A program made the position numbers and the translations under genes. A stretch of DNA of 64,000 bases from Octopus sinensis (Eukaryota): NCBI RefSeq assembly GCF_006345805.1, contig NW_021833757.1:1-64000 (forward strand), read 5' to 3'. Shown piece after piece: positions 1 to 64,000 of this stretch; positions within the stretch are counted from its first letter, which is position 1, and the number at the start of each line of letters is the position of its first letter. The notes beneath the pieces are model-generated. The model was given only the letters and a program-made list of their open reading frames with translations, searched no databases and was not told the origin of the DNA.

Positions 1-479
1 CAATGAAACAGTGAAATTTGAAATTTTACGACATAAAATTACAACAAAACATTTTTAGTTGAAAATAATATAAAATTAGATTGGTCTACTATTAATTGCT
101 GGGATAGAGTTGGATAGATCTCAGACGTAGTTCCTATAATCGACCTTATATCCAGTGTCCAAGCCAGTTCGATTTCAATTTGGCTCACGGTAGAGATCTT
201 GTAATTTCTGTCGCCTCGAAATATTATTTTATTGGTGTAGACATTCTAACAATTGAAGATTATACATTACCTGTTCAAAAAAACAAAGTTTGAGGATTTT
301 TAATTATATTTTTTGGCTCTTTTGAAAGAACACTGCACAGATTCTATCAAATTTGAGTGTTTGGTTGTTTATTGCTAACTAGGAACATTGTGAGAGTTAT
401 ATAAAGGCCATTAGAAGTGGATTAAATATTCTTGCTAGCTGCACTTTGTCTCATTTCTTAAAATATAAATGTATTACAT

Positions 480-925
480 GGATGAGCTATCTAAAATTGT
501 TAGTGCCTTTTCAACAATAGGACTGATAGTCAACACAACAAACTGAGATCAAGAATATCTCAGTCCCAATACAAGACTTGCTTAGAATAGAGAATATTTT
601 AGGAATCTTGGCAGGCAGAAAACAAACACACCTCAATAATGTTTATTTTTTCAGGTGTACTTTTGGGGAGTCCGAATTGCAAAACCACCTCCGGACTAAG
701 AGTGTCGAAATGAAATAGTGCATTCTATTGATAATACGTTAAAATTGTGTGTTGAGACGATCCAAAACATTTGGTTCAATAATGATACTGGACAATGTAC
801 TGGCGGAGATGGCCTAAGATCTGCCCTGAAACTTCCCCTCCCGGCTTTCACATCTTCTCACTCATGCTAACGAAGGCTATCTTAGAGATTCTACATAAAT
901 CTCTCGAATCTTCTTTGGACAAGCA
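480..925 (+). mobile_element. Degenerate, internally deleted CRE-like retrotransposon fragment (copy at ~53370-53820, minus)
   Basis: Colinear nucleotide similarity to 44930-45500 of the CRE-like element (e.g. cagtcccaat, aagagtgtcgaaatg, ggcctaagatc, gagattctacataaatc). Confidence 0.8.
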
Positions 926-979
926 ATATCTACAGAAGAGTGGTCGAATTTTTGCTTGTATAACACCCCTACAAATCTC

Positions 980-1290
980 GTATTGAAGAAATTTTATTAA
1001 AAGAAGAATTTAAGATTCATAAATTTAAGAAAATTGGCTCCATACAGTCCAATGGCTAATCCAATTGAAAATATTTAATATGTAGTAGGAGCAGGTGTTA
1101 AAAAACCTTGTTAAAAAAGATTGCCAAGTAATTTGTCGTATCATAAAAATTACTTTGTCTAAAAATTGTTTTTAATTGTTATTTCTTTATTTTTCCATCA
1201 GTTTCCCCATACGTGTCAATGTCTGATTAAAGTGCTCAATTACACATAAATTTATTTATACACTTGTGACTGGAGATGGTTTGGTCTTCA
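980..1290. mobile_element. Adjacent remnants of an IS630/Tc1 transposase (plus) and a Ginger-like integrase (minus)
   Basis: LAPYSPMANPIENI on plus at ~1035-1075. VIEHFNQTLTRG on minus, resembling the ERFNQTITR integrase motif. Confidence 0.5.
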
Positions 1291-1956
1291 AAAATATGTT
1301 TGATTTTATTTTTGCACAGTTAATCAATTAGTTGGTTTTTTAATCCCAATTGTTATGTTTTTGTAAAATCTGGGGATTGAGACTATAATGATATTGAATT
1401 TATTGGGAGAAATTATTTTTCAATTAAAAATGCGTCAAACCTTTTCTTATAATAAATTATTCAATTGAATCTCAAACTATTTGGGTCACCCTTTCAAGTA
1501 CAATTTATCTAAACCACGTAGTACACGTGTACATCACGATTTTTATAAATTAATTTGAATTGCATCAACTCGGAATAGGGTATAAACATAATTACTACAA
1601 ATCAACCAACCAAATTCTCTTTGCTTGTTTTTCTAACATCATTTCGTCTCAATTTGCATGCCGGTTAAAAATTAATCTAATAATATCGACCAACCATTTG
1701 AATCCCCGCCTTTTAATTTCTAAATCAATCTGGATAAAAAATCATGAGACACTTTATTTGAAAGTGTCGACTCGGAAATATTATCGTTGAAATAAAGGCA
1801 TGAATATTGGTTAGAAATAGTAATTTATAATAATACTATATCAACCTATTAACCACATTTCCGCCCAAGAATTTTCAGGTGCTCAAATCAGAGTTCACGT
1901 GATGAAAATTATCAAAAAATTTAAAAATGATTTATAAATGGAATATTGAAAAGTTG

Positions 1957-2608
1957 TTATTTATTTTTTTTGTTTTTAATGTGTTTGTTTTGAACGTGTT
2001 TGGATAGATGGTCAGAGCGAATGTATTTCCGCTGGCAGTAAGGGCATGTATAGTTCCTTTCTCCCGTGTGCATGCGTCGGTGTCTCCCCAGTTCATCTGA
2101 CCGCGAGAAACATCTGCTACAATTTTCAAAATTGCATTTGTATGGTTTCTCACCTATTGTTGTTATTTCTGCTTTTTACCCGTGTGCTTCCGATAATGAG
2201 TCTTTAAGTGAGAATTCTTGAAATAGGCTTTTCCACAGTTTTCGTAGTTGCAAACAAATTTTCGAACTCTTATATTTTTTTCCTGAGTTTTTTCTATACT
2301 CTGGTTTCCTTGGTTGACTATTTTGGGTTCAGTAGAAGCCAAAAAAAGGAGATTGAGTGGGTCACTGTTGGAAGAGTAGACGGAGGGAATGTTAGAATTA
2401 GTTCCCAATATGCTCTCTATGCTGAAGTTGTTATTAGACTGTGGACATTTCTCAGTCTGGAAGTAAAAATAATTTGTTCTACCTTGTTTGAGATATTTGG
2501 ATGAACAAAATTGTTATTACAAAAATAGGAATCCAATCGACGATTTATGAACTTGTTCATTAAGAAAAGGTAATTTGCAGCCACGATTACATCTCGATCT
2601 AAAACCAT
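1957..2608 (-). CDS. KLF: Kruppel-like factor (KLF9/13-like), 3 exons, intact
   Basis: Removing 26-nt introns 2457-2482 and 2154-2179 gives one ORF: [17 protein letters not shown]...FSIESIL...[25 protein letters not shown]|[28 protein letters not shown]...[17 protein letters not shown]. The three C2H2 fingers carry the KLF/Sp recognition helices. Confidence 0.92.
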
Positions 2609-2949
2609 GAGGTTTGCTATATACGACCGAATAACATTTTCGACTAATATTAAGGACAAGGCTTTTATAGTTGTTATATTGCGCTGGTTCACGTGTCTAG
2701 CAAATGGCTGATGAAATTTTAATTCGTTACATATTTAGGGTTTTGTAATCAATAAAAATAGCGGGAAATGTCTGAATTTCAGGTAAAATTAAATATTTTT
2801 CGTTTCACTAGGACGTTGTCTTCCTAGATGCCTAATTAATTGGAATGCTGACAGAAGCTTGGAAATCAAGAAGCAAATTATCATGTGGCGAGTGCTATCC
2901 TAAATATAAACAGTATATGGAAAAACAAGGATATTTCTTAAAGACAAAA

Positions 2950-3085
2950 TGCAGTAAACAAAAAATTGATGATTTTGAACTTTGGTGCTGGAGGAGGTTA
3001 CTGAGAATCTCTTGAACATACAAAATAATAAATATCGATTTACTCAAACAAGTGGACGCTGACATTTCGCTTGAAGCAAAAATTG
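2950..3085 (+). mobile_element. RTE-clade LINE C-terminal fragment (copy at ~51490-51625)
   Basis: KIDDFELWCWRRLLRIS...LLKQV...SLEAKI matches the RTE post-RT motif. Confidence 0.7.
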
Positions 3086-3712
3086 GTTCATTGGTTTTTC
3101 TGAAAACATGAATGTTTTATTTCTTGGAACAAGAAATTTGTCGTTATTTTTCGTACTTTTTGAATTGATTTGTTTTCTAGACTGTCTTGTAATAGGAACC
3201 CGATGATTTGAATAATTTCATAAACGGAATATTATCAAATTTTATACTCCCAGAACAATTATCGATCGTAATTCTTGTACATGTTTACAATGGAGGAATC
3301 TATACGTTTGAAATAGATTTCTACACTATTGTAACCTATACAAGATAAGTTGCAAAAATTGGGTCCGGAGAAAGCACGGTATTAAATTGAATAAACATCC
3401 AGTATTTTCTTTTATAATGATTTCCAATTACTCCGAAATACTTACAACCCAGAGTGAGGCTATAGGAGTAGCCCAAATGCGATTAAAGAAACAGCACGGA
3501 CTGACCGATTTACGGGAGGATTTTCTTATATTATACCTGCATATACAATATCACTCCATGGAATAATCAATCAACTAAATTAAAATTCAAAAAAATTAAA
3601 AGAAGAAGATTAAAAAAATAAAATCGAAAAATTTCAAAAGTGAAGAAAGCAGATTAGAGGAATAAAATCAAAAAATATGTCAAAAATGATGAAATTTCAG
3701 ATAAATTAATCA

Positions 3713-4384
3713 GTGCCTAAGAATTGCAATCTCCCTCCGTGTCGGGCTGAAAATCTGCCAGACGCACAAATGCCGTTGTGGGGGAACTGTTGACGAGTAC
3801 GGTTTGCATCCCCTCGCTTGCCGGCGGAGTGCCGGTCGTGCCCCCCATCACAATGAACTCAACTCAGTCATACAGAGAGCCCTCGCTTTAGCAGGCATCC
3901 CGTCAATCCTTGAACCTGTTGGATTGGATAGAGGGGATGGCAAACGCCCTGACGGCATGTCCACCTTCCCATACGAGCAGGGGAAATCCCTTATTTGGGA
4001 TTCTACCTGTTCGGACACGTTCTCGCTGGGAAATCTCGCTCTGTCCGCCGCCAATCCTGGGCACGCTTCGAGGCAGGCCGAGGAGCGAAAGATTCTCAAG
4101 TACGGCCACCTCTCCAACTCGCTGCTCTTTACTCCAATTGCCGTGGAGTCCTCCGGGATCTTCGGCCCCAAGACACTCCGCTTCCTTCGCTCGCTCGGTC
4201 GACTGATTTCAAGGACTAGTCACGATCCAAGAGAGTTTTCTTGGCTCCTGGAACGTCTGTCGATTGCTGTGATCCGAGGGAACGGCTTCGCCATTCGCGA
4301 GGCTATCGGGTGTCTCGTGAGGCCTTTAATTAACTTAGCTATCTTTAATTTCTTTCTTGTTTAACAAACTATTATTTAAAAAAA
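3713..4384 (+). mobile_element. 5'-truncated CRE-like non-LTR insertion (RLE domain)
   Basis: CRCG..H..AC zinc knuckle, RPDG, WDSTC and K..KY motifs. Poly(A) tail and 10-bp TSD aaattaatca (3703-3712 and 4385-4394). Confidence 0.92.
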
Positions 4385-4523
4385 AAATTAATCATTAAAA
4401 GAAACTGCATCACGAAATATTCTTTCTGAATCCAATTAAACAAAAAAATTAATACAAAGTAGAATAAAAATAAAATTTATTTATATTAAAAAAGACAAAC
4501 TAAAAGTTTACAACGGGACATAA

Positions 4524-4800
4524 TTGAATCCAAAGACCGCACACTTGAGAATCACTGGTCCAAATGAAAGATTCCAGATGGATTTGATTAATCTGAAGAA
4601 GTATCAATTTTTGGTATTTTTTATTAAAGATGAAGTCATTAAGAGGGCATTCGATTCCGCGGGATTCCCGTCTATCTTGGAACCGGTTAGTCTTTTTAGA
4701 GATAATGAAAAAATGTTCCGAAGGGATGACAGGAAAGGTAGGTCTCTCATTTGGCGCGTGAAATGTGTGATTTCCCTGTCAAAGACGTTGCTTTCCAGAA
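4524..4800 (+). mobile_element. Chimeric remnant: Ginger-like integrase start joined to CRE RLE piece (copy at ~49775-50054)
   Basis: PNERFQMDLINLKKY followed directly by KRAFDSAGFPSILEPV...GRSLIW. Confidence 0.7.
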
Positions 4801-5257
4801 CTGAAATCCTCTCGCATAATATGATCAAAGTTCAAATGGACTATGAAACCACAAAGAAGACACTTATGAAAAGAATGAAAAAATTAAATAACATCAATTG
4901 ACTTGCGTCAGTAATACGATGATTATTTCAAGGTAAAAGTCAACAAGTTTGGAAAGAAACTCAGAAACATAGAGACTGGAAAAGACTTCATTAACAAAGA
5001 TCCCGAAAAGAAACTCGGTACAGATGAAACAGGAAAGGAATCCAGAGAAAGATCAATAGGTTTAACCTCCTGTCGAAATCGCCGAATGCTTAAAAACCCA
5101 AATAACGTTGCAGAAGTCCGGGTCCTTTAGTCAAAAAATTTTGGTTCGCAGACGAGTCAGCTGGATTCACCGTTTGGAACCTGAGATGCTGCAACAGGTC
5201 CTACTAGTGAGGAGCACACCAGCAACATAGCTCCTATAAAAATCATTGCTGTGAATG

Positions 5258-5277
5258 AGGGTTAGGGTTAGGGTTAG
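5258..5277 (+). repeat. Short interstitial telomeric repeat (AGGGTT)3AG
   Basis: Perfect agggttagggttagggttag. Confidence 0.85.
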
Positions 5278-5289
5278 ACTACTTAAAGC

Positions 5290-5700
5290 ATAAATACACC
5301 AAATATAACAATGAAATCAACGTAAAAAAATTTAAAGGAAATTCAACTCAAATACTTCATTGATATAATCGAAACGAAAAGTTTACATTCATCACTTTAC
5401 AAATGCAACAAAAACATTCATTCCGATATTAAAGAATCCTCTTTGTGGTTGCAGAAAGACAATATAAGCCCAAGGAGTGAGGGTCTATATTGCTTACTGC
5501 AAGATAAAAATCTGTTCTGGTCAGAACTAGATGTATATTGTCCTCACTACAAACTGGCTAAGAAGTCAGTCGACCACCTCGCTACACGATGCAACAGAAT
5601 ATTGAATTGTGAGTACACGAAGAGACACAATGAAGTCGTAAGATGCTTGCATCTCGACTTATGTCGCCTCTTCGGAACGAAACTTTTCCGGTTTTAAGCG
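5290..5700 (+). mobile_element. R4/Dong-like RLE retroelement remnant (copy at ~48885-49290)
   Basis: SPRSEGLYCLLQDKNLF, CPHY..AKKSVDHLATRC and RHNEVVRCLHL are homologous to the C-terminus of 31637-33877. Confidence 0.8.
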
Positions 5701-6284
5701 TATGGTATTATTGTAATCATAAACAATATCGGCCAAAATATCCACGAAAGACACTTGCTGAAGATATCCCCCTTTTATGCTTTGGTTGAACCTTTATAAA
5801 TTAAAGTCAACTGGTAACCTCTCTACTTGACCTATTACGCAATGCTCGATTAAATATTTTTCACAGACTTCGTAGATTTAAGAATTACAAAATTATTTAC
5901 CATTTTCTGTATGGAGGATGATTAGTGGTCCGATATAATAAAAAACATTTTGGAAAAGATTAGCTACATTATTACCGCTAATTTCAAATTTGATAATTCG
6001 ACTACATATTTTGAAAAGGAATCAACTATTACAAAAATCTTTAAATTAATAATTTCATCCAAAATACCCAAGAGAATTTATCGTTAAATTCAGAATATCT
6101 GCAAAGATCAATGAGATCTGCGAGACATCTATCTCTAGCCCTACGTGCGATGATTTACGTTATTTTCGGCTTAGTCGCCATTAATTTTTTAGTCTAGCAT
6201 TATAGAATTAAAATTTACCTGGCAATAAACACATTAATTAATTACTCCTGCAATTTTATCAGCCACAATACTTTGTCTTTAACT

Positions 6285-6607
6285 TTTTGAACAGTCAAGG
6301 CAAAATTCTTGTACTTTTGACTTTGCGGGGCTTCCGCCAAAGCAACGGCCGAGCTGGAAGAATATGCAGATGACAATATGGCGGATGGGGACCACGTGTC
6401 TAAACACGTGGCATCCCAGATGAGGTAATTGCCATTTCGGAATGGGGAGGTAGTCACCCCATTCGGCCGTTTGCCGTCTCCTCTGTTCAATCCAGCGGAT
6501 ATTAGCACATTGGGGAAGCCAGCAGCATTGAATGCTTTTGAGATTACGTCGTTGATTGCTCCGTAGCGAGGCTAGCGGCCTGCGCTCCGGCGGCAGGAGA
6601 GGGGACA
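6285..6607 (-). mobile_element. CRE-like RLE fragment (copy at ~47971-48290)
   Basis: LSCRRSAGR, DGKRPNG and LIWDATCLDT motifs. Confidence 0.8.
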
Positions 6608-6808
6608 GATTATTATTTATACATTCAAAAAAAAATTAATTATATTATAATTAAAAATTCGTTTTAGTATACTTATTTAATTTTAAAATTCTGATGTAAT
6701 TAGATAAGCACGTTACTGCATAATGTATTTTGTTGTTGTTTTAATTTTTTAGTCAAATTATATTTTTTTACATTAATAGTTAATATTTGTATTAAAATTG
6801 GTTAAATA

Positions 6809-8269
6809 CAGTGCTGGTAGAAAAAAACCGGTTTTGCAGTTACTAACTTTTTTTGGCGGATAGCATTTATTTTTTTAACTGAATTGAACTCTTTGTAGTT
6901 GATTAGATTTATAATTTTTTTTATTTATAAAAAATTCCATTAATCGTTTAAAATTCTGAAGATTTAAATTTTAGAGTGTGAATAAAAAACCGGTTTTCAT
7001 TATTGAGTGATATTTTAGTAGTTGAATTTTTAGTTTTATAAGCAAATGTTGAATAAAATAATTAAAGGGAAGATTCTTGCTCTTTATGAGTTAAATTGGA
7101 CGATAAAAGATATCGCAGATCATCTAAATACTCCAAAATCGACAATCGGAGATTTTCTTCGAAAATTCAAAAAATATGGAACTATTGATAGGACTCCTGG
7201 TTCTGGACGTCCTAAAAAGCTTCAAAAAACAGACGTTGAAATTTTATTGCATCTTGTTGAGTGCGATCCAAAAAAATCTTCTAACACGTTGAGGAATGAA
7301 ATAAATTATTTAACTAGTAAGAGTGTCTGTAAAAAGACAATTGGAACTTATTTAAATTCCAATTTTCTCTTCGGAAGAGTATGTCAACGTAAACCGTTGC
7401 TTTCGAAGAAAAACATAATAAAAAGATATGAATTGTCCAAAATTTTTATTCGGATGAACAATGACGCATGGAAAACTATTATTTTCTCTGATGAAGCATC
7501 TTTTCAGATTTTTCATACTAAAAAAAGGCAATACAGTTATCGAAAAAAAAGTTCACGTTATGAATTGAGCCATATTACGCCGACAGTAAAATTTGGTGGA
7601 GGCAGTGTTATGGTTTGGGGCTGTATCTCCTATCAAGGAGTGGGAAATTTAGTTTTTGTTAATGGAACCCTCAATTCCGCTATATATATAAATGTAATAA
7701 CGAATAATTTGTTCGTTTCGGCGCGAAAAATGGGACTAAATCAGTTCATTCTCCAACAAGATTTGGCTCCCTGTCATCAATCTGCTTTGACAACCAAGTT
7801 TTTTGAAGAAAATAAAGTTCCAATTCTTGATTGGGCTCCGCAATCTCCAGACATGAACCCAATGGAACATGTTTGGGGCATGATGAAGCAGAAGTATTCT
7901 TTAGATCCTGCAAAAAATTAACTGAATCTGGAAGTCAAATTAACAAAAATTTGGAACGAATTGCCGTCTGAAAGTATTCAGAAGTTAATTGATAGTATGC
8001 CTAACAGGTCATACGAGCTATTTATTAATCGAGGATATCACACATCATATTAACTGTTGATTTTGTTAACTCTTTTTGTTAAAACCGGTTTTTTATTCAC
8101 AAGCAAAAATTTAAATTTTTAAAATTTCCGCCGATTATTGAAATTTTTTAAAAGTAAAAAAGATTATACATATAATCAACTTCAAACTCTTTATTTCATT
8201 TAGAAAATTAATAGCTATCCGCCAAAAAAAGTTAGTAACTGCAAAACCGGTTTTTTTCTACCAGCACTG
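6809..8269 (+). mobile_element. Full-length Tc1 transposon (IR/DR type), arm-1 specific
   Basis: TIRs start CAGTGCTGGTAG. They are near-perfect for ~55 bp and degenerate to ~190 bp, with an internal aaaaaaccggtttt repeat. TA TSD at 6807-6808 and 8270-8271. Arm 2 has the empty site. Confidence 0.96.
7046..8053 (+). pseudogene. Tc1 DD34E transposase with one in-frame stop
   Basis: HTH region, FSDE, QQD and SPDMNPME motifs. TAA at 7919-7921, after which the frame continues as LNLEVKLTKIW...MPNR...GYHTSY. Confidence 0.92.
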
Positions 8270-9255
8270 TATATTGTTGAATTACATAATTTCATATAAT
8301 ATTCGACATTTTGTAATTAATTTGGTGATATTTCGACAATAATTTAATCTTTTTTTCATCTTAACCATTTAATACTTTTTGGATATATATTTTTATTTCA
8401 TTTAAATCATTCAAATTATCGCTATCTCAACATAAATCAAACATTTTTATATTTCGGATTCCCTTACTACAGACGACGTAGCGTATTTTGAGCTCCTTAT
8501 TTATTCTGTTATATTTTTGAAATTATTAAATAATTAGTATGTACCTTAATTCATGTGAATTGAATGTGGACAATCGAAGATTTCTAATAAATATTTACGT
8601 TCAAATTCTTACTACAAATTACTTATTCTATTATTGGGTAAATTCTATTATTTGCCGATTTTTGAAATAAAAAGTTTGTATAACTCAAAACAAGAGATAA
8701 TTAATAGTTATTCCCTTTTCGTGATTTGTGGTGTTTTATTCCATCAACCACACCCTCTTAGGGCTGACGTCCAGTGCACGGATATGCAGATTCATGTCAA
8801 CGCGCAGTCTTTAGCATTTTTACGTCAATTATGAACTTGAAATTTGTCAATTACAAACTTCTAATTGCACTTGAAAATTTCAAATTTACAATTTTGAAAT
8901 TAAAGTTTGCATCTTATCAAAATTTTGTATATAATAATTGTAATCATGTTATGGGAAACAGAACAAATCTTATTTGTTAAATCAAAAATCATAAAGGTCC
9001 TCTCCACGAGTAACTCGGGGATCATACCTTTCAACCCGGTTAACAAATCGCATTAATATTTGTGGTGTGAAAACCTTTTTTGAGTCTCCTGCAATTTGTT
9101 CCAATATTCTTAGCCTATATTCTGAAATTGGAATAATTTCTAATGAAATTAAATAATCTAAATTCTGACGATGAATGTCAATAAGAATTAATAGAACTAA
9201 AAACCACGAAAAACTCAAAATAAAATTTGAAAATGTCCAATAAAATTAATTTGTA

Positions 9256-10648
9256 CAGGGATTATGGCTTCAACCGACAAAATCCAAACTGTACAGGCAG
9301 TTCTTCCTTTCATTTTTAAAGCCAAACTACTGAGGGCGTCGTTATTTCGATCTTCAATTCACAAATTTTTTCAAAATTCGTGAAATAATATTTCGCTGCT
9401 TTAACCCAACTTCCCCATCTGCATAAATTAAGAAAAAGAATACCTAGTAATTACGACATCAGGTGGGTATCCAACATCCTTGAACAAATTACGACGTCTT
9501 CGGTTTTTTACTGTGGCAGCTTTAATGCTTGCAATTAAGCCATCTATTTCCGGATATGCAGACTTTATACGTAAAACCGTATTGTGTAACAAATGAGAAA
9601 CATAAGTCAAATGATGCATGTTGTTATACATGACCATTAAAGTTTTATCGCCTATTTATTTAGATACTTTTATATCACCAGAAATCATATAAGGAGCGGC
9701 ATCTGAGATTAACAGATAAAAATTGTCACGAATAATCTTCATTTTTCTAATGACGTCATCTATTATTTGGCAGATGATAGCAACATTGGCATGATTTTCC
9801 AGTGGTTTGCATTCAACCAAATAGGATTTTGTTGGAAAGCGAATGCTTCCAATTAGAATCACTACAAAACTTTTCCTTCGGATATCTGTTTCATCAATTA
9901 TTATAAAAATCTTTTCGTTTCTAAAAGTTAAAAAATAAACTTTAATACGTTAATCATTTTTCCAACTCATTTATCTTTTTTGTGCAAGAAATTTAACCGT
10001 AGTTCTGCATGAAAATTCGGACGGAGTGTTAATGTTAAATGTTTTAAACATTTTTTTGATCGAATCATTTTTTAATTTGTATAGCGGGATGTTTGCTTAT
10101 ACAAAAGCTTCCGTGATCGTTTCTTTAACCGAATCTACTTTGATTGATTCAGTTAATGTTGTTTGAACTGAATCACATGAATGACCTACAATTGTATTAC
10201 ATTTATACGAATATTGTTCTGATGTTTTAAAGAAGAACGATGAGAATCGACTGAAAATGTTTTTGCACAGTTGACTTTGGATAAACAAAGAGAACAAAAT
10301 AGAAGGCCATCGTCAGCAATACAGAACTCATCTTTGAATTCTGAGACTATACGCTTGGCTTTCTTAAGCAACGAACACTTGGGTTTTGGCATCACTCAAA
10401 ATACTATATAGCGTGCTAAATTATTTTATTTAAATTAATTTATTATCATTTTATGGGTGGCATTAAAAAAATTTTAATGCAATTTAAATTAGCATTAAAA
10501 AAATTAGCATTTAAAATTAAAAATAGCATTTATAGCATTTATAATGTATGTTTTTTTAACAAAATTAAAAAATAATTATTCCAAATTCAATTTTATATTA
10601 AATAAATATAAAAAGTAAAAATAGCATTTTAGCACTTAAATTGCCCTA
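9256..10648 (-). mobile_element. hAT-type transposon with CGGBP1-like N-terminal zinc finger, degenerate, two tiny introns
   Basis: LFCSLC..KVNC..HRSSLKH, SDAAPYM and TR|WGSW motifs. TAGGG and CCCTG ends with subterminal aaatgcta repeats. Introns 9652-9678 (27 nt) and 9419-9443 (25 nt) restore the frame. Confidence 0.8.
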
Positions 10649-11132
10649 GATATTAAGAAATGACACAAATATTAACATTCTTTCTTCTACCACTAATATT
10701 CAATTGTGTAATTAATTTAGCCATTTCCGTTATTAAATTCTTTGTCCGTCAATTCGATTTTTTCCAAAGTACAATTTTTTGCCTAAATTTTTATTCAAAC
10801 CTTCCTACGCATTTAAGTTAGCGACTTGGTCCAAGATACCCGAACATAGTGTATTAGTGTATTCCAAAGGAACTTCATCATCAGTATTGCTAAAACCACC
10901 AGAGGACCAAGGCTATGTGCCGACTGAGTAATTCTTATATTATTTATACAAGCTTGCAATGAGTCAAATGTGGGGACAACGTGATATGCTGAGATATCAG
11001 GAAATGACACAAATATGACCATTCTTTGTGTATTATTAATATTCATCATCCTAATTAATTAAAATATTTATATTCTCAACTAAGAAATTATCTCCCGAAT
11101 AGTGAGGTGTTCCTTCGAGGCGAGTGATCTCG

Positions 11133-12296
11133 TCAGTAAGAAGGAAAATGTATAATGGACAGTCCTCCCATGTCCTGAAGACTCTGCTTTAAACTCTGTG
11201 AAAGATATTTGAGGAATAGATGGGCGGATCCCTTGTCGAGGACTGTGCCGGAAACCCCCTGAGCCACTTGAATGGAGGACCCGTGGCTAAGATGAGTAAT
11301 ACCCCAACCATAAATATCGAGCCTGGACATCCTTGGTCAACTCCATGGCGTCGAGTGACCCCATTCCGCGATAAGGCCTCACTTTGACGTCGTTGATGAG
11401 GGCAGACTCGATGGGGGATTCGGAGGTGGCAGCAAACATGGATCCCATCATGACTAGTGCATGTAGCTGAATGGGGTACCTGTGGAGGCTCCCAGGGCAA
11501 TTGCCTTGGCGATGTGTCCCGGGGACTGGACTCCCCCATCGGCAATGACTGGCACTCCGAATTGTCTGGCCAACTGACTGACGTGGTACACAGCACTGGC
11601 CTGTCCTCGACCAACAGCCATGACTGGGGGATTAGTGGGTGACTGACCTTCCTGAGTGATACAAATAGATCCCGACCAGTGCAACCAGACAGTCCTCTTT
11701 GTCGACGATTGGGAGTTTCCCTTTCTTTACATTTCGGAGGGTCTTGTAGGCGTCTTGGAAGTTGATCCCGTCGTTAGAAGTGACCAATGACTCTCCGGGG
11801 GTCATCACCTGCAGTGACAAGTCGAGGCAAACCACTTCCATCCATGTCTGGTCGGACACACAGCACAAATCAATGTCCCGTTGAGTCACCAGGCCCAACA
11901 ACCGTCCATTAAGTGTCACCGGGAAGCCAGAAAAGCCATGTTTATTGACCAGGATTTTGTAATCTGCCACAGTAGTGCTGGGGGAGACGACAACTGGGTT
12001 CATAATGAAGCCCTGTTTGGAGGATTTGACTAGTCGGACATGACTGGCTTGTTCCTCGGGCAGACAGTTGTTGTGGATTATGCCTATGCCCCCCTCCAAC
12101 TACCAATGTCGGTCAGTCAATACGCCATGGCGATTGCCATTCGGGACTCTGTCACCGTGTCCATTGGGGTTGATACGAATGGGCAATTTAGGACTATTTT
12201 TTTGATTAAATTGGTTTTCAAGTTCTGAAATGACACTTTAGACATACCACTTGGTCTGCCGCAAAGTCGATGTAGCCGGGGAGAATGATCAAGTCA
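11133..12296 (-). pseudogene. IMPDH: IMP dehydrogenase pseudogene (exon 1 lost, ~100-aa internal deletion, six tiny introns)
   Basis: [25 protein letters not shown], two CBS domains, SGSICITQE with the catalytic Cys, IADGG, YRGMGS and VAQGVSG. The TIM-barrel segment between LVAL and SGSIC is missing. Confidence 0.95.
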
Positions 12297-12305
12297 CTAC
12301 TCATT

Positions 12306-13395
12306 AGGTTAGTTCTCTACTTGTAGGACAGGCTGTACACTGATGAAAATATTTTGCCTTCTCCATAAAAATTCTATAAATGTATTAAGAGTATTTAATA
12401 CCTGCAAAATATGCACCCATGAAGTGACGTCCCCCTTTGTCTCTTATTGCGCCATTTTGCGCACCCCCACATTCTATATTTTCATAATTATTATCTGAAC
12501 CTCTCAACATTCTGTGCACCTGTGCTCGGATCTACAAAATTTCGTCTGCAAATTTATAAACGAATTATGGCCAACTGTAAGGTGCACATAAGCAAGAGCA
12601 TTGAGATCTGGCGTTGAATAACCTATTAGCAAGAATATAGTAGAATTACCCTTCCATTTGTCAGTGTGTATCACTGATCCCGGTGCGATATTTTCCTGTA
12701 TTGCGGCGGTTAGAGTTCTTTTGGAGCGATCTGGAACCATCTTGATGAAACAGTCTTTACTTCCACGACAGATTCCCTCAAACACCCATTGTTGAGGGAG
12801 AATCTGCATTGTTTTTCCGTTTAGAAAACATGCATTTGTCAACTTGGACAACTTTGCCAATACCACCTAACAATCTAACACTAATACCAATCAGTGTGTT
12901 CGGACGATTTGCTAAATAATATGCGCAAACCTGGGAGTGAGACAAATTAAGAATTGTATGGCTGCTCCATTCCAGTTGACGCCGACACCACAAAATACTG
13001 TCGAAACTCCACATGTACATAAAGCATGACTGTAAGCTCACTTTCGTGCCTTCGAGCCACGTACCTAAAAATAAAGTACTCTCTTATACCGTTTCTAATA
13101 GAACTAAATGTTCGACACCCACTTTTATAGCACACCCATGTTGTATTCTCCTGCTGTTGGAGAAGGGTCATAAAATGTCTGTTTTGACATTTTTTTCTTT
13201 GGGAAAGATTCCAACCTCTTGAAGGAAGGCAACTGACTCCATTTCAGTACGGGAAGTTCATAGTCCTTCAGTTTTGCAAATTTTCGCATGTCAACTGTAT
13301 CATTCATCTCCACAAGCCGGTAAAAAATTCAAATTTTTTACAAAAAATTGAATACAATTTACAAATTCGGCATAGTTCAATTTTTTAAATTTTCC
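12306..13395 (-). mobile_element. Merlin (ISXO2/IS1595-like) DNA transposon, degenerate, two tiny introns
   Basis: SIRNG|TWLEG, VQVD, QWVF.GICR, TDKWKG|Y and QNVE motifs. Introns 13065-13089 (25 nt) and 12623-12649 (27 nt). Begins GGAAAATTT; the 3' TIR was not found. Confidence 0.85.
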
Positions 13396-13399
13396 TCAA

Positions 13400-14030
13400 T
13401 CCGCTGTCCGTCGAGGACTTGGATGAGAACCCTATCACGGCCGGATCAGTTCTGATTCCATTCCGAAGAGGCCTCGTAGTGCAGTGGGACGTGGCCAGGA
13501 GTGTTGTAATGAGCCATTTCAGTACCTACAGGGTGAGGACGTGTCTATGGGTTTGTAGGAGTACCCCAATTGGCACTTTGAAGGGACGAAATGCCCCTGT
13601 GGACACGTGGACAGGACAATCCCTTTTTGTGATGTGGAGATATCGGAAAGACTGGATTATGAGAATGCAAGTGGAGGGAAATCAGTTCCTCGAGTACTTG
13701 AACTGCATTCACGTGTCCGAAATCACGACGTTTCTGGTCCCCGATGACTCTCGGTGGTATATATGATGGGATTGAGAGAGTTTCCTACGTCAGCACTCAT
13801 TACCGTCGACAAAGGGACTGGGGATCTGTTGTTGACAGGGTTTTTTATGTCGTGTAGTATTAGGCACAATGAGTAATCTATTCTGGGGACTGAAGGTGGA
13901 CGAGTGTCTGTCATTGGGGATCATTTCGACCAATCTTTCGGAAGAGGACAGTTGTACACATACAGTAGTATTAGATGAGTTCATACGACTGCTGTATTTC
14001 CCTGACTCACGTGTTTGGTGGTCGGAAAGT
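13400..14030 (+). pseudogene. ACTR6: Actin-related protein 6-like pseudogene fragment
   Basis: IPFRRGLVVQWDVARSV resembles ARP6 LPFQKGYLVNWDVQRQV. PFC-x14-GGK spacing and RVSYVS also fit. 26-nt intron 13533-13558. Many frameshifts. Confidence 0.58.
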
Positions 14031-14559
14031 TTGCACGTCAGATTTTGTGATGAAAGTTTAAAATTCATCAACCCTAAGCAAGACGTTGCAGTTCTTAATA
14101 ATTACAAAATTTGAGAACGACTATTTTTAGTCAAATTCCTTATGAAAAAATCAAACAGTTTTTTAAAAACTGCAGTTATCTGGAATGGAATGAACCAGCT
14201 GAGTTGCATGAAGTCCTCAAAGAAACACTTTACTGGGCTTACAATGAAATCCGCAAAGTACAAAAAAAGTTTTTGTTATGTAACTGCAGTCGAAGGGCCT
14301 CTAATTGTCAGTAGCACCCGTAAAGGATGGACCGGCCTCAGGATTGTCGATCGAAATAAAGTCGAAGTCACCCTCGTTATCACCATGTTCCTATCGCTGA
14401 TGTAACCACAAAGCAAGAACACTTATAGATCCTCAAAAATGGATGGCGAGTGACAAGTCAGAAAGCTTTTGATAACTTTGCAAAACTCTTATTGAAATTT
14501 TCAACACTTTACTTTTTTAAAGATGTGAATAGTAGAATGGGATGCTTAATTGCTGACTA

Positions 14560-15170
14560 TATTTTGTCTACTGTGGACGTCCCAACCTTGTATTCCCTTC
14601 AGAGTATTTGATAAGAAACCTCTATATCGAACCTCACGAAGGAGACGTGGCAAATTATTTCTGAATCATCAGTTCTTGCAACTTTTGGAGACAAATCAAG
14701 ATAATTTACAGCGAGTAGAACTTGAAAAGTTAAGAAAATATGATTTGCTCGCTAATGAATTATCCCTGATTCACAAGGCCAGAGTGAATATAATTCCTGT
14801 TGTCCTTACATGGGATGGCATTGTGTCTAAATATTTTTAAAAATATTTGGAGTCGATCAGAGTGAGGGAACATCTGGTTGCTTATATGCAATCAATTGTG
14901 CTTAAGCGTACGATGGAGAGCATTGTGCTGGACTTTCGGAGAGGTCTTTCGCAAATGGATTATGAAGCCCGGATTGAGGGGGTACTCTCAAAATACGAGG
15001 AAGCTAACGGGATCGGTGACCGAGAGATCGCGGTGCGTCGACTTGTCGAGGATGCCTACCATGTTCCTTTTCTAAATGGTTCGAAACGAGTTAAAATTGA
15101 CGGAAGTGTGGGCCCTGGGATGATAGATCGGGAAGATAGTGGAGCTCGTAGAGTGGACTCCGAAGGTTGA
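14560..15170 (+). mobile_element. R4/Dong-like element 3' fragment (RLE)
   Basis: VELEKLRKYDLLANEL, PVVLTWDG and YMQSIVLKRTMES. Confidence 0.85.
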
Positions 15171-15339
15171 AGGGTCTTTTAAGTAATTATTTGTTAACAT
15201 AAATATTTTATCAAGGTTTTCTGAAATAAAAATTATTGTTTTTAATATAAAATGTCACGGGTTGGATAATGCCTCTCAACGCGTGTAAATTTGTTAATTT
15301 TTGAAAACAAAAGGATAGTTTTCATAAAATACAAAAACC

Positions 15340-15590
15340 AGAGGTTGCGCTTTTTGGCCAAAGAAGAAAAGGAACTTAAACTAAAATTACTATGTGATCT
15401 CAAAATGCGTTCAGTGTCAGGTGCGTATTTATTAAATTATTTGTAGTCAAAAAGATGATGGTAACTAAGTCAACAAGTACTCCTATTATTGCAAGAAGGT
15501 CTAAAGATCGCTATATTGCAGATTCAGTGGATTTAAGAAAGTATACCAGCCTTAATAGTGATAATGGATGGGTATTCATTTCTGAATAAA
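15340..15590 (+). mobile_element. Ginger-like integrase remnant with a 26-nt intron
   Basis: CVQCQ|...PIIARRSKDRYIADSVDLRKY..N...W. GT-AG intron 15421-15446 and a 1-bp frameshift just after it. Confidence 0.65.
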
Positions 15591-15639
15591 TTGTAGTTGG
15601 TTGTGGTTATAAATTCATTAAAAATACAATGGGAGAAAA

Positions 15640-16030
15640 CCGAGACCGAAAGAGGCGAAACAAAACAACCTAAGCCAATCGGATACTAAAGCATTATCAA
15701 TTGCGGTGGACAAGGAGGAAACTGCAAAGATACGCGCAGCTTTTGGGATTCTGGATGAAATTTGCCGGAACGGCAGAAGAGCTTGATCGATTAAAAAACT
15801 TCCTCGGCAGAAGGGGATGTTGCGAATGGCACTTTTTCGAGGATTTCTTGCGGGCTGGAACACTGAACCGGCTGGCAAGTGCGGCAGGAAGGACAGTTCC
15901 AAATTAAAAGAGAGGCAGAAACGCGCCTGGAAAAGTGCACACAAGAAAGGTGGAAGAATCTGTCACAGCTAGAACAGACTCTCCCTTTCTTGCGGTTGTT
16001 ACTAACTTTGCAAGAAAAGCATAAAACCGT
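15640..16030 (-). mobile_element. 5' part of a CRE-like element with a PHD finger
   Basis: CFSC-x11-CSSC-x4-HLSC...WNCPSC, then RIPKAARI...W.RL, as in the N-termini at 36100 and 43409. Confidence 0.8.
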
Positions 16031-16639
16031 AGTAGGTTGGCGACAGAGAGACATAAAAAAAGAGCGAGACAGGTACAATAAAAAAATAGACTGACAAAGA
16101 TAAATGAGAAGAAAAAGAAAAGAAAAGGAACAAAAGAAAAAGAATTGAAATGAGAGAAAGATAGATGGATAGATATATGGATAGATAGATGGATAGATAT
16201 TAGGAATGAAATTAAAAACGTCACAAGAAACGACACGACACGTGGAATAGTTAAATTATAATTAGATTTTTGTAGGTGTTTATTTTACATTTAAAAAATC
16301 TTTTCATTAACAATCTGATCAAACTTAAAGAGCTTGCATATATAGATTAAATTTTGTGCGATAGAATAATAATCAATCGAAAACAATGTATGCAGGTCAA
16401 TTTCCGAAATGTAATATCCGGATCTCAAACTGCAAAGAATAGCACTAACCAAAATTCAAAAGCACGTTTACATAAATTTATTATTTTATTTTTCTCAAAA
16501 TACTTTAATGAAATACTGTAATAAAGTAATTTAGGCGATTTCTCATCTTTGAATAATAAAGAGTTTAATTCTGATTGTTTAAAAATCAATTAAAAATTGC
16601 TTATAATTATTATATATTCAAGGAGAAACGATCAAAGAG

Positions 16640-16735
16640 AAATGATCATCGGGAACGGACATAGCTATTCCAACGCGTATCAATAGTGATCTTGCGTGGG
16701 AATTGCCATTCATCTTATCCTCTGCTGCTAATTAA
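16640..16735 (+). mobile_element. CRE-like extreme 3' remnant
   Basis: Near-identical to 18900-18985 (FQRVSIVILRGNCHS-type end). Confidence 0.7.
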
Positions 16736-16849
16736 ATATTTATTAACACTTTTTAAAAAATAAATGATGAAATTATGTATTGCCTGATTAGTCAGTTATT
16801 AAAACTTTCCTGAATGAAATGTTGATGTGATGGGCATTCTCATCAAATA

Positions 16850-17620
16850 GAGACGGTGGATCGTCTTGGGCAAGTAAAAAAGTGTCAAGAAAGTTTTGAT
16901 ATCATTAAAAAAATAGGGAACTCAATCGAAAAATATATCTCTGTTATTAGTGATTTAATCAATGAATATGAAACACGTTTGAATGATTTTAAAGAAGCTC
17001 TACATATTATGAAAATATTTCCGTCACCTATGGAAAAAAATACTGTAAACGCTTCATGTATGAGCTGGAGCTAATTTAAATTGAGGCAGATTTACAGAGC
17101 TATTTAATTTAGGGAAACTATTGGATTTTTGGAGTCAAATTCGAGAATGAAAATATCCGAACTTGGTCGATAATGCTAAAAATGCATCAGTCTTTGGAAA
17201 TACGTATGATGTGTAGATCTTTTCAGTAAACTTATGCGAATAAAAAGTAAGTATCGAAATCCATTAACTAGTGAACACCTAATTCAACTTTACGAACTTT
17301 GTCTTTGAACTTTACCCCTCTTTTAAATAAAATAGTAGACGCCAAGCAAAATCAAATCTCACATTGATTCTCTTATTAAACTAATAAAGCCTTTTTTGAT
17401 CAAATAAAATATTTTTTGTGCGGCCCGGAATGATACTCATAATTATCGATTTAGTCCTTAAGCTAAAAAGGTTGAGAACTCATCCTCTTAATTATTGATC
17501 TGGCCCATGAGCTTAAAATGTTGAGAATCACTGCTAGACATAAAATCGGACTGCATGGTACTGTTTTATTAGTGTTGCACATGAAGTTTGCGGCCTGCAT
17601 GTTTGACACTCATCGTCTAA
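16850..17620 (+). mobile_element. hAT transposase C-terminus (GTF2IRD2/SPIN-like) with terminal remnants
   Basis: YISVISDLINEYETRLNDF, FWSQI..KYPNL, FGNTY and KSKYRN.LT..HL, resembling the hAT dimerisation region. Confidence 0.7.
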
Positions 17621-18229
17621 GATATCTATGTTCGATAGTAGAACCATCCGTATAGGTGGTGCCTGCTTAAGGGAGAGCTTTTTCCATCATGTTAAAGTCC
17701 ACTGCTTCAGAAAGACTATGACTAACTCGAAAACAGCTGAGTTTGTGCGTTGGGCTAGAGTTTTTTTCGTTTGGTCATTTTAGATTTTAGTGGAAGTACC
17801 TGCTTTTTTTCAATCTTCTATCGCTTCATTTGTAAAGTCAGATTGGGAGGAAACAGCGATTTAGGGTTCTGTACTTTTACTTGTAGGGGGATATAAATAG
17901 GATGCATGTAAATTGAAGAGACAGAATGTAACTCTGATCAAAAAAGTAATAATCAACTAAAGAGATTCCAAGATCGTTTTCTAGAAAGAAAAAAAGTCAG
18001 CCAAGTCTAACTAGCAAATCCGAGAATTAAATGAAAAGCCCAGCTTTTAATGAAGTTTTTTTCTACTAGGAGAGAGGATGTGTCTCTGAACTAAATCTTT
18101 TGTTTAACTAACTATGATCGCTTAAAGATTACTGTTTATAAATAGCTCGTGCCATTTGTAAATAGCGATTAGCGACATGAAACTGATAAAAAAGGATGGT
18201 TATTTGCAGAAAAAAATAATTTGAAGAAA

Positions 18230-18370
18230 TAGGGTGTAATTGAGCGCTTTAATCAAACACTAACACGGGGTATGGAAAAACTGATAGATAATAAAAATTG
18301 AAAAAATTTTTAGACAAAGTTACGTTTTTATAATACGACACATCACTCGGCGATAAATGAGACTTTCTTC
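18230..18370 (+). mobile_element. Ginger-like integrase remnant
   Basis: GVIERFNQTLTR...YNTTHHS. Confidence 0.65.
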
Positions 18371-18769
18371 AAAAAGTATAGAGATATTTCTGAAATTAAA
18401 CGTGCCATTCGTGAAATATTAGGTTATAATCTCACTTTTAATTTAGATGAAAATAATGAGGCCTCGTTTGTAGTAGATAAACTTGATGGAAAATATACGA
18501 TGCATTTAGCTTTTCACTTCCATACTTGAGTAGCTTCTATTACAAAATAACAGTGCATTATTCAAATAATTAATTTAAAGTTAGTAAGTTGGTTTAGGAG
18601 TTTATGCAGTCTTGCGAATCATAAATCCACCAAATGAAATAATAGCTTTCTGAGTTAATTCTTTTAATTCGTCGTCATTTCCAATTGCAACGACAACGTG
18701 ACGTGATTTAATTCTTCTTTTTCCACATTTTACTGCTGTATTTCCAGCCAAACGCTAAAAATCAAGAAA

Positions 18770-18985
18770 TACAGTGCATTATCTCACCGCCATATCTTTG
18801 CCCCGATCGCAGTGGAGACATCGGGAGTCCTCGGCCCCAGAACTAAAAAATTCCTTATTAAACTGGGGGATTTGGCAAGCAGAAGAAAAAATTATCATCG
18901 AGAACGGACATGGCTTTTCCAACGCATATCAATAGCCATCTTGCGTGGGAATTGCCATTCCATCTTATCCTCTACAGCTAATTAA
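18770..18985 (+). mobile_element. CRE-like 3' remnant
   Basis: FAPIAVETSGVLGP..KKFL..LG...ERTWLFQRISIAILRGNC. Confidence 0.8.
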
Positions 18986-19086
18986 ATACTAAATGATTAG
19001 TTTAAGTAATTAACCTTCATAAAATTATCTGTGTTAAAAAAATTAAAAAAAAAATTTCCAGCAAGTTCAAGCATTTCAGCCACAGC

Positions 19087-20540
19087 ATGAATGAATGAAT
19101 GAAGAATTTTATTGTAAGAAAGAAGAAACGAGACAGAAACTTAGTGCGGAAAATAATTTTGACGAGACGATTGCTTTGGGCATTCGAGCTCTTCCATGGT
19201 TCGTCCGCTTTGTCTGTCTATGAGCAGGGACCCTGCTATTCTCCACGATCGATGAATAGGTCAGCCACTTTAGAGCGTTTCCGAAAAGTTCGGATAGAAG
19301 CCTCGATGGCCTGCCGTAGCTCTGGAGACTTGCTCTCCGCCCAGCTTGGGACAGGCTCCCATGGATTTAGCATATAGGCTAGTTTTAGAGCGTATCTCCG
19401 TATTTTTTCGCATTTTCGCAGAATTTTCTCATATTGTTTCGAGTAGAACCAAGCTTCCATACCATACAGTAGGCTGGGCAAGATTGTTGCATGGTATACA
19501 AATAGGAAGGTATTTGGATTCAAGTGCATGCTTCTTAGGAGTCGGAGAGCGGCGATGGCTTTCCCTTTTCTCCGTTTGAAATGCAAATGGTATCTCGAGT
19601 TTGCGTCGATTGTGAGCCCCAGGTAACGTATGCTCTCAGGGCGAGCGATTTCCACCAAAGAGCCGGGTTTGCGATCTTGCGACTTTCTTGGGTTAATTTG
19701 GAGATATGCAGATTTGTCCATTGCCAGCGAGAGTCGCTTACCAATGCACCAATTCTTTATCTCCTCAATGTAGCCGGCAAGTCGTTTCTCAGAGGCATTG
19801 GTGTCCATCGAGGTGTCCAGAACGAGAACATCGTCCGCGTAGAGGAGTAGGGATGTCCTGGGATCGGAGGGTGTGGGGAAACTGCTCATTACCAAATTGA
19901 AAAGGATTGGGCTGAGACAGGACCCCTGCGGAACCCCCCTTCGGAGCGAAATATATCTTGAGAAGAAGCCCGACTCAGAGATATAAGAGTAACGATTTGA
20001 GAGGAAGCAGCGCATCCAGAGAAAGACTTCCGCTGTTGGCTCACAGAGTTCGATCCTTTCCAGGAGGTCTCTGTGCCAGACGCTGTCAAAAGCCTTTGAG
20101 ATGTCCAGACATACAAGAGATAAAGTTTCTTTAAACTCCATTGCTCTCGAGATGGTGTCCTGTACCGTAATGAAACAGTCACCGCAGCTACGTCCAGAGC
20201 GAAAACCCCATTGCTGCAGGAGCAGCAGTGGTTCGGCAAATTGTAATTGAAATTGATTGAAAAAATGGTCAAGAAAAATCAAAATCTCTCATCAATTAAA
20301 GCTTGCTCCAAAGTTCAAAGACGAACAGCAGTAAAGCTACACCCCTTTTGCGAACCCATCAAAGCTGAATATCCCACCGAACCTCCGAACCCTACTGTGC
20401 CTCAAAAACACAGTGAGACCCAATCCCAGCAGATGACAGAAGTCCGGCACCTTCATTCTAAAATTCAGATCGCCCAAGGATGCTGCTGCTTTCTAAGCAG
20501 AGCTGTCTCGATCGAATATGTTTGGCGAAGGCGGCCATAA
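19087..20540 (-). mobile_element. Jockey/CR1-group LINE, 5'-truncated, (CATT)n tail
   Basis: RT ORF 19236-20282: QWGFRSGRSC, LDISKAFDSVWH, GVPQGS, LYADD and YLG. Tail at 19087-19103. Confidence 0.88.
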
Positions 20541-21484
20541 ACTTGCCTCAGTAGCTGAGAAGGCCTCAGTCTTGGTCCTTAAAGGAATCCCTCATTGGAT
20601 GTCTACAGAGGACTTTAACCTCCACTTGAGAGAAAGTCTAGAATCGGACTTCAACTTTAATTTTCCTGATGAATAACATAATGATGCTATAAGCCTCTTA
20701 TAAACAAAGATGTGGCACCACATCCAAAAAATGATGATTGTTTTGCATATTCAGATTTAAAAAAAATTTACTCTTTATTTTCTAGAAACGCCTATCATAA
20801 ATTGATTTGTATAGATTTTTTGTTAAAAAAATTTGGCACGTGGAAATTTCAGAAATACAATCTCCTTCCAAATTAATTGTCGATTCTCTATGAAACAGAA
20901 ATAAATATTATTATCGCAGTCTTTATTTCAGATATCTGGACCATCATTGAGATATCCGCTCTGGTATTTACACTGTTTATAAGCTACTAGGTGAAATTGT
21001 GTTTTAATTAAAATTATCTTAATTTTTAGTTACCCAATTATTAATAGAAAACATAATAAATTGTGGCATGTGTGAGCACTCTTTTGCTTGTTGTCCTGTT
21101 ACATTATTTGGTCAATCTTTATTTTTTTATTTAATTGGATTAGAAGGAATATTTTGCGATGTAGTTTCTTTTAATGAATAAATTATCTGAAATTTCAACA
21201 TTTTGTAATATTTGCGAGTTTATTCTTTCAATCTGTTTATATCGCTTATTTGAAATCTTCTCATTTATCTTTATTCATTGAATTTCATCTTATTTTTTGA
21301 TAAAAAGTTTTATTCTTTATATTCTTATGGCAAACTTTTATTTATTTGTTCCTGGATTTGGCGATCTTATATTTTAGCGTCCTAAAATCTAAAATGATCA
21401 ATTTCTACCAAATTTTAATCATTATTGTTATATTTTTTTAAACTGAACACGAATTTAATTATTGTTATTTTATTTTTATAAATT

Positions 21485-22205
21485 TTTTTTTTTTTGAATA
21501 ATTTAATTTAATTGTACAATATAATTAATAGAGAATTAATGTCGTGAACTTGAGGGTTAGTCCGACGACGAAGCACTGCGGATAGAGAGGCAGTTCCCGC
21601 GAAGAATTGCAACCGAGATGCGCTGGAAAAGCCAGCTCGTCTCCCTCCGGTTATTTGTATTCTGTGAGATTCTTCCTCCCACAACCCGTAACAGATTTTC
21701 TACCTTCTTTCCAACCACACCGGAGGTCTCAAAGGCTAGGGGGACAAACTCAACGACGTTCGGAAGCACAGCGTACTTCGTCAACTTCCTTTCTTCTGCC
21801 AGCGCACATGCGTAGCCTGGTGTACTGGCTGTTCCTGTGAGCACAGTATCTGAAAAGGAGTCGACGCAAGTTACATCCCAAACAAGAGACCTTCCTCCTC
21901 TAAAGGGGAATATAGTCATCCCGTCAGGACGCTTTCCGTCACTGCGGCAGAGCCCAATAGGTTCAAGGGTCGATGGGAATCCCGCAGAATCCAAAGCCCT
22001 TTTCACCACTTCATTGAGGAGGACGTGGCGGGGAAATCGGCCAGCACTCCTCCTACAGGACAATGCGTGTAAACCGTTCGAAGGAATCAAAAAACCACAG
22101 CGACAACGGTGAGGTTGGCAGATTTCAAGTCCAAGTCGAAGACACACTCCGATACGTATAGTTTCGTCTTCCATAAGCAGACCATTGGACGCCAACGGAA
22201 GTGCG
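21485..22205 (-). mobile_element. 5'-truncated CRE-like insertion
   Basis: RLE ORF 21557-22195. Poly(A) tail and TSD tttttataaa(tt) at 21473-21484 and 22206-22217. Confidence 0.92.
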
Positions 22206-22439
22206 TTTTTATAAATTATTATGTCACATGCCTGAGTGGTTATACTTTCGGACTTAGAAAAAAATTCAAAAAAAATATTTGAATTCTATTTCAAAATTTA
22301 TTTTGCCAAGATAAATTGTCGCGAGCGCAGTGAGCGATCCATCAATGTCAATGATTGTCAAAAATAAAAATAATCTATTACATCAAAGTTAACTAAGGTC
22401 AATTATTGACAATTAACAAAAGATAATTAACCATAATTT

Positions 22440-23484
22440 TAAGTCGAATTGAATTTCTTTAGTCGCCTTGAATGAACTTTCCTAATAGACCCAGCACTAT
22501 CTTCGACTTGGACAAAATTGTTGGACAATTTTTTGACAATAGTTACTGGATCCCCATACGGATGTTCAAATTTCTTTAATAGAAGAGAAGGATTCGTCCC
22601 ATAATCTTTTTTTATACGAACCTTTAAGTAATTAAGAATGGAATACAATATCTCCAACATCTAACTCATATTTTGATCGATGGACTCCCATCTTCCTATT
22701 CATTCTTCTATAATATGAAGACTGCAAATTCATCCTCTTAAAATTAAACTGGTACTCATCATCTTTACTAATAAATAACAATAAAAAACCTTTATTATAA
22801 ATGTCAGGATTTTCTACAACTTCCAATTCTTCCATATCAAAACTTTTTGGATTTTCCTCAACACCTGATTCAACAACAGTGTTGAATCCAGGAATACCAC
22901 GATATCTTTGGAATGGACTAACGCCTAGAAAATAAAAAAATGCAATTTACATGTCGATGAATGAGCTCTCTGATTGTATAAAAACACAGCCTTTCGAATG
23001 TGTTTTATCCACTCTTTTTTATCATCAGAAGCCATCAATTTGGATAAACTCCTTGTGATTGTCTGATTAAATCTTTCAACTATCCCCTGACTCTGAGGAT
23101 TGTTCGGCCTTCCATGTATTTGATTAATTTTGAATTCTTCACATAAATTTGAAATATGAATATTTTTAAATTCTGTCCCGTTATCAGATTGCAAATATCT
23201 GCAGGGGCCATAATCCATGAAAATGTCGTTTAATTTTTCAGCGACTTCAATTCCACTTTTATTTCTAAGATTCCTTGTGATGGCATATCTCGAATAGACG
23301 TCAATAACAGTCAACAACCAAGAAAATTGATCATTATCATTTACAAACCTTGGGAATAAGACAATTTTATACCTTTTTAGGTCAATCAGATCAATCTGAA
23401 ATCTCTCATTCGGTACATCCGCAAAAATATGACTTACGTCGTCATATTGTTTCAGTGGGACTGCAGACTGGCATATATATTGTT
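22440..23484 (-). mobile_element. Ginger2/KRBA2-like DDE integrase with a 24-nt intron, degenerate 3' part
   Basis: PNERFQIDLID, IDVYSRY, LQSDNGTEF and PQSQGIVERFN. No RT, RNase H or LTR nearby. In-frame GT-AG insert at 23349-23372. Confidence 0.85.
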
Positions 23485-23876
23485 CCAGGAATCCTATCAA
23501 TAGTTCCATATTTTTTGAATTTTCGAAGAAAATCTCCGATTGTCGATTTTGGAGTATTTAGATGATCTGCGATATCTTTTATCGTTCAATTTAACTCATA
23601 AAGAGCAAGAATCTTCCCTTTAATTATTTTATTTAACATTTGCTTATAAAACTAAAAATTCAACTACTAAAATATCACTCAATAATGCAAACCGGTTTTT
23701 TATTCACTCGCTAAAATTTAAATCTTCAGAATTTTAAACGATTAATGGAATTTTTTATAAATAAAAAAATTATAAATCTAATCAATTACAAAGAGTTCAA
23801 TTCAGTTAAAAAAAATAAATGCCATCCGCCAAAAAAAGTTAGTAACTGCAAAACCGGTTTTTTTCTACCAGCACTG
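23485..23876 (-). mobile_element. Left-end fragment of the same Tc1 family
   Basis: Near-identical to 6809-7200 inverted. TIR end followed by TA. Broken within the transposase and joined to the integrase. Confidence 0.92.
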
Positions 23877-24499
23877 TATACTTGCGCCTCATCCAGATCG
23901 TCCATATTTTTTTGAAAGAAACAACAGTCAACACTTTCCTTCGAGTAATGTCCTCCGAATCCCAAAAGATAAATCTATCTTTCTTACAAATTCACTTCTG
24001 GCCTCGGCAGACTCACTATGGCGGGTCGAGTTTGGCGATTCAATTAGGAGAGGGAGTTTCTTTTGTTTTTTTGTCAATTTGTATATTTCTTTGTCAAAAG
24101 TCCTCTTGAATCTCCTTGGACGATTCCCATTACACTCTCAGCAGCCTTCTTTACTATGATCAAAACATGCTTTCATAATAGTCCGGGATACACATTCGAG
24201 TCAATATTGTCCAACAATTTAAGTATTTTCTCATTGTACCTTATACATGTGTGATCTAAAACACATAAGCTCTCCACTGCCAAGTTCCTGTCCTGTGTAC
24301 GAGCTGCAAGTACTCGGGAGATTCCAAAGCGTCGTTTTAAAATGAGGCGTGCCATCGAGGTAATGATGTCACTGTACGTACGGGAGTAAATTTAACTAAA
24401 ACGAAAATAATTAATAAAAGTTTGCGACTTTTTTTGTTCTGATTTTGGATAAAGTTTAAAATGGTCACGTCCAAACACAAATCCTATGTAACGAATATG

Positions 24500-24735
24500 C
24501 CCAAGGGAATCCCCACAGCACGGACTGACCGATTTACGCGAGGATTTTCCCATATTATATCTGCATATGTAATACTACAGTTTATATAATATCTCTCCAT
24601 AGGATAGTCCATCAACTAAATTAAATTTCAAAAAAAGATTTAAAAAGTGGATATTAAAAAAATCAAATCAAAAAATTTCAAATGTTAAGGATGCAGATTA
24701 GAGAAGTAAAATCCATAAATATCTCAAAAATGATG
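24500..24735 (+). repeat. Unclassified AT-rich dispersed repeat (other copies ~3490-3712 plus 4395-4490, ~21100-21300 minus, and arm-2 mirrors)
   Basis: Shared acagcacggactgaccgatttacg...catcaactaaatt...gcagattaga...caaaaatgatg. Confidence 0.75.
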
Positions 24736-24741
24736 CACACT

Positions 24742-24830
24742 CGGGAGGTGGACTGGCTTTTCAGCGGTTCTCGAACGCCGTTCTCAGAAAGAACAGTTTG
24801 GCGATCCGTCAGGGCGCTGGTTTCGGCTAA
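24742..24830 (+). mobile_element. CRE-like 3' remnant (another at ~25455-25545, minus)
   Basis: REVDWLFQRFS.AV..NSLAIRQ.AG-type end. Confidence 0.6.
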
Positions 24831-24929
24831 AAGAATAATTAATTATCCATCGGATTAATCCTCTTTGCGGAAAAAAATTATTTTTTTATTAATCGATCAA
24901 ACTGAAATTGTAATTCTTTCAAACAGTAA

Positions 24930-25198
24930 TGGTATTAAAAAACGATGTAAAATCGAAAAAACTCAAGAAAGATTTCGGAAAGAACCGAATGAACATCTAT
25001 CCATCGCCTCATTTAAGAAATCTTGGGAAGGAACCGTGGGCCTACATGCCCTAAAACTCCACCACCGCGGCCTCATAGAAATTGTGTCAGGACTAGGAAG
25101 CAGCACCGAGCAAAGATGTGGACCCTCCTCAGAGAAGCCGGGATCACCTGATTAATTAGTTCTATGTTTTGGACAATGATCTTGATTTTAATAATAAA
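24930..25198 (+). mobile_element. LINE 3' fragment of the family at 35196-36095
   Basis: Colinear with 35200-35470 inverted, with a (TAA)n-like tail. Confidence 0.85.
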
Positions 25199-25749
25199 AA
25201 ATGTTTTGTTTCTTGAAAGAGAGTTATTTTCAATTCTACTTTGATCTCATTTCTCATAAACAGACTGAGATTGGAGACTGTCATCTTTGAAGTTTTATCC
25301 ACAACCTTTCATCGTGATTAAAGTGATATTTAAGAATATTCCACGTGTCAGTTGATAAAAATGTTTCATATGGTGGCTTAGGATTTCTTAATTTTGTTTT
25401 AGAATCCTACAAGTTCCACAAGAATTGTTTTGTTTTTATAGAAAAAGTGATAAAGGATTAATCGAAGAGAAGGCCAGCAGCTTGGCGGATCGGCAAACTG
25501 CTCCCCCGGATAACTGCGACCGAGAATTGTAGTGACAATTCTCTATTTGGAAAGAATTTCTCTTGCTTCAGATACAAGAGTAACTTTTGCTCGGAATACT
25601 CCCAACGAACACTGTGATGAATTTTTTGTATTAAAATATCAGATAATGATATAACTAGGGCAGTCAAACGCTATAAAATGCAATTAAATATAATTTAATA
25701 AAAATACTATTTTAAAATTAATTTACAATTAATGATAAATTAAAAGTTA

Positions 25750-26740
25750 AATTAACTAAATTTTTCAATTTACTGGTCTTGGGCCTCCCTGAACAGCACC
25801 ATCATCTTTCGTGATCCTCTTGCTATTAATTTGTCCTTCCTCAGAGTATTCGTTTTCTGTCACCTCATCATGTCTCCTCTTCATCGAGTTAGCTCCCCTT
25901 TGGTGAGTGTTCCACACTGCATAATCTTTGTTGAGAATCAATGCTTTAGTCATTACGTCTTCGAAACCATGTTTATATTCTACGAACATTCCTTCCAACG
26001 TCTTCTTTAATGCAGTCGTTTGGATGTATGCCAGAACACTGTCTTTAATGCCAATCAAATCCATGTATATTTTAAAATACTTGGAGGTGATCGCATCCCA
26101 GGTAATGACAATCGGAAGTATTTTGACTTTGGCTTTGTAAATGATTTCTAATTCACTTGCCAGGATATCATATTTATGAAGTTTTTCAACTTCAACTGCT
26201 TTTAAATTATCCACACACGTAACTCCAATCTCTATTAGCCATATGTGGTTTAATTTTTTGTCGTATAGGAAAATGTCCGGCTTGTTATATTGAATTTTTG
26301 ACTCGGTAGGGATAGTAGTGTCAACTCGCAATTCAGCACGATTATTATTATTATTATTATTTAAGCCAAAAACAGAATCACCGTCTTAACCATTAACTAA
26401 CGTGTTCAGGTGATTCCGACACTTCTCAACAGTCTAGCCATCTTTTCACGATGTTCAGACCGTGACCCCACACACTTTCTGTATGTACGGTGAAATGCTT
26501 GTGGTCCATCTCCACGATCCCTCCCACTTGCCTCTACAAGAGACTCCAGTGTTCGATGGACAATTTTCATGTCGGTATGTATGATCATTGGTAATTACGC
26601 TTTGGATAGAGTGAGTCTTTAACCTTTTTGATTTTTTGAATCCAAATTTTCTGCATAGGTGCATGTGTATGCATTTAACAATTTCGTTGTGTCGCCTTGT
26701 ATAATCGGAATTAAGCATTCTATTGCATCGAGTTGCCAAA
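25750..26740 (-). mobile_element. R4/Dong-like 3' fragment with a nested LINE
   Basis: RHNEIVKCIHMHLC...VITND|RAELRVDTT..KPDI..EIG..EKLHKYD, split by the insert at 26343-26582. Confidence 0.88.
26343..26582 (-). mobile_element. Nested 5'-truncated LINE 3' end with (TAA)7 tail
   Basis: HRTYRKCVGSRSEHREKMARLLRSVGIT resembles HRNCAGTREEHRAKLRTLLKEAGIT of 35246. It interrupts the host frame cleanly. Confidence 0.85.
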
Positions 26741-26859
26741 TGGTAATAAAAATACTATAAATAATAAATATGATAATAATAAAATTATTTTGTTATATTT
26801 TTTATTTTTTTTTCATTAAAATAGATTATTTTTAGCGTGTTTTTTATAATTCTTGTTAT

Positions 26860-27040
26860 GAAAAAGAAAACAGCATCTCAGAAGGCTCGATTTTTTGCCA
26901 AAAAATTTCCCGAATTTGTTATTAATCCGGAAGGGAAATTATTTTGTTCTTATTGTTCTACAATCGTAAGATGCGATAAGAAATTTTCTGTTGACGCCCA
27001 TCGTTTATCAAAAAAACACGTTCAAACACAAAGTATATGA
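26860..27040 (+). mobile_element. CGGBP1-like hAT N-terminal fragment
   Basis: KLFCSYCSTIVRCDKKFSVDAHRLSKKH. Confidence 0.7.
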
Positions 27041-27799
27041 AAAATATAACTTTAGATTCTATTCATTCATCCCAAAATGTACAGACATTTATTTCTAGTA
27101 AACATAATTGCCAGCAAAAACCGGTGACAAAAATAATATATTTTGATTGGCCATCGCAATCACCGGATCTTAACCAATAGAGCATGTACACCCTCGACAA
27201 AAAAAATGATTCAAAATTCATATTTAGTTTTCTTTGAAAATCTTATAAATATTCTAATTTCAAAAATTTAGTAGATTAGTTGTAATTATTATTTAATTTA
27301 ATAAAAATTTGTTAATTACATTAATTGGAAAAATTAAAGCATCAGAGTTCTTTATGACCACTGGGATCGTTTAACTAGTTTGTTTAAAGTCTTCATTCTT
27401 TGTGGTCTTAGGGCTAATAAATAAAATCAATCGATTTTTTTGTTGATTAAAATCAAATGATTTAAATCTAACAACCATGCTTGAGGTACTCCATTTGGTG
27501 AAAGCCTTGAGATCGATCATTTTTACAGACCCGTTTGAATTCATGAATGGCTTAATTCAAATAATTAAATGCTAATAATAATAAAAGCATGCGACCACAA
27601 GACCACAAACAGTAATATTAATTAAAAAAAATTAGACTAAATTTTTCCCGTATACTGAGTTACAAAAAGCTATGCAGTTATGATGAAGCTCTATTCCAAA
27701 CGTTCTAAAATATCTATTCGAACGTTTATGTAAATCAGTTGATAGGAAAAATGTTTTATTATATTATCAGCACTGCCGAGAAACACATATAAAAAACAA

Positions 27800-27945
27800 A
27801 AATCATTTAAGGTTCCCTCGTGCCGCACCGACCACACTTTCCACCAATCCTATCCATAGGTCTCTCCCTTTCGCAAGATCTCTTAGTTCATCTAGGTTAC
27901 CAATTGTTTACAACTGCCTGCTTATTGCATATTTGAAGACGTTTT
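27800..27945 (-). mobile_element. RTE-like extreme 3' remnant
   Basis: LDELRDLAKGRDLWIGLV resembles LDQLRILTQNRGSWKSLV at ~59000. Confidence 0.55.
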
Positions 27946-27981
27946 AATTTTGGACTTATTTTTATAATATATTTATAAAAC

Positions 27982-30900
27982 GTTTTATTAAGAAAGAAAC
28001 TAATTAACTAAGTAATTTTACTAACTAAGTCCAGAGCCTTCGAAGTGAGCAGAAGGCGGCACTCCACGCACCTCCTCCCCTTCTTCCTCCTTTCTCTGGC
28101 ACTGTAGACCTTCGAGAAGGTGCAGTCCAGCGCCTCTTGCTGACTAAACGTCAGGAAAGGGCTGGATCGGCGAGCATCAAACGAGACACTCTCCAGAGTC
28201 CTCTTAAGAACAGTTGACTGTATAAAGCCTGTAGAGACTTATCTACATCCAACTGTCTTAAGTACCGCTTGTGGTATTTGGTGACCAGTCCATCGCATGT
28301 CATCACACACGGGATGACATGGACTTTGCACTGGTGCATCAGTCCTAGCTCGTTTGCAAGGAGGTCATACTTCCTCCTTTTCTCCACTTCCACTATCTGC
28401 AAACGGTCTAGGCACGTGATGCCCACCTCCACGATAACAATCTCCCCGGTGACCTTATCGTGGACCACAATGTCGGGTCTGTTGTGCTGGACAACAATCG
28501 AGGTGCGTATGGGGGTATCCACCTTAATGCACACCCGCGAGTTCTCACACACCGATTGAACTCGATGGGTTCGCAACTTTCTGGACCGCCTCAAGCCGTA
28601 CTTATTGCAGAGCAAAAGATGGAGGGACCTCACCACCTCGTTATGCCTCCATGTGTAATCATGGTAAAGCATACTCCCGCACTTCGTGGCTAAATGGTCA
28701 ACGGTCATTGCCTTACTCTTACAGTGGTTACACTGTTTCCGTTGACCATTAAAAAAGTTTCTATCCTGCAAATATGAGAACAACCCTTCTGATCGGGGAG
28801 AGTTATTCCCATATTTCAGCCACGTAGATGACGACGATACGTCAATGTGCGGGTTGTCCAAACTGCTAAAGAGAGTCTTGTGAAGGACTTTTAAGTTGAT
28901 CTTTTTAATTAAAGACTCCTTTTGAAGTTTGATCAACTCCTTCACATTAACTTGGGTAGCACCTAGACCATACTTAGCCGACACATAGCCTTTTATGGTC
29001 CCTAGGTGTGTACCACGCGCTTTTTCAGCAGCAAGGATGGCAGCCTTCCTTTGGGATACACTCGACCCACTCCACAAGGTGTCGTGCATCTTAGTAAGAA
29101 TTCGCTCACTTAAGTGTACGATGTTACTCAGTCCACGTCCTAGCTGCCCGCGAGACAAGTACAATCTCTCCTTATTGCTTGCCAACACGTGGACATGATT
29201 CTCTCGGAGTACTCTTCGGACAATAAGGTCCATTTCATCGTACTCACTCGGCTCGAATTCGATCAGGCCAACGTAGTAGTTTAGCAATGAGATGGCATAC
29301 TCGTTCAAGGCATGAAATAAGTTCCGTGCATTAAGCCGAGTCTTACATAACATTGCCGCCCTACTACGCACACCCTCCACTACACACTTTCTCGTTTCGG
29401 GTGTGATTAATGAGGCTGGACTCTCAACCACACCAAGATACTTATATCCTTGGTGTTCCTCCAAGACTTTGACTAGGTCACCACACACAGGGGTGTTAGT
29501 CGCCGACTTGTTGTAGTTGAGCTCCAACCCCACGGCCTTCATGAAACCTTTCAGGACTTTACCCATTGAGTGAAGGATCTCTGAAGACCGAGCGAACAGC
29601 TTAATGTCGTCTATGAACATGAGATGGTTGGTGCTAAAACACCCTCCTTCATGTTCGATCGACATTTGTTCGAATTGGGCAGTGAGGACTCTACTCAGCG
29701 GTTCTAGGCAGAGGACGAACAGCAGCGGAGACATGCTGTCGCCCTGTAATATGCCCCTCTCTAGTTTCACCTCGCCTATATCGCATTTGTTGTAATTTAG
29801 ATGGACGTTCCACCTGTCCATCACAGTTGCAACAAATTTGATAAACCACATTGGCAACTTAAGCCTTCGCAGACACTCAACGAGGTAGGCATGATCACCG
29901 AGTCATATGCCTTCTTCACATCCACCCACATTGACACTAGTGAGTTTCCGTGGGCTCTCGCGAGGCATTTGTTGATCAGTGCCTGCTCCTTAGCTCCCTG
30001 GCAATCCCGCCGAGTACCTAACTGGTTCTCGGACAGAATCCCATTCACCTCCACGAAATTTCTGACCTCAGTAGCCACCACCTTAGTCATCAACTTGTAC
30101 AGGTTGGGCATACAGGTTATCGGACGATAATCTGTCGGAGCGGAAGGGTTATCTACTTTAGAGATCAAATAAGTGACCCCAGTACATAACCACTCTGGAA
30201 TCGAGCCAGGGTCTAGTGTAAACTGTTCGATTGCTCGACACATGCAATCATGGATAGGTTTGCAATTTTTAATAAAGAAATTATACACTTTATCGACCCC
30301 AGGTGTCTTCCAGTCAGAGAGACGGGTTACTGCTTCATCGAACTTCTTGCGGATGTCAGGGACACCACAAGACTCGGTCATCAAGGGAGCATCGGGTCCA
30401 CAAAACGGAAACGACACACCCTTGCGAGGACGTGCTTTCCACATACTCCCCCATGTGTCAAGCATTTCGGCCTTTTGCTGGGTACCCTCCTTCGTCTCTC
30501 CGTGCAACCGACGAATAGAACGACCTGCGATTAAATTCAAACAGGTTGTTCTCCCGCCTGCGCTGACATCGAGACTCATGAGTTGAGAGCTTCTTCTGAT
30601 AAACGAGAATCAGCTCCTCCCTCTCTGCCCGGACACGCCTCAACTCGTTGAGGTCCCATTTGGCAGCTCGTTCCCGACGAACTAAAGTACGCACCAAGGG
30701 GGGAGTCTTGCCCTTGACCCCATTGCTCACATTCAAAATGTGCCCAGTCAGCGCTTCCACGCTCGGCTTTCCTTGCGGCTACTTTTGCGGCAATGTTTTC
30801 TCTCCATCTACTCTTTGGGGCAGGCCTCTGAGTGATTTCATCATAGGTTGTCTGTGCCGAGTACAAATAAAGAGAAATCTCGTCCATTGTCTCCGGAGGC

Positions 30901-31489
30901 TCACACACGATCGCGTAAGCTATGGCACGATTGATGCAACCCATCACGTCACTTCTGAGTTGCCACCGAGGTATCTTTCGGGTCACTCTGCGGTCCGCAA
31001 GGGGGACAACACGATTCGCAGAGATATGCCTACTAAATATCTCCTTAACCTGCAAGAGTAGCGATAACTCACTACTCTGGTGCTCGTGTTGTTCAGAACA
31101 CGGGGGGCATCCTGACGGCGTAACCGCAGCGGCAGTCCTCCCCCGCGAGCCAGGAGGAGGGGTCTTGGCCAGCTTCTTCAGTGCATCTAACGATAGGTTC
31201 GAGCTAAAGCGTCGATTGAAACACTGAAGCAGGGTAGGCCACCCATTTCTGGGCATCCTGGAAGCTCTTCCCAACACCTGGGAAAGGGCGGATTTAACCC
31301 AGTCCTCCCGGGTCGTGCACTCGATCCCTTCTGCTATGGCAAAGACGATGTTCTTGCCATCGGACGTCTGTCTCTCCGATGCGGTTGTCCATCCTGCTCT
31401 AGGTATATTATTATTAATAATATTGTTAGTTTCTTGTTGTCCAGGTAGAGCACACATCGAGATAGTAGCACGTTGCATAACAGACTATT
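27982..31489 (-). mobile_element. Full-length R4/Dong-like non-LTR retrotransposon (RT + RLE), frameshifted
   Basis: 15-bp TSD atatatttataaaac (27967-27981 and 31490-31504). Motifs YRPITCMPNLYK, DVKKAYDS, GILQGD, FIDD, CNHC..DHLATKC, RPDI, EVG and EK.RKYD, spread over four ORFs. Confidence 0.93.
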
Positions 31490-31581
31490 ATATATTTATA
31501 AAACAAAATTATTCATTTTTTAATGGAAAACCTTCAAATATTTAAGAAATGTAGTAAATTTTTATATTATTGTTTCGATTA

Positions 31582-33931
31582 GTCATTACATGGATTTCTG
31601 TGTCACGAGATAACCCGAATAATTAATGGAGAGTACATGCCTGAAAGTTGGTTTTACACTGGAATAACATATTTGATTCCTAAAAAAGATGATTGTAAGA
31701 CCCCGAAGGACTTACGTCCTATAACGTGTATGCCGACATTGTATAAACTTGTCACCAAATGTGTTAATGTTAAACTGGCTGATTTTGTCGAGGCATTTGG
31801 CCTAATTTCAGACAACCAACTTGGAACGAGGAAGTATTGTCAAGGCGCCAAGGAGCAAGCTCTCATTAACCAATGTTTGAACAAGGAGTACGGGAATGGC
31901 CTTTATTCTGCTTGGGTCGATGTGAAGAAAGCATATGACTCAGTTGATCATGATTTTTTGTTTCACGTTTTGGATTGTTCTGGAATCCCGCTTTGGATCG
32001 TAAACTTTGTGAAGAGCGTAGTTAAGAAGTGGGCAGTAAAGCTGCATATGGAAGGTAGAAGAATTGGATCAGTGAAGTTAAACCGAGGAATTTTACAGGG
32101 AGACTCATTGTCTCCTTTACTATTTGTTATGGTGTTAGATCCTCTAAGCAGGATCCTTAATTCCGTGTTTCCAAAACTTGAAATTAACCAGGAAGATCGC
32201 AATATGTTAACATATTCTACTAATCATTTGCTATTTATTGACGATCTAAAAATATTTGCTCTCAAACAAGACACTTTACTCAAAATGATGGAAGCTGTTA
32301 ACGGATTTTTTAAAATTGTTGGTTCAGAAAAATCAGCGTCTAATTTGGAATCATTATCATGTTGTAAGACTATTGACGGAATCAATAGATATCGGTATTT
32401 GGGTGTACTTGAAGATGGTGGAAGCAATGTTCTTAAGAATAGAGTTATGGACTCTATCTTTGAGAATGTTAAGAAGAGGATAACTATGCTATCGAAAACA
32501 AAACTCAACTCTGTGAATCTGTTTCGTGCTATAAATGAATATGCATTGTCACTATATAATTATTATATTGGGCTAATCAATATTGAACCTTCTGAATTTG
32601 ATGATATTGACAGACAAATACGGCAATTGCTTACGTCGCTCAGATTACATCTCAAACCTGCAAATAAAGAGAGACTGTATTTAAACCGGAAGGCTCTTGG
32701 AAGAGGGCTTTCATCAGTTGCTTTCAAAAGTGAACTAATGCTCTTTCAGTTCCTTACGAGTCTGGAAAATATGTCAACTATATGCTTACGGAGGGCGGGG
32801 ATTCTGCGTGTAATTAAAATGAATAAATGGCATTTGGCTATGATCGCAGGATTTCTATCCTCCAAATATGCAATTATTGATAAGAAGAGTATTACTATGG
32901 AGTCTCTAAAGTCCAGTCAGATACAATATTTACAAAAGAAAATTAGTTCTAAAGCACTACATTCTGTGCTTTTCAAATGTGTGGATGAACCTAATGTTGA
33001 TTTACCTGCATCCTCAGAATGGCTATCTAATGGAAATAATGGGCCACGAAGCGAAGCATTGTATTGTCTTTTGCAAGATCGAAACTTGTTCTTTGCATCC
33101 GCTGACTCATTATGCAATCATTGTAAGAAAAGCAAGAAAACTGTTGACCACATGGCTACTCAGTGTGGTAAAATGCTCAACAGTGATTATCTCCGGAGAC
33201 ACAACGAAGTTGTGAAGTGTATTCACCTTAACTTGTGCCGAATGTATGGACTCAAAAAAGCAAGACGATTGAAGGGACATTCTGTTCAGTCAACACTGTC
33301 GACGGGAAAAGTTGAAATCAGGGTTGATTGTACAATTCTCACCGAAACAAAAGTAGAATATAACAAGCCAGATATCTTTGTCCACGACAAAGTCAGAAAC
33401 GAAATAAATCTGATTGAAGTGGGTATTACCTCACAGGATCGCCTCAAGCAAGTGGAGGTTGAAAAGTGTCACAAGTATGACCTATTGGCAAGTGAGCTTT
33501 CGCTTCTGTATAGCTGTCAAGTAAAAATAATTCCTGTGGTTATGACATGGGATGGAGTTGTCTCGAAATGCTTCAAAAATTATATGAAGAAACTATCTAT
33601 TGAAGCAGGAACGAGGACATACATCCAATCCGTTGTACTGAAAAGAACGCTCGAGAGTATGATGATCGAACACAAGCACGGAATGAAGGTATCTGGTGAA
33701 GAATACGCTTCTGCTTCCAACCGGTATGTGGAGATGGCATGCAAAAATGAAGACGACCCAATGAATGCTAAAGAAGATGCAATGGTTGAATCAGATGTGG
33801 TAGTGGGGAGTAAGAGGCAGCTGGAAGTAGACTCTTCTTCCAAGAGAAGGAGAGTGGATATCAGCGAGCTGGAGTGAGATCTGCTTAGTTTCTGATTAAC
33901 TATTAATTTATTATTGGTTTATGAAATCGGA
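31582..33931 (+). mobile_element. 5'-truncated R4/Dong-like retrotransposon
   Basis: 13-bp TSD attgtttcgatta (31569-31581 and 33932-33944). Confidence 0.93.
31637..33877 (+). CDS. RT-zinc knuckle-RLE ORF (open from 31583, N-terminus missing)
   Basis: LRPITCMPTLYK, GILQGDSLSP, FIDD, CNHC, KPDI, EVG and KYD in one uninterrupted 746-aa frame. Confidence 0.92.
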   Translation: MPESWFYTGITYLIPKKDDCKTPKDLRPITCMPTLYKLVTKCVNVKLADFVEAFGLISDNQLGTRKYCQGAKEQALINQCLNKEYGNGLYSAWVDVKKAYDSVDHDFLFHVLDCSGIPLWIVNFVKSVVKKWAVKLHMEGRRIGSVKLNRGILQGDSLSPLLFVMVLDPLSRILNSVFPKLEINQEDRNMLTYSTNHLLFIDDLKIFALKQDTLLKMMEAVNGFFKIVGSEKSASNLESLSCCKTIDGINRYRYLGVLEDGGSNVLKNRVMDSIFENVKKRITMLSKTKLNSVNLFRAINEYALSLYNYYIGLINIEPSEFDDIDRQIRQLLTSLRLHLKPANKERLYLNRKALGRGLSSVAFKSELMLFQFLTSLENMSTICLRRAGILRVIKMNKWHLAMIAGFLSSKYAIIDKKSITMESLKSSQIQYLQKKISSKALHSVLFKCVDEPNVDLPASSEWLSNGNNGPRSEALYCLLQDRNLFFASADSLCNHCKKSKKTVDHMATQCGKMLNSDYLRRHNEVVKCIHLNLCRMYGLKKARRLKGHSVQSTLSTGKVEIRVDCTILTETKVEYNKPDIFVHDKVRNEINLIEVGITSQDRLKQVEVEKCHKYDLLASELSLLYSCQVKIIPVVMTWDGVVSKCFKNYMKKLSIEAGTRTYIQSVVLKRTLESMMIEHKHGMKVSGEEYASASNRYVEMACKNEDDPMNAKEDAMVESDVVVGSKRQLEVDSSSKRRRVDISELE

Positions 33932-33991
33932 ATTGTTTCGATTATATTGTTAGCATTCTCATTTCATTTCGGAATTAATCTTATTGCATAA

Positions 33992-34186
33992 ATGGAGCCG
34001 TACGCTGCACAAATAATAGAAATCACTGACGACAACACATTCAAACTAAATGAACCTTTGCTACAAAAAATTCTTATGGCAAAAAATGTCATTGACAAAA
34101 AAGTCATGGTTCTTTCAGTTGTCGGCGCTTACAGACAAGGAAAATCGTTTCTCCTTAATTTTTTCCTCAAATATCTCTCCGCAAAA
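33992..34186 (+). pseudogene. ATL: Atlastin GTPase first-exon fragment
   Basis: FKLNEPLLQKIL...VLSVVGAYRQGKSFLLNFFLKYL (atlastin P-loop). A GT donor follows (possible 28-nt intron 34187-34214); the rest of the gene is absent. Confidence 0.85.
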
Positions 34187-34305
34187 GTACTCTCAGCTTA
34201 AGATGAGACCATAGGACAAAAAATTGGTTCCATAAATGTCGTGTATTTGCAAACGTGCCGTCATTATTACCAATTACGGATGTTTGATGAAGAGATTATT
34301 CAAAC

Positions 34306-34371
34306 CATACAACTGTAATGGCCATCAGATATGCTGAAGGTATTGTCGTAGCTGTTGACAGCCGAATAACT
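34306..34371 (+). pseudogene. Proteasome beta-subunit N-terminal fragment
   Basis: TTVMAIRYAEGIVVAVDSRIT matches the catalytic-subunit TT...G.V...DSR motif. Confidence 0.65.
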
Positions 34372-34789
34372 CTGCCGGCCTTTAATTTATTTAACCTCAT
34401 TCCCCATGAAATCAAGAGGAATTCTGCACGAAGAAAACCGACAGTCCTCCTATGGTCACACCATCAGTTAAAGAGTGAGTTAATCTCATATTATCTTCTT
34501 ATAGTGGTGAGATTTTTGCGATCCAGGACGATGTGTGTGTCGTCGTCATGGGTGATTTGTATTCGATTGAAGCACACTAGCGGTGCATTTCTTGTGGTGT
34601 CCATTTCTTTTTGAAACTTAACCAAATATAAGAGCTATTCATCTGGTCAACGTGGCCGCTCTAATGGAGTCACCAGATCTGTATTTACATAAAAATCGCC
34701 CCACAATAGTCCCCCGGGGCAACACTCCTACGGCTACAAAGCCGGCAGATCCAAAACAATCACACCATTTCCAATCCAAAGAGTTGGAA

Positions 34790-34930
34790 TAAGATAAATA
34801 TTCTCCAATTGAACATCAACGGAATCCAAAACAAATTCATAGAGCTCAAACACTTTATTATCTCAAGCAACACCGATATTGTCTTAATACAAAAAAGCAA
34901 ATTAAATGAAAAACACAAAATGCCGGCCTT
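34790..34930 (+). mobile_element. AP-endonuclease N-terminus of a LINE ORF2
   Basis: ILQLNINGIQNK..EL...DIVLIQK.KL. Confidence 0.75.
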
Positions 34931-35195
34931 TAAACTAGCCAGTCCTTATAAAAAAACCTTGATAATAATTATATTAATAACTATTTGTGAACAAAAATAG
35001 ATTAGAAAAAATATTTTATTTTTTCTAATGATTATACTTTTACCATTACTACTTATTAGTCAGGGATTTTTATTTAAACATATAATGAATGAGTTGGATC
35101 ATAGAACTAAACTAAAGAGGATGAATGCTAACAAAAAATATGCTCGATTAAATGATCTAATACCATCCGGAATGAAACGGCTATTTGACGAGACA

Positions 35196-36095
35196 ATTAT
35201 TATTATTAGAACCAAGATCACCGTCCAAAACATAAAACTAATTAATCAGGTGATCCCGGCTTCTTTGAGGAGGGTCCTCAACTTTGCCCGGTGCTCCTCC
35301 CTTGTCCCGGCACAATTTCTGTGAGGGCGCGGTGGTGGTGTTTTAGGCCCTGTAGCCCCGAGGTTTCTTCTCAAGATTTCATTAAATGGGGCGATGAGTA
35401 GAGGTTCGTTCGGTCCCTGCAGTGCTTTTCGGAAGCGATCTTGAGTTTTCTCGATTTTAGCGCGGTTCGTTCCATTGATAAACCCTCCCCACGCTTCACA
35501 AGCATAGCTAAGGGAGGGTTCGATGAATTGCCGGTATAAGGCTTGTCGTGCAGGGAAGCTGATACACTGTCTGCATTTACGAAGAAACACTTTCAAGATG
35601 TTCAGTTTCTTCATGCACCTCGTAGTAATATTATCGACTTGTTGAGAGAAACACATATGACTGTCGTAAGTCACCCCGAGGATTTTCTGAGATTTTTGAA
35701 ACGGGATTTCCATGTTATTTAGGTACAGGTTCACCCGTTTTCCCAAGCTTCCTTGCTGAGGTCATAAGCGTGGTGACCGATTTTCCGGACTCGTTGATAG
35801 TCGGTTTAGCGAGAGCCAACTTTCGAGATTGTTAAGGTGGTTCTGCAGTTTTGTGCTCGCCGTGTTCACCTCACGGCTCCGGGTAGCAATTACGATATCG
35901 TCAGCGTATGATAAAATGATTGAGTCTTTGTCGTTTGGTAGCGGTAGATCCGATAAGAATAAGTTGAACAAGGCTGGTGAAAGGGGGGAGCCTTGAGGGA
36001 CCCCGTTTGGAAAGTATCGAGACATCGATCTTGTATTGTTTTGTTGGATTCTGTCTCTTCGGCCGTTGAGGAAGTTAGCTAGCCACATTTTCAGT
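35196..36095 (-). mobile_element. Jockey/CR1-group LINE 3' half with (TAA)n tail
   Basis: GVPQGSPLSP, SYADD, ILGVTYD and YACEAW. One frameshift. Tail at 35196-35208. Confidence 0.88.
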
Positions 36096-36099
36096 CTTG

Positions 36100-38915
36100 G
36101 GTGAATTCCACGTCACTTTCCGGCCTCTCTCGTTGGGTGTGCTCTTCTTGCTCTTCATTTCCTCCTTCTTATTTAAATGATGGTCACCACTCCGTCTCTC
36201 CTCCCTCTCTTGACAATCCTTCAGATCCATTTTTATTGGACTCTGAATCGGTCCTTAAATTGGTTCATGATTATCGTGTTTCTTTCCGCATTCCCATCCG
36301 AATCCCAAAATCAGCCCGTATTTCGGTGGCCCTAAACCTTTCTTCTTTAATTGAGTCTGCCATTTCCGATCCATCCATTCATAATTGGAATCGTTTGTTT
36401 TTTTCCCAACTTTTGCGTTGGGCTCCCCTGTTCGTCGCCCCGGTGCCGGTGCCTCTTTTGTTTCTCTTTTGAAAAAGAATATGAGTCAGTTTATGACTGG
36501 CTCTTTCGCTCCGTCTCCCTCTCATTTACCTTCTACCGCTAAGCCCTCGTCGAAGGACGGTTCTAAACGTTTACGGTCTCGGATTAACTCCTGCTTAATG
36601 TCGCATGATGTCAGCGCGGCTGTTCGTCTCTTGTCATCTTCTGATTCTGTCCGTACAATCACCCCCGATGTTGTTCGCATTCTCAAGGAAAAGCACCCTA
36701 TTGGAAAACCAGTAACTTTTGATGTGGCCCAATCGTCCTGTTTTCCCTTTTCTGTTTCTCCCAAACAACTTTTGGACGCCTTAAACTCCTTTAGGGGTAA
36801 CAGTAGTGGAGGTATCGACGGTCTCCGTCCTATTCATTTGAGAGACTTAATTTCCGCCAATGGGGATACCGGGAATCGCCTCTTGAATGCTTGCACTAAC
36901 TTGTGCAATTTATTCCTGAGCGGCAAAATTTCTGACCATGCTAGAATTCTGTTCTTTTCCGCGAATCTTACGGCCTTGGGCAAGAAAGATGGCGGTATCA
37001 GGCCTATCGCTGTTGGAAATGTCTTTCGCCGTTTATTTGCGAAAGTCTGTTGCAAGTCCGTTATTCCTTCTATTGGCGAGCAACTGCAGCCCATTCAGTT
37101 GGGTGTGGGTGTTCCTGGCGGTTGCGAGTCTTCTGTCCATGCCTGTCGTTGTTTTATTCACGGTTCTACTCGTTCCAATATTCCCCTTGCCTTATTGAAA
37201 CTGGATGTAACTAATGCTTTCAATTCTCTGGACCGTGGTCATATGTTGGAGGTCTGTCAAGACCGTGTTCCACACTTGCTTCCCTTTATATCGCTTTCGT
37301 ACTCATTTCCATCACTTTTAATCGCCGGTGGTTCTTTCATTTTTTCGTCCTGTGGCGTCCAACAGGGGGATCCTTTGGGCCCATTACTGTTTGCTCTTGC
37401 AGTGGATGCCATTGCCCGCGTTAATGAATCGCCCCTTAATCTTTGGTATCTCGACGATTGCACCCTGGGCGGTCCGCCTGATGTTTTGCTAAAGGACTTA
37501 GCCAGACTAATTCCGGCTTTATCCGACATTGGTCTGGTTATTAATTCAAGCAAGTCCGAGATTGTCAATCTCTCTGTTGAACCATCCCTGTTTAAGAACT
37601 CCTTCTCTCTTTTTTGCAAACTCCTTCCTGAGTTGAGACAGACACCTCTGTCTGATCTGGAAATTCTGGGGTCACCGATTCTCACCGACTCAGCTACTCG
37701 AATCCTCCTTGCCAAGAAAAATCTTATTGCATCTCTTTGTGAAAAACTTTCTGTCATTGATCCTCATCCTTCATTTTACATCCTCAAGAACTATCTTTTG
37801 ATCCCAAAAATTGTTTATATCCTGAGGAGCTCACCTTGTTTTTATGCAACCCAAATGCTGGAATCTTATGATTCCTTGGTTCGGAGGTCTGCGGAGAAAA
37901 TTCTCAATGTGCATTTCGACGATATTGCCTGGTGTCAAGCTAAACTTCCTGTGAGTCACGGGGGTCTGGGCCTCCGTTCTAGTATGGATTTGGCTCTTCC
38001 TGCCTTTCTTTCTTCGGCGTCTGGATCATATCTTCTTGTCCAAAAGATTCTGGAAAAAACTACTGAATCATCGTTGGACTCTGATATTGATTCAGCCCTC
38101 GCTTTTTGGAAAGGCAATTTCTCTGAGGTCCCTTCCGATGTCTCTTCTCAGCGAGACTGGGACAAAATTCTCTGCCGTCGTTCTTCTACTGACTTGGAAC
38201 CACTCCTCGACCAACACAGACTGGCTTGTTTCCGATCCGCCTGTCAGCCATACTCAGGCTCCTGGCTGAATGTTCTCCCTTCTCCGCTTTTGGATACTGT
38301 CCTCGATAGGGATTCACTCCGTCTGGGTATCTGTAATCGCCTTGGACTCCCTGTCTGCAGACCTCATCCATGTCGTTGTGGGGATAAAGTTGACGCCTTT
38401 GGGCTACATCCTCTGTCTTGTCGAATGAACGCCGGCCGATTTCCTCGGCACACCGAAATCAACAGTCTAATTCAGAAAGCTCTGGAAAGAGCTGGTTTCC
38501 CTTGTATTCTGGAACCGACGGGCCTTGTTCTTGATGATGCAAAACGTCCGGACGGCTGTACGCTGTTCGCTTTTGAATCCGGGAAACAGCTCGTTTGGGA
38601 CGTCACCTGTTCCGACTCCTTCGTCAAGGGTGCCTTAAATGCTACGGCTTGTCGTCCCGGCTCGTCGGCCGAGAAGGCCGAATTTGCAAAACTATCGAAA
38701 TATGTTGATTTACTCGATCGATTTTGCTTTTGGGCAATTGCTGTCGAAACCTCCTGTGTTTTTGGGGCCAAGACGCTTGCCCATCTCAAGAAACTTGGCC
38801 GCTTGTGCACCCACCGCTCCAGAGATCCGAGGGAATTTATATTCCTCATTCAGAGGATCTCGCTGGCTGTTTTACGCGGGAATTGTCTTTCAATCCTGCG
38901 AGCCAGTTCATAATA
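36100..38915 (+). mobile_element. Near-complete CRE-like retrotransposon, truncated inside the PHD finger
   Basis: WVCSSC PHD end, RIPKSAR, RPIAVG, QLGVG, GVQQGDPLGP, WYLDD, CRCG..H..C, RPDG and WDVTC. One frameshift near 36400, then open to 38913. Confidence 0.93.
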
Positions 38916-39079
38916 GGTAGTTTTTTTTTTGTTGTTTTCGTTAATAAACAATTCAGTTCAGACTTGTTTGAGGATTGTCTTTGAAATGAGACTTTTTTGT
39001 TTTTTTTCGAAAAAGAGTGTTTTTTAACTGTAATTTATTGAAAATGTATTTGGTAGTAGAAATTGATGGTAAAGTTGAG

Positions 39080-39600
39080 TTAATGCACGTTCGCCTTGCC
39101 AGTAAACAAAGTTTATGGTTTCGCTTGTGCCATGTTTTTAACTATTTTTGTCGTTAGCCCTTTTCATCCTTTCCGTCGTCTTGCCCTCTTTCCGATTTCG
39201 TCCAGATCGTCTGCATCCTTCAATGTTCCCCAAGTACCTGCGTTGTACATCAGGACAGATCGGACAAATGCATCATATAATCGTAGGCGCATCTTAGTCG
39301 AAATTTGATTTTTTCTCATTCAGATAGATTGAAGTTTTTTAAGTGCAATTGTTGATAATATTTTTTGTCTGGTAATATCTTCGGAATCGCCAAGAAGAGA
39401 TCCGAGTTTTCGGACGTTTCGCCACTTCTCATCTATGCGAGTTGGCATACGTTCGATGGTAATTATTTCGGTTTTCTCTTCGTTGACTTTGAGTGACCAT
39501 TTATCGAAAATTGTTCTTGCTTTCTCCATAATAATTTCTATTAATTTCGGATCCTCAACGACGAATGCAAATGTTCATTTGGTACTGTTGCATTTCATCC
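39080..39600 (-). mobile_element. RTE-like RT 3' fragment
   Basis: LKVNEEKTE, KLGSLLG, RLRLYDAFVRSVLMYNAGTW. Confidence 0.75.
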
Positions 39601-39654
39601 TGCACGAAAATAGCCTCTAAATGAATTAATGAAAATTTTTATGAATATTAGATC

Positions 39655-40735
39655 GAAAATTTAAAAAATTGCACTATGCCGAATTTGTAAATTTTATTCT
39701 AATTTTTTTTAAAAAATTTGAATTTTTTACCGGCTTGTGGAGATGAATGATACAGTTGTCATGCGAAAATTTGCTGAAGGACTATGAACTTCCCCGTACT
39801 GAAATGGAGTCAGTTGCCTTCCTTCAAGAGGTTGGAATCTTTCGTAAAGAAAAAAATGTCAAAACAGACATTTTATTACCCTTCTCCAACAGCAGGAGAA
39901 TACAACATGGGTGTGTTATAAAAGTGGGTGTCGAACATATAGTTCTATTAGAAACGGTATAAGAGAGTACTTTATTTTTAGGTACGTGGCTCGAAGGCAC
40001 GAAAGTGAGCTTACAGTCATGCTTTATGTACATGTGGAGTTTCGACAGTATTTTGTGGTGTCGGCGTCAACTGGAATGGAGCAGCCATACAATTCGTAAT
40101 TGGTCTCACTCCCAGGTTTGCGCATATTATTTAGCAAATCGTCCGAACACACTGATTGGTATTAGTGTTCCATTGTTAGGTAGTATTGGCAAAGTTGTCC
40201 AAGTTGACGAATGCATGTTATCTAAACGGAAAAACATGTTTTCTCCCTCAACAATGGGTGTTTGGGGGAATCTGTCGTGGAAGTAAAGACTGTTTCATCA
40301 AGATGGTTCCAGATCGCTCCAAAAGAACTCTAACCGCCGCAATACAGGAAAATATCGCACCGGGATCAGTGATACACACTGACAAATGGAAGGGTAATTC
40401 TACTATATTCTTGCTAATAGGTTATTCAACGCCAGATCTCAATGCTCTTGCTTATGTGCACCTTACAGTTGGCCATAATTCGTTTATAAATTTGCAGACG
40501 AAATTTTGTAGATCCGAGCACAGGTGCACAGAATGTTGAGAGGTTCAGATAATAATTATGAAAATATAGAATGTGGGGGTGCGCAAAATGGCGCAATAAG
40601 AGACAAAGGGGGACGTCACTTCATGGGTGCATATTTGCAGGTATTAAATACTCTTAATACATTTATAGAATTTTTATGGAGAAGGCAAAATATTTTCATC
40701 AGTGTACAGCCTGTCCTACAAGTAGAGAACTAACC
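39655..40735 (+). mobile_element. Merlin transposon, arm-2 copy
   Basis: Introns 39957-39981 and 40394-40420. The first joins two ORFs that are in different frames. Confidence 0.85.
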
Positions 40736-40744
40736 TAATAGTAG

Positions 40745-41906
40745 TGACTTGATCATTCTCCCCGGCTACATCGACTTTGCGGCAGACCAAGTGGTATGTC
40801 TAAAGTGTCATTTCAGAACTTGAAAACCAATTTAATCAAAAAATAGTCCTAAATTGCCCATTCGTATCAACCCCAATGGACACGGTGACAGAGTCCCGAA
40901 TGGCAATCGCCATGGCGTATTGACTGACCGACATTGGTAGTTGGAGGGGGGCATAGGCATAATCCACAACAACTGTCTGCCCGAGGAACAAGCCAGTCAT
41001 GTCCGACTAGTCAAATCCTCCAAACAGGGCTTCATTATGAACCCAGTTGTCGTCTCCCCCAGCACTACTGTGGCAGATTACAAAATCCTGGTCAATAAAC
41101 ATGGCTTTTCTGGCTTCCCGGTGACACTTAATGGACGGTTGTTGGGCCTGGTGACTCAACGGGACATTGATTTGTGCTGTGTGTCCGACCAGACAAGGAT
41201 GGAAGTGGTTTGCCTCGACTTGTCACTGCAGGTGATGACCCCCGGAGAGTCATTGGTCACTTCTAACGATGGGATCAACTTCCAAGACGCCTACAAGACC
41301 CTCCGAAATGTAAAGAAAGGGAAACTCCCAATCGTCGACAAAGTGGACTGTCTGGTTGCACTGGTCGGGATCTATTTGTATCACTCAGGAGGTCAGTCAC
41401 CCACTAATCCCCCAGTCATGGCTGTTGGTCGAGGACAGGCCAGTGCTGTGTACCACGTCAGTCAGTTGGCCAGACAATTCGGAGTGCCAGTCATTGCCGA
41501 TGGGGGAGTCCAGTCCCCGGGACACATCGCCAAGGCAATTGCCCTGGGAGCCTCCACAGGTACCCCATTCAGCTACATGCACTAGTCATGATGGGATCCA
41601 TGTTTGCTGCCACCTCCGAATCCCCCATCGAGTCTGCCCTCATCAACGACGTCAAAGTGAGGCCTTATCGCGGAATGGGGTCACTCGACGCCATGGAGTT
41701 GACCAAGGATGTCCAGGCTCGATATTTATGGTTGGGGTATTACTCATCTTAGCCACGGGTCCTCCATTCAAGTGGCTCAGGGGGTTTCCGGCACAGTCCT
41801 CGACAAGGGATCCGCCCATCTATTCCTCAAATATCTTTCACAGAGTTTAAAGCAGAGTCTTCAGGACATGGGAGGACTGTCCATTATACATTTTCCTTCT
41901 TACTGA
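40745..41906 (+). pseudogene. IMPDH: IMPDH pseudogene, arm-2 copy
   Basis: Introns 40794-40816, 40917-40940, 41208(or 41205)-41231, 41392-41415, 41560-41585 and 41731-41752 (22-27 nt). Same deletion at ~41365, plus two extra 1-bp deletions. Confidence 0.95.
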
Positions 41907-42389
41907 CGAGATCACTCGCCTCGAAGGAACACCTCACTATTCGGGAGATAATTTCTTAGTTGAGAATATAAATATTTTAATTAATTAGGATGATGAATAT
42001 TAATAATACACAAAGAATGGTCATATTTGTGTCATTTCCTGATATCTCAGCATATCACGTTGTCCCCACATTTGACTCATTGCAAGCTTGTATAAATAAT
42101 ATAAGAATTACTCAGTCGGCACATAGCCTTGGTTTTCTGGTGGTTTTAGCAATACTGATGATGAAGTTCCTTTGGAATACACTAATACACTATGTTCGGG
42201 TATCTTGGACCAAGTCGCTAACTTAAATGCGTAGGAAGGTTTGAATAAAAATTTAGGCAAAAAATTGTACTTTGGAAAAAATCGAATTGACGGACAAAGA
42301 ATTTAATAACGGAAATGGCTAAATTAATTACACATTGAATATTAGTGGTAGAAGAAAGAATGTTAATATTTGTGTCATTTCTTAATATC

Positions 42390-45300
42390 TAGGGCAATTT
42401 AAGTGCTAAAATGCTATTTTTACTTTTTATTTATTTAATATAAAATTGAATTTGGAATAATTATTTTTTAATTGTTAAAAAAACATACATTATAAATGCT
42501 ATAAATGCTATTTTTAATTTAAATGCTAATTTTTTTAATGCTAATTTAAATTGCATTAAAATTTTTTTAATGCCACCCATAAAATGATAATAAATTAATT
42601 TAAATAAAATAATTTAGCACGCTATATAGTATTTTGAGTGATGCCAAAACCCAAGTGTTCGTTGCTTAAGAAAGCCAAGCGTATAGTCTCAGAATTCAAA
42701 GATGAGTTCTGTATTGCTGACGATGGCCTTCTATTTTGTTCTCTTTGTTTATCCAAAGTCAACTGTGCAAAAACATTTTCAGTCGATTCTCATCGTTCTT
42801 CTTTAAAACATCAGAACAATATGCGTATAAATGTAATACAATTGTAGGTCATTCATGTGATTCAGTTCAAACAACATTAACTGAATCAATCAAAGTAGAT
42901 TCGGTTAAAGAAACGATCACGGAAGCTTTTGTATAAGCAAACATCCCGCTATACAAATTAAAAAATGATTCGATCAAAAAAATGTTTAAAACATTTAACA
43001 TTAACACTCCGTCCGAATTTTCATGCAGAACTACGGTTAAATTTCTTGCACAAAAAAGATAAATGAGTTGGAAAAATGATTAACGTTAAAGTTTATTTTT
43101 TAACTTTAGAAACGAAAAGATTTTTATAATAATTGATGAAACAGATATCCGAAGGAAAAGTTTGTAGTGATTCTAATTGGAAGCATTCGCTTTCCAACAA
43201 AATCCTATTTGGTTGAATGCAAACCACTGGAAAATCATGCCAATGTTGCTATCATCTGCCAAATAATAGATGACGTCATTAGAAAAATGAAGATTATTCG
43301 TGACAATTTTTATCTGTAATCTCAGATGCCGCTCCTTATATGATTTCTGGTGATATAAAAGTAAAAAACAGCTGTTCTTCTTGTGGTGAGGTGAGTGAGC
43401 GAAATATAATGAAAGAAGAAGACTCCAAGACGATGGAAACTCTTCGGATAGTTGGGAGGGATCCCTCTATCTGTTATGGGTGTAATAAGATCAACACCAG
43501 GAAATGTGGCGTTTACTGCTCAATGTGTAATAAATTCTGGCATATTAGCTGCGCGCACCTTACCAAAGCCGCAGTGAAATTACTCCGGCGCTGGAGCTGC
43601 CACTGTTGTATGGCTTTACTCCGAATCTCGGCTTCGCAGCATCAGTCTCCTTCGCTTCATGAACCCAAATCAGAACACTATATTCTCAAAATTTCCAACT
43701 TACGGAAATCTAAGAAGATACCTTTACGTATCCCTAAACAGGCTCGGATCTCAGCGGCAAACTGCTTGTGCGATCTTATCACTGATGCGCTAAGCTCCGG
43801 GGGGGACCATTCTTGGATCCGTCTCCTCTCTTTTGCACCTTGTGTGTTTGGACAAGCAATTGATGGTTCAGTACAAAAGAAGAGTCTCTCGGCTGCCATT
43901 AAGTCGAACTCTGCGAGATTGGATGTCTCATGGATTGATTTCGATTGTGAAGCGACCAATTTCCAAACGTGCATCACGGAAAAATCCCCCCAGTGGTTCA
44001 AAACCCAAGTTAGTCGTAAACTCATGGATGGCGACATCCGTGCGGCAGTTCGGGTCCTTTCGTCCGCTGATTCACTTGCTGAATCTACTGCCGAGACTTT
44101 GGAACACCTCAAAAACAAACATCCGATGCCCCCAGATGACTTACGGGAGTTTCCCACACGAGACAATGCAATTATACTGTCAATTTCTGATGATGAAATT
44201 TTGGAAGGGATTAAATCTTTCAGACCGAGTAGCAGTGGGGGATTTGATGGTCTCCGGCCGAGTCATATAAAGGACATGATTTCCCGATTGACTATGGAGA
44301 CTGGAATCCGCCTGATCAAGTGTATTACCAAGCTTGTCGAACGGATTGTCAATGCTGAGATTTCAGGCTTTGCAAGGGATCTACTTTTCTGTTCACACCT
44401 TATTGCTTTCCGAAAGAACGATGGAGGAGTCCGCCCCATTGCAGTCGGTAATGTCTTCCGGAGGCTCGCATGCAAAATTGCAGCCCGAAGAGTCTGTCCC
44501 CGTGTTGCCGCTGAATTATCTCCAGTCCAACTGGGAGTTGGTGTTTCCAACGGATGTGAAGCTGCTGTCCACGCGACAAGAGCTTTTTTTTCACCTGACA
44601 CAAGACATTCCCCAAATTCCTTTGCGGTGAAGCTGGATATCTCAAACGCGTTCAACAGTCTGAGAAGGGACTGTATGGAATCGTGCTCGCAGCGTACCCC
44701 AGAGATCATGAGTCTGGCTCACCTTGCTTACGGGTCCGAAAGTTCGCTTGTCTTTGACAAACACATTGTCCGTTCACGGACTGGAGTCCAACAAGGTGAC
44801 CCTCTTGGCCCTTACTATTCGCTCTGTCAATCGACGAGGTGGCTCGTAATGTAAAGACACCTCTCAACCTTTGGTACCTTGACGATGCCACTATTGGTGG
44901 CCCTGTTGATGTCGTCTTGGATGAGTTATATAAAATTGTTCCTGCCCTGGCAAAAATGGGGCTGATAATCAACACCAAAAAACTGAGATCATAAATATCT
45001 CAGTCCCAATTCAAGACTTTGGCTTAGTAATGGAAAAGATTTCAGAAATCTTGCCAGACACAAAACAAACACGCCTCAACGATGTTTATTTTCTTGGGTG
45101 TCCTTTCGGAGAGTCCGAAGTGCAAAACCACCTCAGAGCTAAGAGTGTCGAAATGTCCCGTTTTACTGAACGCCTCTCTCTACTCGACTCCCACACGGCC
45201 TTTTTCCTCCTCAAAAATTGCATCCACGTGCCCAAACTGTTATATTTATTGAGATGCTCGCCCTGCTTTATACAAGATGAAATATTGCATTCTATCGATG

Positions 45301-46804
45301 ATACGTTAAGATTGTGTGCCGAGTGGATCCTAAATGTCCGTTTCGATAATGATGGGTGGACCCAGTGTAAACTACCTCTTAATTCTGGCGGAGCTGGCCT
45401 AAGATCCGCCCTGGACCTTGCCCTCCCAGCTTTCCTGTCCTCTCACTCATCCTGCCGAAGGCTATCCTTGGAGATTCTACATAAATCCCCCGAATCTTCT
45501 TGGACAGGCCTTTTGAAGATGGATGTATGCTGTGGAAGGAATCAGGATTAAAATTCCCGATCCAACATCACTCCAACAGAGCTGGGACAAATTACGCTGC
45601 GAATTCACCGCAGACAACCTGGCAATGAGGCTCGACCAGCACCGCCTCGCCTGCTTACGCTCTGCAGCTGTGCCACACAGTGGGTCATGGCTGAATGCTA
45701 TGCCAATTGCTGGCCTCGGAACATTATTAGAGGATGACTGCATGCGTATCGGTACTGCACTGAGACTCGGACTTGACATCTGCGAACAACATCGTTGTAG
45801 ATGTGGAAAAATGGTTGACGTCAAAGGTGTACACCCACTCTCTTGCAAACGAAGTGCTGGCCGAGCTCCTCGGCACTCCGCTATTAACAATGTTATCTTA
45901 AGAGCTCTTGAGTCGGCGGGCTTCCCCTCGATCCTAGAGCCAGTGGGCTTAGATCGTGGAGATGGGAAAAGACCCGATGGAATGACCACTTTTCCCTACT
46001 CCTGTGGAAAATCGTTGGTTTGGGATTCAACGTGTGTTGACACCCATTCCAAAACTAATATGATCTCTTCTGCTGTTTCTCCAGGTTCTGCAGCAGATGC
46101 TGCAGAGCAAAGAAAAATTGCCAAATACGCAAATCTTGGACAACGGTACCGCTTCGTACCTATCGCTGTGGAGACTTCTGGGGTAACCGGCCCTCTTACG
46201 ACTTCTTTCATCAGAGAAGTCGGAGGAAAAGTTGCTAGGCGACGTGGGAGCCTCGAGAAGTGTCATGGTTATTCCAACAAATTGGAATAGCTGTCGTTCG
46301 CGGCAATGCACACTCCATCATGCGTGCAACCGCAAGTGCCTTTTAATCATTGACTAACTTATTTCAAAATTAAAAAAAAAAAAAAAAAAAAAATATAAAA
46401 GTATTAAATAAATAGGCGATAAAACTTTAAGGGTCATGTATAACAACGGCATCATTTGACTTAGTTTTCTAATGTTACACAATACGGTTTACGTATAAAG
46501 TCTGCATATTCCGGAAAAGATGGCCTAATTGCAAGCATTAAAGCTGCCACAGTAAAAAACCGAAGACGGTCGTAATTTGTTCAAGGATGTTGGATACCCA
46601 CCTGATGTCGTAATTACTAGGTATTCTTTTTCTTAATTTATGCAGATGGGGAAGTTGGGTTAAAGCAGCGAAATATTATTTCACGAATTTTGAAAAAATT
46701 TGTGATTGAAGATCGAAATAACGACGCCCTCAGTAGTTTGGCTTTAAAAATGAAAGGAAGAACTGCCTGTACAGTTTGGATTTGTCGTTGAAGCCATAAT
46801 CCTG
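42390..46804 (+). mobile_element. Arm-2 copy of the hAT element, interrupted by a CRE-like insertion
   Basis: Matches 9256-10648 inverted. The insertion lies inside the 27-nt intron. The second intron is at 46621-46645. Confidence 0.8.
43364..46392 (+). mobile_element. Apparently full-length CRE-like retrotransposon (PHD-RT-RLE), arm-2 specific
   Basis: TSD atataaaagta (43353-43363 and 46393-46403) and ~22-nt poly(A). ATG at 43409, C4HC3 PHD finger, RT with WYLDD, and RLE. Several 1-bp frameshifts. Confidence 0.94.
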
Positions 46805-49300
46805 TACAAATTAATTTATTGGACATTTTCAAATTTTATTTTGAGTTTTTCGTGGTTTTAGTTCTATTAATTCTTATTGACATTCATCGTCAGAATTTAG
46901 ATTATTTAATTTCATTAGAAATTATTCCAATTTCAGAATATAGGCTAAGAATATTGAACCAAATTGCAGGAGACTCAAAAAAGGTTTTCACACCACAAAT
47001 TTAATGCGATTTGTTAACCGGGTTGAAAGGTATGATCCCCGAGTTACTCGTGGAGAGGACCTTTATGATTTTTGATTTAACAAATAAGATTTGTTCTGTT
47101 TCCCATAACATGATTACAATTATTATATACAAAATTTTGATAAGATGCAACTTTAATTTCAAAATTGTAAATTTGAAATTTTCAAGTGCAATTAGAAGTT
47201 TTTAATTGACAAATTTCAAGTTCATAATTGACGTAAAAATGCTAAGACTGCGCGTTGACATGAATCTGCATATCCGTGCACTGGACGTCAGCCCTAAGAG
47301 GGTGTGGTTGATGGAATAAAACACCACAAATCACGAAAGGGAATAAACTATTAATATATCTTGTTTTGAGTTATACAAACTTTTATTTCAAAAATCGGCA
47401 AATAATAGAATTTACCCAATAATAGAATAAGTAATTTGTAGTAAGAATTTGAACGTAAATATTATTAGAAATCTTCGATTGTCCACATTCAATTCACATG
47501 AATTAAGGTACATACTAATTATTTAATAATTCAAAAATATAACAGAATAAATAAGGAGCTCAAAATACGCTACGTCGTCTGTAGTAAGGGAATCGAAATA
47601 TAAAAATGTTTGTTTATGTTGAGATAGCGATAATTGAATGATTTAAATGAAATAAAAATATATATCCAAAAAGTATTAAATGGTTAAGATGAAAAAAAGA
47701 TTAAATTATTGTCGAAATATCACCAAATTAATTACAAAATGTCGAATATTATACGAAATTATGTAATTCAACAATATATTTAACCAATTTTAATACAAAT
47801 ATTAACTATTAATGAAAAAAATATAATTTGACTAAAAAATTAAAACAACAAAATACATTATGCAGTAACGTGCTATCTAAACATCAGAATTTTAAAATTA
47901 AATAAGTATACTAAAACGAATTTTTAATTATAATATAATTAATTTTTTTTTGAATGTATAAATAATAATCTGTCCCCTCTCCTGCCGCCGGAGCGCAGGC
48001 CGCTAGCCTCGCTACGGAGCAATCAACGACGTAATCTCAAAAGCATTCAATGCTGCTGGCTTCCCCAATGTGCTAATATCCGCTGGATTGAACAGAGGAG
48101 ACGGCAAACGGCCGAATGGGGTGACTACCTCCCCATTCCGAAATGGCAATTACCTCATCTGGGATGCCACGTGTTTAGACACGTGGTCCCCATCCGCCAT
48201 ATTGTCATCTGCATATTCTTCCAGCTCGGCCGTTGCTTTGGCGGAAGCCCCGCAAAGTCAAAAGTACAAGAATTTTGCCTTGACTGTTCAAAAAGTTAAA
48301 GACAAAGTATTGTGGCTGATAAAATTGCAGGAGTAATTAATTAATGTGTTTATTGCCAGGTAAATTTTAATTCTATAATGCTAGACTAAAAAATTAATGG
48401 CGACTAAGCCGAAAATAACGTAAATCATCGCACGTAGGGCTAGAGATAGATGTCTCGCAGATCTCATTGATCTTTGCAGATATTCTGAATTTAACGATAA
48501 ATTCTCTTGGGTATTTTGGATGAAATTATTAATTTAAAGATTTTTGTAATAGTTGATTCCTTTTCAAAATATGTAGTCGAATTATCAAATTTGAAATTAG
48601 CGGTAATAATGTAGCTAATCTTTTCCAAAATGTTTTTTATTATATCGGACCACTAATCATCCTCCATACAGAAAATGGTAAATAATTTTGTAATTCTTAA
48701 ATCTACGAAGTCTGTGAAAAATATTTAATCGAGCATTGCGTAATAGGTCAAGTAGAGAGGTTACCAGTTGACTTTAATTTATAAAGGTTCAACCAAAGCA
48801 TAAAAGGGGGATATCTTCAGCAAGTGTCTTTCGTGGATATTTTGGCCGATATTGTTTATGATTACAATAATACCATACGCTTAAAACCGGAAAAGTTTCG
48901 TTCCGAAGAGGCGACATAAGTCGAGATGCAAGCATCTTACGACTTCATTGTGTCTCTTCGTGTACTCACAATTCAATATTCTGTTGCATCGTGTAGCGAG
49001 GTGGTCGACTGACTTCTTAGCCAGTTTGTAGTGAGGACAATATACATCTAGTTCTGACCAGAACAGATTTTTATCTTGCAGTAAGCAATATAGACCCTCA
49101 CTCCTTGGGCTTATATTGTCTTTCTGCAACCACAAAGAGGATTCTTTAATATCGGAATGAATGTTTTTGTTGCATTTGTAAAGTGATGAATGTAAACTTT
49201 TCGTTTCGATTATATCAATGAAGTATTTGAGTTGAATTTCCTTTAAATTTTTTTACGTTGATTTCATTGTTATATTTGGTGTATTTATGCTTTAAGTAGT

Positions 49301-49320
49301 CTAACCCTAACCCTAACCCT
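49301..49320 (-). repeat. Arm-2 copy of the interstitial telomeric repeat
   Basis: ctaaccctaaccctaaccct. Confidence 0.85.
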
Positions 49321-50193
49321 CATTCACAGCAATGATTTTTATAGGAGCTATGTTGCTGGTGTGCTCCTCACTAGTAGGACCTGTTGCAGCATCTCAGGTT
49401 CCAAACGGTGAATCCAGCTGACTCGTCTGCGAACCAAAATTTTTTGACTAAAGGACCCGGACTTCTGCAACGTTATTTGGGTTTTTAAGCATTCGGCGAT
49501 TTCGACAGGAGGTTAAACCTATTGATCTTTCTCTGGATTCCTTTCCTGTTTCATCTGTACCGAGTTTCTTTTCGGGATCTTTGTTAATGAAGTCTTTTCC
49601 AGTCTCTATGTTTCTGAGTTTCTTTCCAAACTTGTTGACTTTTACCTTGAAATAATCATCGTATTACTGACGCAAGTCAATTGATGTTATTTAATTTTTT
49701 CATTCTTTTCATAAGTGTCTTCTTTGTGGTTTCATAGTCCATTTGAACTTTGATCATATTATGCGAGAGGATTTCAGTTCTGGAAAGCAACGTCTTTGAC
49801 AGGGAAATCACACATTTCACGCGCCAAATGAGAGACCTACCTTTCCTGTCATCCCTTCGGAACATTTTTTCATTATCTCTAAAAAGACTAACCGGTTCCA
49901 AGATAGACGGGAATCCCGCGGAATCGAATGCCCTCTTAATGACTTCATCTTTAATAAAAAATACCAAAAATTGATACTTCTTCAGATTAATCAAATCCAT
50001 CTGGAATCTTTCATTTGGACCAGTGATTCTCAAGTGTGCGGTCTTTGGATTCAATTATGTCCCGTTGTAAACTTTTAGTTTGTCTTTTTTAATATAAATA
50101 AATTTTATTTTTATTCTACTTTGTATTAATTTTTTTGTTTAATTGGATTCAGAAAGAATATTTCGTGATGCAGTTTCTTTTAATGATTAATTT

Positions 50194-50864
50194 TTTTTTT
50201 AAATAATAGTTTGTTAAACAAGAAAGAAATTAAAGATAGCTAAGTTAATTAAAGGCCTCACGAGACACCCGATAGCCTCGCGAATGGCGAAGCCGTTCCC
50301 TCGGATCACAGCAATCGACAGACGTTCCAGGAGCCAAGAAAACTCTCTTGGATCGTGACTAGTCCTTGAAATCAGTCGACCGAGCGAGCGAAGGAAGCGG
50401 AGTGTCTTGGGGCCGAAGATCCCGGAGGACTCCACGGCAATTGGAGTAAAGAGCAGCGAGTTGGAGAGGTGGCCGTACTTGAGAATCTTTCGCTCCTCGG
50501 CCTGCCTCGAAGCGTGCCCAGGATTGGCGGCGGACAGAGCGAGATTTCCCAGCGAGAACGTGTCCGAACAGGTAGAATCCCAAATAAGGGATTTCCCCTG
50601 CTCGTATGGGAAGGTGGACATGCCGTCAGGCGTTTGCCATCCCCTCTATCCAATCCAACAGGTTCAAGGATTGACGGGATGCCTGCTAAAGCGAGGGCTC
50701 TCTGTATGACTGAGTTGAGTTCATTGTGATGGGGGGCACGACCGGCACTCCGCCGGCAAGCGAGGGGATGCAAACCGTACTCGTCAACAGTTCCCCCACA
50801 ACGGCATTTGTGCGTCTGGCAGATTTTCAGCCCGACACGGAGGGAGATTGCAATTCTTAGGCAC
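50194..50864 (-). mobile_element. Arm-2 copy of the 5'-truncated CRE-like insertion
   Basis: Same sequence and TSD (50184-50193 and 50865-50874). One 1-bp deletion near the RPDG motif. Confidence 0.92.
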
Positions 50865-51967
50865 TGATTAATTTATCTGAAATTTCATCATTTTTGAAAT
50901 ATTTTTTGATTTTATTTCTCTAATCTGCTTTCTTCACTTTTGAAATTTTTCGATTTTATTTTTTTAATCTTCTTTTTTTAATTTGTTTGAAATTTAATTT
51001 AGTTGATTGATTATTCCATGGAGTGATATTATATATGCAGGTATAATATAAGAAAATCCTCCCGTAAATCGGTCAGTCCGTGCTGTTTCTTTAATCGCAT
51101 TTGGGCTACTCTTATAGCCTCACTCTGGGTTGTAAATATTTCGGAGTAATTGGAAATCATTATAAAAGAAAATACTGGATGTTTATTCAATTTAATACCG
51201 TGCTTTCTCCGGACCCAATTTTTGCAACTTATCTTGTATAGGTTACAATAGTGTATAAATCTATTTCAAACGTATAGATTCCTCCATTGTAAACATGTAC
51301 AAGAATTACGATCGATAATTGTTCTAGGAGTATAAAATTTGATAATATTCCGTTTATAAAATTATTCAAATCATCGGGTTCCTATTACAAGACAGTCTAG
51401 AAAACAAATCAATTCAAAAAGTACGAAAAATAACGACAAATTTCTTGTTCCAGGAAATAAAACATTCATGTTTTCAGAAAAACCAATGAACCAATTTTTG
51501 CTTCAAGCGAAATGTCAGCGTCCACTTGTTTGAGTAAATCGATATTTATTATCTTGTATGTTCAAAAAATTCTCAGTAACCTCCTCCAGCACCAAAGTTC
51601 AAAATCATCAATTTTTTGTTTACTGCATTTTGTCTTTAAGAAATATCCTTGTTTTCCATATACTGTTTATATTTAGGATAGCACTCGCCAAATGATAATT
51701 TGCTTCTTGATTTCCAAACTTCTGTCAGCATTCCAATTAATTAGGCATCTAGGGAGACAACGTTCTAGTGAAACGAAAAATATTCAATTTTACCTGAAAT
51801 TCAGACATTTCCCGCTATTTTTATTGATTAAAAAACCCTAAATATGTAACGAATTAAAATTTCATCAGCCATTTGCTAGACACGTGAACCAGCGCAATAT
51901 AACAACTATAAAAGCCTTGTCCTTAATATTAGTCGAAAATGTTATTCGGTCGTATATAGCAAACCTC

Positions 51968-52616
51968 ATGGTTTATCGAGATGTAATCGTGGCTGCAAAT
52001 TACCTTTTCTTAATGAACAAGTTCATAAATCGTCGATTGGATTCCTATTTTTGTAATAACAATTTTGTTCATCCAAATATCTCAAACAAGGTAGAACAAA
52101 TTATTTTTACTTCCAGACTGAGAAATGTCCACAGTCTAATAACAACTTCAGCATAGAGAGCATTTTGGGAACTAATTCTACCATTCCCTCCGTCTACTCT
52201 TCCAACAGTGACCCACTCAATCTCCTCTTTTTGGCTTCTACTGAACCCAAAATAGTCAACCAAGGAAACCAGAGTATAGAAAAAACTCAGGAAAAAAATA
52301 TAAGAGTTCGAAAATTTGTTTGCAACTACGAAAACTGCGGAAAAGCCTATTTCAAGAATTCTCACTTAAAGACTCATTATCGGAAGCACACGGGTAAAAA
52401 GCATAAATAACCATAATAGGTGAGAAACCATACAAATGCAATTTTGAAAATTGTAGCAGATGTTTCTCGCGGTCAGATGAACTGGGGAGACACCGACGCA
52501 TGCACACGGGAGAAAGGAACTATACATGCCCTTACTGCCAGCGGAAATACATTCGCTCTGACCATCTATCCAAACACGTTCAAAACAAACACATTAAAAA
52601 CAAAAAAAATAAATAA
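51968..52616 (+). CDS. KLF: KLF9/13-like, second intact copy
   Basis: Introns 52091-52116 and 52394-52419 (26 nt each). Differs from the first copy by an in-frame 3-nt deletion near the start and a few substitutions. Confidence 0.92.
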
Positions 52617-54479
52617 AAACTTTTCAATATTCCATTTATAAATAATTTTTAAATTTTTTGATAATTTTCATCACGTGAACTCTGATTTGAGCACCTGAAA
52701 ATTCTTGGGCGGGGATGTGGTTAATAGGTTGATATAGTATTCAAATTAATTTATAAAAATCGTGATGTACACGTGTAATACGTGGTTTAGATAAATTGTA
52801 CTTGAAAGGGTGACCCAAATAGTTTGAGATTCAATTGAATAATTTATTATAAGAAAAGGTTTGACGCATTTTTAATTGAAAAATAATTTCTCCCAACAAA
52901 TTCAATATCATTATAGTCTCAATCCTCAGATTTTACAAAAACATAACAATTGGGATTAAAAAACCAACTAATTGATTAATTGTACAAAAAATAAAATCAA
53001 ACATATTTTTGAAGACCAAACCATCTCCAGTCACAAGTGTATAAATAAATTTATGTGTAATTGAGCACTTTAATCAGACATTGACACGAGGTATGGGGAA
53101 ACTCATGGAAATAACAATTAAAAACAATTTTTTGACTAAGTAATTTTTTATGATACGACAAATCACTTGGCAATCTTTTTTCAACAAGGTTTTTTAACAT
53201 CTGCTCCTACTACATATTAAATATTTTCAATTGGATTAGCCATTGGACTGTATGGAGCCAATTTTCTTAAATTTATGAATCTTAAATTCTTCTTTTAATA
53301 AAATTTCTTCAATACGAGATTTGCAGGGGTGTTATACAAGTAAAAATTCGACCACTCTTCTGTAGATATTGCTTGTCAAAAGAAGATTCGAGGGATTTAT
53401 GTAGAATCTCCAAGACAGCCTTCGGTAGCATGAGTGAGAAGATGTGAAAGCCGGGGGGCGGGGAAGTTTTAGGGCAGATCTTAGGCCATCTCTGCCAGTA
53501 CATTGTCCAGTATCATTATTGAACCAAATGTTTTGGATCGTCTCAACACACAATTTTAACGTATTATCAATAGAATGCACTATTTCATTTTGACACTCTT
53601 AGTCCGGAGGTGGTTTTGCAATTCGGACTCCCCAAAAGTACACCTGAAAAAATAAACATTATTGAGGTGTGTTTGTTTTCTGCCTGCCAAGATTCCTAAA
53701 ATATTCTCTATTCTAAGCAAGTCTTGTATTGGGACTGAGATATTCTTGATCTCAGTTTGTTGTGTTGACTATCAGTCCTATTGTTGAAAAGGCACTAACA
53801 ATTTTAGATAGCTCATCCATGTAATACATTTATATTTTAAGAAATGAGACAAAGTGCAGCTAGCAAGAATATTTAATCCCCTTCTAATGGCCTTTATATA
53901 ACTCTCACAATGTTCCTAGTTAGCAATAAACAACCAAACACTCAAATTTGATAGAATCTGTGCAGTGTTCTTTCAAAAGAGCCAAAAAATATAATTAAAA
54001 ATCCTCAAACTTTGTTTTTTTGAACAGGTAATGTATAATCTTCAATTGTTAGAATGTCTACACCAATAAAATAATATTTCGAGGCGACAGAAATTACAAG
54101 ATCTCTACCGTGAGCCAAATTGAAATCGAACTGGCTTGGACACTGGATATAAGGTCGATTATAGGAACTACGTCTGAGATCTATCCAACTCTATCCCAGC
54201 AATTAAGAATCGCATCAATAGTAGACCAATCTAATTTTATATTATTTTCAACTAAAAATGTTTTGTTGTAATTTTATGTCGTAAAATTTCAAATTTCACT
54301 GTTTCATTGTAACCAACCAATAAAATGCACTTTTTCAAACATTCTCATTGGGAATCCACTTCGAAGAGTCAATGCTAGTTTTAACATTTTATTTATTATT
54401 AAGACATTAGAATAATAATAAACAAACATTGGTTAATCTAAATTTTTTAATTAAAATAAAATAACTGTTCTAAATACAG

Positions 54480-54645
54480 CTTGTCACATTCATCGATTCC
54501 GTTGTGGAAAGCTATTTTTGCCATACGAAACCCACGGTATCTAGTGCTGCATGAGTGCCGGAAGAATCCTTCAGCAATTGTCTAGTAACGATTTTATCCA
54601 AAGAGCTCTCTGGTAGGTTGGTTTTCCATCAATACTGTATCCACT
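54480..54645 (+). mobile_element. Old CRE-like RLE remnant
   Basis: HRFRCG...HGI*CCMSAGR...NDFIQRAL..GFPSIL.P. Confidence 0.6.
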
Positions 54646-55199
54646 GGACCCGAAAGGTTGGCCGATGTCGGTTAATATTAATATATTAACAATTATATTT
54701 TCCATTCGTCTTGTTAACGTAAGTTTATCACCAATTCTCTACCAAGAAATATATAGCGGACCACTAGCTCTCCTTTGGGTATGGTTGGGGTAGTTAAACA
54801 CCTTTACCGGGTGTTTGGTTCATTCCACAACGCCAGTCATGCTTACCATAATTGGTCCACTTGGTACTGTAATTTTACATGTGCCTACAATCAAGTGAGT
54901 CACATATCTCAAAGTTTGAGAATATTATGCACCCATTCTGAGCACAGATATCTAATCATTGGCTTTAACATATGAAACTTTTTTACGAACACCGCCTATC
55001 ATGAGAGAAATTTTTAAATCCAGGTAGTTTCACTATTTCGCGTGGTAATACAGTAATCTCCTTCTATTATGAATTACTTATACGCAAAGTATCAGTTATT
55101 GTAAATGTACCGAATTTAATTCCCATAGTCTATAAATCTTTTACCAACTTACTTTTAATAATTTTCGTTAAAAAATCCACTTACATTATTAACATTCGT

Positions 55200-55445
55200 T
55201 TCGCAGAAAAAAAAATCTGCTTCTAAACTTGCAAAGCATTTCAATTCTTTGATTGGAAATTTTTTCAAAAAGAACCATCGGCACTAATCAGAAAGACAAA
55301 GAAATATATTCAAAAGTGTGCCAAAAAACCTATATTTGTCCAAAAAATAAAAATGTTTTGTTCTATCCAAAAAATTATTGCAGTATTCGCAAAATCATGG
55401 AAGTCGACTATTTTTACGGACGAATGCTGTTTTGAAATCTTTGTT
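55200..55445 (+). mobile_element. Tc1-family transposase remnant
   Basis: WKSTIFTDECCFEIF resembles WKTIIFSDEASFQIF of 7046. Confidence 0.6.
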
Positions 55446-55730
55446 TATTTGATTAACCAATGTTTGTTTATTAAAAAAATTATGCTATTGAAAAATAATA
55501 CACGTCTAAAAATCGCATTTATCTCCAATTGTAAAATTTGGAGGAGTGAGACTTATGCCGTGGGGTTGTTTCAGCTATTACGGACTACGAAATTTAGCAA
55601 TTCTAAACAGTAAGATGAAGATCTAATAAGGAAACTCATCAAGAGCATCCCAAAAATATCCAGTGATGTTGTATTTGCAAAAAAAGATTAAATCTTTAAA
55701 CAATTTATTCAGATTTGCATTTGTCATAAC

Positions 55731-57053
55731 TAGGGATGATAAAGTTAATAAAGTTAAATTTTAATATTTTAAATAAAAATTAAATAAAAACTGTTTTTAT
55801 ATTATTTTTAAACGTTCTATCTTTATATTTTAAAAAATTATAAAGTTAAAAAGTTAAAAAAATAAATCGTAAGGTTAAATTTTTTTAACTTTATTTTATT
55901 TAATTATTTCAACAAATTATTATTATACGATTAAATAAATATTAAACAGCGTGTAAATTACAAGTTTTTGTTGTATGCAGCGTACTTCTAAGTCTTATCT
56001 AACTAAAGCAAAATTAATTGTCAACGAATTCCCAAAGGAATTTCAGTTAAATAACAACGATGAATTGTTTTGTAAACTATGCTTAACAACATAAAGTGCT
56101 CGAAAAAGCATTTTGTTAACCTCCACAGGATATCAAAGAAACATAAGACTTTAGTTGGTAAGGATTTTTCGATAATATATCTTTTTCATGTTAATTGCGT
56201 TACCCATATTTTGCATAATTGTTCAATGGAGGTCAGAAAATCTTATCCAGAAGTTGATGATGTGATAGCTAGCGTGCATGCTTCTGTCAGGAAGAACCAC
56301 AAGCGAAAATTGTTGTTTTACGAAATTGGAATTCCTCCGAAAGTTGTGTTGACGAGATGGGGCACCTGGTTAAAGGCTGCATCTTTTTATTCAAGAAATT
56401 TAATCTCAGTGATTAACATTTTTGATTTGATTGAGGACGAAGGAATACTAGTGACTGCCACCAAAAATGCATTGAAAAGTGAAAAACTAGTAAAAAGCTT
56501 ATGTGCAATTTCGCATAACTATTCACATATTCCAGGTTTTTCATATAGTAATTAATCTCATAGAGAAAATATTACAACTTGAAAGTAACGAATGTACAAT
56601 AGAATTTGCATATTCGACGTTAAGTACACTTGACTTGTGGAATGATGAAGCAGGGATCAAAAAATATTTAGAGAAGAGAATTTTAGAGAGCGATATGACT
56701 AAAATTATTAATATGGATAATAAAAATATCTCTCCGGAAGATTATTCGTTACTTCAAAATTGTCAACCATCCTCGGCATCTATCGAACGATGCTTTTCGC
56801 AATTTAGGAGTTTTATGAGGGCATACAGAAACTTTGCTACACAAAATTTGGAAAATTATGTTATGTCCATTTTCAATAAATAGTCTTTAAAGTATTTTAT
56901 TGTTTCTTATTTATACTTTACAGGTTTAACCTGAGAATAAATAAAGTTTAATTTTTTTAATTTTAAGGTTAAAAATTTTGGTTTATAGGTTAATAAAGTT
57001 AACTTTTTAAGGTTAAATTTTTCAATTTTTAAGGTTAAAAAATGTTGGCCCTA
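55731..57053 (+). mobile_element. Internally deleted hAT element (CGGBP1-like) with 8-bp TSD and a 28-nt intron
   Basis: TAGGG...CCCTA ends and TSD gtcataac (55723-55730 and 57054-57061). ATG at 55975, LFCKLC, HVNCVTHILH, TRWGTW and SASIERCFS. Intron 56536-56563 joins two ORFs. Confidence 0.9.
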
Positions 57054-57400
57054 GTCATAACACTTGTTCATCAATCTTCAAAAGAAGTATGCAACAACTT
57101 AAGATCGCTTTTCTAGACCTTGCAAAATTTTGCAATCAGATAATACTTCAGAATTCAAAAATGTGTCTCTGAGAAATCCAAGCGAAGAGTTCAACGTAGT
57201 TCAGATACATGGAAGACCAAAAAATTCGCCTACACAGTGGATTGTAGAACTTGTTAAACAAATGATCACCCGAAAACTTTCCAAAATTATGTAAACAGGT
57301 AAAAAAGTGACTATGGATTTTGAAAAATGGAGTGTACTATTATAACAAGGCTGTACACTCATTTTCAAAATAGAGACCTTTCGAAAGATATCGTGCGGAA
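57054..57400 (+). mobile_element. Ginger-like integrase remnant (target of the hAT insertion)
   Basis: The rejoined site reads FAFVITLVHQSSKEV, followed by ILQSDNTSEF and IHGRP. Confidence 0.7.
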
Positions 57401-57573
57401 TAAACACTGTTGTTGCAGATTATAAATTTCAAATTGTGTTTTTAAAAAATATTAAAAATTAGAAATTTGTTGGAATCAAGACTCATTTGATAATTCAAGT
57501 ATTTTAACTTTTTTTTGGTTGAGGTGGTGACGTGGCTCTCTTGCACGATGTCTAAGACACACAATACAACTGA

Positions 57574-59065
57574 ATGGGCCTATCTTTCAATGTTCGGGGT
57601 CTTTGCCAGACATGGAAAAAGAAAGCGCTTTTCAATGACATGGAGAAGTATCGTGCTGACTTCGGATGCATACAAGAGACCAAACTAAAGTCGGGACTTA
57701 ACATACGGAAACTACTGAATGATCTTGCTACCCTCTGCCCAGAAACCTTCATTGGACGACATGGAAGAGGATATAGAAACCTGCCAGGAACCATATTAGC
57801 CAACTTCTGCAAAACGCTTGGACTTTTCTTATGCAACAAGTCTTTTGACCACCCTGCTCGGCATAAATTCACCTGGACGGGAAGGCGACGTGACAAAAAT
57901 GGGAACTGCGTGCCTATTTATAACCAAATTGACTACATCATTTGCCGACAAAAAGATGCATGTCTCCTATTGGACTCTCACTCTTATGGTGGATCACTCG
58001 TCAGCAGATTCAGTCTGCAGAAATCATACTTGCTGAAAAAATCAAATCATCGAATGACTCATACACCGGGCTGACGGAAAAACTGGTCTTCTCACCATCG
58101 ACCCGAAACATCTACAAATCATCGATTGAATAATCACTCAAAAATATGAAGCCTGGACTAATCCCGACTGCAGCTTGGAAAGCTATGTCTAGTGGCATCC
58201 ATTAGGCCGCAGATAAATGTGTTGGAAAACATACAAAGAACACTACCAGACTGTTCTATCCGGATGTTTTCTCCCTATCGGCTGAACAAAATGAGCTCAT
58301 GTTGACGATTGAGAACACAAACATGCACTGAAAGCCCGACGAGCAATTATTTAGAAACAAATAAAGCGATTGAACAACGATAAACAAGAGACACGGCCGT
58401 ATTCAATCGCTTATTTGTTGGAACCTCGACTAGGAGCTGGAATCTTCAAGGACAATGCACGAATGTTTCACATTACGGCTGCTAAACAAAGAAAAGCAGT
58501 CTAAACTTCTACTCCTAACCAACAAAGGAACTAAAGTATCTGACCCAGTGGAACAGGTAAGCCTTATAGCGGATTTCTTTGAACACGATTAAACAAGAAC
58601 ACGGAGACGATATCACCTTTCTCTGCCCCAACACGACCTCTGAGGTGACTCCCTTTCACCACTGTTCTTCGTGATTTACCTCGAAGCTGCCCTAAGAGAG
58701 CTGAGAAGCGTGGAGTCAATCACCGAAATTATCTACGCGAATGATGTCGACTTGGTGTCGAGCGACAGATCAGCACTGGCTAGACTGCTGGAGATTGCAT
58801 CAGGAAAACTCGGGGAATGGTTTCTAAAAATGAACCCGGACAAGACGGAAGTGGTTGAGATATCACGCTCAGACACTCAACTTATGGAGACTGTCCAAGA
58901 AGCTTGGCTCACCCCACCGATTGTTCTGCAAGACGACTTGAGGCTTTTAAAGAAAACCCTGAAGACCTGTGATGATCTCGACCAACTCCGGATACTGACC
59001 CAAAACCGCGGAAGCTGGAAATCGTTGGTACAGAAGGTCGTGTGTGGCACGTGTAGGAATATAAC
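57574..59065 (+). mobile_element. RTE-like LINE, internally deleted
   Basis: APE motifs FNVRGL, CIQETK, NQIDYI and SH; RT remnant IYANDVDL; RTE-type C-terminus. Confidence 0.8.
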
Positions 59066-59214
59066 TCTTTCTGTTGATGTCCCTACGGAATGTGCTAAAA
59101 TAATAATAATTTACTGGGCTAGGCGTCAGCTATACGCTGGGGGTAGAGTTATCATTATTAATAAGCACATCACAAAATAACGTTAGTAAAGTTATCTCTC
59201 TTGTGCCACCCTCT

Positions 59215-59480
59215 CCTGGATGTGTTTTGTTAATCGCTTCAAGTCCCTCTGTTCCTCGATAGTTCTCTCAGGTGCTCAAGATCGTCTGCTGATTTTAACC
59301 CTTTTTCAATCAAAGTATGGTCTTGATGCAGAAGGGTTGCTAATTCGTGGTCTTCCTCGGAAGGTCGTTTCCGGATGAGGAGTGTTGCGGGGTTTTCTTA
59401 GGATGCATTTCAGCTGCATTCTGTGGAAGGAATTCAGATTTTCATTTCGTGCACTGTGAGTGTCCAAGAGGAGGAGTTGT
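59215..59480 (-). mobile_element. RTE-like 3' fragment
   Basis: LNSFHRMQL..IL, RGRPR and DDLEHLRELSRNRG. Confidence 0.6.
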
Positions 59481-60686
59481 AGTTATGGGTTGTTTTAATT
59501 AATTTCTATTTATTAAAATAAACATTTTATAAGCACTAAATAAACATTTTATATAATAAATTGTTACTTTTCTAATATGCTATTTATTTTTGTCTCGTGT
59601 GGTTTTTTTGTAATCTAACAGTCTTTCGAAAAATATCAAAAAATGAAACCACTCATCATATAATCAATAAAGTATAAATAAAATCGATAGTAACAAAACG
59701 GGCTGGTTTATAAACGGACAATGACATTTAATATTAAGGAAACCACCCACGATGACTCATAGGCACTACACCAGCCGTATTCACTTCCTATTTTACAACC
59801 ACTACCAAAGTGCCCAAGATGTATAATTTTTCGAAACTTTTTTTGGGACTTGTCAGTATAGAAATTATTCCAGACAACATCCGAGTATTTTGCCTGAAAT
59901 TAATATATGCAGGTCATTTTCGACAGTTGCAATCATGAAGATGGTCCTAAAAATACTAAAAGAGATGACTGTCATTGACAGCATGTGGGCCCCTCTTTTT
60001 AGGCGCAAATAAAACGCAATGTTGGAAAGAATTTTCCAAAAAATATTATAGACATCTAATTCTATACCATTTCAGGCTTAAAGTGGGTCTTACCAAGAGC
60101 AAAGTGGCACTTATCAAAAGCAAACTGATACAAAAAATAATTTCTGTATTTTTAAACAAAATGACTAAGCAACATTGAATAGTGTCGAAATCAATTGCAA
60201 AAACGACTAGGCAAAACCTATATATTTGCATGCTTACGAAAATCAAACATGTTTACATTGATTCTAACTCAATTAACCGGATCAACGTAGAGACAACTCA
60301 TTTAATCAAACAGCATATTTGAATCAAATTATATCGACATTTAATATGTTTCGCTATCAATGAGGCTGGGAGGGCGTCCTAGACTGCGAGTCCTGCATGT
60401 TATTGACGCCTGGCTTATTTACTATTAATTTATTTCGATAATCCTAAACCACACTCAATGCACTCTCATCAATAAAGAGTTCTGGGATAAGTAATATATT
60501 CATATTTAGGACAATTCTAGCAAACAGCGTGCTCTAACATGGTTAACAGCCATTTAATTTGAAAATAATTTAGTAAAGAAATAACGCGGGTAGGAAGACA
60601 CGTGAATAGACTAAGTATTTATACTTGATTGCCGTTTTGCGTTTGATTTCTATATATTTGTTCATAAAATGTTTTGTTTTTATAAT

Positions 60687-61161
60687 CCTAAAAATATCAC
60701 CATGTCCATCCGAGTACCCAATTTTGAGTATGTGACAGAAATATTAGGAAAACAAAGTGCTGCGTGAATATTAACCGACAGGGTGAAAATCAAAGCAATT
60801 TGTGAAGACAAAAACACATTCATCAAGAATCCTACCAGAAAAGAAGAACTAATCTTCTGCGTGACTGGGGAACCTGAGGATGTCGAAAAGGCCATCGACA
60901 AAATAAAATGTGCTGCCCAACATTTTTCCAAAATCCGCTCGACACAACTCGTGGGGGATGAACAGGTCGTGGCGTAGGTGAAGGTACCTGACCACTGATT
61001 GTCGGATATGGTGGAATGACGATCAAACGAATACACCACGAGACTAGCACATATATTGTTCGCCCACTCGAGGGAGGGAGCCCGTTTTCGTAATCATTGG
61101 GAAGACCAGTTTTACCTGTCCATATAATAAATTCAAAACACACGTTCAGACGAGAACAGGG
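60687..61161 (+). pseudogene. MEX3: MEX-3 KH-domain RNA-binding protein pseudogene
   Basis: VPNFEYVTEILGKQ|..KIKAI...TFIKNP..EELIFCVTG..EDV..A...I..AAQHFS and VKVP..LIVG..GMTIKRI...STYIV.P. Likely 25-nt intron 60757-60781 at the conserved position. One stop and three frameshifts. Confidence 0.85.
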
Positions 61162-61749
61162 GTGCATAAGAAGCTGTATTTTCATAAAGATGGAGGAAAT
61201 AGAGACCATTAATAACAAGAGCATTGAGTCAGGTGACGAGGAACAGTCAAGGAATATCACCCATAAAAGCACGACTCCTGCTAGCAGGGGTTCACATCTT
61301 CGCCCAGTGATCAATCTCGGGATACCACCAATGCGGGGTATGAATCTTGTTGGCACATACAATTTTTCCGAATTCTATTTTTGGGTGTTATGACCCGTCG
61401 CTTCGTATGTTCTCCTACTTGCATTACTTGGAAACAATGTGTTATATTCACTTTCTCAATTTGCAACTTTATTACGAATAAATTAACACATTCTTTGATA
61501 TAAAATTCCAATTTCTGTTTATTTCTTAAGTTATTTTCTATTTTTTAATTTACTCGGATATAAAATAGAGGCATTGGATACAAAATCTTTTAGAGGACTT
61601 TAAAGACTTTCCCGTAAGTCTTATCAATTAGTGGAAAATAATTTATTTTTTTATATACTTGATGTTTTATTGCCAATTTGAGATACTGAAAACAAATAAA
61701 GTTAGTAATGGGCAGAGAGGAAACTCAGGGGGGGAAACTCCTTGAGCTT

Positions 61750-61830
61750 AGTTGTTTGTCCAAAGGCACTGATTTACAAAAATTTATAAAACTTTTACCA
61801 GCTATTTTGAATTTTCTTGAATCGAAAATG
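61750..61830 (+). mobile_element. Small hAT transposase remnant
   Basis: CLSKGTDLQKFIKLLPAILNFLESK resembles the hAT RWLSKG..L.RF motif. Confidence 0.45.
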
Positions 61831-62959
61831 AAGATGAATTAGCAATCGTAATTAAAGTCTTTAAAATTTAAAACACTCTCTGGAAACATGAGAGTTGGAA
61901 TGCTATTAGTTATTCTTGTCTTTACTTTGGCTAGTAATTTTAAATTAATTTGTTATTTTCACCATTTAGGGCAATGTATGGTTCTTCCAATGTTTCAAGA
62001 TTAACATTGGAATAAATTCTATACAATTATGCTTCAAAAAGTTGTTTACAAAAACTTATAGTTACCAGAGAATTTTGGCAAAACTCCAAATCAAACAGTT
62101 AGCTTATTTAACTATCCAATATGCCAAACATTCTTCCGAAATCTAAAAGTAATCATTGATTGCACGGGGGAAAGAGTTCGTTACTTTCAAGAATGACAAA
62201 ATAAAACAGTTTGTCACATTTAAACGGTTCATTAATCATATGAATTATTGCAAGAATATTTAAATTAATATAAATGTATATAGAGAAGTCAATAATTTAT
62301 GAACCGTTGTAATGAGAGAGGAACGTCTAAAAAAGCGATTCATTGTTAATTATGTTTATAAGGTCATAAAATACCTTTAAAGAAAATTTCTAAAAAATGC
62401 TTTAAAGAACCAATAAAAATAAAAAGAATGAAAATAACAAATAAAAAAACAAATTATAAAGAATAAATAAATGTGAAAAATCAAATTTAGGTGAAAGTAT
62501 TTATAAATTATACTTTTTTATGATACAATAAATAAAAGTACACAAGAACAGCAATAAAATATGAAACATGTGTCCATGTTGGCTTAATTTATATATTAAA
62601 AGAGAAATCGGTTAATTGCATAACATTTGTCCACGGAAAATCTTATGCAATTATCTGATATTGAAAAAAATCACCAATTATTAACCATAGCAGTTTCAGC
62701 CTTAAAATTATTTATTAAAAATAGTCCAACAGCAGATTTTTATAATGTCAATTTTGGATTGACAATCGAGAGAGTCATTTCTCGGAGAGCCGAATCTCAA
62801 CATATATTTGTGATAGATAATGTATCTTTGACTACTGCATGTAACACCAATAAGAGATAAGAAGTAGAACAAGGAAATATTAGAACAAATAATTAGATTA
62901 GTTAATAACTGATATTCTAATTTTTGATTGAACACGATCCTTTCTGCATATCATATTTA

Positions 62960-63750
62960 TTGGTGTGGGATGGTAGCAGAGGTTGCAATCTATTGTGAGT
63001 AAACTAATCCACCATCTGCAGGTTCCGATATTAGTACTCCCTGGTAATTTATATCTGGTTCTATATTCACACTTTTGTTAGTTAAAGTGGTCAGCGTAAT
63101 TTTTTTGATAGCTGCACTCGTAATCCTTACAGATGAATATCCAAGTATACATTACGGGTTGCGCCCCATTCGTGAATATGCACATTTTCTGGTTATCAAT
63201 AATACTACAGACTCAGTAATTTAAAATACTAAAGCTTGAGGGGACGACCGATTTTTGGCGACTGGAAAATGAAATTTGATGGCATGTAACTTTAATGTTA
63301 GAACAAGATTTGTACAGATAATCTATACTGTCTAGACGTGCAAAGGCATCTACATTCACGTAACTAAGTTTACTACAGTGATACAGTGCTCTAATGATTT
63401 AAAATATTTGAATGTACATATAGTATAGGTGAATCAAACCATCAAATGAGTTGTTTAGTATTCTCTTTAGCGAATCTCCATTACATTGACTAGTGTAGGT
63501 AAAATGTTGATTACAATGTCTCCAAGTTTGTTAAATTCGAGAATATTTCTCCATTTGGAAATGTAACGTTTCTCTTAATTGTAATTGATCCTCTATGTTC
63601 CCCAGCATGTTCTCCATTAAACGCACAGTTGTTCAAATCCCTAATGTGAAATAAGCAATTCTTAAAAAACCAAAGTCTTAGGTCACAGTCACTGTTGATC
63701 ACAAAGTCAGCAAAAAGTAGGACAAGTGGCACCATGTAATTAAAGGTCAT
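62960..63750 (-). CDS. Secreted or membrane LRR protein resembling a glycoprotein-hormone-receptor (LGR) ectodomain; 3' part unresolved or decayed
   Basis: Signal-peptide-like start. Four phase-2 introns (63490-63514, 63391-63417, 63290-63315, 63205-63229) bound exons of 72, 75 and 60 nt. Spliced frame: FSNLTNLETF|QCNGDSLKRILNNSFDGLIHLYYI|ALYHCSKLSYVNVDAFARLDSIDYL|YMPSN...LKLY|IIDNQKM. Confidence 0.8.
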
Positions 63751-64000
63751 ATTTTATTGCGAATAACTCATTGGTTAGACATTTAATTAATATATTTATT
63801 AAACTGTTTTTGTTAATATATTAAAATTTCAAATCAGGAAACCTAAAAAAACTAATAAAAGGACTTTAAATTTCTTGCAACTAATAAGTTTGAGTGATTA
63901 CGGCATGGAGAACTCATACTGCGGTAAGAAATATCAAGTCGCTTGAACAGCTCGAAGTAAGAAGATACAGAAATATGCCCAGCGACAATTGGGAATTATC

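Follow-up and report, generated by a model that had tools for sequence, protein, structure and literature searches.

Predicted ultra-short GT-AG introns in DNA transposons of three superfamilies

Splice-aware protein-to-DNA alignment, which handles split codons, placed about 15 introns of 16 to 28 nt in DNA transposons of a 64,000-nucleotide window (the whole stretch of DNA analyzed): six in a Merlin-type element, four in a hAT element carried on two arms (arm hAT), one each in two further hAT elements (hAT2 and hAT3), two in integrase 1, and one in integrase 2. These segments are most likely spliceosomal introns of the ordinary U2-type GT-AG kind, in DNA transposons of long residence: Merlin, a stand-alone integrase family, and three or more hAT families. 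The original prediction, made from the same DNA, listed seven such segments; all seven GT..AG strings lie where it placed them and on the strand it named, and six are backed by alignment to homologous transposases, but the seventh (15421-15446) fits better as 15425-15446. Its wider claim, that GT-AG introns of host size occur in three superfamilies of DNA transposon, holds for Merlin, hAT, and integrase-type copies, and about eight further introns were added to its list. All 15 candidates begin with GT and end with AG on the coding strand, and excision regains the frame and collinearity with homologues, as expected of U2-type introns, although the case for hAT intron a, located in a variable linker, is weak and that for hAT intron b ambiguous. 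Introns in DNA transposons are already known; the feature is expected but undescribed in this ultra-short-intron animal.

The Merlin-type transposase gene (DDE_Tnp_IS1595) carries up to six GT-AG introns in less than 1 kb, both in a right-arm copy (39747-40733, plus strand) and, at matching sites, in a left-arm copy (12310-13310, minus strand). It encodes an IS1016/IS1595-like DDE transposase (PF12762, E = 1.3e-9) whose homologues are 38 to 42% identical. In the right-arm copy, excision of intron 1 (39957-39981; 25 nt, phase 1) joins SIRNG|TWLEG (R.G|TWLEG), the invariant GTWLE of four homologues. Intron 2, newly found (40159-40179; 21 nt, phase 1), and intron 3 (40394-40420; 27 nt, phase 1) are both in frame and stop-free; the former appears as a 7-residue insertion relative to homologues and the latter as a 9-residue insertion present in no homologue, the removal of which regains W-x-x-Y. 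Intron 5 (40543-40569; 27 nt, phase 2) contains TAA TAA, and its excision regains VER|MWGCAKWRNK, matching the IE..W..AK of homologues; intron 6 (40641-40668; 28 nt, phase 1) regains the EFLWRRQ motif, after which the frame is open to a stop at 40733. Candidate intron 4 (40482-40497; phase 2) regains HNS-R-NFVDP and is doubtful because it is only 16 nt long, outside the host size range; in this dead copy it could be an intron that has been shortened. The left-arm introns, in the same order, are at 13065-13089, 12867-12887, 12623-12649, 12546-12561, 12474-12500, and 12374-12401 on the minus strand. The Merlin copy seemed badly decayed, and once the six introns are removed just two small indels are left in the right arm, one near 40239 and the other the loss of 1 nt from an A7 run near 39850. 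No terminal inverted repeats (TIRs) or 8- to 9-bp target duplication turned up when the flanks were scanned; a fragment of the host IMPDH gene begins about 20 nt past the stop codon.

The left-arm copy of the arm hAT (8760-10648, minus strand) encodes a DUF659-type hAT transposase with an ATG at 10392 and in-frame stops. Its 5' TIR, TAGGGCAATTTAAGTGC, is at 10648-10632, and a search for the 3' TIR found none; homology is clear to about 9355 and decays beyond. By Pfam alone the DUF659 score falls under the cutoff; the hAT is collinear over its full length, C-terminal dimerization region included, with DUF659-type transposases of 456 to 464 aa, with E values down to 3e-96. Intron a, newly found (10186-10208; 23 nt, phase 1, profile residue 62; right-arm counterpart 42825-42847), regains the frame past KHQNNIR when excised. 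Intron b (9921-9966) appears as a 9-residue excess over homologues and allows two GT-AG placements, either 9921-9948 (28 nt, plus a 1-nt A-run shift) or 9940-9966 (27 nt). Intron c (9652-9678; 27 nt, phase 1) contains TAA and splits PYMIS|G at profile residue 221, and intron d (9419-9443; 25 nt, phase 2; right-arm counterpart 46621-46645) splits TR|WG; with both excised, the product aligns without gaps to 11 DUF659-type hAT transposases. In the right arm only, intron c holds a poly(A)-tailed non-LTR retrotransposon (43363-46393, plus strand) with a target-site duplication (TSD) of about 10 bp (ATATAAAAGT).

The second hAT element, hAT2 (55731-57053, plus strand), is internally deleted and has TIRs TAGGG...CCCTA and a perfect 8-bp TSD, GTCATAAC, at 55723-55730 and 57054-57061. 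Its coding sequence (55975-56883) contains one TAA and one A5 frameshift and is without profile residues of about 63 to 220, which correspond to the exons between arm introns a and c. Excision of intron e (56536-56563; 28 nt, phase 1) regains ..HIP|EKILQLES and the hAT C-terminal domain, gapless against DUF659-type hAT transposases. The TR|WG intron is missing from hAT2, where TRWG is contiguous, in agreement with the original prediction; no DNA similarity between arm hAT and hAT2 was found. hAT3 (26864-27075, plus strand) represents a third hAT family by a 5' fragment, which a Tc1 fragment cuts off. Its 23-nt GT-AG intron (27033-27055) coincides in position and phase with arm intron a and regains a QTF(L/I) motif. 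Arm hAT and hAT3 share only about 35% protein identity, and intron a, being common to both, predates their split.

Both integrase copies in the window are truncated. Integrase 1 (22450-23485, minus strand), comprising an rve core (E = 5.5e-14) and C-terminal domain, has lost its 5' end to a Tc1 fragment (23485-23769), and its closest relatives are stand-alone integrases of about 420 to 460 aa. The best 20 relatives of the integrase are all stand-alone (about 400 to 600 aa) and polyproteins come further down the ranking (about 30% identity); in the window, both copies are fragments that lie among unrelated transposable elements (TEs). Intron 1 (23349-23372; 24 nt, phase 2), in frame and stop-free, is an 8-residue insertion present in 0 of the 19 best homologues, and the newly found intron 2 (22925-22950; 26 nt, phase 1) regains AHSSTC|VSPFQRYRGIPGFNT. 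Integrase 2 (15394-15580, plus strand) is a fragment that spans C-x2-C to the first catalytic D. Its best intron call, 15425-15446 (22 nt, phase 1), has its donor 4 nt downstream of 15421 and needs no frameshift, whereas 15421-15446, the weakest of the earlier seven, demands an extra one. The intron of integrase 1 is missing from integrase 2; intron positions differ between the two.

The IMPDH gene fragment (40750-42100, plus strand) served as a host-gene yardstick. It has lost about 125 residues internally and is metazoan, being 53 to 62% identical to lophotrochozoan and chordate enzymes. Its introns are at 40794-40816 (23 nt), 40917-40940 (24 nt, off by one nt), 41392-41415 (24 nt; its left-arm counterpart, 11624-11647, is canonical), 41560-41585 (26 nt), and 41731-41752 (22 nt); the transposon introns, mostly 21 to 28 nt, match these 22- to 26-nt host introns in size. 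The standard genetic code yields long open reading frames (ORFs) in the window, and together with the animal-like IMPDH this led us to reject a ciliate source. The original prediction saw no introns in the Tc1 element or the retroelements, and this holds: the Tc1 element (6806-8272, plus strand; inverted ends of about 190 nt) has a single intron-free transposase frame of 335 codons (7046-8053) with one TAA, and the ORFs of the reverse transcriptases, which are abundant in the window, are uninterrupted. A reverse transcriptase split between 29821 and 29902 was rejected as an intron candidate, as it is a 1-nt frameshift with no extra sequence.

Within decayed pseudogenes, segments of this kind might be GT..AG strings that arose by chance, random insertions, or errors of assembly: the copies bear real lesions, many 1-nt indels, including some in homopolymers, distinguish the two arms, and a GT..AG pair of any one length occurs at about 0.26% of positions. 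Against this, some 15 sites in five independent elements are all GT-AG, all 16 to 28 nt, and all regain a frame or motif, and the same introns are kept in both arms despite their divergence. Allowing GT-AG introns in the splice-aware alignment raised the score of Merlin from 190 to 327, that of arm hAT from 350 to 540, that of hAT2 from 362 to 433, and that of integrase 1 from 365 to 437, and the spliced products align without gaps over the invariant motifs GTWLE, E..W, EF.WR, PYMIS-GK, TRWG, and DLxDL..W. Each insertion of at least 7 residues unique to the window copies is a GT-AG segment. When GT-AG excision was compared with 399 alternative excisions per site at 12 sites, it came first, alone or tied, at the three motif junctions and ranked high at most other sites (Fisher combined p of about 1e-5). 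This test was used in place of a dinucleotide control with 45 other pairs, which was not clean: GT-AG ranked 1 of 46 (469 versus 417 for the best control), but the controls regained much of the gain because AT-rich pairs are frequent near true sites. We regard chance or error as a highly improbable source of these segments. Among the first 10 introns, 8 start with GTA, and their mean GC content is 23% versus 37% (37.3%) for the window. Three introns whose length is a multiple of three contain no stop and might instead be translated as short peptide insertions. Several exons lie between introns of the same phase, so that alternative products would be possible; this is compatible with splice gating of the P-element kind and goes no further.

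If the segments are indeed spliceosomal introns, the elements would have resided in an ultra-short-intron host long enough to take on its intron architecture, and their lengths (mostly 21 to 28 nt) and minimal GTA...AG signals match the substrates of the host spliceosome. Because a cut-and-paste element propagates as DNA, every copy inherits its introns, which is most likely why these are kept; retroelements go via spliced RNA and therefore lack them. Every copy in the window is dead, with stops, small indels, truncations, and nested insertions, so the intron boundaries are drawn from pseudogenes, and from these we infer that the introns were spliced while the elements were active. Position differences among copies would reflect intron turnover within TE lineages, and at least one such difference is probably a loss via a spliced RNA intermediate.

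How the differences arose bears on a further claim of the original prediction, that transposases here repeatedly gain minimal introns de novo, the introns acting as an expression licence or a splice-based switch for transposition. As that claim would have it, the closest homologues found in other organisms have an unbroken ORF wherever an intron is placed here (homologue P0010 is on a 1.5-Mb genomic contig and P0136 on an NCBI assembly contig), but part of the homologue contigs, P0006 and P0002 perhaps among them, may derive from transcripts and not from the genome. Intron positions do differ between related copies, as had been proposed (arm hAT versus hAT2; integrase 1 versus integrase 2). 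Eight of the first 10 introns are preceded by G, with GT then following in 5 of the 10, which fits insertion into (A)G|GT proto-splice sites, and none of the 15 is in phase 0, a pattern from which the host gene differs. On the other hand, intron a is common to two divergent hAT families and implied in the hAT2 ancestor, making it old within the hAT clade; the TR|WG difference is better explained as RNA-mediated loss; and comparison of introns with flanking exons detected no similarity, no flank duplication, and no tandem-duplication signal. For a licence or splice control, a difficulty is that every copy in the window is dead. This reading, of repeated gain in this genome together with such a role, is in our judgment unlikely.

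It is plausible, if tentative, that the differences come mainly from RNA-mediated loss, with hAT2 being an intron-bearing hAT recopied from an exon-skipped, partly spliced, reverse-transcribed transcript. Its cDNA would have been copied back by gene conversion or as a repair template, removing introns a to d together with exons 2 and 3 and leaving intron e. The TIRs and perfect TSD of hAT2 indicate that it moved as DNA, and its deletion joins residue ~61/62 to ~221/222, that is, the donor of intron a to the acceptor of intron c, with both borders in phase 1 and matching within one codon at each end (rough chance of about 4e-4). The neighboring intron d is likewise missing, and the window is rich in reverse transcriptases. 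Like Ds/KP-type deleted elements, hAT2 keeps its TIRs, N-terminal zinc finger, and C-terminal hAT domain without the catalytic middle; in classical deletion derivatives, abortive gap repair sets the breakpoints, independently of exon borders, whereas this deletion fits two splice sites. Loss nevertheless has to be weighed as a single case noticed post hoc, in which hAT2 and arm hAT are separate families without DNA similarity, so that the hAT2 ancestor need not have borne the same introns. Moreover, the retained intron is the 3'-most, and classical cDNA-mediated intron loss is biased toward 3' introns. A bolder combination is that intron turnover in these DNA transposons is fast and RNA-run, hAT2 having taken up its own exon-skipped, partly spliced transcript, and the lack of phase 0 and the (A)G|GT flanks marking a distinct, recent gain of tiny introns; we consider this speculative and rather doubtful.

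Known intron-bearing DNA transposons include Ac/hAT (four introns), the P element (three), CACTA, and Ginger. As in those, the transposase genes here are split by GT-AG introns that are carried along as the element moves as DNA, and intron number and position vary by family; here, however, the introns are 16 to 28 nt, under the limit of about 30 nt long assumed for animals. Splicing of the P element is regulated, whereas the introns in the window are predicted from sequence. The exon/intron structure of CACTA elements was shaped mainly by intron loss (PMC4158355). Introns are likewise predicted in ORFs, including that of the DDE transposase, of the germline Tc1/mariner transposons Sardine, Thon, and Anchois of Paramecium, a host with introns of about 25 nt (PMC3464196). 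Paramecium, a ciliate, uses an alternative genetic code and undergoes programmed DNA elimination, whereas the window is from an animal with the standard code; there it is Tc1/mariner elements in which introns are predicted, whereas here Tc1 is the element without them. Introns of dicyemids and myxobolid myxozoans have medians of 22 to 27 nt, and their splice signals are reduced to a 5' GTa and a 3' AG (PMC13644364); length class and reduced GTA signal resemble those described here, but the papers on those animals treat host genes. Dicyema japonicum, at 36.7% GC and 49% repeats (PMC6736024), is similar to the window, with its 37.3% GC and high repeat load, and the word-stem "transpos" appears nowhere in the main text of that genome paper.

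In animals with introns of 20 to 30 nt, transposase genes resemble frameshifted wrecks to standard TE annotation, and since intron-split transposases pass for wrecks, TE age and activity in dicyemid and myxozoan genomes may be underestimated. The usual lower intron limit in animals is about 30 nt (PMC13644364); as introns below it would be unspliceable in most animals, these elements would in effect be unable to leave their host, a point in favor of long vertical residence over recent horizontal arrival. With the intron differences between families and the exon-shaped deletion of hAT2, intron loss, and possibly gain, can be counted case by case in a lineage whose intron biology is only now being described. 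If RNA-run turnover were true, these families would be a natural system for catching the gain and loss of minimal introns.

The original prediction held that DNA transposases in the window carry seven GT-AG introns, gained repeatedly and possibly serving splice-based control. All seven segments were found where predicted, each bounded by GT and AG on the expected strand, and to test each of them homologues were fetched and aligned per superfamily. Against four IS1595-type transposases (38 to 42% identity), excision of 39957-39981 from the Merlin transposase gene (39747-40733, + strand; second copy at 12310-13310, - strand) joins SIRNG|TWLEG, which forms the invariant GTWLE motif, and 40394-40420 is a nine-residue in-frame insertion present in none of the four homologues, removal of which restores W-x-x-Y. 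The hAT sequences were aligned with eleven DUF659-type transposases, seven of which were collinear over >90% of the query. Alignment was gapless after excision of 9652-9678 (LLISDAAPYMIS|GDKTL) and 9419-9443 (VVITR|WGSW) from the arm hAT, an element of this type in the arms of an inverted duplication, and of 56536-56563 (HIP|EKILQLES) from hAT2 (55731-57053, + strand). An exhaustive HMMER search with the integrase recovered a family of stand-alone integrases of ~420 to 460 aa; integrase 1 (22450-23485, - strand) exceeds each of its 19 best homologues by 8 residues, exactly at 23349-23372. The remaining segment, 15421-15446 in the fragment integrase 2 (15394-15580, + strand), has its GT..AG but is the weakest of the seven: the donor favored by a splice-aware aligner lies 4 nt farther downstream, giving a phase-1 intron of 22 nt (15425-15446); this keeps the frame and makes the additional frameshift originally placed after this intron unnecessary.

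A profile-to-DNA aligner written for the purpose, allowing frameshifts and GT-AG introns of any phase, brought the total to about 15 introns of 16 to 28 nt over six elements. Merlin has six, in both arm copies; on the + strand of the right arm these are 39957-39981 (25 nt), 40159-40179 (21 nt), 40394-40420 (27 nt), 40482-40497 (16 nt), 40543-40569 (27 nt, containing TAA TAA), and 40641-40668 (28 nt). The 3' half of this gene had seemed decayed; without introns, translation continues past the catalytic E..W and EF.WR motifs as far as the stop codon at 40733. Two small indels are left in the gene, near 39850 and 40239, and the alignment score is raised from 190 to 327. The arm hAT has four introns, a to d: 10186-10208 (23 nt), one of 27 to 28 nt within 9921-9966 (two possible placements), 9652-9678, and 9419-9443; they raise its score from 350 to 540. 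A second intron in integrase 1, 22925-22950 (26 nt), restores AHSSTC|VSPFQRYRGIPGFNT and explains the stop in its reading frame. In hAT3, a third hAT represented by a 5' fragment (26864-27075), a 23-nt GT-AG segment at 27033-27055 is identical in position and phase to arm hAT intron a, and its excision restores the conserved QTF(L/I) motif. Mean GC content of the first ten introns is 23%, and 8 of the 10 start with GTA, a reduced 5' signal reported for hosts with ultra-short introns (PMC13644364).

A GT..AG pair of any given length occurs at ~0.26% of positions. When the aligner was run with 45 other dinucleotide pairs as a control, much of the gain was recovered, yet GT-AG ranked first of the 46. 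Because AT-rich pairs abound around the true sites, this control is not clean; we therefore turned to 12 sites and scored 399 alternative excisions for each, moving the start by as much as 9 nt in both directions and taking lengths of 15 to 35 nt. At the invariant-motif junctions (Merlin introns 1 and 5 and hAT intron d) the GT-AG excision was best or joint best of the 399, and at most other sites it fell in the top few per cent; the linker at hAT intron a is too variable for the test to discriminate. Fisher's combined p, with a correction for how many GT-AG placements each site allows, was ~1e-5. Independently of this test, all insertions of at least 7 residues unique to the window copies coincide with GT-AG segments in the three alignments.

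Nested transposable elements make up the bulk of the window, among them several reverse-transcriptase ORFs, one Tc1 element, and Merlin, hAT, and integrase-type elements; at 37.3% GC it is similar to the Dicyema japonicum genome (36.7% GC, 49% repeats; PMC6736024). The genetic code is standard, as ORFs of 842, 764, and 583 codons are present with table 1 only. Merlin and the arm hAT are each in two copies because of a large inverted duplication (13 kb, 26-kb spacer; ~92-13253 versus 39793-54206, 98 to 100% identity), which also carries an IMPDH fragment and more. This fragment (40750-42100, + strand; second copy at ~10900-12290) starts ~20 nt past the Merlin stop codon, best matches animal enzymes (53 to 62% identity, no hit from the same species), and has five introns of 22 to 26 nt; this marks the host as an animal with ultra-short introns. 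The fragment is missing its first ~30 residues and ~125 internal residues, with the junction out of frame; it is a pseudogene or captured fragment rather than a processed copy. In 3.6 kb the arms show ~50 differences, many of which are 1-nt indels, in part within homopolymers; one such indel makes a 24-nt IMPDH intron, canonical in the left arm, look off by one in the right, so that assembly error may account for some of the lesions. At 46400-46570, adjoining a LINE insertion, 1-nt indels and substitutions between the arms are densely clustered, reflecting either poorly polished assembly or insertion-linked mutation. Phase 0 is found in 2 of 5 IMPDH introns versus none of the 15 transposon introns (10 in phase 1, 5 in phase 2). 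Of ten transposon introns examined, a G precedes 8 and GT follows 5; none of the five IMPDH introns is followed by G.

As predicted, no intron interrupts the Tc1 transposase, whose 335 codons form one frame with a lone TAA, and the RT ORFs of the retroelements are continuous; the one split, in the RT of the element at 28151-31478, was considered as an intron and rejected, as the frame shifts there by 1 nt and nothing is inserted. All intron-bearing transposon copies in the window are disabled. In-frame stops interrupt the arm hAT, its 3' part has decayed and a search there for the 3' TIR found none, and in the right arm only, a poly(A)-tailed non-LTR retrotransposon (~43363-46393) lies within its 27-nt intron c, flanked by a ~10-bp target duplication, ATATAAAAGT. 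A 285-nt Tc1 5' piece (23485-23769, inverted and 98% identical to 6916-7200) abuts and truncates integrase 1, and another, 3' Tc1 piece at ~27075 truncates hAT3; integrase 2 and hAT3 survive as short fragments. Further integrase fragments lie at 57118-57394, 18233-18388, and 5683-6199, and PHD finger and C2H2 zinc finger ORFs at 15794-16255 and 2166-2513 (both - strand) in otherwise unannotated stretches. Non-LTR elements at 21557-22195 (- strand), 38300-38913 (+ strand), and 45523-46290 (+ strand), a 3' fragment of one adjoining integrase 1, are alike in a conserved domain at the C-terminus (C..C...H...C, RH, RPDG...WDVT), for which Pfam gave no match; it resembles a PD-(D/E)xK restriction-like endonuclease, and on that basis these elements would group with the site-specific R2/NeSL type. 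A different, L1-like LINE lies downstream of hAT2, with an AP-endonuclease domain (Exo_endo_phos) ORF at 57574-58071 and an RT ORF at 58644-59177 (both + strand).

The closest homologues from elsewhere, one on a 1.5 Mb genomic contig (P0010) and another on an NCBI assembly contig (P0136), have uninterrupted ORFs at every intron position, which makes the introns a feature specific to the lineages of the window. Not all are recent, since the arm hAT and hAT3 have intron a in common at a mutual identity of only ~35%. The arm hAT does have the TR|WG intron (d) and hAT2 does not, but this case, taken as one for gain, points in the opposite direction. A bona fide hAT of the non-autonomous kind, hAT2 has TAGGG...CCCTA termini, is flanked by an exact 8-bp duplication, GTCATAAC, and has an internal deletion that joins profile residue ~61/62 to ~221/222. 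The deletion ends match, within one codon and both in phase 1, the intron a donor and the intron c acceptor, a coincidence with a chance of roughly 4e-4. The simplest reading, which we advance tentatively and consider somewhat short of probable, is that the element took up a copy of a partly spliced, exon-skipped transcript; this would also account for the missing intron d, and intron e (56536-56563) would be one left unspliced in that transcript. Against this reading, it is a single case, seen post hoc, and hAT2 and the arm hAT belong to families without DNA similarity.

The plain account is best supported: introns would persist in DNA transposons because these move as DNA, while retroelements could not keep them, and resident elements would converge on the host intron size through dependence on the host spliceosome. 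Three introns are divisible by three in length and free of stops, and several exons lie between introns of the same phase; these features would permit alternative products and are no more than compatible with a licensing or switching role. DNA transposons such as Ac, P, CACTA, and Ginger are well-known carriers of introns (PMC4158355), and in Paramecium, with host introns of ~25 nt, germline transposon ORFs have predicted introns (PMC3464196). Ultra-short introns have been described for host genes of dicyemids and myxobolid myxozoans (PMC6736024, PMC13644364), the only animals named as having them (PMC13644364), and we found no description in the literature of such introns in their transposons. 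Introns below the usual limit of ~30 nt should go unspliced in most animals (PMC13644364); elements with such introns would be tied to the host of the window. The exon-shaped deletion of hAT2 and the total lack of phase-0 transposon introns are the two features worth following up.
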